Shown here one piece after another: positions 1 through 64,000 of a stretch of 64,000 bases of DNA. The stretch's first letter is position 1, and each line of letters begins with the position of its first letter. This stretch comes from Eledone cirrhosa. Its lineage: Eukaryota. The translations under genes and the position numbers were made by a program. The stretch is taken from the NCBI GenBank assembly GCA_964016885.1, contig OZ024741.1, positions 406,162,001-406,226,000 on the forward strand, written 5' to 3'. Below the pieces are notes generated by a model, which saw only the letters and a program-made list of their open reading frames with translations, ran no database searches and was not told the origin of the DNA.

Positions 1-192
1 AGAACATGATATGAAGGCTAAAAAACACTTGTGGATAGTGCAGTTTTAAATCAACATATCAACATAAAATATATGGAACTCCTTTAACCATCTTTTGATC
101 TTATATTATGCATACTCCAGTCCCACAAACTGTAGAGTGCTTCTTATCCGATATCTGCATTGCTTTATTGTACTACAATAAAACTCACCTCC

Positions 193-422
<230 letters not shown>

Positions 423-502
423 ATAATAAATTTGAAGACTAAAATCCAAAGAGGGCTCGATAAGTATAAATATATATCAAATATATAAGAACCGTAGAGC
501 AA

Positions 503-1356
503 ATATTTATTAAAATAACAGATTAAAGTTTAAGCAAAGAATCGCTGCTTTCACTCTCAACGGGATCTTCTGAAACTAACAAAGTCAATCTGTGAACGCA
601 GAAGTGAATATTTCAAAAAACGTTGCAACCGGAGGAAGACAGGAAAACGATACTTTGGTTCGTGGAAACGTTCCCTGGCAAAGAACGTTTATATATATAT
701 ATTAAATATATATATTTTTATGTGTACTTGGTGTATACATTCGTATGCGTGCGGGTACAGGCGTTGCGTGGGTTCTGTATGTGCGTGCGGGTTTTGGGGG
801 TTTTTTTGTGTACGTGCGTGTATTTGTATACCTATGGCGAGTGTTTTCGCGTATGCTTGTGTATGTACGTATATGGATGCGTGTATGTATTTATTTAATT
901 TCAATTACCTCTGTATTTTATTTACTTTTTTCTTAACTCTGAAGCCTAGAGTGATTCGGTTTCCTAGTTAGAATTTTAGTCTTTGCGTGCAATTGTTCTC
1001 CCCGCTACACACATGACGTATTATCTTCGTTGTTTCCGTTCATTGCCAGAGAACGTCTCTATGAACCACCTAAGAGAACATTAGTCTACGACCTCTTTTA
1101 TACCATAAACGTGGTTTTGTCTTTGCGTGTAATTGTTTTTCACTGCCCCAAATAATGACTTATTATCTTCGTTTTTTCCCGTTCTTTACCAGGGAACGTT
1201 TCCACGAACCAAAGTATCGTCTTCCTGTCTTCCTCCGGTTGCAACGTTTTTTTAAATATCCACTTCTGCGTTTACAGATTGACTTTTTTAGTTTCAGAAG
1301 ATCCCGTTAAGGGTGAAAGCAGCGATTCTTTGCTTAAACTTTAATCTGTTATTTTA

Positions 1357-1364
<8 letters not shown>
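503..1364. mobile_element. Foldback/MITE-like element with ~185-bp imperfect inverted arms
   Basis: 503-687 (atatttattaaaataacagattaaagtttaagc...ccctggcaaagaacg) is the reverse complement of 1180-1364 with scattered mismatches; a diverged internal direct repeat lies at ~980-1070 and ~1120-1210. Confidence 0.7.
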
Positions 1365-2553
<1,189 letters not shown>

Positions 2554-2584
2554 ATAACCTTCGTTTTGTGTAGAAAATTACACT

Positions 2585-2625
<41 letters not shown>

Positions 2626-2913
2626 CAAATAACGAAACGAAATTAAATTTCGTTTCGTTTGTAACTCACTTTTGTATGACTGACGCTTAAACAATTAAGT
2701 TAAAAATGTACATCCACATATGTATACTGAAATACTAGTATGCATATGAATACACACACGTATACATATGTAGATGTACCGAGTTTTTCACTGGTCACTT
2801 TACTGTGAGTGTCCAGCTATTCTGTATGTAAACACACAGACAAACCGGTTTTTAGAGTCATACTGGTTTTTGAGGAAACACCTTTCCTCTATTCTCCAGA
2901 AAGCCAGACAAGG

Positions 2914-2958
2914 AATATTGAACTAGTTTCGATGTTGTTACATCTCATCAGCAATATT
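2914..2958 (-). ncRNA. Minimal type I hammerhead ribozyme (further copies at 3380-3424, 3847-3891, 4314-4358, 4780-4824)
   Basis: Minus strand reads AATATTG CTGATGA GATGT-AACA-ACATC GAAA C-TA-G TT CAATATT: 7-bp stem I, CUGAUGA core, 5-bp stem II, GAAA, minimal palindromic stem III (ACTAGT), GUU cleavage triplet. Confidence 0.85.
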
Positions 2959-3043
2959 TACCTATCTTTCGGCCTTTCTAGAGAATCGTAAAAGCACATA
3001 TCGTTATATGCTTTTTCTATGAAAATTAGTAGTGGGCAGACTA

Positions 3044-3051
3044 ATTTGCAT
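3044..3051 (-). promoter_or_regulatory. Octamer motif ATGCAAAT in each 466-bp unit, upstream of the ribozyme on the minus strand
   Basis: ctaATTTGCATa occurs in every unit and is conserved in the diverged family at 63728-63735, together with an upstream tatgaaaatta box. Confidence 0.55.
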
Positions 3052-4950
3052 AGAGCGTGAGTACGTACCGGTTCAACGGAGACGATAAAAACAAATAACG
3101 AAACGAAATTAAATTTCGTTTCGTTTGTAACTCACTTTTGTATGACTGACGCTTAAACAATTAAGTTAAAAATGTACATCCACATATGTATACTGAAATA
3201 CTAGTATGCATATGAATACACACACGTATACATATGTAGATGTACCGAGTTTTTCACTGGTCACTTTACTGTGAGTGTCCAGCTATTCTGTATGTAAACA
3301 CACAGACAAACCAGTTTTTAGAGTCATACTGGTTTTTGAGGAAACACCTTTCCTCTATTCTCCAGAAAGCGAGACAAGGAATATTGAACTAGTTTCGATG
3401 TTGTTACATCTCATCAGCAATATTTACCTATCTTCCGGCCTTTCTAGAGAATCGTAAAAGCACATATCGTTATATGCTTTTTCTATGAAAATTAGTAGTG
3501 GGCAGACTAATTTGCATAGAGCGTGAGTACGTACCGGTTCAACGGAGACGATAAAAACAAATAACGAAACGAAATTAAATTTCGTTTCGTTTGTAACTCA
3601 CTTTTGTATGACTGACGCTTAAACAATTAGGTTAAAAAATGTACATCCACATATGTATACTGAAATACTAGTATGCATATGAATACACACACGTATACAT
3701 ATGTAGATGTACCGAGTTTTTCACTGGTCACTTTACTGTGAGTGTCCAGCTATTCTGTATGTAAACACACAGACAAACCGGTTTTTAGAGTCATACTGGT
3801 TTTTGAGGAAACACCTTTCCTCTATTCTCCAGAAAGCCAGACAAGGAATATTGAACTAGTTTCGATGTTGTTACATCTCATCAGCAATATTTACCTATCT
3901 TCCGGCCTTTCTAGAGAATCGTAAAAGCACATATCGTTATATGCTTTTTCTATGAAAATTAGTAGTGGGCAGACTAATTTGCATAGAGCGTGAGTACGTA
4001 CCGGTTCAACGGAGACGATAAAAACAAATAACGAAACGAAATTAAATTTCGTTTCGTTTGTAACTCACTTTTGTATGACTGACGCTTAAACAATTAAGTT
4101 TAAAAATGTACATCCACATATGTATACTGAAATACTAGTATGCATATGAATACACACACGTATACATATGTAGATGTACCGAGTTTTTCACTGGTCACTT
4201 TACTGTGAGTGTCCAGCTATTCTGTATGTAAACACACAGACAAACCGGTTTTTAGAGTCATACTGGTTTTTGAGGAAACACCTTTCCTCTATTCTCCAGA
4301 AAGCCAGACAAGGAATATTGAACTAGTTTCGATGTTGTTACATCTCATCAGCAATATTTACCTATCTTCCGGCCTTTCTAGAGAATCGTAAAAGCACATA
4401 TCGTTATATGCTTTTTCTATGAAAATTAGTAGTGGGCAGACTAATTTGCATAGAGCGTGAGTACGTACCGGTTCAACGGAGACGATAAAAACAAATAACG
4501 AAACGAAATTAAATTTCGTTTCGTTTGTAACTCACTTTTGTATGACTGACGCTTAAACAATTAAGTTTAAAATGTACATCCACATATGTATACAGAAATA
4601 CTAGTATGCATATGAATACACACACGTATACATATGTAGATGTACCGAGTTTTTCACTGGTCACTTTACTGTGAGTGTCCAGCTATTCTGTATGTAAACA
4701 CACAGACAAACCAGTTTTTAGAGTCATACTGGTTTTTGAGGAAACACCTTTCCTCTATTCTCCAGAAAGCGAGACAAGGAATATTGAACTAGTTTCGATG
4801 TTGTTACATCTCATCAGCAATATTTACCTATCTTCCGGCCTTTCTAGAGAATCGTAAAAGCACATATCGTTATATGCTTTTTCTATGAAAATTAGTAGTG
4901 GGCAGACTAATTTGCATAGAGCGTGAGTACGTACCGGTTCAACGGAGACG

Positions 4951-5520
4951 AGAAAAACTCGGTACATCTACATATGTATACGTGTGTGTATTCATATGCA
5001 TACTAGTATTTCAGTATACATATGTGGATGTACATTTTTAACTTAATTGTTTAAGCGTTAGTCATACAAAAGTGAGTTACAAACGAAACGAAATTTAATT
5101 TCGTTTCGTTATTTGTTTTTATCGTCTCCGTTGTACCGGTACGTACTCACGCTCTATGCAAATTAGTCTGCCCACTACTAATTTTCATAGAAAAAGCATA
5201 TAACGATATGTGCTTTTACGATTCTCTAGAAAGGCCGGAAGATAGGTAAATATTGCTGATGAGATGAGATGTAACAACATCGAAACTAGTTCAATATTCC
5301 TTGTCTGGCTTTCTGGAGAATAGAGGAAAGGTGTTTCCTCAAAAACCAGTATGACTCTAAAAACCGGTTTGTCTGTGTGTTTACATACAGAATAGCTGGA
5401 CACTCACAGTAAAGTGACCAGTGAAAAACTCGGTACATCTACATATGTATACGTGTGTGTATTCATATGCATACTAGTATTTCAGTATTCATATGTGGAT
5501 GTACATTTTTAACTTAATTA
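4951..5520 (+). repeat. Inverted ~1.2-unit copy of the 466-bp repeat, with a plus-strand hammerhead at 5249-5298
   Basis: Reverse complement of the array unit; the ribozyme has a 5-nt GATGA duplication; the arm ends in (TA)n at ~5519. Confidence 0.92.
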
Positions 5521-5753
5521 TATATATATATATATGTGTGTGTGTGTATATAGACTGTACATACAAATACACACACACACATGTATATATATATATACAT
5601 ATATATAGATATAGAATATCGATACACACACACACACCCACACACACACACACATACACATATATATATATACATAGAATATACGTACAAATACACACAC
5701 ACATGTATATATATATATACATATAGATAGATAGATAGATATAGAATATCGAT

Positions 5754-5804
<51 letters not shown>

Positions 5805-6194
5805 AATAAAAGGCAGAGTTAATAACTCATACTGATACCCTGTAAGTAACAAGCTCAAAGTATAAATACTGAGCATTTCAATAATATATGTAGTAATAAA
5901 CACAGTAAATCGTGTGTCTAAAATTACGAGGGTTGAAATACCACATTTGTTTGAGAAATTTAATCAGAAGCAAGCGGAATATACATAATATAAAATAAAA
6001 TAAAATATATACAGACCATATATATATATATATAACATGTTAATGGAATTAAACATTTGACAGCTACCGTCACAAAAGAAAAACGTAAAGGAAAAACTAA
6101 AAATATTTATTGAAGGATCTGTTGAAGTGTTTTTTGTTATGAATTAGATTGGAATCAGTATTAGGGTGATTAGCTCCCTTACTTTAATTGTGTG

Positions 6195-6530
6195 TGGGTA
6201 ACAGCCCACACCTATGTGTGTGTATGTGACAGCTCACACCTATGTGTGTGAGTGACAGCACACACCTATGTGTGTGTGACAGCTCAGACCTATGTGTGTG
6301 TGTGACAGCTCAGACCTATGTGTGTGTCTGTGTGTGACAGCTCACACCTAAGTGTGTGTGTGTGACAGCTCACACCTATGTGTGTGTCTGTGTGTGACAG
6401 CTCACACCTAAGTGTGTGTGTGTGTGACAGTTCACACCTATGTGTGTGTCTGTGTGTGACAGCTCACACCTAAGTGTGTGTGTGTGTAACAGCTCACGCC
6501 TATGTGTGTGTTACAGCTCACACCTATGCA
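6195..6530. repeat. Minisatellite with variable ~22-32-bp unit (gtgtgtgacagctcacaccta)
   Basis: About 12 copies with variable GT spacer. Confidence 0.9.
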
Positions 6531-6589
6531 GGTTTAGCTGGCCTCCTCCAAGGTATATCTCGCTGGAGGTGTCTTAGGTGATTTAATGA

Positions 6590-6748
6590 TAGGGACCCCA
6601 GTCCTATCATCTCATTACAGCTGAGTAAAGTGGAGCAACGTGAAATAAAGTGTCTTGCTCAAGGAAACAACACATCACCCGGTCCGAGAATTGAACTCAC
6701 AACCTTTCGATTGCAAGCCCAATGCTCTAACCACTAAGCCATGCGCCT
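6590..6748 (-). mobile_element. tRNA-derived SINE (CORE-like family)
   Basis: Minus strand ggcgcatggcttagtggttagagcattgg (A box) ...gtgagttcaattc (B box) ...ccttgagcaagacactttatttcacgttgctcca; homologous to plus-strand copies at ~58360 and ~58540. Confidence 0.75.
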
Positions 6749-6804
6749 TACTCTAATTAGTCTCTACTGAGACGAATAAAATATAAATACCAGTAATATA
6801 AGGT

Positions 6805-7330
6805 AGGTGAGTCGTTGGTGAGATGGCAGAATCTGTAGAGCGTCGGACATGTTTTACGGCCCTTTACGTTCTGAGGTCAAATCCTGCCGTGGTTAGCTTT
6901 GCCTTTCGTCCTTACGATGTCGATAAAATAAAGTACCAGTCACGTACTGAGGTCGATTTCATCGTCTTACCCTTCTCCCAAATTACTGGCCTTGTGCCTA
7001 TAGCAGAAATCATTATTATTATTATTATTGAGGGTGGTGGAGTCGCAGTATTTGTAGAGACTCGGGCGCCATGCTTTGCAGCATAGAGTTACGGCCCTTT
7101 ATGATCTGAGTTCAAATCCCGTCGAGGTTAACTTTGCCATTATTTTTAATATTGAGGGTGGTGGATTGACGGTATCGGCAGAGCATCAATCATGTTTTAC
7201 GGTATAGAATTACGTCCCTTTATGTTTTGAGTTCAAATCCCTCCAAGGTTATCTTTGCCTTTCATCCTTACAGGGGTCCATAAAATAAAGTTCATGTAAC
7301 AGACAGGTCGATTTAATCGACTTTCTCCTC
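6805..7330 (+). mobile_element. Three tandem partial copies of a second tRNA-derived SINE family
   Basis: Recurrent tggcagaatc/gagttcaaatcc boxes and body aactttgcctttcatccttac...gtcgataaaataaagtaccagt. Confidence 0.8.
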
Positions 7331-7339
7331 CTTCTTCCA

Positions 7340-7530
7340 GCGATTCTTTCCTAAGACTTCCTAACGACATGCCCATAGTATCGGAACTGTGATCTCTCAA
7401 TTCAGAGAAGTAGCAGCTCTACTTGGAGTGATCCTCTGATCTCCGAGCTACGCACTCCATTGAGTAATGTTACTCTAAATACCCTTCCGAGGAACCCAAT
7501 TTCAGTTGGTTGTATTCGCGATCGTCTTTT
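7340..7530 (-). pseudogene. RTE-clade LINE fragment (region C-terminal of RT)
   Basis: Minus frame RSRIQPTEIGFLGRVFRVTLLNGVRSSEIRGSLQVELLLL*IERSQFRYYGHVVR resembles the RTE motif AEMxFLRxIxGVT..DxVRS..IR..L.VEPLLL.IE..QLRWxGHVxRM. Confidence 0.7.
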
Positions 7531-7724
7531 TCGCCTACCTCCTTTCTTCTGATTACTGAATGCTGAAGCTGGAGAATTACAGCACCAGCTCATGCAAAGA
7601 CACCATTTAGTATAAATTAGAACCAGGTCATACCTAGAATGTATTTCAAGAAATGGAAATTAAACTAGATCCTGAAATAATTTCAATTAACTTCAAGAGC
7701 TAAAACTGAATAATGGTTTCTTAT

Positions 7725-7930
7725 ATAGGCACAAGTCCATCAAATTTGGGGGAGGGGAAAGTCGATTAAATCGACTCCAGTGTCTGACTGGTACTTTATT
7801 TTATCGACCCCGTAAGGATGAAAGGCAAAGTTAACATCGGCGGGATTTGAACTCAAACCATAAAGAGCAGTAACTCTATGCTGCAAATCATGGCGTCCGA
7901 CCCTCTACCGATACTGCCAATCCAACGCCC
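7725..7930 (-). mobile_element. tRNA-derived SINE, near full length
   Basis: Reverse complement of the same family as 12568-12758. Confidence 0.8.
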
Positions 7931-8207
7931 TGCTGAAGCTGAATAATGCAAGACATTTGGACTCCTTCTTTACTGCATCAACACACAAACTCTTATATCC
8001 ATGTATACTAGATTACACAAGAGTAGTCGAAGTAGATGATTGCATTGAACACCACATAATATTGGTTCTTGAAAATAAAATCCTGAAATGGAGATAGAAT
8101 GTTAATGTCGCCTACGGCAGGAATTGAACTCACAATAGAGAGAAAAACAAAATATTTTATACTCAACTGTTCTCATTCCCCTTCACTCTCTGATTAACTC
8201 ACCCACA

Positions 8208-8215
8208 TATATAAA
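8208..8215 (+). promoter_or_regulatory. TATA box of the H1 gene
   Basis: TATATAAA about 45 bp upstream of the ATG at 8258. Confidence 0.5.
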
Positions 8216-8257
8216 TAAATCGTAACTGGAGAGTTGAAGCACGTACAGTAAAGTAAT

Positions 8258-9004
8258 ATGGAGTCAAACGAAACATCGGTTGTAAAATCTTTCTTCAAAA
8301 AAGTATCCGCTGAGAAGAAATCAAACGAACGACCAACTCACCCTACCTATAGCAAAATGATAAAGGAAGCCATTTCATTTTTAAATGAACCTAAAGGCTC
8401 ATCTCGTCAAGCTATTAGTAAATATATTGAAAATATATACCATCTAGCGTCGGATAAGAAACGTGTACAAAGCCGTCTGAAGTTGACTTTAATTCGCGAT
8501 GTTAAAGATGGGCGTCTTCAACAAAAAACTGGCAAAGGTGCTATGGGTTCGTTTAAAGTTATTGAAGCGAAAAAGAAGTCTGCAAAGAAACCTAAAACAG
8601 ATAAAAATGCAACCGCTAAAAACGTATCAACTAAATCAGATAAAGAATTATCCCCTCCTAAAAAGGTAATCCCAAAGAAGAAAAAGGAATCGAAATCTAC
8701 TAAATCTCCTAAAATAGAACAACCAACCACAAAAGCTAAAAAGGAACCAGTAATATCTACTATAAAAGATAAAACGCCAACATTACCGAAACAGAAGCTC
8801 AAAGTAGAAAAGAGAGCGAAGAAAAAAATTGAACTCCCGAAATTAACAATTAGAGAGACTGGGAAAAAGTCACATAAAGTTAAGTCAAACCTGATGAAAT
8901 TTACTCCTAAGAAAAAACGTGGGAATGGTATAAGCCGGGTTGTAACTCCGCGGAGAGTGTTATATAACCCGAAATCGAAAACAAAAAATACATCGAACTT
9001 ATAA
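8258..9004 (+). CDS. H1: Linker histone H1/H5 family protein, intronless, 248 aa
   Basis: Globular domain HPTYSKMIKEAI...PKGSSRQAISKYI...LQQKTGKGAMGSFKV, then a Lys/Pro-rich tail with S/TP motifs (SPPKK, SPK, TPKK, TPRR); intact ATG to TAA. Confidence 0.92.
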   Translation: MESNETSVVKSFFKKVSAEKKSNERPTHPTYSKMIKEAISFLNEPKGSSRQAISKYIENIYHLASDKKRVQSRLKLTLIRDVKDGRLQQKTGKGAMGSFKVIEAKKKSAKKPKTDKNATAKNVSTKSDKELSPPKKVIPKKKKESKSTKSPKIEQPTTKAKKEPVISTIKDKTPTLPKQKLKVEKRAKKKIELPKLTIRETGKKSHKVKSNLMKFTPKKKRGNGISRVVTPRRVLYNPKSKTKNTSNL

Positions 9005-9238
9005 AAAGTATTTGAAAGGTTCACTGAATATAATCGAATATCTGGAATTTTCTTTTGGACACCTTTTTCAATATTTTATATCATTTATTCCGTCGTTACG
9101 TTTCGTATAGTTTATATATGGAAAACATTACGTTTTGTGAAATCGATTCACTGTGATTGGACTTGTCTGACTTGGTTTTTAATGTAAGCCAAATATTTTA
9201 ATAAGCTTTTTGTTTTAAAAAAAAAAATGTTTATTGGA

Positions 9239-9244
9239 AATAAA
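9239..9244 (+). terminator. Polyadenylation signal of H1
   Basis: AATAAA ~235 nt after the stop, followed by a GT/T-rich stretch; no histone stem-loop seen. Confidence 0.55.
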
Positions 9245-9389
9245 AGTATAAGGTACCGCCTGTTTTCTTAATCCTTTAAAATTCCAATTTTCTGACAATT
9301 TGGATACATTATAGAATGGCGTTCAATGTCAAACTCGAAATATAACGCAGTTTTATTTTTATTTAAACGGAAACTTGGGTTTCAGATCG

Positions 9390-11090
9390 TATTCCGCCGA
9401 GGTTAACTTTGCTTTTCATCCTTATGGGGTCGATAAAATAAAGTATCAGTAATATACTGAGATAATTGTTGGCCTTGTGCCAAAAGTAGAAATAATTATA
9501 ATTATTAACTACATTCATTCTATTCTCCACCACCCCACAAAATATAAATTCGTTTAATGTTCAACATGAAACGATAATCCAATTAAGTTTGTGACCTGAA
9601 GTTTAATTTCTAGTAAAATCGCTTCTCACATAATTGTTTATGTAAAATTCTCATAGTATCGAATGCGGGTTACTGCTACTTTATCTTATCAACCTCAAAA
9701 GGATGAAAGGCAAAAATAATCCTGCCGGGGTTAGCTTTGCTTTTCACTCTTTTAAGCTGGATAGAATAAAGTACAGTAAGACGCTAGCGTAGATAGAATA
9801 AAGTACAGTAAGACGCTAGCGTAGATAGAATCGACTTTCCTCTTCGCTTCCAATTGCTGGCCTACTGTCAAATGTAGAAGTTATTGTTTTAATAAGTTCT
9901 TTAACAGTTTGTGAATGCTTTTGTCTTTATTTCTTTTCGATCAGTTGGTTTATGGAGCCTATGTAAGTTGTACTGGTCTATGTAGTTTTCCCACGACAGG
10001 AAGAAGCTAATTTTTAACTCGATCCTCCCCGTTTTGTGGACAAAGGAACGCTGTGGGTGCTTCCTCGCGAGCATTCTCACGGGTTAAGGTAACTGATTTC
10101 TAGAGGAAATTATTGATTTCAGTACTAAAGGATGGAAGGCAAAATTGATATCGGAGGATTTTTAATTCTGGAACAAATGCTGCAAAGTATTTATTCCATG
10201 TATTCACAATTCTGCTAATAATCTGCTTCAAGAACATGGCGGCATTGTATGACGGACAGATAAGTTGAAGCCGTCGGATAACTCAGTCCTGAAGTAAATA
10301 TACCCAGTAAAGATTATATCTCTAAAAACTGATTTAGAAATCCCGCCAACATCATCCTTCTACATTTGATAAAATAAAGCTCTTGTCAAGTACTGTTCTA
10401 TGTAATAGAACTATATGCAAACCCCGCCCAACATAGGCATTGTTTCAATTAGAAATATCTATATTATCTATTGAAGGGTATTAAACTGTCAGAAACGTTA
10501 AATTCCTGCTTAATCGACTAACATAACTGTTTCAAACTGTTTATAATTCACTGCAACCAATCTCAAAAATAAAACTTCAAAGAATCTATCAATTATTCCC
10601 GTTTGTCTATAAACATGTCTTTTGTACTTAAATAACAGACATTACTACACATCGAAATTAACTGAGGTGGGGTTGGGGGAGTTACGCAGAGACGCCTACA
10701 TGAAAAAAAGTGAGTGGGGGCATACATTTTTGTGATCTCCGAAATATTTTGACGAATTACATTCATTTGGTTTACGTGTTTCGACAAGGGGTGAAAAAAT
10801 GGGGGAAATGGTGAAAAGCTCGACCCGGGGTCGATAGAATAAAGCACCAGTAATGCACTGGGGTCGATTTAATTCACTTTCCCCTCCCATAAAATTGTTG
10901 GTCATGAGCCTAAATTAGAAACCATTATTAGATATATAGGGCGGTGGATTGGCAGTATCGGTAGAGGGTTTGACGCATAGAGTTACGGCCGAGGTTAACT
11001 TTGCTTTTCATCCTTATGGGGTCGATAAAATAAAGTACCAGTAATACACTGGGTAATTGCTGGCCTTGTGCCAAAAGTAGAACCACATTA
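9390..11090. mobile_element. Cluster of SINE fragments in both orientations
   Basis: The body gaggttaactttgcttttcatccttatggggtcgataaaataaagtaccagt recurs at ~9395, ~9725, ~10820 and ~10990, with inverted pieces at ~9680 and ~10125. Confidence 0.75.
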
Positions 11091-11312
11091 GATATATAGA
11101 GATGTATCTATATGGTTAGTATTTTAGCATTGGCTCAAATAACTCGGATTTAACCCTTAATGTCACTTCTATAAACTCAGGGAAGTCATAAAATATACCA
11201 AGTTATATAGGGAAATATGCAATTCCAAGAAAAACGTTCAAATGTCACAGCAATGTAATATCGAAAAATAATTGAACTCTGTTATAAACTGTCAACTTTG
11301 CTTAAAATTATA

Positions 11313-11950
11313 TCTATATTTATATACAGTTGTAGTTCCTGTCTGTTTGTCTGTTTTTGTTCACGAACTCCTCCTATGGTTTTGGAGATAGACCCCATAA
11401 CTATATATATTCTGAAACTACATTGCCCAGGGTACAGGATAAGTATGTCATTTTAATGAAAGGGTTCCCCGGGGGCACAAACCCCCGCTGAAAATGTTTT
11501 CCCTTCAATTTATATGAAATTTAAACTATAGGTAAATGACAAGATATGATGCCTATTCAGCAAATTTCAATAATATTAAGACACCCTAATTGGGGTTAAA
11601 CCCCCTATAGTGAACATTTTGGAAACCTATAACTTGAGTATTGGAAATTTGAACTTCTAATTTGAAAATAATGCTTTACACAAAAATGAAATGATCAAGT
11701 TTTGAATTGATATTTTGATAAAAATTATTTACAAGAAACAAAATAAGAATAAGATTTATTAATGTAACTTTGATTTGATATATTACAAAATTTAATGTTT
11801 TCCAATTTTTCATGCATTACATTTTACATTGAGTAATATTGAAATGCAGAGTTTTTCTCTATAAATTATATCACTGATTTAAAATCAATCATCATTTTCT
11901 TACAAAAACAAAATGTGTGAAACGCAACAAGGCGCGGGTAATTCGGCTAG
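11313..11950 (+). mobile_element. Non-autonomous Helitron (diverged family)
   Basis: 5' TCTATAT, ctgtctgtttgtctgt tract near the 5' end, GC-rich subterminal segment and 3' CTAG; flanked by A and T. Confidence 0.65.
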
Positions 11951-12567
11951 TATATATATATATATATTGTGTGTGTGTATGTATATATAAATCAGGATTA
12001 TACTAGAATTAAAGTAGTAAGACCATTGCTGTCGAAACGGCAAGGGCTCAGCCCCTACTCTCTATTATAGATAGATATAGGAAAATATGTATAAATATAT
12101 AAATAGATCTTTATGTTTGTATGTACAACTGAGCGTGTAAGTGTACTGAGACATGTTTTGAACTATGGATTTACGCATGGCTAATGGACTAACAACTTGA
12201 AGCGAAAACAATTCTAAAAAACAAACAATTATGGAATACTGAATCCTCGTGCCTCTTTTAAAAAGCTGCCATTTTCCATGTAATCTATTATTAATTATTT
12301 GAAAGTGAAACAGCCGAAGGCTGCATTATGCTCTTTTTATTTTCTTTCAGGAATTGATTAGTTTATTCTCCAGAGCTTGGAATTGTAAATGATTACAATT
12401 GGTAAATTTCTGTAACTGTTAATTCACTCAAGACAGCCATTCTGTTTATATAATTTGGAAAGGGTGCCGAAAGGTTATTTTCTGTTTGGAAAATGTTGAG
12501 GAAAAATGGTGGGAGAAAGGTAGTGTTGTGGCCAAGTATTATATGAATTATGAAGTCACGGTGAAAG

Positions 12568-12758
12568 GCGGTGAATTGGCAGTATCGGTAGAGGGTTGGA
12601 CGCAATACTTTCTAGCATAGAGTTACCTCTCTTTATGGTCTGAGTTCAAATCCCGCCGATATTAACTTTGCCTTTCATCCTTATGGGGTCGATAAAATAA
12701 AGTACCAGTAATGTACTGGGTTATTGCTGGCCTTGTGCCAAAAGTAGAAACAATTATA
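12568..12758 (+). mobile_element. tRNA-derived SINE, full-length-like copy
   Basis: A box TGGCAGTATCGG, B box GAGTTCAAATCC, conserved body, ends ggccttgtgccaaaagtagaaacaattat. Confidence 0.85.
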
Positions 12759-12938
12759 TAGATTATGAAGTCACCTGATAACTGGTTCATTCCCATTGCA
12801 TGGCACCATGAACAAATTTTCTTTTACTATCGCTGAGAACTAGCTAATGACTTTTGAGTAGAATTTGGTAGGCGGAGATTGTGTGTAAGCCCAATTTATA
12901 TGTATCGATATGTGTGTGTTTCTGTATGTGTATATAGG

Positions 12939-13132
12939 CATACCTGCAAACCTCTGAATCCCAAACGGGGAGTACCATGGAAGAAAGTGCCACAAAACTG
13001 GGAGAAATTAGTCAAAATGGGGAGATTTAATATAATGAAATCTATACCCATTTTCACAGGAGCAGATATCTCTCACCCACCCCAAAATGGGTGAGAGATC
13101 TCCCCGTCGGATGGGGTAAGTTGACAGGTGTG
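12939..13132. mobile_element. Short MITE with degenerate terminal inverted repeats
   Basis: catacctgcaaacct ... aagttgacaggtgtg; flanks atatagg / atacagg resemble a target-site duplication. Confidence 0.45.
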
Positions 13133-13964
13133 ATACAGGCGTGTTTGTGTTCAGCCTTTAGTTGCCTTTCTTTTGTGTCCAAAAGCTGGACAGACATACA
13201 GAGAGACATCGAGGACAACTCTTGTTTTTATTCACTTCAAGAAAATATTTTAGTATCTTCAGCAGTTGTTGCAGACACCAATTTTTTTCATAAACAAACA
13301 ACTAAACGACTTTTAGAATTATCGAAACAAAATAAAGAAATGAAATATTAGATAATATAGAAATTGTTATACTTACTATATCTTTCGATCTCTCTTCAAT
13401 TAATCGAGAAGATTTCGATTTCGTTAAAGAAGAAATTGAACAGTATAAATTGGTAGACATGACCAAAATAACTCTACAAAGCACTGTGTGAACGTCGCTT
13501 GATTCCCGGTACTAGTTCTACTAGTCGCCATCAGTGATTCTAGTTGCTGCTAAGCAGTGTGAATGTCTACTGGTGTTCAACTGAACAATCACAAACGTTG
13601 AACTCAACTGAACTCACTAACGAACTGTATATTAATTTATTGTTGAACTCGACAGTTGTGTGGTTCTTCTGAAACGATAAAGTTTAGAATTCAGTTGAGC
13701 ATCTAAGCGATAATTGTATTTCTGGAATATATCATCGAAATACAGTTTAATAGAAAAAGAAGAATGGAATGTAAAATAGGAAGATATAAAGAAAAAAGAA
13801 AAAGAAATCCGGAAAAGGGAGGGAATGGCAAGGACTCTAGTGTCACGGGGGATTATTGGGCTCTGGGCCTAGGGCGTTGTGGTAAAGAGGTTGCTCCCCA
13901 CGGACAAGACCGTGGACAATGGCCAGCGACACATTTCTCGTCTTAGAATTTTAATTTGACATTG

Positions 13965-14057
13965 CACACATACACACACACACACACATACATACACACA
14001 TACACACACACACATACATACATACACACATACATACACATACATACACACATATAC

Positions 14058-14091
<34 letters not shown>

Positions 14092-14170
14092 CTACGTACA
14101 TACACATACACACATACACACACATAAATACACATACATACATACATACATACACATACACACACATACA
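13965..14170. repeat. (CA)n/(CATA)n microsatellite
   Basis: Direct reading. Confidence 0.95.
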
Positions 14171-14469
14171 GGCATGTATGTATGGTCCCGTAACTCCTGA
14201 TGGAGTCGTAATCTAAAGTTTTACACCAAAAAGGAAGAGCCCGGAGATCTGGTGCTTAACTCTGGTTTCATAGTATTTAGTAGAGGCAGGAATGGCTGAA
14301 TGGTGAAATATTTGTCCATAAAAACTAGATGATGTAAGACAGAACAAAAGACAGATACCAAGAAACAGCAAAAGAAGCGACTGAGGTGGTCACAGAATGT
14401 GTGACGAAAGAGCTTTGGCAATAAACAAATAAACAAACGTACATAATTAAATTTGTCACGTATATACAT

Positions 14470-14870
14470 AACATATGTAAAATATACTCTATATATATTT
14501 ACATATATATAATATACTCTCTATATATGTATAATATACTCTATATATTATACATTTACATATGTATAACATACTCTCTATATATTTACATATGTATAAG
14601 ATACTCTATATATATTTACATATGTATAATATACTCTCTATACATTTACATATGTATAATATACTCTCTATATATTTACATATGTATAAGATACTCTCTA
14701 TATATTTACATATGTATAAGATACTCTATATATATTTACATATATATAATATACTCTCTATATACATAACATATATATAATATACTCTATATATACATAA
14801 CATATATATAATACTCTCTATATATTTACATATGTATCAGATACTCTATATATATTTACATAAGTATAAG
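14470..14870. repeat. 30-bp AT-rich minisatellite
   Basis: Unit tatatatttacatatgtataa(t/g)atactctc, about 13 copies. Confidence 0.9.
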
Positions 14871-15433
14871 ATATTTTTACGATCTCTTTTCATTTAGATG
14901 TTATTTATATTCGTGACAAATTTAATTACATATAATTAATAAATACTGCTCCTAATTAATGGTGAGCTGATTCGACGACCTGTATTGACTGCTATGTCTA
15001 GCGGCGTTAGAGGCCTGTCTTTTTGTCCGTTTACACTAATATTTACTTCTTTAGTAGGTTCACGTATGTGTGTGATATCATTTTTAATTTCATTGTATCG
15101 CGCTGGTTGTAGAACATGAATCTCTCTTAACAGCTATCTATTATTTGTTCTTATACGATACTGAAAAACCCTCTGAATACGAATTGGTTTTGGTAATGAT
15201 GACCATATCGATATATTGTTATGGTTTGATTAATTCTCCAATTCAGAAACTGTAAATACAGTCGAAGAATTTGATCTGTTAATGATGGCCATCTCAAGCT
15301 ATTGAAGTGGTCTGACTTATTTATTTTTCAATTTACTGTTTTTGTGGTCAGGGATTTTGGTCAGGTTCCTTGAGGTTGTGTATATCTCTAGGGAACGGTA
15401 TCTTATCGACTCTTCAATGAGAAGTATAAAATA

Positions 15434-15529
<96 letters not shown>

Positions 15530-15599
15530 ACACATATGTACATTTGTTTCTCGAAGTACACCTATACATACATACATACATACACATATATATATACAT

Positions 15600-15648
<49 letters not shown>

Positions 15649-15951
15649 GGAGTCGCGACCCCGATGGCTGCGTTATTGTCCTTTCAGCGGTTAGTTTCAG
15701 ACCCTGTTAAGTAATGGTCTAATCAGCTTCAAACTGAATCCGTCCTGATTTTTATATATATATATATATATAAGTTTATCCCGGGTTCATTCGGGGGTAA
15801 CTACACTAAGTAAGGTACTCAATACATACCAGAGTATAAATATTTAATATAGAAAGGCTTCTACAGGACTAGAACCGTTTCATTCGGGAGAAATCATCAG
15901 GATGCCTGCTAATTTCTCCCGAATGAAACAGTTCTAGTTCTGTAGAAGCCT

Positions 15952-16003
<52 letters not shown>

Positions 16004-17493
16004 AGGTGTACTTCGAGAAACAAATCACCAATAATATATCGAAGACGGACTGCACTCTATATCTTACCCCATGTTGCTAATTTCTATTGAATTTCCACAA
16101 TATCGACCAATAACATTGAATAACAATCATAAAACCCTGTCAACAATCGTAATATATTTCTTGTTTAATAAATCTAATGTTTTACCAATCTTCAATTATG
16201 GAATGACATCTTTAATATTAATTCCAGAACATCTTAGATTAATAGTGTGTTTTATACGATCTTAGTAAACAAATGTTTCACACTAAACCATTTAATGTAA
16301 AGAGACAACGGTTCTCTGGGAAACCTCTTTGTGTTAGATCATCTTCAGTGTTTGTAAACAATTGTAGTTTTGTTTTATATTTGGTTTTGGTTTTTTTTTG
16401 TGAGGTTTTTTCCGGGGCCTGACCTACCGCTTCCTCTTTGCATTGGCCTCCGTTGAGACCTCTGGCGGCCTTCGTCCCTTTATTGCTGATTCACTTTATA
16501 AGATCGGAAAGACGGCGGCTCGCTTAAGGAGGGAACCCCGAGAAGTGAGGTGACTGTTGCAGCATGTGTTTCTGGGGCCATTACCGCGATAACACCTTTG
16601 CCCTTTTACCCGTGGGGCGCGGCTGAAATACCGCTCAGACTGGGGTGTAGTGTCTGTCCCTCTTGCTCTCCCTTCTTTTCTTCTTTTTCTTTTCTTCTTT
16701 TTCTTCTTTTCATTTTCTTATTTCCTTCCTTTTCTCTTCCCTTTAAAAGTGTGTTTTATCTTTTCGACATATTGCTCAATAATTTCTATGTAATCATATC
16801 CTAGAAATAAGAGTGTTACTTCCCTCACCATTTATTGTTAGGCTGTGACTTAGTTAAAAGACGGAGCATCAGAGATTTCAGAGGATTTGTTTGTCAATTC
16901 ACTGCCTTGTAGCAAGATTATAATAAGTTAAATCCGTCCAATATTTGATTGGAACTTCATCTTATTCGTCCCCGGGAGAATGAAATTAAAAGTTGATTTT
17001 GACAGGATTTTAACTCGTGAAGAGCAGTAATCAAATGGGTTTCTCTTAAACGAAGTTTAGTATAGAAGACGATCTTCTTTAAAGAGAACTACAGCAATGC
17101 CAATATGACATTAATTAACTTTACCTTTCATCCTTACGGGGTCGATAAAATAAGTACCAGTAACACACTGGGTAATTGCTGGCCTTGTGCCAAAAGTAGA
17201 AACAATTAAATGTTAAAAATAACGATAATAATATTGTTGTCTGTAGATCTCTAGAACAACTCATTTTCCTACACTTTCTACAATACTTCAAAGAAACTAC
17301 AACACTATCTGGGGTTTGATAGCACAGAATTGCGGCCTTTTACGTTCTGAGTTCAAATCCTGCCGAGATTATTTCGTGCTCGATAAAATAAAGCACCAGT
17401 AACGCTCTGGCGTAGATTTAATCGACTTTACTAACCCCCCACAAACAATTCTTGGCCTTGTATGTAAATCAGGAACCATTCTTTTCATCCTTA

Positions 17494-18369
17494 TCTATAT
17501 ATATAAAACTGTGGTTGTCTGTCTGTCTATCGATTTTTGGCACACATCTCCTCTTAGAATCTGTCACGGAATTGCACCGAAATTGCTATACTTGTACATT
17601 GAGCCCTAGCGAAGACATCGGAAAAAAAAATTTCAAATTGACCCACCCTATGTGACGAAATCGAATATAATGTATCGATTTTTGAGCGTAAGTGATCAGT
17701 TATTTCCCTTTGTTCTGTTTACATTGAGCGTCTTACGTAAAAAATTACGCTGGCTTTAACAGTTGTCGAGCCAGCAAAATATTGACCTGCAAAATTCATC
17801 AGTTCGAACACTAAGCTTCCGTTTTGCTTCATTTCCATTTAAAAGCATTTTAAAACAATATTTTTACTTGAAAACAAGTCTATTTAAAGACTACGTAAAA
17901 CAAGCAAATATTTCGTCGTTAGGCGTGCAGACAGACAGTCGTGCAGACAGACAGTCGTGCAGAGAGGTGATATACGAGTGCAGACAGATAGTCGTGCAGA
18001 GAGGTGATATAGGCGTGCAGACAGACAGTCGTGCAGAGAGGTGATATAGGCGTGCAGACAGACATAACTGATAATTTGGTTACGCTAATGTTTTTCTCTG
18101 CGTTGCAGTGTTTACATTTTCGATCTTTGTTAATAAATAACCATAGCAGTTTCTATCCCCAGCATCCTCTTTTGTTATAACATTCGGGTTATCGTTATGT
18201 TTTCTTAACTTCATAAGGCATATTGTTGGTTGAGGGAATATTAATCAAAAACACCACATGCAAGTCTGCACAGTAGACACTACAGTTTTTAAGCCAAAAA
18301 AGAAACTTAACATTGTAACTTTAACACAGCTACTGAGCGACCCCGAGCAACGCCGGGCTTTACTGCTAG
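17494..18369 (+). mobile_element. Non-autonomous Helitron copy 1, inserted into a SINE
   Basis: 5' TC, 3' hairpin cccgagcaacgccggg then CTAG; removing it restores the SINE sequence catccttA|Tgaggtcgataaaataaag (A^T insertion, no TSD). Confidence 0.9.
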
Positions 18370-18541
18370 TGAGGTCGATAAAATAAAGCACCAGTAATGT
18401 ACTGGGTCAGTTTAATCTACGTTCCCCTCCCCTCCATGGTCATTTTTGAAGTTCAGGCGAAGGTCTACATTTTTAAGAAAATAATATATTCAATGCAAGC
18501 AATTTATCTAATTGAAAGTTTATTACTGTTGAATATATTTA

Positions 18542-19740
18542 TCTATATATATAAAACTGAGGTTGTCTGTCTGTCTATCGATTTTTGGCACACATCTCCT
18601 CTTAGAATCTCTCACGGAATTGCACCGAAATTGCTATACTTGTACATTGAGCCCTAGCGAAGACATCGGAAAAAAAATATTTCAAATTGACCCGCCCTAT
18701 CTGACGAAATCGAATATAATGTATCGATTTTTTAGCGTAAGTGATGAGTTATTTCCCTTTGTTCTGTTTACATTCAGCGTAGCCTCTTACGTTCTCTTTA
18801 CATTTTCTGCGTGCAAAAATTAAAAAAATTACGCTGGCAAAAATTAAAAAAATTACGCTGGCTTTCTCAGCGTTTAAAATGACATTAACACAATACACGA
18901 ACAGTTGTCGAGCCAGCAAAATTTTGACCTGCAAAATTCATCAGTTCGAACACTAAGCTTCCGTTTTGCTTCATTTCCATTTAAAAGCCTTTTAAAACAA
19001 TATTTTTACTTGAAAACAAGTCTATTTAAAGACTACGTAAAACAAGCAAATATTTCGTAAAAAAAAGCAAAAATTATATAAGTTTATTTAAAATATATGT
19101 ATCTGTAAATTTCGTTAGGCGTGCAGACAGACAGTCGTGCAGACAGACAGTCGTGCAGAGAGGTGATATACGCGTGCAGACAGACAGTCGTGCAGAGAGG
19201 TGATATAGGCGTGCAGACAGACAGTCATGCAGAGAGGTGATATAGGCGTGCAGACAGACAGTCATGCAGAGAGGTGATATAGGCGATTATTTCCCTTTTA
19301 TGGAATGAGCAGACGATTAGCGAATGTGCAGACGATTAAGTAAATCTTTAGTAGAGTGAATTGGAATCTCCAGTTTGTTTAATAGCTTCATTTGCACTGT
19401 ACTGCCTTTGTATGCTACAACGCTTTAAAAGTTCGGCGAGTTCATTACTTCGTAAGTTATTGATATTTATTTTTTTATTACGACGGTTAGCAAACTTTCC
19501 CTATTAAACGTTTAAATTAATTTTACGGTCTTATAAGGCTGAATTTACTTTAATTCGGGTTATCGTTATGTTTTCTTAACTTCATAAGGCATATTGTTGG
19601 TTGAGGGAATATTAATCAAAAACACCACATGCAAGTCTGCACAGTAGACACTACAGTTTTTCAGCCAAAAAAGAAACTTAACATTGTAACTTTAACACAG
19701 CTACTGAGCGACCCCGAGCAACGCCGGGCTTTACTGCTAG
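18542..19740 (+). mobile_element. Non-autonomous Helitron copy 2
   Basis: Same 5' (tctatatatataaaactg..gtctgtctgtct) and 3' (cccgagcaacgccgggctttactgCTAG) ends as copy 1, with a different internal segment. Confidence 0.9.
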
Positions 19741-20311
19741 TATGTGATATATTACGATATATGTTTATGATATGTGATATATTACGATATATACTTATGA
19801 TGTAGGATATATTGCGATAAATAGGTATTTATGATACGTGACATAGTATGATATATATTTGTGATATGTGATATATTACGATATATATTTATGATATGTG
19901 ATATATTACGATATAGGATATATTGCGATAAATAGGTATTTATGATATGTGATATATTACGATATATATTTATGATATGATGTATTACGATATATAGGTA
20001 TTTATGATATGTGATATATTACGATATATATTTATATGAGATATATTACGATATATATTTATGATATGATATACTACGATATATAATATGTGATATACTA
20101 TGATATATATTATATGTGCTGTATTATGATATATATTTATGATATATATTATGATATATCATGAAAAATATTATATGTGATATATTATAATATATGTTAT
20201 GATATATGATATATCATGATAAATATTATATGTGATATATTATGATATATATTATATGTGATATATTACGATATATATATGTGATGTATAATGATATATA
20301 TTATGATATAT
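19741..20311. repeat. Degenerate ~27-bp AT-rich minisatellite
   Basis: Recurring tgatatgtgatatattacgatatatattta. Confidence 0.85.
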
Positions 20312-21439
20312 ACAGAGTCTTCCTCAATTTCCTGTATCATTTATTGCTTCAACAGCTTTGTTTAGGAGATTGTAATGTTTTACAAAGATTAGTTAATCGT
20401 TCAAGTCCTAAATCTCCCTTACAAACTTAACATGATGTTCATTCTGTTTACCTTGACATTGTAACCTCACCAATTTAAAGGGGACGTTTTGCTATCAGAC
20501 CATCTGTAGTCAGTGATTCGCTCAATTTAACGCCACAAATCAACCAACATTTCCTTGATCCTACGTTGATCCTACGTTGATCCTACGTTGATCCCGATGA
20601 TTTCAATATTGAGCTGTATATCCACATAGTACTTATTTATAGGTAACTAAACAAAACCGGCGAGATTTAAATATGGGATCCCTCACAACACAGGATATGA
20701 ATCGTAACCTTGCCCTTATTGACCCAACACGCCCACGCACTATTCACTATTGATCAACATTTAGATATCACAAAGAAACGAATGTTATTTATAACTGATT
20801 GTTGGGTAAAGTAACGATCAATCATTAAAAGATTATTAAGTGATAATCAGATAAGAATCTACGATTTGTTTCTAACAAACAAAATTCGATTATGAAAGAT
20901 GTTTTGTATCGGCCATATTGTTTTAATAACAGTTGAATACTATCAAGAGTATTGGCCTTGAATTCAAAGTTCAGCTCAAGTTTATCTCACTTATCATCTA
21001 AATATCCACTTGGAACTGATTAGTGAGTTAATTAAAAATACTCGTGGTTATCGCAGTGTCTTTAATTATATAAATCACAGTAGCGGAAGAATAATGAATT
21101 TCTAACCTGTTACAGGTAAAAATAGTAACATGGCCCTTAACACCTAACGGAATCGTAAGGGCGCTGTTGGGAAACACGGCGTGTCTTGGATATGTTTAAC
21201 CCAGGCAGAGCCCAATATTTACCAGCTCGGGAAAGAGAGGATTTCTTTCAAGGAAAGAAAGAGAAAGAAATGTTAATGGAGGAACCGATTCCAATATAAG
21301 ACTGGTATTTTATTTAGCGGCCTCACAAGAATAGCCAATCCTTGAATCTCCCCACAGATGCATGCAGAATGGTTATCTAGACTAAACACAAGTTTACTCT
21401 AGTAACTGAGAAGACCAAGAGAAAGGCTCTGGCTGAGAA

Positions 21440-21687
21440 AATGCTGGAGAAGGTGGAAAACAATCTACATTTTCAAAATCTGTTGCGAATCTCTGATGAA
21501 GCCCACTCTAACTTAGAGAGAGACAATCAACTCTAAGAACGTGTTCTGGAGTCAGAGAAACCTTCTGAAATAGTTGCAATATTTCTCCACTCGACTGAAC
21601 ATACGATCTGGTGTGCCATTTCAGAAAGAGGGTTGATTGGTCCATTCTTCTTCGAAGAAAATAATGTCATTGCTATACTCACTAAGG
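21440..21687 (+). pseudogene. Tc1/mariner-superfamily transposase relic
   Basis: Translates, with frameshifts, to MLEKVENNLHFQNLLRISDEAH...INSKNVFW...LHSTEHTIWCAISERGLIGPFFFE, matching the SDEAHF...VWC..S..GIIGPFFF pattern of the catalytic domain. Confidence 0.75.
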
Positions 21688-22104
21688 TTATATGTATATG
21701 TATTTATATTAAACCATGTCGAAGTGTGTGTACATATATATTATTTAGGTTTAAATGTTTAACGACAGCAACAGTTGACTGTTAAAATGACAAGTCAGTC
21801 AATCATATTGTTGACCTCCCCACAACCCCGGCGGACAGAATGGAGAAGGCGTTTCCCCGGATGACGGCAAGGGAGACGCGCTGGAAAAGCCATTCCAACT
21901 CGCGAAAGTCTTCAAAAGGGAACTACAGATCATGTACCCTTCTCTAATGAATAAGTTCTGGGAAGAGAGAGGATAAACTGGAGATGGGCTATTGGTAGTT
22001 TTATAGATTTAGCATAGATGAGGGAAAGGGCAGAGATGAGCGGAGGGAAGAGACAATTGGCACCAGCATGGAGAGTCATTCACCCTTCCGTTGGCAGATA
22101 CTAA

Positions 22105-22196
22105 TGATGATGATGATGACGATTATGATGATGATGATGATGACGATGATGATGATGATGATGATGACAATGATGACGATGACAATGACAATGATG
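22105..22196. repeat. (GAT)n/(GAC)n microsatellite
   Basis: Direct reading. Confidence 0.9.
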
Positions 22197-22385
22197 AATG
22201 TGACTACATCATACAATACAATATAAATTATAATTAGTATTGATTTCTTTTATTTATTGTCTTCGTACAAGATCCTAAATATAAATAGTAGGTAGGCAAT
22301 ATAACCGATTAGATCATATCTTCGATATCATTGGCTGTTGTTAACTCTTCAAAGATAATACGGAATAAAACTTAAATTGTCTGAA

Positions 22386-23750
22386 AATATGTGGCAGAAA
22401 TGTTTGGGGTTCTCACGCCTCTATAAGTAAAGGATATATGGCAGGCAAGTTTGGGGTTCTCACGCCTCTATAAGTAAAGAAGATATGGCAGACATGTTTG
22501 GGGTTCTCACGCCTCTATAAGTAAAGAAGATATGGCAGGCAAGATTGGGGTTCTCACGCCTCTATAAGTAAAGAAGATATGGCAGGCAAGTTTGGGGTTC
22601 TCACGCCTCTATAAGTAAAGAAGATATGGCAGACATGTTTGGGGTTCTCACGCCTCTATAAGTAAAGAAGATATGGCAGGCAAGATTGGGGTTCTCACGC
22701 CTCTATAAGTAAAGAAGATATGGCAGGCAAGATTGGGGTTCTCACGCCTCTATAAGTAAAGAAGATATGGCAGACATGTTTGGGGTTCTCACGCCTCTAT
22801 AAGTAAAGAAGATATGGCAGACATGTTTGGGGTTCTCACGCCTCTATAAGTAAAGGATATATGGCAGGCATGTTTGTGGTTCTCACGCCTCTATAAGTAA
22901 AGAAGATATGGCAGACATGTTTGGGGTTCTCACGCCTCTATAAGTAAAGGATATATGGCAGGCAAGTTTGGGGTTCTCACGCCTCTATAAGTAAAGAAGA
23001 TATGGCAGACATGTTTGGGGTTCTCACGCCTCTATAAGTAAAGAAGATATGGCAGGCAAGATTGGGGTTCTCACGCCTCTATAAGTAAAGAAGATATGGC
23101 AGGCAAGTTTGGGGTTCTCACGCCTCTATAAGTAAAGAAGATATGGCAGACATGTTTGGGGTTCTCACGCCTCTATAAGTAAAGAAGATATGGCAGACAT
23201 GTTTGGGGTTCTCACGCCTCTATAAGTAAAGGATATATGGCAGGCATGTTTGTGGTTCTCACGCCTCTATAAGTAAAGAAGATATGGCAGACATGTTTGG
23301 GGTTCTCACGCCTCTATAAGTAAAGGATATATGGCAGGCAAGTTTGGGGTTCTCACGCCTCTATAAGTAAAGAAGATATGGCAGGCAAGATTGGGGTTCT
23401 CACGCCTCTATAAGTAAAGAAGATATGGCAGGCAAGTTTGGGGTTCTCACGCCTCTATAAGTAAAGAAGATATGGCAGACATGTTTGGGGTTCTCACGCC
23501 TCTATAAGTAAAGAAGATATGGCAGACATGTTTGGGGTTCTCACGCCTCTATAAGTAAAGGATATATGGCAGGCATGTTTGTGGTTCTCACGCCTCTATA
23601 AGTAAAGAAGATATGGCAGACATGTTTGGCGTTCTCACGCCTCTATAAGTAAAGGATATATGGCAGGCAAGTTTGGGGTTCTCACGCCTCTATAAGTAAA
23701 GAAGATATGGCAGACATGTATGGGGTTCTCACGCCTCTATAAGTAAAGAA
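22386..23750. repeat. 47-bp minisatellite, about 29 copies
   Basis: Unit gaagatatggcagacatgtttggggttctcacgcctctataagtaaa with a few recurring variants and no spacers. Confidence 0.95.
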
Positions 23751-23898
23751 ACAACGGTTAAATTCGATCTCATTGAATTTACTGTTTCAAAAACAGTAAC
23801 AGATTCTTTGTAATAATTGTTTCTACGTTTGGCACAAGGCAGAATTACTCAGTACATTACTCGTACTTTATTTCTTCTTCTTCTTCTTCTTCTTCTTC

Positions 23899-23965
<67 letters not shown>

Positions 23966-23968
<3 letters not shown>

Positions 23969-24496
23969 CGTGAGGATTGCCCCGCCCTCCTCCTTTAGCC
24001 GGGAAGGGCAGGCAGTTTTTATCTGTCTGGTGGCCATGGCGAAAGAGATAGTATGGTGGACACGTTTGAAAGGGCTGAAGACGAGCACTTACCTCTTCGG
24101 TGATGCTCTGATTGACTTTTTCAAATTTCATTTGTAAAGGAAAATCAGAGTAGAGAGGGAAGTGCTCTCTTCCCAGCATTTTGTTGAAAGATGGGTGAGA
24201 GAAGCAAGAATGGCCCGAGTGAATGGACCTACTCTGAGTATATATCTGTAAATTAAAGGTGGAAAACTGGGAGAGGGCACTTGCCTTGGTGGTCAGGGTC
24301 ATTGTGGCTTTTACTGGGCTTTCTCCACAAATGTCCCTCCGAAGTCTCCCCCCTATTGGGGAATTTTTCATTGTTTTTTTGTTACATCCTCTGTTTTTGT
24401 TTTTTACACGCACAAATGCCCATTTGTACCGTCCTGCATTGTCCTGCACTGTCCTTAATGTCTACTTTATGTAAACCCTTGTGGTTAATAAAGAAA

Positions 24497-24498
<2 letters not shown>
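23966..24498 (+). mobile_element. 5'-truncated Tx1-clade LINE (ORF2 C-terminus and 3'UTR)
   Basis: Matches 48479-49025; flanked by (TTA)n on both sides; AATAAA at 24487. Confidence 0.92.
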
Positions 24499-24552
<54 letters not shown>

Positions 24553-24567
24553 GTTATTATTATTATT

Positions 24568-24980
24568 CCTTGAATCAGTCATTGATGTTAGTTAACTGGA
24601 AAGTCCGTTGGAATGAATATCAAGCCACTACCTGCAGCCTCAGATATTCAGGACGTATCGGAGGGTTCTTGCTGTTCCCAGCAAGCATGCCTTTTGAAGC
24701 GTTCCAAAAAGCGTGAAGGGGCCGATTTTCTTTAACCATCCCTGGAAACTTTTGGAGATAGTCCCCAATGCGCCTAAGACAATCGGGATCACTTTGACTT
24801 CATCGCAGTTCCAAATCCTTTTTACCTCGCACTTTAAGTCCTGGTATCGGTCAATTTTCTCCCTCTCCTTCTCTTGCACTCTCGTGTCGAATGGGCAGGC
24901 CACATCCACAATGAGACAAGATCTTTTTTCTTTGTCCACAACCACCAGGTCAGGTCTATTGTGTTCCAGTTTCTTGTCCG
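24568..24980 (-). mobile_element. 5'-truncated R4/Dong-like element, family B (RLE domain)
   Basis: HNRPDLVVVD...IVDVACP...KIDRYQDL...PIVLGALG restriction-like endonuclease; between (TTA)n blocks. Confidence 0.88.
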
Positions 24981-25034
<54 letters not shown>

Positions 25035-28000
25035 GGCGACCTACGTAGTAAATCGTATCATCGTGAGCTCCGCAAAGGTTTGTTATTTCCGTTTGTTAAA
25101 AATTGCCATTTATGGAAAATGTTTATTGTTAAATATATATAAGCGCACATGCATTGTTTTCCGAAAAGGACACCCAAAGAGATTGGGGCCTTGTGCCCAA
25201 AATTTAAACTTTTATGATTATCAAAAAATTTCTTTGAAAAAAAAATGGCTAATTCACCTCTGCACCAAAAAGCTGAAAGCCTTCCTCACAAATTAACACC
25301 TCACACCTACACCACCATTGTAAATGATACTACGTTTGCCAACACAAACAATTTAAGCACTAGCAATATTTTAAATTTGTCTCAGGCAGACATTCATTTC
25401 CCGCCATTACCAATGACTGCAGGTGTTAAAGCCGCCACCACCACCACCACCGCGACAACCACCACCTCCACCACCACCGCGACAACAGAAACAAAAGAAG
25501 AAAAAAATTAACTCGTGATGTCGAAATGAAATCAAGCCAAATGGACTCTTCCGCACCAAAGACGACTGACGTCACCACCACCACAACTGAAACTAAAATT
25601 AATAATAACAAAAATAACGATAACAACAACAACAACAATGACATTAAAAAAACCACCCTGAGTTTTGCCAGAGTAGCAAAATAGTGCGAAGCATTTACGG
25701 AGCCCCCCCCCCCCCCACACACACACCTAATAAAATGGAGCATCGGCGCCTATGCACCGTGTCGTATCGAACAATAAATGTAAAATCGCGCCGAGTGGAA
25801 CGGGCATCCGAGTCCCAAATCCAAAAAGCTTTGGGACATGTGTGGGCAAGAAAAACCCACATCAGACGTGGGCAGAAGTATGGAACCGTGGACGTGTTCT
25901 TTGAAACACCAGAGGAGGCTAGAGAACACTCCATGGCCCCATTAAGAAGTGACGACTTCACACTCGTCCCAAGCTATTGTGGCCAGAGACTCGTAAAGAT
26001 CAGGGTGACCCACGTTCCACCGGCCATCGAAATTCCCTGGCTAATAGCGGCCGTCCTCGCCGGCATCGAAGCCAACACAAAGATAATAGCAATAGCAAAA
26101 GAAAAGCAGGAGAACTGGTCCGGATCTGGGATGGAGCTCCTGATCCAAGCGGACCAAAAAAGAATTGAGGAGATCCCAGAGGTAATAGACCTCACTGACG
26201 GCAGCCACCTCACCGTATTTGTCGAGGGCAGAAGGCCTAGGTGTGTCGTTTGTGGTGAAGGAACCCACCTAAGGGCTTTCTGCCCTCAGACTAAAAGGTT
26301 GAGGCCACCTCTCCTATCCACCCCAGTGACTCAACCATCAACATCACCAGTAGCAGAGATGGCAGCAACAACTGTAGCAGCAACAACAGAAGCAACTATA
26401 ACAGCAACAACCCCAGCAACAGTAGCAAAACCAACACCACCACCACCAGCAAAACCAACACCACCACCACCCAACGCTTCAGAACTAGCACCAGCGCCTA
26501 CACCATCCACCACGCCACAACCAAAACTAACGCCTGTGGAGGATTTTCCACTCCTCGGCCTATCACAACTGGAGACAGATTGTGACGACGAGGAGTGGGA
26601 AACGGTATCAGGAAAAAAAAAAAGAAACCAAAAAAGAAAAAATTCTCTTCCTTCCCCCTCCAAAAACAAAATACAGAGGGAAACAAATAAATTAAGAAAC
26701 AAAAGAGTTAGGACAGATATGCCACCATCCACACCAGCATCACCAATCCCATCACCCCAAACACCAACACCATCACCATCATTAACCCCAACACCACCAT
26801 CACCTACACCACAAAAGTCACCAAAATGCGAAACAGAAACAAACCCACAACGAAAGCAAACAAAACAAAACAACCAAAACGATACACACTACACAGCATT
26901 AAATTTGAACAACAAGCAATTATTCTACTACATCCAACACGACACCAGCATCACAGAAAAAGACTACACAACAACCCCAAAATTCACACCACCTCCACAC
27001 ATACAAATCACTCGCATCACACAGAAAACGTACATGACACTGAAACAAAAATTCCCCAAAGACATCGGAGACTTCCGACAAGCACTCTCCAGGAGGATTT
27101 ATAAGGACATCCTTCCTGGGGAGGCCACAAGCAGTGTAAAGGATGGAAAAACGGTCCTTCCTCTACTTTTCTTGGAACGTCTCGCTCTTTAGTGTTAGTG
27201 CGCGACTGGAACGGGATCTTAGATGCACGCTGGGATTGTGTGGGATTAGTGGATAGGGAAGAAGGGTGCAAGAGTCTCACCAACCTGCTCAGGTGTTTTG
27301 AACTGTCTGACAGGTACCGATTGGATTTCCCGAATGTACCAATGTGGACTTGGACAAATCGTATAGGGTCATCCAGATCATATATAGATAGAGTATTTTG
27401 TAGGGAAATAGATAGGTCTAGCATAGGCTGTCCACAATAGTCAGCTACAAGATAGTCAGCTACACGGACCACAAATTCGTAATCTATGTGCTTGACTTAG
27501 ATAGGCTTCATAGACGAGGACTAGGCTACTGGAAGCTAAACGCGTCCTTACCAGCGCGCAAGGCCTACAGAGACCGGATTAGCGAACTAGTTAAGCGGGC
27601 GTTGACGGGGGCCATCGTCAACAACAAGTGGTGGTTTGCTCTGAAAAGAGCAATTAGAATAGAGTCCATTGGGTTTAGTAAGGCTTTAGCAATAGAGAAA
27701 AATAGAGCAGAGGGAGAATTAGTTACAAAATTAGACGAGGCGCTTTGAAAAGGCATCGAACCGACGTACTTGCGGCGAAATTGGCCCTTGACCAATTCTT
27801 CAATGCAAAGCACGAAGGCTGCGTTGTCAGAGCTAGGGTGCGTGCTCTCAGACACGAGGGGACGAAAGCCGTTCAATGGGCCCGAGTGGCGGAGGCGCGT
27901 CGTGGCAACAAAGCCACGATCCGGTCTTTGGTGGACCACGACGGGCGCATGCTACTCGATCCCGGGCAAATGTGTGAAGCTTTTCAGCGACACTTCGCTC

Positions 28001-30452
28001 AACTGTTCGGGGGCAGTGGCGGGCCGGGTCGAGGGATGGACTTTAGTGTCTACCTCGACGGACTGCCGCGGCTCTCGGCCACTGAGGCGGAGTGTTGCGA
28101 AAAGCCGATAACAGCCACTGAAGTACGGGAGGCAATGACTGGCTGCACAAGGGGTAAATCGCCTGGTTTGGATGGTCTGCCCTATGAACTTTACGTACAA
28201 ATGCCAGAGTTGTTCGGAGGCCTCTTGGCGGACGTCTACTGCAACTGGCAACAGAACGGGAGAATTCCCAGCTCTGTGAGCTGAGGAGCGGTGGCGTTGC
28301 TGAGAAAGGATCCGAACAAGGGGGATAACATAGATAATGTTAGGCCCATAACTCTGCTAAACACAGAGTTCAAGATTTTGGCCAAGGTGCTAGCAAAGAG
28401 GTTGGCGCTTGTAGTTGGTGGTCTGGTGGGAGAGGCGCAGACATGCGCCATTCCCGACAGATCCATCCACGACAACCTCCACCTCATGCGATACATCGTA
28501 GAGAGGGTAGCTAGGGAACATGGCATGGGTGGGTCCTTGATCAATTTAGCTCAGTCGAAAGCTTTCGATAGGGTCGACCATCGTTACCTAGCGGCAGTCC
28601 TGAGGGCGGCTGGCTTTGGGCCCGTCTTCAGAGGCTGGATCGCTGCCATGCACAGCGACATCTGCTCTGTGCTGAGAGTGAACGGTCACCTTTCGGAACC
28701 GTTCAACATCATGCGCTCGGTCCGCCAAATATGTCCCCTCTCGTTCCTATTGTACGTATTGACTCTCGAGCCATTACTGCACAAACTGGAGACGTTGAGG
28801 GGGGTCCCGCGCGAACTAGGATGCAGAAGATCCGTGTCAGCATATGCGGACAATGTCACCGTAGTGGTGTCGAACGCCAAACACATCGAGGCGATCGGCA
28901 CTACACTAAGAGAATACGAAGCGGTGACAGGAGCAATGATCAACCAGAAAAAGTCAGTGGGCCTGCAACTCAGCACCTGGAGAGGCAGGTCCATGCCGTC
29001 CAACATCGTCGTTGGGCGCTGGACGGACGGACCGGTTAAATTGCTAGGGGTCTGCTTCGGTCCAGACCTCCAGACGGACAAAAACTGGGACGAATTGACG
29101 AGCAGGGTGGCTTCTCTCACCCAGAAATGGGCCGAGAGGAAGCTATCCCTGAAAGGTCGAGCGGAGGTGGCTAACGCGTACATCGCATCCGTCATCTACT
29201 ACTGCCTGACCGTCGTACCATGTCCTAAGCCCCGCCTGACTGCCCTGGAGCGTTTGCTCTTTCGCTTTTTGTGGAAGGGACGCACTCCGATGGTTAGGCG
29301 GTCCATCTGCTGTCAACACCCGCTACGTGGAGGGCTGGGCATGCCGTGGCTGATGATGCGCAGATACGCGCTCAGGCTACGACATCTCCACCTCTTCCTC
29401 GACGGTGATCAGGTGTGGTCGCCGTTTGCTAGACACGTCTTTCCCCAGCTCGTCTCCTTGACGGAGCTGCAGTCCTGGGTCAAGCGAAGACCGAGAGGGA
29501 GCGCTTGGAGACTGGAATGTCTTCAGGCGCTCACAGCCCTCGACCAATCGGGCAATGTGATCGGTGGAAACTCCACCTTGGCGTTCTATAGGGGATTAGT
29601 GGAGGGGAAGAGCGACGACGTACTTGGAGAAACTCTAGGCGTCGACGAAAATCAACTAGCCAATCTCTTCGGAAGGACTTTCGGGCCGGGGCCTATGGAC
29701 AACTTCCAGAAATCCCTGGCCTGGCAGTGCTACCGAGGAGCTTTGCCAGTTCGGGATAAACTCTACAGGCATGGAGGTGCCGTCAGCCGGGCATGTCCGA
29801 GATGCGCGCAGGGCGACGAAACCGTCCTGCACGCACTCGTCCAGTGTCCGAGCATTGCTGACTTGTGGGTTTATGTCGAACACCTGCTGTCACGTGTAGG
29901 ACGGATCCAGCTATCAGCTGAGTCCATCGTGATGATTGCCTCGCCCTCTTCCTTTAGCCGGGAAGGGCAGGCAGTTTTTATCTGTCTGGTGGCCATGGCG
30001 AAAGAGATAGTATGGTGGACACGTTTGAAAGGGCTGAAGACGAGCACTTACCTCTTCGGTGATGCCCTGATTAACTTTTTCAAATTTCATTTGAAAAGGA
30101 AAATCAGGGTAGAGAGGGAAGTGCTCTCTTCCCAGCATTTTGTTAAAAGATGGGTGAGAGAAGCAAGTATGGCCCGAATGAATGGGCCTTCTCTGAGTAT
30201 GTGTCTGTAAATTAAAGGTGGATAACTGGGAGAGGGCACTTGCCCTGGTGGTCAGGGTCACTGTGGTCTTTTAATGGGCTTTCTCCACAAATGTCCCTCG
30301 GAAGTCTCCCCCCTATTGGGGAATTTTTCTTTGTTATTTTATTACATCCTCTGTTTTTTTACACGCCGAAATGCCCATTTGTACCGTCCTGTATTGTCCT
30401 GTACTGTCCTTAATGTCTACTTTATGTAAACCCTTGTGGTTAATAAAGAAAA

Positions 30453-30453
<1 letters not shown>
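25035..30453 (+). mobile_element. Tx1-clade LINE, ORF1 type A, defective
   Basis: ORF1 zinc knuckle CVVCGEGTHLRAFC; APE and RT fragments with stops and a YADN motif; ~430-bp deletion at ~27166 removes the ORF1/ORF2 junction. Confidence 0.92.
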
Positions 30454-30487
<34 letters not shown>

Positions 30488-30488
<1 letters not shown>

Positions 30489-33400
30489 AGTTGCATTTAT
30501 CTTGCTTTATGTTCATACGAGTTATCACCAAGTCACAACCAGTGACCTCAAGAGACATCAAGGTCCGCCATGTTCAAGAAAGAACATACATACTCACACA
30601 TGCATCTTTAGTGTTTAGACTTGTGATGTACTTATATTGACAGAATCTTCCTTAGTATATGGGCAGTTCCCATTAGTACTATCTTTTGTATTTCTCCTAT
30701 ACGCGGATTTCCTGGGATTTGCGATAAGTAATCATTAGACCCCTTAGGTATCATTCCCAGAGCGCCTACAACCACTGGTATTGTTTTAGTTCTCAATTTC
30801 CACATTTTTCCAATTTCTATCTCGAGGTCCTTATACTTGCTCAATTTTTCAAATGTGTTTATAGATACATTCTTGTCTATTGGAACAGACATATCAATTA
30901 GCAGGCATACCCTCTTTTTAAAGTCCTTCAATATTATATCAGGTCTATTTGCATCTATTTTTCGGTCTGTTTGGATGCTAAAGTTCCACAAGATTGAGAT
31001 GTGATCTTTTTCAAGTATGGGAGGTGGTTGATGCTCCCACCAATTCTTTTGATAGGGCAGGTCAAAATGCTTACACATTATCCAATGTATGTATTGTGCA
31101 GCTCTGTCATGCCTGTTTAGGTATTCGGTTGGAGCTATAGGACTGCACATTGAATTTATATGGTCAATGATCTCTGGTTGTTTTTTGCATACACGGCATA
31201 ATGGGCTGCATCCATTTTTTATTATGTTGGCTTGGTAATTTTTTGTTGGCAGACACTGATCTTGTGCTGATATAATCAGTCCTTCAGTCTCCGATTTCAG
31301 TCCAGAGGATGCCAACCACTGATGGGTTAAAGTTTTGTCAACATCAGGATTGTTAGCTCGCTCTGGGTATTTTCCATACAGAGGCTTTTCTTGCCATTTC
31401 TTAGCCAGTTTCTGTAGCAGTTCTTTCTTTGCAGTTACTTCTACCTGCTTTGCTTTTTCTGTGTTTTCCATTTCAGCAGTAAATGGGACTTCTGAAATTT
31501 GTAGTCCATTACTGTTTCTTTGTGCATCTTTTGTAATGGAATATGATCTTTTGATGCTTTCGTGTTTCAAAACGAGTTTGATCATCCAATCATGTGATTC
31601 CCTTAGATATGTAGATAATCCAATTGTTGCAGTTTTCAACGCAATGTCTAACTGGATTAACCCACGTCCTCCTTCTTTCCTAGGGAGATATATTCTATCT
31701 ATATCTGCCTTAGGGTGATGCATTCTGTGCATGGTTAAGAATTTTCTCATTTTTGTATCGAGCCTACGGATCTCTGTGCTTAACCAGTTGATGACATTGT
31801 AACTGTAGGTTACTACTGGTATGGCAAGCGTGTTTATGGCATCGATCCAATTCCTTGCATTCAATTCCGTTCTTAAGATTGCTCTTACTCTGCGGTAACA
31901 TTCCTTCCTTATCCTTTCCCTCATTGTTGAGTGCTTGATTCCGTCTCCTTCACAAACACCTAGATATTTGTAAGTTTTTTTCTTGATCATGTCCTCTTAT
32001 CACGTTCCTCCGATCAAGATTAATGTCTGAACTCTTCAGCAGCTTTCCTCTGGTGAACGTTGCTTTGGCGCATTTATCTAGTCCAAACTCCATTTTAATG
32101 TCATCACTGAACTGCTCCACAGTGGATAATAGCCCTTGCAATTGTTCATCATTTTTTGCAAATAGTTTCAGGTCATCCATGTAGAACAGGTGATTAATGG
32201 TTTTGTCATAGACTTTATATCCATGTTTTGTTTCATTGAGCATTTTACTTAATGGTATAAGTGCGATGCAGAATAAAAGCGGTGATAAAGAGTCACCCTG
32301 AAAAATTCCACAATTAATATTAATTTCTCCAGCTTCCAGTGATTTTGTTTCACTATTCAAAAGGAGTGTCGTTTTCCATGTCTTCATACTGAATGACAAA
32401 AACCTCCTGACAACGGGGGATATTTTGAAAATCTCTAAACATTTTGCAATCCAACTGTGTGGCAAACTATCGAATGCTTTTTTATAATCTATCCAAGCAA
32501 TCGATAGATTTTTGTGTCTATTATGACAATCTTCCAGTATCATTTTGTTAACCAGAAGCTGATCCTTACAGCCATATGAGCCTCGTTTACACCCTTTCTG
32601 CTCAATGGGAAATAGGTCATTTGTTATCAGGTAGTCATATGTGTATTCAGTTAGGACTGATGTTAAAATTTTATACATTGTGGTCAAGCAAGTTATCGGT
32701 CTGTAATTTTTGGGATTGTTTGTCTCATCATTCTTCGGAAGCAGGAATGTAATGCCGTTAACTAGCCATGATGGTATCTTTTCTGGCTCCTTAACTATTT
32801 CATTGTAAAGTTGGGCTAACAGCTCATGAGACTCTGTGAAGGCATTTATCCAAAAGTTTTGTATTTTGTCTTTTCCTGGAGATTTCCATTTGCTGGTTTT
32901 TCTTAGAGCCAAGCGCAACTGTTCAACTGTTATATTTTCCCATATTTGTTCCTCAAGGGGAGCTGTATTTTTCATTTGTCTGTCTATCCATGGGGCATGT
33001 ATGTTATGAACTTTTTCTTCGGCCCAGATCTTTTCCCAGAATTCTTGCACTTCCTCCTTGGGTGGTATTGATTTAGCAGCTATTGTTGACTTACCAATTT
33101 TCCTGTAGAAGTTTCTTTGGTTGTTTTTGAACATATTATTGTCCTTATAGAATCTAGATCGTTTTCAAAGCGCTTATACGAGCAGCTTTGGCCGACACTT
33201 TTTGCTTGATTATTTCTATCAGCATGTCTATGTCACATGTTGATTTTATACTGTACTTTTTTTTCAATTTTCTATAAGTTTAGTTTGTTTAACATGTTCA
33301 CCTACTTTATAGTTTGTTAAAATTTCTGTCAGATCGGAGAAGGTTTATTTGGCGATTGATGTTCTCTTGCCAAGTAGATTTCTTGTGGGAATTCCTTTGT

Positions 33401-35424
33401 TTTTTCATCTTCACTCCACAGAAGTGAGTGGTGACTTTAGCCGATGCATAATAGAGATGATTTAAATCAGTAATGTTTAGTTTGTTTGTGATGATAATGT
33501 TTTTGAGAATTATGTTAGTCTTGTGTATTATCTTTTGGTTCTGTTTGGAGTTCTGGATCTTAGGGAGGGTGTCTCGTTGCCCCATGTCAGATTCTTTCAT
33601 TTTCATCCATTCGATCATAATTTCATCCTTCAAGTTGGCAAGTTCATTCTCATTCATTTCTTTATCATTTACGATCTCACTATTTTCATTTGGAGTTTCA
33701 TCCTGAGCATGCACTCCCTCCACTTTTTCGACCTTTCTTTAATTTGTTCTGTTGCCAGTGATTCCGCCCCAACCCTGGGGTTCGAAGTGTTACAGTTTAC
33801 CTCGTTTTCACTGACACATGTTTCATTTTCCTTTCGCTGACTTTGTGCTAATATCTTGATCTGATCAATTTCTATATCAGTTAGTAACTTTTTTCTTACA
33901 ATATTTCTTCGTATATTGGCTAGTTTGTTACTGTCAATATAGCCTCTGTTTTCGGGATGTTTCTTTTTACAGTTGATATATGTCTGTTCTGTATTCGATG
34001 TATTTGATGGGTAATACATGGCAGTGTAGAAAGCCTCAAGGACTTCTTTATTATCTTCCCTTGACCATTTTTCTCTCTTTTTCTTTGGATTTCTTGGTGG
34101 TGAGCATGGAGGGCCAACAGTAGGAGTATTCCGGTTATGGGAGGTCTCCAGCTCCGAAGTGATGGGAAGGTTTGAACCATTAGCTGATTTTTCGACCCCA
34201 GTCTGGTTCCTCTCTGAGGGACGCGGCCCTTTTTTACCCGGGTGACGGCCGATCCGGTATGAGATTTTATCATTAGACATTTACTTTATTTTGTCGCGTT
34301 TTATCCTTATCCGCCAAGGGGTAATCATTTCGTGTTACCACTTCTAGAACGAGTGTCAACCAAGACTAGAGGGGTCGTTCTCCCCTAGAGACACGGCTAT
34401 TCCCCGCCGGCCCCCATCCCGGTATTTCTTGGTCACGGGGTTTTCTTTTTGTTGTTTTTTTAAATTGTTATTATCATGAGTGGTTCCTTAATGTGAGCAT
34501 TGCGTGGCTTAAGAATGAAATTATTAATAATTGTCTCCACTCCAGGCACAAGGCCAGCAATCACCCAGTGCATTACAATAATATAATATACTTTTTGCTG
34601 TAGTTGCCTGTTATTATTGTAGGCTATCGGTGGTGGTGCCGGGGCTTTTTATATTGTTGGTGAGGAAGGGGTGAGCCAGCAGTCCCATAGTTGTTGATGT
34701 TGACGTTTGGCCGGTGGCCAGGTCACTAAGTCAATCTATTTATATCTGTTGCTAGCCTCTCCCTTGTCTAGTGATACCGCCACCTTCCCCTTTCTCTCTC
34801 AAGTTAACAGGGGAATAGTAGTGGTAGCAATGAAGGAGTGGTGGCGGCGGCGATGGGATAGTGGTAGCAATGATGGATGGGGTGGTGGCGGCGGTGGCGT
34901 TGTGGTTACTGAGTTTTGTGATATGTATTATCTATGAGTTTGTGTTCGTATGTTTAATATATATTGTGTTGACATATTCCCGTAAAATTGGAATTAAACA
35001 TTTTGTTAAAATTTGAGACAATAATAATAGTAATTATTATTATGATGCTGGGATTGATGGTGGTGGTGGTGAAATTGCCGTTATCTGGCTGTTATATTTA
35101 GTGTGATGGAATAGGTGGTGTATCAAGTTTCTGGTGTTGGTGAAATTGCTGTTATTTGGCTGTTCTATATAGTGTAGACAGAGGGTGTTTTCTTCCATTT
35201 ATAACCATTTTCTTTTTTTGAATACAAAATATATAATACAAAATTGAATATTTGAGCGATATAACAATATAATATGGATCCGAAATTTTATGGGACTTCA
35301 TTCGGTGGTTTATGCAACATTTGTACTAAGAATTGTTATTTCACAATTGATTTAAATATGTTAAAAATCAAAAACTTACGGGAGCGATTTCATGACCTTC
35401 TACCACCTTGTGCGTCTTCTTCCC
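30488..35424 (-). mobile_element. R4/Dong-like element, family A, near full length and frameshifted
   Basis: ORF pieces 34280-33669, 33723-33307, 33134-31950 (IDYKKAFDS, GIFQGDSLSP, YMDD) and 31990-30632 (CCHC, RHD, RPD..IDMSVP). The 5' boundary is uncertain between ~34470 and 35424. Confidence 0.88.
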
Positions 35425-35447
35425 TTATTATTATTATTATTATTATT

Positions 35448-38400
35448 GGCGACCTACGTAGTAAATCGTATCATCGTGAGCTCCGCAAATGTTTGTTATT
35501 TCCGTTTGTTAAAAATTGCCATTTATGGAAAATTTTATTGTTAACTGTTTATAAGCACACATACATTGTTTTCCGAAAAGGACACCCAAAAACATTGGGG
35601 CCTTGTGCCCAAAATTTTAACTTTTATTATTATCAAAATATTTCTTTGAAGAAAAAACGGCTAATTCACCTCTGCAACAAGCAGCTGAAAGCCTTCCTCA
35701 CAAATTAACACCTCACACCGACACCACCATTGTAAATGTTACTACGTTTGCCAACACAAAAAAAAATATAAGCAGTAGCAATATTTTAAATTTGTCTCAG
35801 GCAGACATTCATTTCCCGCCATTACCAATGACTGCAGGTGTTAAAGCCTCCACCACCACCACCACCGCGACAACAGAAACAAAAGAAGAAAAAAAATTAA
35901 CTCGTGATGTCGAAATGAAATCAAGCAAAATGGACTCTTCCGCACCAAAGACGACTGACGTCACCACCACCACAACTGAAACTAAAATTAATATTAACAC
36001 AAATAACGATAGCAACAACAACAACAATGACATTATAAAACCGACCCTCAGTTTCGCCATAGTAGCAAAACAGTTCGAAGCATTCACGGTAACTCAGGAG
36101 GATTTAGAAAATGCAAAACAAATGGTAAAGAAAGATGGATACAGGGTCAGCCTCACCCCCCCCCCCCCACCTAATAAAATGGAGCATCGGCGCCTATGCA
36201 CCGTGTCGTATAGAACAATAAATGTAAAATCGCGCCGAGTGGAACGGGCATCCGAGTCCCAAATCCAAAAAGCTTTGGGACATGTGTGGGCAAGAAAAAC
36301 CCACATCAGACGTGGGCAGAAGTATGGAACCGTGGACGTGTTCTTTGAAACACCAGAGGAGGCTAGAGGACACTCCATGGCCCCATTAAGAAGTGACGAC
36401 TTCACACTCGTCCCAAGCTATTGTGGCCAGAGACTCGTAAAGATCAGGGTGACCCACGTTCCACCGGCCATCGAAATTCCCTGGCTAATAGCGGCCGTCC
36501 TCGCCGGCATCGAAGCCAACACAAAGATAATAGCAATAGCAAAAGAAAAGCAGGAGAACTGGTCCGGATCTGGGAGGGAGCTCCTGATCCAAGCGGACCA
36601 AAAAAGAATTGAGGAGATCCCAGAGGTAATAGACCTCACTGACGGCAGCCACCTCACCGTATTTGTCGAGGGCAGAAGGCCTAGGTGTGTCGTTTATGGT
36701 GAAGGAACCCACCTAAGGGCTTTCTGCCCTCAGACTAAAAGGTTGAGGCCACCTCTCCTACCCACCCCAGTGACACAACCATCAACACCACCAGTAGCAG
36801 AGAGGGCAGCAACAACTGTAGCAGCAACAACAGAAGCAACTATAACAGCAACAACCCCAGCAACAGTAGCAAAACCAACACCACTACCACCACCAGCAAA
36901 ACCAACACCACCACCACCCAACGCTTCAGAACTAGCACCAGCGCCTACACCATCCACCACACCACAACCAGAACTAACGGCTGTGGCGGATTTTCCACTC
37001 CCCGGCCTATCACAACTGGAGACAGATTGTGACGACGAGGAGTGGGAAACGATATCCGGAAAAAAAAAAAAGAAACCAAAAAAGAAAAATTCTCTTCCTT
37101 CCCCCTCCAAAAACAAAATACAGAGGGAAACAAATAAATTAAGAAACAAAAAAGTTAGGACAGATATGCCACCATCCACACCAGCATCACCAACCCCATC
37201 AACCCAAACACCATCACCATCACCATCATTAACCCCAACACCACCATCACCTACACCACAAAAGTCACCAAAATGCGAAACAGAAACAAACCCACAACAA
37301 ACGCAAACAAAACAAAACAACGAAAACGATACACACTACACAGCATTAAATTTTAACAACAAGCAATTATTACACTACATCCAACACAACACCAGCATCA
37401 CAGAAAAAGACTACACAACAACCCCAAAATTCACACCACCTCCATACATACAAATCACTCGCATCACACAGAAAACGTACATGACACTAAAACAAAAATT
37501 CCCCAAAGACATCGGAGACTTCCGACAAGCACTCTCCAGGAGGATTTATAAGGACATCCTTCCTGAGGAGGCCACAAGCAGTGAAAAGGATGGAAAAACC
37601 GTCCTTCCCCTACGAAAAGTAAGGTAAGTGGTCTTTCCCATCTTTTCCACTCCTTTTCAACATGACCTCACTCAGAATAGGCAGCATAAAAGCGCGTGGC
37701 TTGGGGTCGTCATGGAAGCAGGGCCACCTGCTCAACGACCTCAGGTCACTAAACATAGATGTAGTGGCCATCAGCGAGACCAGAATCTCCGAAGCACAGG
37801 CTTTCGCACCGATCTTCGGCGGCTACGATGTGTACGCATCTCCCAGCCGTCCGGGATCGGGGGGAGGAGTTGCTGTGCTTTTTCGGAGAGGTTTGGATCT
37901 TGCCATACGGGCCATCTTCCTGGACCCAGAAGGTAAGTTGGTGGTGCTGGACGTGACCAGCAGAGACGGGCAAGCTTTCAGGTTAGTGGCCGTCCATGCC
38001 CCGACAGGAGCAGGGCGGCCTGATTTCTGGAGACATTTCTTAGAACGTCCCGCTCTTTAGTGTTAGTGGGCGACTGGAACGGGATCTTAGATGCACGCTG
38101 GGATTGTGTGGGATTAGTGGATAGGGAAGGAGGATGCAAGAGTCTCACCAACCTGCTCAGACGTTTTGAACTGTCTGACAGGTACCGAATGGATTTCCCG
38201 AATGTACCAATGTGGACTTGGACAAATCGCATAGGGTCATCCAGATCATATCTAGATAGAGTATTTTGTAGGGAAATAGATAGGTCTAGCATAGGCTGTC
38301 CACAATTCAAGATAGTCAGCTACACGGACCACAATTTCGTGATCTGTGTGCTTGACTTAGATAGGCTTCATAGACGAGGACCCGGCTACTGGAAGCTAAA

Positions 38401-41314
38401 CGCGTCCTTACCTGCGCGCAAGGCCTACAGAGACCGGATTAGCGAACTAGTTAAGCGGGCGTTGACAGGGGCCATCGTCAACAACAAGTGGTGGTTCGCT
38501 CTGAAAAGAGCAATTAGAATAGAGTCCATTGGGTTTAGTAAGACTTTAGCAATAGAGAAAAATAGAGCAGAGGGAGAATTAGTTAGAAAATTAGATGAGG
38601 CGCTTAGCAAAGGCATCGCGACCGACGTACTTGCGGCGAAATTGGCCCTTGACCAATTCTTCAATGCAAAGCACGAAGGTTGCGTTGTCAGAGCTAGGGT
38701 GCGTGCTCTCAGACACGAGCGAACGAAAGCCGTTCAATGGGCCTGAGTGGCGGAGGCGCGCCGTGGCAACAAAGCCACGATCCGGTCTTTGGTGGACCAC
38801 GACGGGCGCATGCTACTCGATCCCGGGCAAATGTGTGAAGCTTTTCAGTGACACTTCGCTCAACTGTTCGGGGGCAGTGGCGGGCCGGGTCGAGGGATGG
38901 ACTTTAGTGTCTACCTCGACGGACTGCCGCGGCTTTCGGCCACTGAGGCGGAGTGTTGCGAAAAGCCGATAACAACCGCTGAAGTACGGGATGTAATGAC
39001 TAGTTGCACAAGGGGTAAATCGCCTGGTTTGGATGGTCTGCCCTATGAACTTTACGTACAAATGCCAAACTTGTTCGGAGGCCTCTTGGCGGACGTCTAC
39101 TGCAACTGGCAACAGAACGGGAGAATTCCCAGCTCTGTGAGCCGAGGAGCGGTGGCGCTGCTGAGAAAGGATCCGAACAAGGGGGATAACATAGATAATT
39201 TTAGGCCCATAACTCTGCTAAACACAGAGTTCAAGATTTTGGCCAAGGTGCTAGCAAAGAGGTTGGCGCTTGTCGTTGGTGGTCTGGTGGGAGAGGCACA
39301 GACATGCGCCATTCCCGACAGATCCATCCACGACAACCTCCACCTCATGCGATACATCGTAGAGAGGGTAGCTAGGGAACCTGGCACAGGTGGGTCTTTG
39401 ATCAATTTAGATCAGTCGAAAGCCTTCGATAGGGTCGACCATCGTTACCTAGAGGCAGTCCTGAGAGCGGCTGGCTTTGGGCCCGTCTTCAGAGGCTGGA
39501 TCGCTGCCATGCACAGCAACATCTGCTCTGTAGTGAGAGTGAACGGTCACCTTTCGGAACCGTTCAACATCATGCGCCCAGTCCGCCAAGGATGTCCCCT
39601 CTCGTCCCTATTGTACGTATTGACTCTCGAGCCATTACTGCACAAGCTGGAGACGTTGAGGGGGATCCCGCGCGAACTAGGATGTGGAAGATCCGTGTCA
39701 GCATATGCCGACGATGTCACCGTAGTGGTGTCGAACGCCAAACACATCGAGGTGATCGGCACTACACTAAGAGAATACGAAGCGGTGACAGGAGCAATGA
39801 TCAACCAGGAAAAGTCAGTGGGCCTGCAGCTCGGCACCTGGAGAGGCAGGTCCATGCCGTCCAACAGCGTCGTCGGGCGCTGGACGGACGGACCGGTTAA
39901 ATAGCTAGGGGTCTGGTTCGGTCCAGACCTCCAGACGAACAAAAACTGGGACGAGCTGAAGAGCAGGGTGGCTTCTCTCACCCAGAAATGGGCCGAGAGG
40001 AAGCTATCCCTGAAAGGTCGAGCGGAGGTGGCTAACGCGTACATCGCGTCCGTCATCTACTACCGCCTGACCGTCGTACCTTGTCCTAAACCCGCCTGAC
40101 TGCGCTGGAGCGTTTGCTCTTTCGCTTCTTGTGGAAGGGACGCACTCCGATGGTCAGGCGGTCCATCTGCTGTCAACACCCGCTACGTGGAGGGCTGGGC
40201 ATGCCGTGGCTGATGATGCGCAGACACGCGCTCAGGCTACGACATCTCCACCTCTTCCTCGACGGTGATCAGGTGTGGTCGCCGTTTGCTAGACAGGTTT
40301 TTCCCCAGCTCGTCTCCTTGACGGAGCTGCAGTCCTGGGTCAAGCGAAGACCGAGAGGGAGCGCTTGGAGACTGGAATGTCTTCAGGCGCTCACAACCCT
40401 CGACCAATCGGGCAATGTGATCGGTGGAAACTCCACCTCGGCGTTCTATAGGGGATTAGTGGAGGGGAAGAGCGACGACGTACTTGGAGAAACTCTAGGC
40501 GTCGACGAAAATCAACTAGCCAATCTCTTCGGAAGGACTTTCGGGTCGGGGCCTATGGACAACTTCCAGAAATCCCTGGCCTGGCAGTGCTACCGAGGAG
40601 CTTTGCCAGTTCGGGATAAACTCTACAGGCATGGAGGTGCCGTCAGCCGGGCATGTCCGAGATGCGCGCAGGGCGACGAAACCGTCCTGCACGCACTCGT
40701 CCAGTGTCCGAGCATTGCTGACTTGTGGGTTTATGTCGAACACCTGCTGTCACGTGTAGGACAGATCCAGCTATCAGCTGAGTCCATCGTGAGGATTGCC
40801 CCTCCCCCTTCCTTTAGCCGGGAAGGGAAGGCAGTTTTTATCTGTCTGGTGGCCATGGCGAAAGAGATAGTATGGTGGACATGTTTGAAAGGGCTGAAGA
40901 CGAGCACTTAGCTCTTCGGTGATGCCCTGATTAACTTTTTCAAATTTCATTTGAAAAGGAAAATCAGGGTAGAGAGGGAAGTGCTCTCTTCCCAGCATTT
41001 TGTTGAAAGATGGGTGAGAGAATCAAGTATGGCCCGAATGAATGGGCCTTCTCTGAGTATGTGTCTGTAAATTAAAGGTGGAAAACTGGGAGAGGGCACT
41101 TGCCCTGGTGGTCAGGGCCACTGTGGTCTTTTAATGGGCTTTCTCCACAAATGTCCCTCGGAAGTCTCCCCCCCTATTGAGGAATTTTTCTTTGTTATTT
41201 TATTTCAACCTCTGTTTTTTTTACACGCAGAAATGCCCATTTGTACCGTCCTGTATTGTCCTGTACTGTCCTTAATGTCTACTTTATGTGAACCCTTGTG
41301 GTTAATAAAGAAAA

Positions 41315-41315
<1 letters not shown>
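35448..41315 (+). mobile_element. Tx1-clade LINE, ORF1 type A, full length, ORF2 disrupted
   Basis: Same 5' end (ggcgacctacgtag) as 25035 and 51492; ORF1 35792-37627; ORF2 from 37662 with frameshifts and stops; YADD present. Confidence 0.93.
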
Positions 41316-41384
<69 letters not shown>

Positions 41385-41385
<1 letters not shown>

Positions 41386-42960
41386 CTTGAATCTCAGTCA
41401 TTGATGTTGGTTAACTGGAAAGTCCGTTGGAATGAATATCAAGCCACTACCTGCAGCCTCAGATATTCAGGACGTATCGGAGGGTTCTTGCTGTTCCCAG
41501 CAAGCATGCCTTTTGAAGCGTTCCAAAAAGCGTGAAGGGGCCGATTTTCTTTAACCATCCCTGGAAACTTTTGGAGATAGTCCCCAGTGCGCCTATGACA
41601 ATCGGGATCACTTTGACTTCATGGCAGTTCCAAATCCTTTTCACCTCCCACTTTAGGTCCTGGTATCGGTCAATTTTCTCCCTCTCCTTCTCTTGCACTC
41701 TCGTGTCGAAAGGGCAGGCCACATCCACAATCACACACGATCGTTTTTCTTTGTCCACAACCACCAGGTCAGGTCTATTGTGTTCCAGTTTTTTGTCCGT
41801 CTGTATCCTCAAATCCCACAGCACCTTCACCTGATTGTTCTCCATCACCGCCTCTGGCCTATGCTCATACCATTTCTCAGAATGTGGTAAATTGTTTACT
41901 TTGCACAGGTGCCAGTGGATCACCCTGCCCATCACATCGTGTCTCCAGCCCTTATAGTGGGTCTGGGCTAGGTGTTTACACTCGGATACAATGTGAGCCA
42001 CAGTCTCCTCTCTCCACAGATCCTGCACAGTGGGCTAGCCTCCTCCTTGTAGATATGGAGCTTCAACCACTTCGTTTTGAGGGCCTGCTCCTGCGCGGCC
42101 ATTAGCATTCCTTCTGTAGCCTTTTTGAGGTCTCCTCTTCTCAACCAGTTCCATTTCCATGTCTGTGGATCTCTAAATTCAGTTTTCTCAAAGAAGGTAC
42201 TATGAAGGGATTTTCCCTTAAGGCTGCTCTTCCTCCTTGATGTTATTTCCTCCTTGGACATCCCCTGGCCTACTGTCCCCTCCTTCAGTACAGTTCTGAG
42301 CATTGGCTCCTTACTATAGGTCACGTATTTGTATAGGTTGTTTTTCTCCATCTGAACACAGTCCTCTATGCTGATAAGACCTCTTCCACCCTCAGATCTC
42401 CTTAGGTAGAGTCTATCGACATCACTCCTCTTGTGGAACATGTTGTAGATAGTCAATAGCTTCCTAGTCTTCCTATCCATTTCTTTTTGTTCAGCAACAT
42501 TCCATCTCAGAATTCCCGCACTGTACCTAATAATAGACACAGCTCGGGAATTTACTGCGCTTATGGCATTTCTGCTGTTCAGATGTGACTTCAATACGCT
42601 CCTTACTCTCCGAATGTATTCAGTTCTTAACAATTCCTTCATTTTTTTGTTCTTGATGTCATCAGCCTCCAGAACGCCCAAATACTTGTATCCTTCCTCA
42701 GAGTCAATTTCCTTTATCATCTCACCTGTTGGTATCTGGATCCCGTTACTTCTGCTCAACCTACCCCTCTTCATCACAATGACTCCACATTTACCAATAC
42801 CAAACTGCATACATATATCACTGCTGAAAATACGGACAGTGTCAACAAGGACATCCAACTCCTTCTCACTTTTCCCGAAGAGCTTAAGATCGTTCATGAA
42901 GAGGAGGTGATTGATGGTTAGCTCTCCCTTTCCCAACTTGTATCCTGCTCTCACTTTTCG

Positions 42961-42961
<1 letters not shown>
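41385..42961 (-). mobile_element. 5'-truncated R4/Dong-like element, family B
   Basis: INHLLFMNDLKLFGK, YKYLG, GGRGL, CRIC, RHD and RPD motifs; between (TTA)n blocks. Confidence 0.9.
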
Positions 42962-43000
<39 letters not shown>

Positions 43001-43216
43001 GAATGCCATGGTTGACGGAGGCTCGGCTCTGTAAGGTATAGTAATTTTTAACCGTTAAAACAATTGTAAATTGTTTAAAACTTGAACCAAATTGTTGATA
43101 AAGACACCCTCCTCCTCGTGAGAGGGGTCTTTCTGTCCATTATTTGGCCCTTCGGGGTTAAATAACCAGTTATTGGGGTTTTGTACCCAAAATTTCATTT
43201 TAAACAAAAAAACAAC

Positions 43217-45310
43217 ATGGCTACGAAAAAGAAATTTCATACGTCACTCCCACTCATTCCGTCTTCTTCTTCCTCAATCATCACTACAGCAGAGAGAAGA
43301 TTGTCTCTCTCCCTCCCTTCTTTAAATGTGTCTCTCTCCCTCCCTTCTCTTTCGCAAGTGACGAAAGAAAAGAAAAGTCTCGTGCAAAGCGTGCAAGGTT
43401 TCTCCACGACGACGACGACAGCGACGAAACAGGTGTGCGGGAAATACGAAAACCCAGTTCATTCGTCTGACGTCAGGAATAATAGCAGTAGCAGCCGTAA
43501 TAACAACAGCAACAGTGACAATGAAAACAACAGTAGCAGCCGCAACAGCATCACCAGCAGCATAAACAACAACAGCATTAGCAGCAGCAACACCAACAAC
43601 AACCACAGCAACAGCGGCGGAGGCAGTAGTCGTAGTACCTGCAGCAACAAAAGTACCAGCAGCTCTGACGACAACAACAACAGCAGAGAAAAACCAATCT
43701 CATTTGCAGGTATTGCGAAAAACTTGGAAACAATCCTCATAACAAATGAGGAATTAGAGGAAGCGAAGAAGATGGTGACAAAGAACGGACACCGAGCAAT
43801 CTGCAAGGCAGCGAAAAATTTTTTCGAAACCCAAGAGCACTGTACGGTCACGTACCGTACAGTAAGTACAAAATCCCGTAGGGTGGAAAGAGCCACAGAG
43901 GCCCAAATACAAAAAGCCTTGGGGTCTGTGTGGCAGAGGAAAACGCACATCACCCGAGGCAAAAAATACGCCACCGTAGACGTACTTTTTGCCACACCCC
44001 AGGAGGCAAAGGCCCAATCAGCAGTGACCCTAAGGAGCGAGGAAATGGTGTTGGTGCCCTCCTACTGCGGGCAAAAAATTGTGAGGGTCAAACTGACCCA
44101 CGTCCCCCCCGGAATGACCCCTTCTTGGCTGGCCGCGTCTGTCCTCGTCGGAATCGAGGACAAAACAACTGTACTGCAAGTACAGAAAAAAGTAAGAGAA
44201 GATTGGGTCGGCTCCTCCATTGAGATGCTAATCCAAACCAACCAGGAGTGCATCGAAGCTATCCCGGATGTGATAGACTTCGATAACGGCACTCAACTGC
44301 CCATAAGTGTTGAGGGCAAACGCCCGAAATGCTTTCGCTGTGGATCGAAGACTCACCTCAGGGCCTTCTGCAACGAGAAGACCCTGAGAAAGGAGAAAAC
44401 CCCCCTCCTTCCGAATCCGGCTCCACGGCTACCAGCAACAGGACAAGCGGCAACCAGGAACGATAGGTCCGTGGCACCCATACCCACTCCACGGAAATCA
44501 AAGACAGCAGCAGCAGTGGAAATATTAACAACAACAACAGCAATACCAAATGCAGCTGCAACAGAGACTCCAGTGCAAACATCACCAACAACAACAAGTG
44601 AAAGAGTGGAGCTGGTACCCCTCCCCGACCTTACAGAATCAGACATGGAGTGTGAGGTGGGAGAGGGATGGCAAAAGGTCGCAAGAAGGCACAAACGCAG
44701 AAGCAGCGCATCGTCGCCTTTGAAAAGGGAGGAAAGAAATGAGAAAAGGGTAAAGTCTACTGCAAAGAGACCCACAGCAGCAACACCACCAACACCATCA
44801 CCACCCACACCAGCACCACCATCACCACCGGCGACAACCCCACCGCCAACAACACCTTCAACACCACCACCACAAGCACCAACATCGCAAACACAACAAC
44901 AAAACACACACACCCAGCAACAACGACAAGAAAATAGCAGAACCACACCCCACCCCCAGAAAAACAAATGCACGGCAATAAACACACACAACAAGAAACT
45001 AATGACTTACATAATTGAACACACAGACATTTCACAACAGGACTACATAATACCAGCACCAATCAAAACGCCAACTAACATAAGACTGCTAAAAATAGCA
45101 CAGAAACAATACACAAACATTAAAACGAAATTCCCCAACGCAGTTGGTGATTTCAGGGACCTAGGAGGAACCATCAATCGAAGAGTATATTCAGACATTC
45201 TCTTAGAAGAGCCGACGACCAGCCGAAGGGACGATTCAACGGTCCCTTCACCAGACGACCAAGTGAAAAGGGATGTAAAAACCATCCCTCCTCTACCAAA
45301 AGTACGGTAA
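43217..45310 (+). CDS. Tx1 ORF1p (type B), nucleic-acid-binding protein with CCHC knuckle
   Basis: Open from ATG 43217; CFRCGSKTHLRAFC; Ser/Asn-rich and Pro/Thr-rich low-complexity segments. Confidence 0.85.
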   Translation: MATKKKFHTSLPLIPSSSSSIITTAERRLSLSLPSLNVSLSLPSLSQVTKEKKSLVQSVQGFSTTTTTATKQVCGKYENPVHSSDVRNNSSSSRNNNSNSDNENNSSSRNSITSSINNNSISSSNTNNNHSNSGGGSSRSTCSNKSTSSSDDNNNSREKPISFAGIAKNLETILITNEELEEAKKMVTKNGHRAICKAAKNFFETQEHCTVTYRTVSTKSRRVERATEAQIQKALGSVWQRKTHITRGKKYATVDVLFATPQEAKAQSAVTLRSEEMVLVPSYCGQKIVRVKLTHVPPGMTPSWLAASVLVGIEDKTTVLQVQKKVREDWVGSSIEMLIQTNQECIEAIPDVIDFDNGTQLPISVEGKRPKCFRCGSKTHLRAFCNEKTLRKEKTPLLPNPAPRLPATGQAATRNDRSVAPIPTPRKSKTAAAVEILTTTTAIPNAAATETPVQTSPTTTSERVELVPLPDLTESDMECEVGEGWQKVARRHKRRSSASSPLKREERNEKRVKSTAKRPTAATPPTPSPPTPAPPSPPATTPPPTTPSTPPPQAPTSQTQQQNTHTQQQRQENSRTTPHPQKNKCTAINTHNKKLMTYIIEHTDISQQDYIIPAPIKTPTNIRLLKIAQKQYTNIKTKFPNAVGDFRDLGGTINRRVYSDILLEEPTTSRRDDSTVPSPDDQVKRDVKTIPPLPKVR

Positions 45311-45344
45311 GTGGTCTTTCCCATCTTTTCCACTCTATTTAAAC

Positions 45345-48300
45345 ATGACCTCACTCAGAATAGGCAGCATAAATGCGCGTGGCTTGGGGTCGTCATGGAA
45401 GCAGGGTCACCTGCTCAACGACCTCAGGTCACTAAACATAGATGTAGTGGCCATCAGCGAGACCAGAATCTCCGAAGCACGGGCCTTCGCACCGATCTTC
45501 GGCGGCTACGATGTGTACGCATCTCCCAGCCGTCCTGGATCGGGTGGAGGAGTTGCTGTGCTTTTTCGGAGAGGTTTGGATCTCGCCATACGGGCCATCT
45601 TCCTGGACCCAGAGGGTAAGCTGGTGGTGCTGGACGTGACCAGCGGAGACGGGCAAGCTTTCAGGCTAGTGGCCGTCTATGCCCCGACAGGAGCAGGGCG
45701 GCCTGATTTCTTCCGGCGTCTGGAGACCTTTCTTGGAACGTCCCGCTCTTTAGTGTTAGTGGGCGACTGGAACGGGATCTTAGATGCACGCTGGGACTGT
45801 GTGGGATTAGCGGATAGGGGTGGAGGGTGCAAGAGCCTCACCAACCTGCTCAGGCGTTTTGAACTGTCTGACAGGTACCGATTGGATTTCCCGAATGTGC
45901 CAATGTGGACTTGGACAAACCGCATAGGGTCATCCAGATCATATCTAGATAGAGTATTTTGTAGGGAAATAGATAGGTCTAGCATAGGCTGTCCACAATT
46001 CAAGATAGTCAGCTACACGGACCACAAATTCGTGATCTGTGTGCTTGACTTAGATAGGCTTCATAGACGAGGACCCGGCTACTGGAAGCTAAACGCGTCC
46101 TTACCAGCGCGCAAGGCCTACAGAGACCGGATTAGCGAACTAGTTAAGCGGGCGTTGACGGGGGCCATCGTCAACAACAAGTGGTGGTTTGCTCTGAAAA
46201 GAGCGATTAGAATAGAATCGATTAGGTTTAGTAAGGCTTTAGCAATAGAGAAAAATAGAGCAGAGGGAGAACTAGTTAGAAAATTAGACGAGGCGCTTAG
46301 CAAAGGCATTGCGACCGACGTGCTTGCGGCGAAATTGGCCCTTGACCAATTCTTCAATGCAAAGCACGAAGGCTGCGTTGTCAGAGCTAGGGTGCGTGCT
46401 CTCAGACACGAGGGGACGAAAGCCGTTCAATGGGCCCGAGTGGCGGAGGCGCGTCGTGGCAACAAAGCCACGATCCGGTCTTTGGTGGACCACGACGGGC
46501 GCATGCTACTCGATCCCGGGCAAATGTGTGAAGCTTTTCAGCGACACTTCGCTCAGCTGTTCGGGGGAAGCGGGGGGCCGGGTAGAGGGATGGACTTTAG
46601 TGTCTACCTCGACGGACTGCCGCGGCTCTCGGCCACTGAGGCGAAGTGTTGCGAAAAGCCGATAACAGCCGCTGAAGTACGGGAGGCAATGACTGGCTGC
46701 ACAAGGGGTAAATCGCCTGGTTTGGATGGTCTGCCCTATGAACTTTACGTACAGAGGCCAGACTTGTTCGGAGGCCTCTTGGCGGACGTCTACTGCAACT
46801 GGCAACAGAACGGGAGAATTCCCAGTTCTGTGAGCCGAGGAGCGGTGGCACTGCTGAGAAAGGATCCGAACAAGGGGGATAACATAGACAATTTCCGGCC
46901 CATAACTCTGCTAAACACAGAGTTTAAGATTTTGGCCAAGGTGCTAGCAAAGAGGTTGGCGCTTGTCGTTGGTGGTCTGGTGGGAGAGGCGCAGACATGC
47001 GCCATTCCCGACAGATCCATCCACGACAACCTCCACCTCATGCGATACATCGTAGAGAGGGTAGCTAGGGAACCTGGCACGGGTGGGTCCTTGATCAATT
47101 TAGATCAGTCGAAAGCTTTCGATAGGGTCGACCATCGTTACCTAGCGGCAGTCCTGAGGGCGGCTGGCTTTGGGCCCGTCTTCAGAGGCTGGATCGCTGC
47201 CATGCACAGCGACATCTGCTCTGTGGTGAGAGTGAACGGTCACCTGTCGGAACCGTTCAACATCATGCGCTCGGTCCGCCAAGGATGTCCCCTCTCGTCC
47301 CTCTTGTACGTATTGACTCTCGAGCCATTACTGCACAAACTGGAGACGTTGAGGGGAGTCCCGCGCGAACTAGGATGCGAAAGATCCGTGTCAGCATATG
47401 CGGACGATGTCACCGTAGTGGTGTCGAACGCCAAACACATCGAGGCGATCGGCACTACACTAAGAGAATACGAAGCGGTGACAGGAGCAATGATCAACCA
47501 GGAAAAGTCAGTGGGCCTGCAGCTCGGCACCTGGAGAGGCAGGTCCATGCCGTCCAACAGCGTCGTCGGGCGCTGGACGGACGGACCGGTTAAATTGCTA
47601 GGGGTCTGGTTCGGTCCGGACCTCCAGACGGACAAAAACTGGGACGAGGTGACGAGCAGGGTGGCTTCTCTCACCCAGAAATGGGCGGAGAGGAAGCTAT
47701 CCTTGAAAGGTCGAGCGGAGGTGGCTAACGCGTACATCGCGTCTGTCATCTGCTACCGCCTAACCGTCGTACCTTGTCCTAAGCCTCGCCTGACTGCGCT
47801 GGAGCGTTTGCTCTTTCGCTTTTTGTGGAAGGGACGTGCTCCGATGGTCAGGCGGTCCATCTGTTGTCAACACCCGCTACGTGGAGGGCTGGGCATGCCG
47901 TGGCTGATGATGCGCAGGCACGCGCTCAGGCTACGACATCTCCACCTCTTCCTCGACGGTGATCAGGTGTGGTCGCCGTTTGCTAGACGCGTTTTTCCCC
48001 AGCTCGTTTCCTTGACGGAGCTGCAGTCCTGGGTCAAGCGAAGACCGAGAGGGAGCGCCTGGAGACTGGAATGTCTTCAGGCGCTCACAGCCCTCGACCA
48101 ATCGGGCAATGTGATCGGTGGAAACTCCACCTCGGCGTTCTATAGAGGATTAGTGGAGGGGAAGAGCGACGACGTACTTGGGGAAACTCTAGGCGTCGAC
48201 GAAAATCAACTAGCCAATCTCTTCGGAAGAACTTTCGGGCCAGGGCCTATGGACAACTTCCAGAAATCTCTGGCCTGGCAGTGCTACCGAGGAGCCTTGC

Positions 48301-48698
48301 CAGTTCGGGATAAACTCTACAGGCATGGAGGTGCCGTCAGCCGGGCATGTCCGAGATGCGCGCAGGGCGACGAAACCGTCCTGCACGCACTCGTCCAGTG
48401 TCCGAAAATTGCTGACTTGTGGGTTTATGTCGAACACCTGCTGTCGCGTTTAGGACGGATCCAGCTATCATCTGAGTCTATCGTGAGGATTGCCCCGCCC
48501 TCCTCCTTTAGCCGGGAAGGGGAGGCAGTTTTTATCTGTCTGGTGGCCATGGCGAAAGAGATAGTATGGTGGACACGTTTGAAAGGGCTGAAGACGAGCA
48601 CTTACCTCTTCGGTGATGCTCTGATTGACTTTTTCAAATTTCATTTGAAAAGGAAAATCAGAGTAGAGAAGGAAGTGCTCTTCCCAGCATTTTGTTGA
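45345..48698 (+). CDS. Tx1 ORF2p: APE endonuclease, reverse transcriptase and C-terminal zinc finger
   Basis: SINARG, SET, GDWN, YLDR, TDH; DQSKAFD, QGCPLS, YADD; CPRC..ETVLHALVQC. A 2-bp loss in ctctct at ~48680 alters only the last ~20 aa. Confidence 0.93.
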   Translation: MTSLRIGSINARGLGSSWKQGHLLNDLRSLNIDVVAISETRISEARAFAPIFGGYDVYASPSRPGSGGGVAVLFRRGLDLAIRAIFLDPEGKLVVLDVTSGDGQAFRLVAVYAPTGAGRPDFFRRLETFLGTSRSLVLVGDWNGILDARWDCVGLADRGGGCKSLTNLLRRFELSDRYRLDFPNVPMWTWTNRIGSSRSYLDRVFCREIDRSSIGCPQFKIVSYTDHKFVICVLDLDRLHRRGPGYWKLNASLPARKAYRDRISELVKRALTGAIVNNKWWFALKRAIRIESIRFSKALAIEKNRAEGELVRKLDEALSKGIATDVLAAKLALDQFFNAKHEGCVVRARVRALRHEGTKAVQWARVAEARRGNKATIRSLVDHDGRMLLDPGQMCEAFQRHFAQLFGGSGGPGRGMDFSVYLDGLPRLSATEAKCCEKPITAAEVREAMTGCTRGKSPGLDGLPYELYVQRPDLFGGLLADVYCNWQQNGRIPSSVSRGAVALLRKDPNKGDNIDNFRPITLLNTEFKILAKVLAKRLALVVGGLVGEAQTCAIPDRSIHDNLHLMRYIVERVAREPGTGGSLINLDQSKAFDRVDHRYLAAVLRAAGFGPVFRGWIAAMHSDICSVVRVNGHLSEPFNIMRSVRQGCPLSSLLYVLTLEPLLHKLETLRGVPRELGCERSVSAYADDVTVVVSNAKHIEAIGTTLREYEAVTGAMINQEKSVGLQLGTWRGRSMPSNSVVGRWTDGPVKLLGVWFGPDLQTDKNWDEVTSRVASLTQKWAERKLSLKGRAEVANAYIASVICYRLTVVPCPKPRLTALERLLFRFLWKGRAPMVRRSICCQHPLRGGLGMPWLMMRRHALRLRHLHLFLDGDQVWSPFARRVFPQLVSLTELQSWVKRRPRGSAWRLECLQALTALDQSGNVIGGNSTSAFYRGLVEGKSDDVLGETLGVDENQLANLFGRTFGPGPMDNFQKSLAWQCYRGALPVRDKLYRHGGAVSRACPRCAQGDETVLHALVQCPKIADLWVYVEHLLSRLGRIQLSSESIVRIAPPSSFSREGEAVFICLVAMAKEIVWWTRLKGLKTSTYLFGDALIDFFKFHLKRKIRVEKEVLFPAFC

Positions 48699-49023
48699 AA
48701 GATGGGTGAGAGAAGCAAGAATGGCCCGAGTGAATGGGCCGACTCTGAGTATATATCTGTAAACTAAAGGTGGAAAACTGGGAGAGGGCACTTGCCTTGG
48801 TGGTCAGGGTCATTGTGGCTTTTTACTGGGCTTTCTCCACAAATGTCCCTCCGAAGTCTCCCCCCTATTGGGGAATTTTTCATTGTTATTTTCATTGTTA
48901 TTTTTGTTACATCCTCTGTTTTTGTTTTTTTTACACGCAGAAATGCCCATTTGTACCGTCCTGCATTGTCCTGCACTGTCCTTAATGTCTACTTTATGTA
49001 AACCCTTGTGGTTAATAAAGAAA

Positions 49024-49070
<47 letters not shown>

Positions 49071-49077
49071 GTTATTA

Positions 49078-50481
49078 CTCCTTGAGTCTCAGTCATTGAT
49101 GTTAGTTAACTGGAAAGTTTGTTGGAATGAATATCAAGCCACTACCTGCAGCCTCAGATATTCAGGACGTATCGGAGGGTTCTTGCTGTTCTCAGCAAGC
49201 ATGCCTTTTGAAGCGTTCCAAAAAGCGTGAAGGGGCCGATTTTCTTTAACCATCCCTGGAAACTTTTGGAGATAGTCCCCAGTGCGCCTATGACAATCGG
49301 GATCACTTTGACTTCATGGCAGTTCCAAATCCTTTTTACCTCCCACTTTAAGTCCTGGTATCGGTTAATTTTCTCCCTCTCCTTCTCTTGCACTCTCGTG
49401 TCGAATGGGCAGGCCACATCCACAATCAGACACGATCTTTTTTCTTTGTCCACAACCACCAGGTCAGGTCTATTGTGTTCCAGTTTCTTGTCCCTCTGTA
49501 TCCTAAAATCCCACAGCACCTTCACCTGATCGTTCTCCATCACCGCCTCAGGCTTATGCTCATACCATTTCTCAGAATGTGGTAAATTGTTTACTTTGCA
49601 CAGGTGCCAGTGGATCACCCTGCCCATCACATCGTGTCTCCAGCCCTTATAGTGGGTCTGGGCTAGGTGTTTACACTCGGATACAATGTGAGCCACAGTC
49701 TCCTCTCTCTCTCCACAGATCCTGCACAGTGGGCTAGCCTCCTCCTTGTAAATATGGTGTTTCAACCACTTCGTTTTGAGGGCCTGCTCCTGCGCAGCCA
49801 TTAACATTCCTTCTGTAGCCTTTTTAAGGTCTCCTCTTTTCAACCAGTTCCATGTCAGTGGATCTCTAAATTCAGTTTTCTCAAAGAAGGTACTATGAAG
49901 GGATTTTTCCTGAAGGCTGCTCTTTCTCCTTGATGTTATTTCCTCCTTGGACATCCCCTGGCCTATTGTCCCATCCTTCAGTACAGTTCTGAGCATTGGC
50001 TCCTTACTATCAGTCACGTATTTGTGTAGGTTGTTTTTCTCCATCTGAACACAGTCCTCTATGCTGATAAGACCTCTTCCACCCTCAGATCTCCTTAGGT
50101 AGAGTCTATCGACATCACTCCTCTTGTGGAACATGTTGTAGATAGTCAATAGCTTCCTAGTCTTCCTATCCATTTCTTTTTGTTCAGCAACATTCCATCT
50201 CAGAATTCCCGCACTGTACCTAATAATAGACACAGCTCGGGAATTTACTGCGCTTATGGCATTTCTGCTGTTCAGATGTGACTTCAATACGCTCCTTACT
50301 CTCCGAATGTATTCAGTTCTTAACAATTCCTTCATTTTTTTGTTCTTTACGCCATCAGCCTCCAGAACGCCCAAATACTTGTATCCTTCCTCAGAGTCAA
50401 TTTCCTTTATCATCTCACCTGTTGGTATCTGGATTCCGTTACTTCTGCTCAACCTACCCCTCCTCATCACAATGACTCCAC
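49078..50481 (-). mobile_element. 5'-truncated R4/Dong-like element, family B
   Basis: Open frame from ~50480 to the stop at 49154 with CRICGEREETVAHIVSEC, RHD and RPD motifs. Confidence 0.9.
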
Positions 50482-50689
50482 GTATTTGTGTTATTATTTC
50501 TTTGAAAAATTCAAAAGGAAAATTAATTTGAATCAAGCAAATTTTGTTTTATGAAAATACATTTAATATGTCCAGGGTAGTTTTCTGCTTTGATGGTGTA
50601 TAATAAAGTATAATTTATTTGATAAAATCAGTACTTTGAATGTCTGTGGAAAGAATTGCGGGACAGATTTTACAGGTAAAAACTATTTG

Positions 50690-50729
<40 letters not shown>

Positions 50730-51452
50730 TGCATTTATCTTGCTTTATGTTTATACGAGTTATCACCAAGTCACAACCAGTGACCTCAAGAGACAACAAG
50801 GTCCGCCATGTTCAAGAAAGAACATACATATTCACACATGCATCCTTAGTGTTTAGACTTGTGATGTAATTATATTGACAGGATTTTCCTTAGTATATGG
50901 GCAGTTCCCATTAGTACTATCTTTTGTATTTCTCCTATACGCGGGTTTCCTGGGATTTGCGATAAGTAGTCGTTAGACCCCTTAGGTATCATTCCCAGAG
51001 CGCCTACAACCACTGGTATTGTTTTACTTCTCAATTTCCACATTTTTCCAATTTCTATCTCCAGGTCCTTATACTTGCTCAATTTTTCAAATGTTTTTAT
51101 AGATACATTCTTGTCTATTGGAACAGACATATCAATTAGCAGGCATACCCTCCTTTGAAAGTCCTTCAATATTATATCAGGTCTATTTGCATCTATTTTT
51201 CGGTCTGTTTGGATGCTAAAGTTCCACAAGATTGAGATGTGATCTTTTTCAAGTATGGGAGGTGGTTGATGCTCCCACCAATTCTTTTGATGGGGCAGGT
51301 CAAAATGCTTACACATTATCCAATGTATGTATTGTGCAGCTCTGTCATGCCTGTCTAGGTATTCGGTTGGAGCTATAGGACTGCACATTGAAATTATATG
51401 GTCAATGGTCTCTGGTTGTTTTTTGCATACACGGCATAATGGGCTGCACCCA

Positions 51453-51458
<6 letters not shown>
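50730..51458 (-). mobile_element. 5'-truncated R4/Dong-like element, family A
   Basis: Near-identical to 30491-31222; flanked by (TTA)n. Confidence 0.9.
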
Positions 51459-51491
<33 letters not shown>

Positions 51492-54400
51492 GGCGACCTA
51501 CGTAGGAAATCGTATTATCGTGAGCTCCGCAAAGGTTTGTTATATCCGTTTGTTTAAAAATTGCCATTTATGGAAAATTTTATTGTAAACTGTTTATAAG
51601 CACACATACATTGTTTTCCGAAAAGGACACCCAAAAAGATTGGGGCCTTGTGCCCAAAATTTTAACTTTTATTATTATCCAAAAATTTCTTTGAAAAAAA
51701 AATGGCTAATTCCCCTCTGCACGAAGCAGCTGAAAGCCTTCCTCACAAAATAACACCTCACACCGACACCACCATTGTAAATGTTACTACGTTTGCCAAC
51801 ACAAAAAAAAATATAAGCAGTAGCAATATTTTAAATTTGTCTCAGGCAGACATTCATTTCCCGCCATTACCAATGACTGCAGGTGTTAAACCCTCCACCA
51901 CCACCACCACCGCGACAACCACCACCACCACCACCACCGCGACAACAGAAACAAAAGAAGAAAAAAATAAATTAACTCGTGACGTCGAAATGAAATCAAG
52001 CAAAATGGACTCTTCCCCACCAAAGACGACTGACGTCACCACCACCACAACTGAAAATAAAATTAATATTAACGATAGCAACAACAACAACAATGACATT
52101 ATAAAACCGACCCTCAGTTTCGCCATCGTAGCAAAACAATTCGAAGCGTTCACGGTAACTCAAGAAGATTTAGAAAATGCCAAACAAATGGTAAAGAAAG
52201 ATGGGTACAGGGTCAGCCTCACCCACCCACCCCCCACCCCCACCCCACCTAATAAAATGGAGCATCGGCGCCTGTGCACCGTGTCGTATAGAACAATAAA
52301 TGTAAAATCGCGCCGAGTGGAACGGGCATCCGAGTCCCAAATCCAAAAAGCTTTGGGTCATGTGTGGGCAAGAAAAACCCACATCAGACGTGGGCAAAAG
52401 TATGGAACCGTGGATGTGTTCTTTGAAACACCAGAGGAGGCTAGAGAACACTCCATGGCCCCATTAAAAAGTGACGACCTCACACTCGTCCCAAGCTATT
52501 GTGGTCAGAGACTCGTAAAGATCAGGGTGACCCACGTTCCACCGGCCATCGAAATTCCCTGGCTAATAGCGGCTGTCCTCGCCGGCATCGAAGCCAACAC
52601 GAAAATAATAGCAGTAGCAAAAGAAAAGCAGGAAAACTGGTCCGGATCTGGGATGGAGCTCCTGATCCAAGCGGACCAAAAAAGCATTGAGGAGATCCCA
52701 GAGGTAATAGACCTCACTGACGGCAGCCACCTCACGGTAATTGTCGAGGGCAGAAGACCTAGGTGTGTCGTTTGTGGTGAAGGAACCCACCTAAGGGCTT
52801 TCTGCCCTCAGGCTAAAAGTTTGAGGCCACCTCTCCTACCCACCCCAGTGACACAACCATCAACACCACCAGTAGCAGAGATGGCAGCAACAACTGTAGC
52901 AGCAACAACAGAAGCAACTATAACAGCAACAACCCCAGCAACAGTAGCAAAACCAACACCACTACCACCACCAGCAAAACCGACACCACCACCACCCAAC
53001 GCTTCAGAACTAGCACCAGCGCCTACACCATCCACCACACCACAACCAAAACTAACGGCTGTGGAGGATTTTCCACTCCCCGGCCTATCACAACTGGAGA
53101 CAGATTGTGACGACGAGGAGTGGGAAACGATATCCGGAAAAAAAAAAAAGAAACCAAAAAACAAAAAATTCTCTTCCTTCCCCCTCCAAAAACAAAATAC
53201 AGAGGGAAACAAATAAACTAAGAAACAAAAAAGTTAGGACAGATATGCCACCATCCCCACCAGCATCACCAACCCCATCAACCCAAACACCAACACCATC
53301 ACCATCATTATCCCCAGCACCACAATCACCTACACCACAAAAGTCACCAAAATGCGAAACAGAAACAAACCCACAACAAACGCAAACAAAACAAAACAAC
53401 CAAAACGATACACACTACACAGCATTAAATTTGAACAACAAGCAATTATTACACTACATCCAACACAACACCAGCATCACAGAAAAAGACTACACAACAA
53501 CCCCAAAATTCACACCACCTCCACACATACAAATCACTCGCATCACACAGAAAACGTACATGACACTAAAACAAAAATTCCCCAAAGACATCGGAGACTT
53601 CCGACAAGCACTCTCCAGGAGGATTTATAAGGACATCCTTCCTGAGGAGGCCACAAGCAGTGAAAAGGATGGAAAAGCCGTCCTTCCCCTACGAGAAGTA
53701 AGGTAAGTGGTCTTTCCCATCTTTTCCACTCCTTTTCAACATGACCTCACTCAGAATAGGCAGCATAAATGCGCGTGGCTTGGGGTCGTCATGGAAGCAG
53801 GGCCACCTGCTCAACGACCTCAGGTCACTAAACATAGATGTAGTGGCCATCAGCGAGACCAGAATCTCCGAAGCACAGGCTTTCGCACCGATCTTCGGCG
53901 GCTACGATGTGTACGCATCTCCCAGCCGTCCGGGATCGGGGGGAGGAGTTGCTGTGCTTTTTCGGAGAGGCTTGGATCTTGCCATACGGGCCATCTTCCT
54001 GGACCCAGAAGGTAAGTTGGTGGTGCTGGACGTGACCAGCGGAGACGGGAAAGCTTTCAGGTTAGTGGCCGTCTATGCCCCGACAGGAGCAGGGCGGCCT
54101 GATTTCTTCCGGCGTCTGGAGAGCTTTCTTGGAACGTCCCGCTCTTTAGTGTTAGTGGGCGACTGGAACGGGATCTTAGATGCACGCTGGGATTGTGTGG
54201 GATTAGTGGATAGGGAAGGAGGGTGCAAGAGTCTCACCAACCTGCTCAGACGTTTTGAACTGTCTGACAGGTACCGAATGGATTTCCCGAATGTACCAAT
54301 GTGGACTTGGACAAATCGCATAGGGTCATCCAGATCATATCTAGATAGAGTATTTTGTAGGGAAATAGATAGGTCTAGCATAGGCTGTCCACAATTCAAG

Positions 54401-57400
54401 ATAGTCAGCTACACGGACCACAAATTCGTGATCTGTGTGCTTGACTTAGATAGGCTTCATAGACGAGGATCCGGCTACTGGAAGTTAAACGCGTCCTTAC
54501 CAGCGCGCAAGGCCTACAGAGACCGGATTAGCGAACTAGTTAAGCGGGCGTTGATGAGGGCCATCGTCAACAACAAGTGGTGGTTTGCTCTGAAAAGAGC
54601 GATTAGAATAGAATCGATTAGGTTTAGTAACGCTTTAGCAATAGAGAAAAATAGAGCAGAGGGAGAACTAGTTAGAAAATTAGACGAGGCGCTTAGCAAA
54701 GGCATTGCGACCGACGTTCTTGCGGCGAAATTGGCCCTTGACCAATTCTTCAATGCAAAGCACGAAGGCTGCGTTGTCAGAGAAAGGGTGCGTGCTCTCA
54801 GTCACGAGGGGACGAAAGCCGTTCAATGGGCCCGAGTGGCGGAGGCGCGTCGTGGCAACAAAGCCACGATCCGGTCTTTGGTGGACCACGACGGGCACAT
54901 GCTACTCGATCCCGGGCAAATGTGTGAAGCTTTTCAGCGACACTTCGCTCAACTGTTCGGGGGCAGTGGCGGGCCGGATCGAGGGATGGACTTTAGTGTC
55001 TACCTCAACGGACTGCCGCGGCTTTCGGCCACTGAGGCGGAGTGTTGCGAAAAGCCGATAACAACCGCTGAAGTACGGGATGCAATGACTAGTTGCACAA
55101 GGGGTAAATCGCCTGGTTTGGATGGTCTGCCCTATGAACTTTACGTACAAATGCCAAACTTGTTCGGAGGCCTCTTGGCGGACGTCTACTGCAACTGGCA
55201 ACAGAACGGGAGAATTCCCAGCTCTGTGAGCCGAGGAGCGGTGGCGCTGCTGAGAAAGGATCCGAACAAGGGGGATAACATAGATAATTTTAGGCCCATA
55301 ACTCTGCTAAACACAGAGTTCAAGATTTTGGCCAAGGTGCTAGCAAAGAGGTTGGCGCTTGTCGTTGATGGTCTGGTGGGAGAGGCACAGACATGCGCCA
55401 TTCCCGACAGATCCATCCACGACAACCTCCACCTCATGCGATACATCGTAGAGAGGGTAGCTAGGGAACCTAGCACGGGTGGGTCTTTGATCAATTTAGA
55501 TCAGTCGAAAGCCTTCGATAGGGTCGACAATCGTTACCTAACGGCAGTCCTGAGGGCGGCTGGCTTTGGGCCCGTCTTCAGAGGCTGGATCGCTGCCATG
55601 CACAGCGACATCTGCTCTGTAGTGAGAGTGAACGGTCACCTTTCGGAACCGTTCAACATCATGCGCTCGGTCCGCCAAGGATGTCCCCTCTCGTCCCTAT
55701 TGTACGTATTGACTCTCGAGCCATTACTGCACAAACTGGAGACGTTGAGGGGGGTCCCGCGCGAACTAGGATGCGGAAGATCCGTGTCAGCATATGCCGA
55801 CGATGTCACCGTAGTGGTGTCGAACGCCAAACACATCGAGGCGATCGGCACTACACTAAGAGAATACGAAGCGGTGAGAGGAGCAATGATGAACCAGGAA
55901 AAGTCAGTGGGCCTGCAGCTCGGCACCTGGAGAGGCAGGTCCATGCCGTCCAACAGCGTCGTCGGGCGCTGGACGGACGGACCGGTTAAATTGCTAGGGG
56001 TCTGCTTCGGTCCAGACCTCCAGACGGACAAAAACTGGGACGAGGTGACGAGCAGGGTGGCTTCTCTCACCCAGAAATGGGCCGAGAGGAAGCTATCCCT
56101 GAAAGGTCGAGCGGAGGTGGCTAACGCGTACATCGCATCCGTCATCTACTACCGCCTGACCGTCGTACCTTGTCCTAAGCCCCGCCTGACTGCGCTGGAG
56201 CGTTTGCACTTTCGCTTCTTGTGGAAGGGACGCGCTCCGATGGTCAGGCGGTCCATCTGCTGTCAACACCCGCTACGTGGAGGGCTGGGCATGCCGTGGC
56301 TGATGATGCACAGACACGCGCTCAGGCTACGACATCTCCACCTCTTCCTCGACGGTGATCAGGTGTGGTCTCCGTTTGCAAGACAGGTTTTTCCCCAGCT
56401 CGTCTCCTTGACGGAGCTGCAGTCCTGGGTCAAGCGAAGACCGAGAGGGAGCGCTTGGAGACTGGAATGTCTTCAGGCGCTCACAGCCCTCGACCAATCG
56501 GGCAATGTGATCGGTGGAAACTCCACCTTGGCGTTCTATAGGGGATTAGTGGAGGGGAAGAGCGACGACGTACTTGGAGAAACTCTAGGCGTCGACGAAA
56601 ATCAACTAGCCAATCTCTTCGGAAGGACTTTCGGGCCGGGGCCTATGGACAACTTCCAGAAATCCCTGGCCTGGTAGTGCTACCGAGGAGCTTTGCCAGT
56701 TCGGGATAAACTCTACAGGCATGGAGGTGCCGTCAGCCGGGCATGTCCGAGATGCGCGCAGGGCGACGAAACCGTCCTGCACGCACTCGTCCAGTGTCCG
56801 AGCATTGCTGACTTGTGGGTTTATGTCGAACACCTGCTGTCACGTGTAGGACTGATCCAGCTATCAGCTGAGTCCATCGTGAGGATTGCCCCGCCCTCTT
56901 CCTTTAGCCTGGAAGGGCAGGCAGTTTTTATCTGTCTGGTGGCCATGGCGAAAGGGATAGTATGGTGGACACGTTTGAAAGGGCTGAAGACGAGCACTTA
57001 CCTCTTCGGTGATGCCCTGATTAACTTTTTCAAATTTCATTTGAAAAGGAAAATCAGGGTAGAGAGGGAAGTGCTCTCTTCCCAGCATTTTGTTGAAAGA
57101 TGGATGAGAGAAGCAAGTATGGCCCGAATGAATGGGCCTTCTCTGAGTATGTGTCTGTAAATTAAAGGTGGAAAACTGGGAGAGGGCACTTGCCCTGGTG
57201 GTCAGGGCCACTGTGGTCTTTTAATGGGCTTTCTCCACAAATGTCCCTTGGAAGTCTCCCCCCTATTGGGGAATTTTTCTTTGTTATTTTATTTCAACCT
57301 CTGTTTTTTTACACGCAGAAATGCCCATTTGTACCGTCCTGTATTGTCCTGTACTGTCCTTAATGTCTACTTTATGTGAACCCTTGTGGTTAATAAAGAA

Positions 57401-57402
57401 AA

Positions 57403-57403
<1 letters not shown>
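51492..57403 (+). mobile_element. Tx1-clade LINE, ORF1 type A, full length with few lesions
   Basis: ORF1 51702-53706 with one frameshift in an A-run (~53140); ORF2 53741-57160 with one premature TAG at 56675. Confidence 0.94.
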
Positions 57404-57451
<48 letters not shown>

Positions 57452-57452
<1 letters not shown>

Positions 57453-57638
57453 GCCGTCGTCGTCCACTTATTACTGAGAGGGTCGAGTGGGCAGAGTCCT
57501 CTAACACTCCTTTCAGTGGGTCCTGTCAGACGCAACCATCTCCATCTGATCCAGCTGGATCCCCAAGTGAGACCAGCCAAGCTCATGGATGTTATCCAAC
57601 CATCTTGCTCAGGGTCTACCCCTGGGTCTCCTGCTGGT
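57452..57638 (-). mobile_element. 3' fragment of an RTE-like LINE abutting (TAA)n
   Basis: Minus frame SRRPRGRP*ARWLDNIHELGWSHLGI...ASDR resembles the RTE C-terminal RxRGRPxxRWxD motif. Confidence 0.7.
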
Positions 57639-58357
57639 TAGTTTTTACCTGTAAAATCTGTCCCGCAATTCTTCCACAGACATTCAAAGTACTGATTTTA
57701 TCAAATAAATTATACTTTATTATACACCATCAAAGCAGAAAACTTCCCTGGACATATTAAATGTATTTTCATAAAACAAAATTTGCTTGATTCAAATTAA
57801 TTTTCCTTTTGAATATTTCAAAGAAATATGTTATTAAAAAAAATATAAATAACAGGTATTAAAACAAAAGCAAAAAAACTTCAAAAAGAATGAATATCGA
57901 TCAAAGCAGTGAATATTTTAATAATTGAATGTTCTAAGTTCGATTAATGATTGAAAAAATTTAGATAGTTGTATTGATAGAAAGTCGTAGATAGCTGTAT
58001 GACGTCATCTCTCCTGATTACAACGTTTCTGTTATCCTAGAACAATTTATTGTAATTAAGTAGCATGTGAAGACATATTTTTTGTTGGTTCATAGAAGTG
58101 ATAAACACTGTATAATTAAACGATTGTTTCCATAGCATATATTCCTGAGCTGAGTCTCACCATGGGATAATATTCTCTTAGAACAATACATTACTTCTGG
58201 AGTCAATACAGTGTATTGACTAAATAATTGATTACAGTATTGCTTCTATCTGGCTTGAGAACAATACTAGAACTAATGAATATTATTAAAGAAAATAATA
58301 ACTTCACTGAAGATCATAATAATCACATCGACTGTTATATCAACCCTCGATATATTT

Positions 58358-58790
58358 TGTGCGGCCTAATATTAAGGTCGCTGGACTTAGGATCACAATA
58401 TCATAGGTTCGATCCCTGCGTTGTTTATTGTGTTTTTTAGCAACACACTTTATTCACGTTACCCTGGGAACATTATGGCTGATGGCCACTAACACTAACT
58501 GCTATACTGTTCATTAGATAATATAGTCCTACATAGTGACGGTGTGCGGCCTACTGGTAAGGGTGTTGGACTTACGATCATAATTCCGTGGGTTCGATTC
58601 CTGGGCGTGTTGTGTTATTTAGCAAAACACTTCATTTCATATTGCTCCAGTATTCTCAGCTGTAAATGAGTATCAACAATAGCTGGGAGTTTAACCTTGT
58701 GGTGGACTGGCGTCCGGTCCAGGAGGGAGTCTTGTATTCTCAGTCTTATCAGGTCACAGAAACCGGTATAAGCACCAGCCTGATTAGCGT
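58358..58790 (+). mobile_element. Two copies of the CORE-like tRNA SINE
   Basis: gtgcggcctactggtaagggtgttggac...gggttcgattcc...agcaaaacacttcatttc..ttgctccag; a partial copy lies at 58358-58460. Confidence 0.75.
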
Positions 58791-59324
58791 GTGGGATCAA
58801 GACAAACTTTAGACTTGTATTTTGTTCTAATGCTAGATTACAGAATATATTTATAGTTTCACTGAACACTGAATAGACAGACTAAACACCTTGTCTGTAA
58901 ATCCAAGATTTTATAGGACAAAAAGCAGGAGGTGTTAGTTGGAATAGTTTCAATCCTGTGTTTGGATTTCTTCAGTGACTGAGCACCATTTTAAACTGTC
59001 CATGGGAATGTTTGTAACTCTACTATTACTAAATATTTCAGCCGGGGAAGAATTCCTACAACAGAGAAAACCCTTATTGAATATATCTACATGTTTGTTT
59101 ATATTTACCACTGTATATGGACACAGATATAAACAACTTATTGTTATATACAATCACTAATAAGACTATTTACTTAAGTATAGTCGGTTTATAAGCAGTG
59201 TCTCTATCGATACTTAAAGAGGATATTTATTCGCTGATAAAATTCCATCAAAACTAAAGTCGAACTATGTTTGCAAAAACATTTCTACTGTCTCAAATGA
59301 CAAACAATAATAATAATAATAAAC

Positions 59325-60860
59325 CCAACCAAAGTATAATAATAGCTATATTGTTAGCAACATGACCCTCCCAAAGTATAACAGTAATTATATTATTGGC
59401 AGCTTGACCCACCCAAAGTATACCAGTAATTATGTTATTGGCAACATGACCCACCCAAAGTATAACAGTAATTATGTTATTGGCAACATGACCCACCCAA
59501 ATATAACAGTAATTATGTTATTGGCAACACGATCCACCCAAAGTATAACAGTAATTATGTTATTGGCAACTTGACCCACCCAAAGTATAACAGTAATTAT
59601 GTTATTGGCAACATGACCCACCCAAATATAACAGTAATTATGTTATTGGCAACATGACCCACCCAAAGTATAACAGTAATTATATTATTGGCAACATGAC
59701 CCACCCAAATATAACAGTAATTATGTTATTGGCAACATGACCCACCCAAATATAACAGTAATTATGTTATTGGCAACATGACCCACCCAAAGTATAACAG
59801 TAATTATGTTATTGGCAACATGACCCTCCCAAAGTATAACAGTAATTATGTTATTGGCAACATGACCCACCCAAAGTATAACAGTAATTATATTATTGGC
59901 AACATGACCCTCCCAAAGTATAACAGTAATTATGTTATTGGTAACATGACCCTCCCAAAGTATACCAGTAATTATATTATTGGCAACATGGCCCACCCAA
60001 AGTATAACAGTAATTATATTATTGGCAACATGACCCACCCAAAGTATACCAGTAATTATGTTATTGGCAACTTGACCCACCCAAATATAACAGTAATTAT
60101 GTTATTGGCAACATGACCCACCCAAAGTATAACAGTAATTATATTATTGGCAACATGACCCACCCAAAGTATAACAGTAATTATATTATTGGCAACATTA
60201 CCCTCCCAAAGTATAACAGTAATTATATTATTGGCAACATGACCCACCCAAAGTATAACAGTAATTATATTATTGGCAACATGACCCACCCAAAGTATAA
60301 CAGTAATTATATTATTGGCAACATGACCCACCCAAAGTATAACAGTAATTATATTATTGGCAACATGACCCACCCAAAGTATAACAGTAATTATATTATT
60401 GGCAACATGACCCACCCAAAATATAACAGTAATTATGTTATTGGCAACATGACCCACCCAAAGTATAACAGTAATTATATTATTGGCAACATGACCCACC
60501 CAATGTATACGAGTAATTATGTTATTGGCAACATGACCCACCCAAAGTATAACAGTAATTATATTATTGGCAACATGACCCTCCCAAAGTATACCAGTAA
60601 TTATGTTATTGGCAACATGACCCACCCAAAGTATAACGTAATTATATTATTGGCAACATGACCCACCCAAAGTATAACAGTAATTATATTATTGGCAACA
60701 TAACCCTCCCAAAGTATAACAGTAATTATGTTATTGGCAACATGACCCTCCTATAGTGTAACAATAGTATAAAAAAACTATATTATTGCCAGCATGACCC
60801 TCTTATAGTATAACAATAACTATATTATTAGCAGCATGACTCTCCTATAGTGTAACAATA
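59325..60860. repeat. 42-bp minisatellite, about 35 copies, decaying at the edges
   Basis: Unit ggcaacatgacccacccaaagtataacagtaattat(a/g)ttatt; some units are 41 bp. Confidence 0.95.
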
Positions 60861-61249
60861 ATTATTTTCTTTGTATTTATTCTAGAAATCTTAAAGGATT
60901 TAGTTTCGTCTTTCGGGCTTGGAGAATAGACCAAGAAATTAAGAAATTAGTCATCAATAGTAAATCAATAATCGATATGATAGCAGTACATGTGATAAAC
61001 AATATTGAACACGGGGACAACTTGTTTAGATTTATGTAATAATAATTAGTAAAATTTATGTTTGTAATTAATGAATTCTATTGATGTTCTATTGAAATTT
61101 GTTGTTGACATAAATTGAAAAAACAACAACAAACACAATTGTAAATGCTTTAATTTGTTTCATAAAAAATCTTCACATTCAATACCTTCGAAATAGTCTC
61201 TAATTAAAGCGTGATCCCGTTAGGGGTATGTTGTGTACACAACAATATC

Positions 61250-61513
61250 CCGATAACATATGTCAACACATCTGGACCACAAGTGTGTTGTGTAAACTAC
61301 TCTATATTGATAGCAGATGTCCAACACATCTGGACCACAAGTGTGTTGTGTAAACTACTCTATATTGATAACATATGTCAACACATCTGGACCACAAGTG
61401 TGTTGTGTAAACTACTCTATATTGATAGCAGATGTCCAAAACATGTGGACCATGGTATATGCAACTACAGCACAGAACTGCTAGAAGTGTTGTGTAAACT
61501 ACTCTATATTGAT
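61250..61513. repeat. ~57-bp tandem repeat, 3-4 copies
   Basis: caacacatctggaccacaagtgtgttgtgtaaactactctatattgata. Confidence 0.85.
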
Positions 61514-61979
61514 GACCCCAGCTTGCAGTTCACGATGTGAGAGGCAACGGACCTGCTAAAAACTTTTACTATGGGAGCCAACTAACACAAAACTGGAAGT
61601 CCTCTCCAGACATTAAAGAGAGTCACTGAGGAAGACACAGAATTATCCGGTGAAGAACTGTTGGATCGTGTGAGACGGAAAGGTTTGATCATGTCACCGC
61701 AAAGAAGTGGAGTAAATGCAGTGGCATGGGTGTTAAGGCTACAACTTTTTCACAGACTAACTAAAGCATGCATGATCCCGTAACTCCTGGGGAAGTCTTA
61801 ATGGCACCGTATTGACATACAGCGTCTCTAGAGTATTTAAAAACCTGTCAGAGCTTATCTCCTCTCCAGGTCTGAATACAGCAGATGTATTTTAGAGGAT
61901 AGAGAGAATGAGAGAATGGAAGTGAGAAAGAGATATAAAAGTGGAATCGACCTCCCACACACAAAAAAAAAAAAAATAC

Positions 61980-62402
61980 TTGACTGGTATATTGTTTATC
62001 GACCTGAAATGGATGAAAGGGAAAGATGGCCTCGGTGGGATTTGATCTCGGAGGACAGAAAGCCGGAACAAAAACCGCAAATAATTTTATCCAACATTCT
62101 AACAACTCTGCCAGTTCACTGCTGAACGAAAATATAATTGTCTCTACTTTTGGCACAAGGCCAGCAATTATCCCAGTGTATTACTGGTACTTTATTTTAT
62201 CGACCCCGTAAGAATGAAAGTTAACCTCGGCGGTACAAAGTCAACAATTTTGGGGGAGGGGAAAGTCGATTAAATCGACCCCAGTTCATTACTGGTGCTT
62301 TATTTTATCGACCCCTTAAGGATGAATGGCAAAGTTAACCTCGGCGGGATTTGAACTCAGACCATAAAGGGCCATAACTCTATCGATACTACCAGTCCAC
62401 CA
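61980..62402 (-). mobile_element. Nested or tandem tRNA-SINE copies
   Basis: Reverse complement of the 12568 family (ttttatcgacccc..ggatgaa.ggcaaagttaacctcggcgggatttgaactc). Confidence 0.8.
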
Positions 62403-63233
62403 AAATATAATCTAATGTAAATGACTCAACTAAATAGGAAAAAGGGAGATAACTTAACGTCAGTTTCTACTTCAGTTATTTAATCAACAATAAGAAAACG
62501 GTAACAATGAAATATAATTTAATCTCATATTAGAAGACCCCAGCTGCCTTTTATATCTGAATTATTTTCCTCCTGTGAATAGATTTCATTGAAATCTTGG
62601 TTTTAAATTGGCTTTTCATAATATAGAAAAATAAGAAAGACACAAGATTATGTTATGGCTCCCATAACTGCCGGCTCTTGTTTAAATCATACAAGCGCAG
62701 GTTTAGTTTTGAAACTAATGAGAAAAAAATAATATCTGAGATTCAATTCAATGCTAGATATAGGTAAATAATAAATTTCGTAAGTTATTAATGATGCCGT
62801 CGGGGTCCTGACTCTTTTCCTATATATATATATATGTGTGTGTGTGTATATATATATAGGACAGAAACAAGATTGTTTCTGTCCTACGCCATCTTGTTTC
62901 TGTGTGTTATGAACACACACACAGAAACAAGATGGCGTAGGACAGAACAAAGGAGAGGCACAAAAGCAAAGAAAAGAATCCCCAGTCACTGAAGAGGTAC
63001 CAGAATGTGTGACGAAAGAGCTTTGACAATATATAAACAACCATCTGGTTGTGGAACCAACCAACCGGAAATTTATAAATTCCTAAATTTATAAATTTAT
63101 TATAATAAATTGAAGTGAAAGCAACTGGTGCGTGTGTTTCTTATTGGCAACATGACCCTCCCAAAGTATAACCATATCGGTTTCAACACACGTTTTCAGA
63201 TAAAGAATCTTGCTAAACAAATTCAGAAACGAA

Positions 63234-63270
<37 letters not shown>

Positions 63271-63274
<4 letters not shown>

Positions 63275-63389
63275 TTGTAATATAATGAAACGAAATTTCA
63301 TTTCTCACTCTTAGTACGGCACTTACTTAAATGTAAGTATGTATGTATACGTACATACATATATGTATACAGACGTACAGTAGCATGCA

Positions 63390-63459
<70 letters not shown>

Positions 63460-64000
63460 TACAGGTACACATATATATATGTACGTATCAGTTTAGCGAA
63501 CGTTTATTATAACGCTCGCTTTGTCCGTTTGTAAACAAGCGAACACCCTGATTTATGCCATACAGTGTTAAGGCAAACATGTCACCTTTTTGTTCAACAC
63601 TGACACAGGAACGATGTACTAGTTTCAAGCTTGTTAGCTATCATCAGCACCGTATACCCTTCTGCCAGATAGTTGAACGTTCGAAAGTATATACTTTCCT
63701 TATGAAAATTAACGGCTGAGCAGCCTAATTTGCATATCGAGTGAGTTCAGTCGGCCAGGCGTAGCGAAAACGATAAGTTGTAATATAATGAAACGAAATT
63801 TCATTTCTCACTCTTAGTACAGCACTTACTTAAATGTAAGTATGTATGTATACGTACATACATATATGTATACAGACGTACAGTAGCACGCATATATATA
63901 TAAAAAAAAAAAGGTGACGTGGTTGCCTTAACACCGTATGGCATAAATCAGGCTGTTCGCTTGTTTACAAACGGACAAAGCGAGCGTTATAATAAACGTT
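63271..64000 (-). repeat. Second hammerhead-containing repeat family (~503-bp period): one unit, a partial unit and an inverted arm
   Basis: 63271-63400 recurs at 63774-63900; 63908-64000 is the reverse complement of ~63499-63591. Confidence 0.85.
63611..63653 (-). ncRNA. Type I hammerhead ribozyme variant
   Basis: Minus strand ACGGTG CTGATGA T-AGCT-AACA-AGCT-T GAAA C-TA-G TA CATCGT: 6-bp stem I with one G-U pair, GUA triplet, U.U mismatch at the base of stem II. Confidence 0.7.

Follow-up and report, generated by a model that had tools for sequence, protein, structure and literature searches.

Eleven non-LTR retrotransposons stacked in one (TTA)n microsatellite: a repeat shared by Tx1-like and Dong/R4-like elements whose order does not generally alternate

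How do 11 non-LTR retrotransposons of unlike kinds come to stand one behind another in a single microsatellite, and does the order in which they stand carry meaning? These questions are raised by the window examined here, a stretch of 64,000 nucleotides (contig C2, positions 406162001-406226000) from a genome of 3.0 Gb. One (TTA)n repeat within it holds five Tx1-like elements on the plus strand, five Dong/R4-like elements on the minus strand and one RTE-like fragment, also on the minus strand. A sequence-only reading of this DNA had described the elements as separate insertions that alternate almost strictly between the two main classes, and had taken this arrangement as a hint of mutual facilitation or of selection against direct repeats.

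Much of that description is borne out. Self-BLAST reproduces the claimed order and strands: Tx1-like, DongB, Tx1a, DongA, Tx1a, DongB, Tx1b, DongB, a 190-bp insert, DongA, Tx1a and RTE-like. All 11 (TTA)n blocks lie where they had been placed, and within the window there is no case in which the body of one element is broken by another. The train had been given an end at 57638, and the RTE-like fragment instead runs to about 57690. What had been called a 200-bp insert is present; it measures 190 bp and repeats the right flank (57639-57828) in inverted orientation. The features of the train, in positions of the window, are as follows.

23811-23873, minus strand: SINE 3' fragment, 5'-truncated, in the left flank; abuts (TTC)n; further SINE copies in the window match it
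23872-23967, plus strand: compound repeat (TTC)9(TTA)23, forming the left edge of the target
23968-24498, plus strand: Tx1-like 3' fragment, 531 bp, 93-95% identical to long copies; short microhomology to the TTA block at its 5' junction
24568-24980, minus strand: DongB 3' fragment, 413 bp, 96-97.5% identical to other DongB copies
25035-30453, plus strand: Tx1a copy with both ends present; internal deletion at ~27166 across the ORF1/ORF2 boundary, with the ORF2 start lost (self-BLAST)
30488-35424, minus strand: DongA, full length, ORF broken; RT (PF00078), C-terminal CCHC and restriction-like endonuclease motif
35448-41315, plus strand: full-length Tx1a; ORF1 open over 668 aa between stops, ORF2 disrupted
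41385-42961, minus strand: DongB 3' fragment, 1,577 bp (self-BLAST)
43001-49025, plus strand: Tx1b full-length copy with a different 5' region and ORF1 (43166-45310); ORF2 (45345-48698) with APE, RT and zf-RVT (PF03372, PF00078, PF13966)
49078-50483 (right end approximate), minus strand: DongB 3' fragment, ~1,400 bp; RLE motif, weak match to the R2 RLE (E 0.002)
50495-50685, minus strand: inverted copy of 57639-57828, 190 bp; 13-bp direct repeats at 50484-50496 and 50685-50697
50730-51456, minus strand: DongA 3' fragment, 727 bp, 97.2% identical to 30492-31218; microhomology to the repeat at its 5' junction
51492-57403, plus strand: full-length Tx1a; a frameshift in ORF1 and a single late stop in ORF2
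57404-57451, plus strand: last block, (ATT)16, adjoining the RTE fragment at its 3' end
57452-57690 (approximate), minus strand: RTE-like 3' fragment, degraded, 70-86% identical to other copies
Nine inner (TTA)n blocks: starts at 24499, 24981, 30454, 35425, 41316, 42962, 49026, 50692 and 51457

Families represented in the train

The Tx1-like copies are of two types, Tx1a and Tx1b, which are 95-96% identical in the ORF2 region and differ in the 5' region and in ORF1, whose proteins are 53% identical over their best 227 aa. Their ORF2 opens with an N-terminal APE domain (PF03372, E 3e-14) whose best PDB match is the L1 endonuclease (E 5e-6). The reverse transcriptase matches L1 ORF2p far better (E ~1e-37) than R2 (5e-19), in a PDB comparison where few clades have solved structures. 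The family is a member of the L1 group and likely of its Tx1 clade. In ORF1 proteins of the Tx1 clade, an RRM and/or a CCHC knuckle is described in place of the vertebrate L1 type (available portion of PMC5203782). One CCHC pattern is visible in ORF1 of both types here, and Pfam returns neither zf-CCHC nor RRM. Of 33 homologs, the 10 that were looked up carry no informative name, and the nearest distant homolog has no loci in metagenomes. The family is young, because ORF2 is open over at least 1,100 aa in 26 of 54 full-length copies and Tx1b copies from separate sites are up to 99.75% identical.

The Dong elements encode an RT followed by a CCHC motif and a restriction-like endonuclease (RLE) of the PD-(D/E)xK kind. 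For their RT and RLE, R2 proteins are the sole PDB matches (E 7e-21 for the DongA RT). The N-terminal region has no Pfam match; the R4/Dong clade is characterised there by a diverged Myb/SANT domain, which was seen only with HHpred in the available text of PMC7998251, and by a lack of zinc fingers. By their domains and target these elements provisionally fit R4/Dong. A SINE-like stretch at ~34510-34590, inside the full-length DongA, was considered as a further insertion and dropped, as another full-length DongA (L178-L179) matches across it at 97%.

The remaining fragment, at 57452-57690, we take to be RTE, tentatively, from a C-terminal motif. It is the most diverged element of the train. Its homology to other copies stops at 57688-57692, and cover by high-copy sequence drops out near 57696. 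In a contig from another organism (X4), the match to the right flank begins no earlier than 57691. The fragment is probably the founder whose tail seeded the target, a view with which the X4 match is consistent. The inverted copy (50495-50685) is 98.4% identical to 57639-57828, and these two are the only full-length copies genome-wide. With microhomology of 2-4 bases at its ends, it likely arose from a local template switch. We abandoned the idea that this copy starts precisely where the RTE has its 5' junction, given that the RTE fragment extends to ~57690.

Targeting of (TTA)n across the genome

Pattern searches with exact motifs counted, over the whole genome, 6,927 Tx1-like 3' ends (6,315 with a slightly different motif that includes three ATT units), 2,308 Tx1a 5' ends, 10,057 DongB 3' ends and 2,987 DongA 3' ends with TTA. 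Flanks were then read in samples from contig C1. The Tx1-like sample comprises the first 100 3' ends on this contig, chosen for a 3' ATT run; the DongB sample comprises the first 67 of 100 listed ends, the other 33 being left out because among them only ends near Tx1-like copies were represented.

All 68 full-length Tx1-like copies in the sample have a (TTA)n block on their 5' side, as do 16 of the 31 truncated copies (with one at the stretch edge); 15 of the 31 are without it. DongB lies in (TTA)n at 65 of 67 3' ends and 56 of 67 5' ends, and DongA at 30 of 30 3' ends. Where the 5' end meets a perfect 14-nt repeat, the phase ATT-element-ATT is exact in 40 of 44 cases for Tx1a and 37 of 38 for Tx1b. 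Among unselected Tx1-like 3' ends, at least three perfect ATT units follow in 23 of 30 and ATT in 29 of 30.

Copies elsewhere in the genome, of both element classes, are therefore also found in (TTA)n, and the proposal that APE-type and RLE-type families share this target stands. So does their opposite polarity, which strand-specific targeting would by itself produce. We regard (ATT)n as a probable new target for the Tx1 group. The literature searched yielded no (ATT)n-specific Tx1-group family and no mixed trains; Repbase and the supplements of PMC4494074, which lie outside that search, may hold one.

Stacking is common as well. In the C1 sample, 72 of 100 Tx1-like copies abut another element (Tx1-like, Dong or SINE) behind the block. 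Distances between successive Tx1-like ends are below 20 kb in 31 of 99 cases (3.4% expected), with both ends on the same strand in 30 of these 31.

As a separate observation, a few Tx1 copies occupy ACT- or GTT-rich variant repeats.

A SINE with the same 3' end

A SINE of ~200 bp has in common with the Tx1-like LINE a short 3' end, CCTTGTG..GAAA.C before ATT. It occurs in trains in the Tx1-like orientation, where it provides 8 of 100 right-hand neighbours of Tx1-like copies, and 63 of 79 SINE 3' junctions start with ATTAT. Judging by the shared 3' end and the insertion signature, this SINE would be a partner of the Tx1-like LINE, with putative mobilisation in trans.

The length of a target site duplication (TSD) is unreadable inside pure repeats. 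At SINE sites outside them, a duplication of 13-21 bp (median 16) is present in 25 of 60 cases, compared with 2 of 48 controls. Duplications of ~14-17 bp that start with ATT also occur at two off-target Tx1 copies (L304 and L308); impure repeat blocks, when searched, yielded no clear Tx1 duplication. The SINE duplications suggest how each insertion renews its target, and because the SINE and the two off-target Tx1 copies duplicate the target, Tx1 insertions would renew it too. The earlier claim that every insertion regenerates target is supported to this extent for the SINE and for Tx1-like insertions.

Order of elements within trains

In the window, neighbours switch between Tx1-like and Dong at 8 of 9 places. 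Shuffling gives this result with a probability of 10/252 = 0.04, a post hoc value for one of very many trains. Genome-wide junctions provide a broader measure. They were counted from exact motifs with full-length 5' ends only; truncated 5' ends and diverged copies are missed, and tandem arrays are included. With T for Tx1-like and D for Dong, the counts are as follows.

All junctions: T-T 773, T-D 1,382, D-T 208, D-D 616
After a Tx1-like 3' end: Tx1a 5' 252, Tx1b 5' 521, DongB 959, DongA 423
At a Dong 5' end: Tx1a 130, Tx1b 78, DongB 356, DongA 260
Same-class odds ratio (OR), pooled: 1.66 (95% interval 1.38-1.98)
Same-class OR by pair: Tx1a/DongB 0.72 (0.56-0.92), Tx1b/DongB 2.48, Tx1a/DongA 1.19, Tx1b/DongA 4.11

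Same-class junctions thus number 1,389 of 2,979 (47%). Neighbours of one class occur about as often as neighbours of different classes, an outcome that had been named in advance as refuting the earlier interpretation. Runs of six Dong elements and of three to four Tx1-like elements occur in other trains. Near-strict alternation is not a property of these trains in general, and since it fails, neither mutual facilitation nor selection against direct repeats is supported. Alternation as a rule had been a candidate on the first table compiled (Tx1a/DongB) and was given up when three replicate tables reversed it.

The C1 samples point weakly the other way. On the right of Tx1-like copies stand 37 Dong and 27 Tx1-like elements (27 of 64 LINE neighbours), and on the left 37 and 28. 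DongB has 26 Tx1-like and 22 Dong elements at its tail (22 of 48 left-hand LINE neighbours), and 21 and 17 at its head. The same-class ORs of these samples, 0.59 and 0.64, are not significant (p 0.22 and 0.26). In the genome-wide table, a real yet weak excess of mixed neighbours is present for Tx1a and DongB. Overall, elements follow one another in a train almost at random, apart from an excess of same-class neighbours that comes partly from tandem amplification, and the pattern in the window is one expected in the tail of very many trains.

Alternative explanations

If the train had been built by local duplication (unequal crossing-over), or were a misassembly, its copies would not be separate insertions. 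Local duplication has left traces elsewhere: a unit of Tx1b plus DongA(1-813) occurs twice in L207-L210, a Tx1 fragment with one and the same breakpoint occurs twice in L192-L193, and one imperfect spacer is repeated in a Tx1b array near 441.1 Mb of C1 (441.09-441.13 Mb). Among the contigs from the sequencing runs examined, moreover, none spans the train or carries an empty site, and one contig in X1/X3 matches the window only from 57639. The copies in the window, however, are 91-97.7% alike, belong to different subfamilies and have different 5' breakpoints, with microhomology to the repeat at two of the three checked. Each of the 10 Tx1-like and Dong copies (five Tx1-like, three DongB and two DongA) has a closer relative on contig C1 than in the window, as judged against 85 Tx1-like, 76 DongB and 24 DongA copies from that contig. 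Because closer relatives lie on another contig, the window copies are independent insertions, as had been proposed, and we give duplication or misassembly hardly any credence.

It is also very unlikely that trains alternate because Tx1-like elements and Dong favour one another or because same-orientation neighbours of one family are purged. The eight switches in the window, the Tx1a/DongB value and the leaning of the C1 samples are what such a process would leave, and the tandem amplification of Tx1b in the array on C1 inflates same-class counts and could mask a weak effect. Three of the four subfamily pairs nevertheless have ORs above one, as does the pooled table, and the C1 neighbour counts and long same-class runs speak against it as well. 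A further view concerns the target itself: the Tx1-like family might not be repeat-specific, (ATT)n being merely its tail, and might prefer ATTAT-like AT-rich sites as its SINE does. The SINE indeed inserts at single ATTAT sites, with (TTA)3 upstream in just 15 of 51 near-full copies, and the Tx1 copies in variant repeats can be read in the same sense. We consider this view unlikely: all 68 full-length copies in the sample have repeat on the 5' side as well, which no tail can supply, and although that sample was chosen for a 3' ATT run, 3' ends taken without selection give the same picture. Both views may hold in part if the nick falls at ATTAT and pairing between RNA and DNA sharpens the specificity of the LINE.

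How trains may grow

We hold it highly probable that the train in the window is one of very many, formed as one L1/Tx1-group family and two Dong/R4-like families inserted successively into an ATT/TAA microsatellite. Repeat borders both classes on both sides, their orientation is fixed and opposite, the copies are of independent origin, and stacking is frequent without general alternation. Target-primed reverse transcription likely leaves part of the repeat on either side of an insertion, which would create two new targets. The off-target copies and the SINE suggest that the nick of the Tx1-type APE falls at AAT/AAT on the (AAT)n strand and that insertion duplicates ~16 bp, or five ATT units, so that target would remain on each side. 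The Dong RLE would nick the (TTA)n strand. Transcripts that extend into the repeat would pair with the nicked primer, as is suggested by Tx1-like copies, which have AATAAA just before their end and no poly(A), and by Dong tails, which contain inherited variants (in DongB, recurring ones such as TTG units common to many copies). Annealing of RNA to the primer is discussed for SART1 and R1 in the available text of PMC7265360. At the window site, the tail of the RTE fragment may have seeded the target.

A larger picture is offered tentatively, as somewhat less than an even chance. An active Tx1-group lineage may have gained a nuclease specificity for ATT repeats that is undescribed for its clade and, with its SINE, may seed and lengthen ATT microsatellites into self-renewing landing pads for ~20,000 APE-type and RLE-type LINE insertions. 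The SINE, the LINE and Dong would then form one feedback system that shapes the genome.

The train is real but ordinary for this genome, and what is worth keeping is the probable new Tx1 target and the SINE. The former adds (ATT)n, probably, to the targets of the Tx1 group and provides a further case of convergence between APE and RLE; the target duplications of the latter expose a cut geometry that is hidden within the repeat. The Tx1-like family is testable as well as young, and thousands of trains form a natural data set on insertion order. Since trains do not alternate in general and there are precedents in print for every ingredient, the interest is for specialists in retrotransposons, and no new kind of system is involved.

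Comparison with known systems

These precedents are compared here as they appear in the available portions of the sources cited. According to PMC7998251, (TAA)n is the target of Dong in most insects, molluscs and cnidarians, and the Dong elements of the train resemble this R4-clade element in their RT, C-terminal RLE and (TAA)n target. Nothing essential differs, except that two families, 37% identical in their C-terminal part, here share their site with an APE family. In Octopus vulgaris, recently active Dong-R4 and L1-Tx1 families are listed, without a word on targets in those portions (PMC13282606, PMC8967140).

Microsatellite-specific Tx1 elements include Kibi at (TC)n, Koshi at (TTC)n and crocodilian families at (TTCC)n or (TTTC)n (PMC4494074). 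They share with the present family two ORFs, the APE-RT arrangement and insertion into simple repeats. The family described here differs from them in its target, (ATT)n, which is no pyrimidine repeat. The crocodilian pair of SINEU and Tx1-Mar is a precedent for the SINE, whose movement by Tx1 was there inferred from a shared target preference (PMC4494074); the present SINE is ~200 bp long, resembles Tx1 over a short stretch at its 3' end and is less strict in its target, ATTAT.

Two further systems combine families at one target. TRAS and SART insert in opposite directions into the (TTAGG)n tandem repeat of Bombyx (PMC7265360), but both are APE-type and telomeric, whereas one APE family and two RLE families meet here in a dispersed microsatellite. 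On U2 snRNA genes, the Tx1 element Keno, with an APE, converges with Utopia, which has an RLE (PMC4640811). Their target is an RNA gene and their 3' flanks are identical, whereas the families of the train converge on a repeat and do so in opposite polarity.

Tx1-like subfamilies, arrays and repeated units

The two Tx1-like LINE subfamilies of the train, Tx1a and Tx1b, have an ORF2 in common (95-96% DNA identity) and differ in their 5' UTR and ORF1, as judged for the 5' part by comparing 43001-45310 with 51492-53706 of the window. This combination resembles the pattern that a module swap would leave. The (TTA)n target is also occupied by at least two further, more diverged Tx1-like families (72-81%).

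On another contig of the same genome, Tx1b copies lie head-to-tail at a spacing of ~6.07 kb with one imperfect spacer recurring (G000:C1:441092482-441134902), and this array is a satellite-like LINE amplification. Among the loci sampled elsewhere in the genome, a unit of Tx1b plus DongA(1-813) is present two times consecutively (L207-L210), and a Tx1 fragment occurs two times with the same breakpoint (L192-L193). These doublings reflect either local duplication or co-mobilisation within trains.

A SINE with a Tx1-like 3' end and an ATT tail is abundant, being found at 6801-7012, at eight other places in the window and at many loci. It is also inserted within Tx1 bodies (L140, L168, L189-L190).

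Dong 5' junctions and inverted copies

Genome-wide, the full-length Dong 5' end reads CTTCTTCCC on the TTA strand. Because (TTC)n sometimes lies between this end and (TTA)n, Dong 5' junctions may be the birthplace of a share of the (TTC)n(TTA)n compound repeats.

Two 190-bp inverted copies enclose 7.3 kb of the window (50495-57828). A 968-base contig from sequencing runs X1 and X3 begins with 28 unmatched letters and then matches the window from 57639 onward. Either this contig is a chimera of the assembly graph, or it comes from an allele in which the stretch is inverted.

Other features of the window

The 47-bp and 42-bp arrays listed here flank the train closely, one per side.

Additional features
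2619-4958, tandem array, 466 bp x5 (99%)
8252-9004, + strand, intronless linker histone H1-like ORF (PF00538, E 3e-24)
22392-23750, tandem array, 47 bp x29
59323-60763, tandem array, 42 bp x34.5
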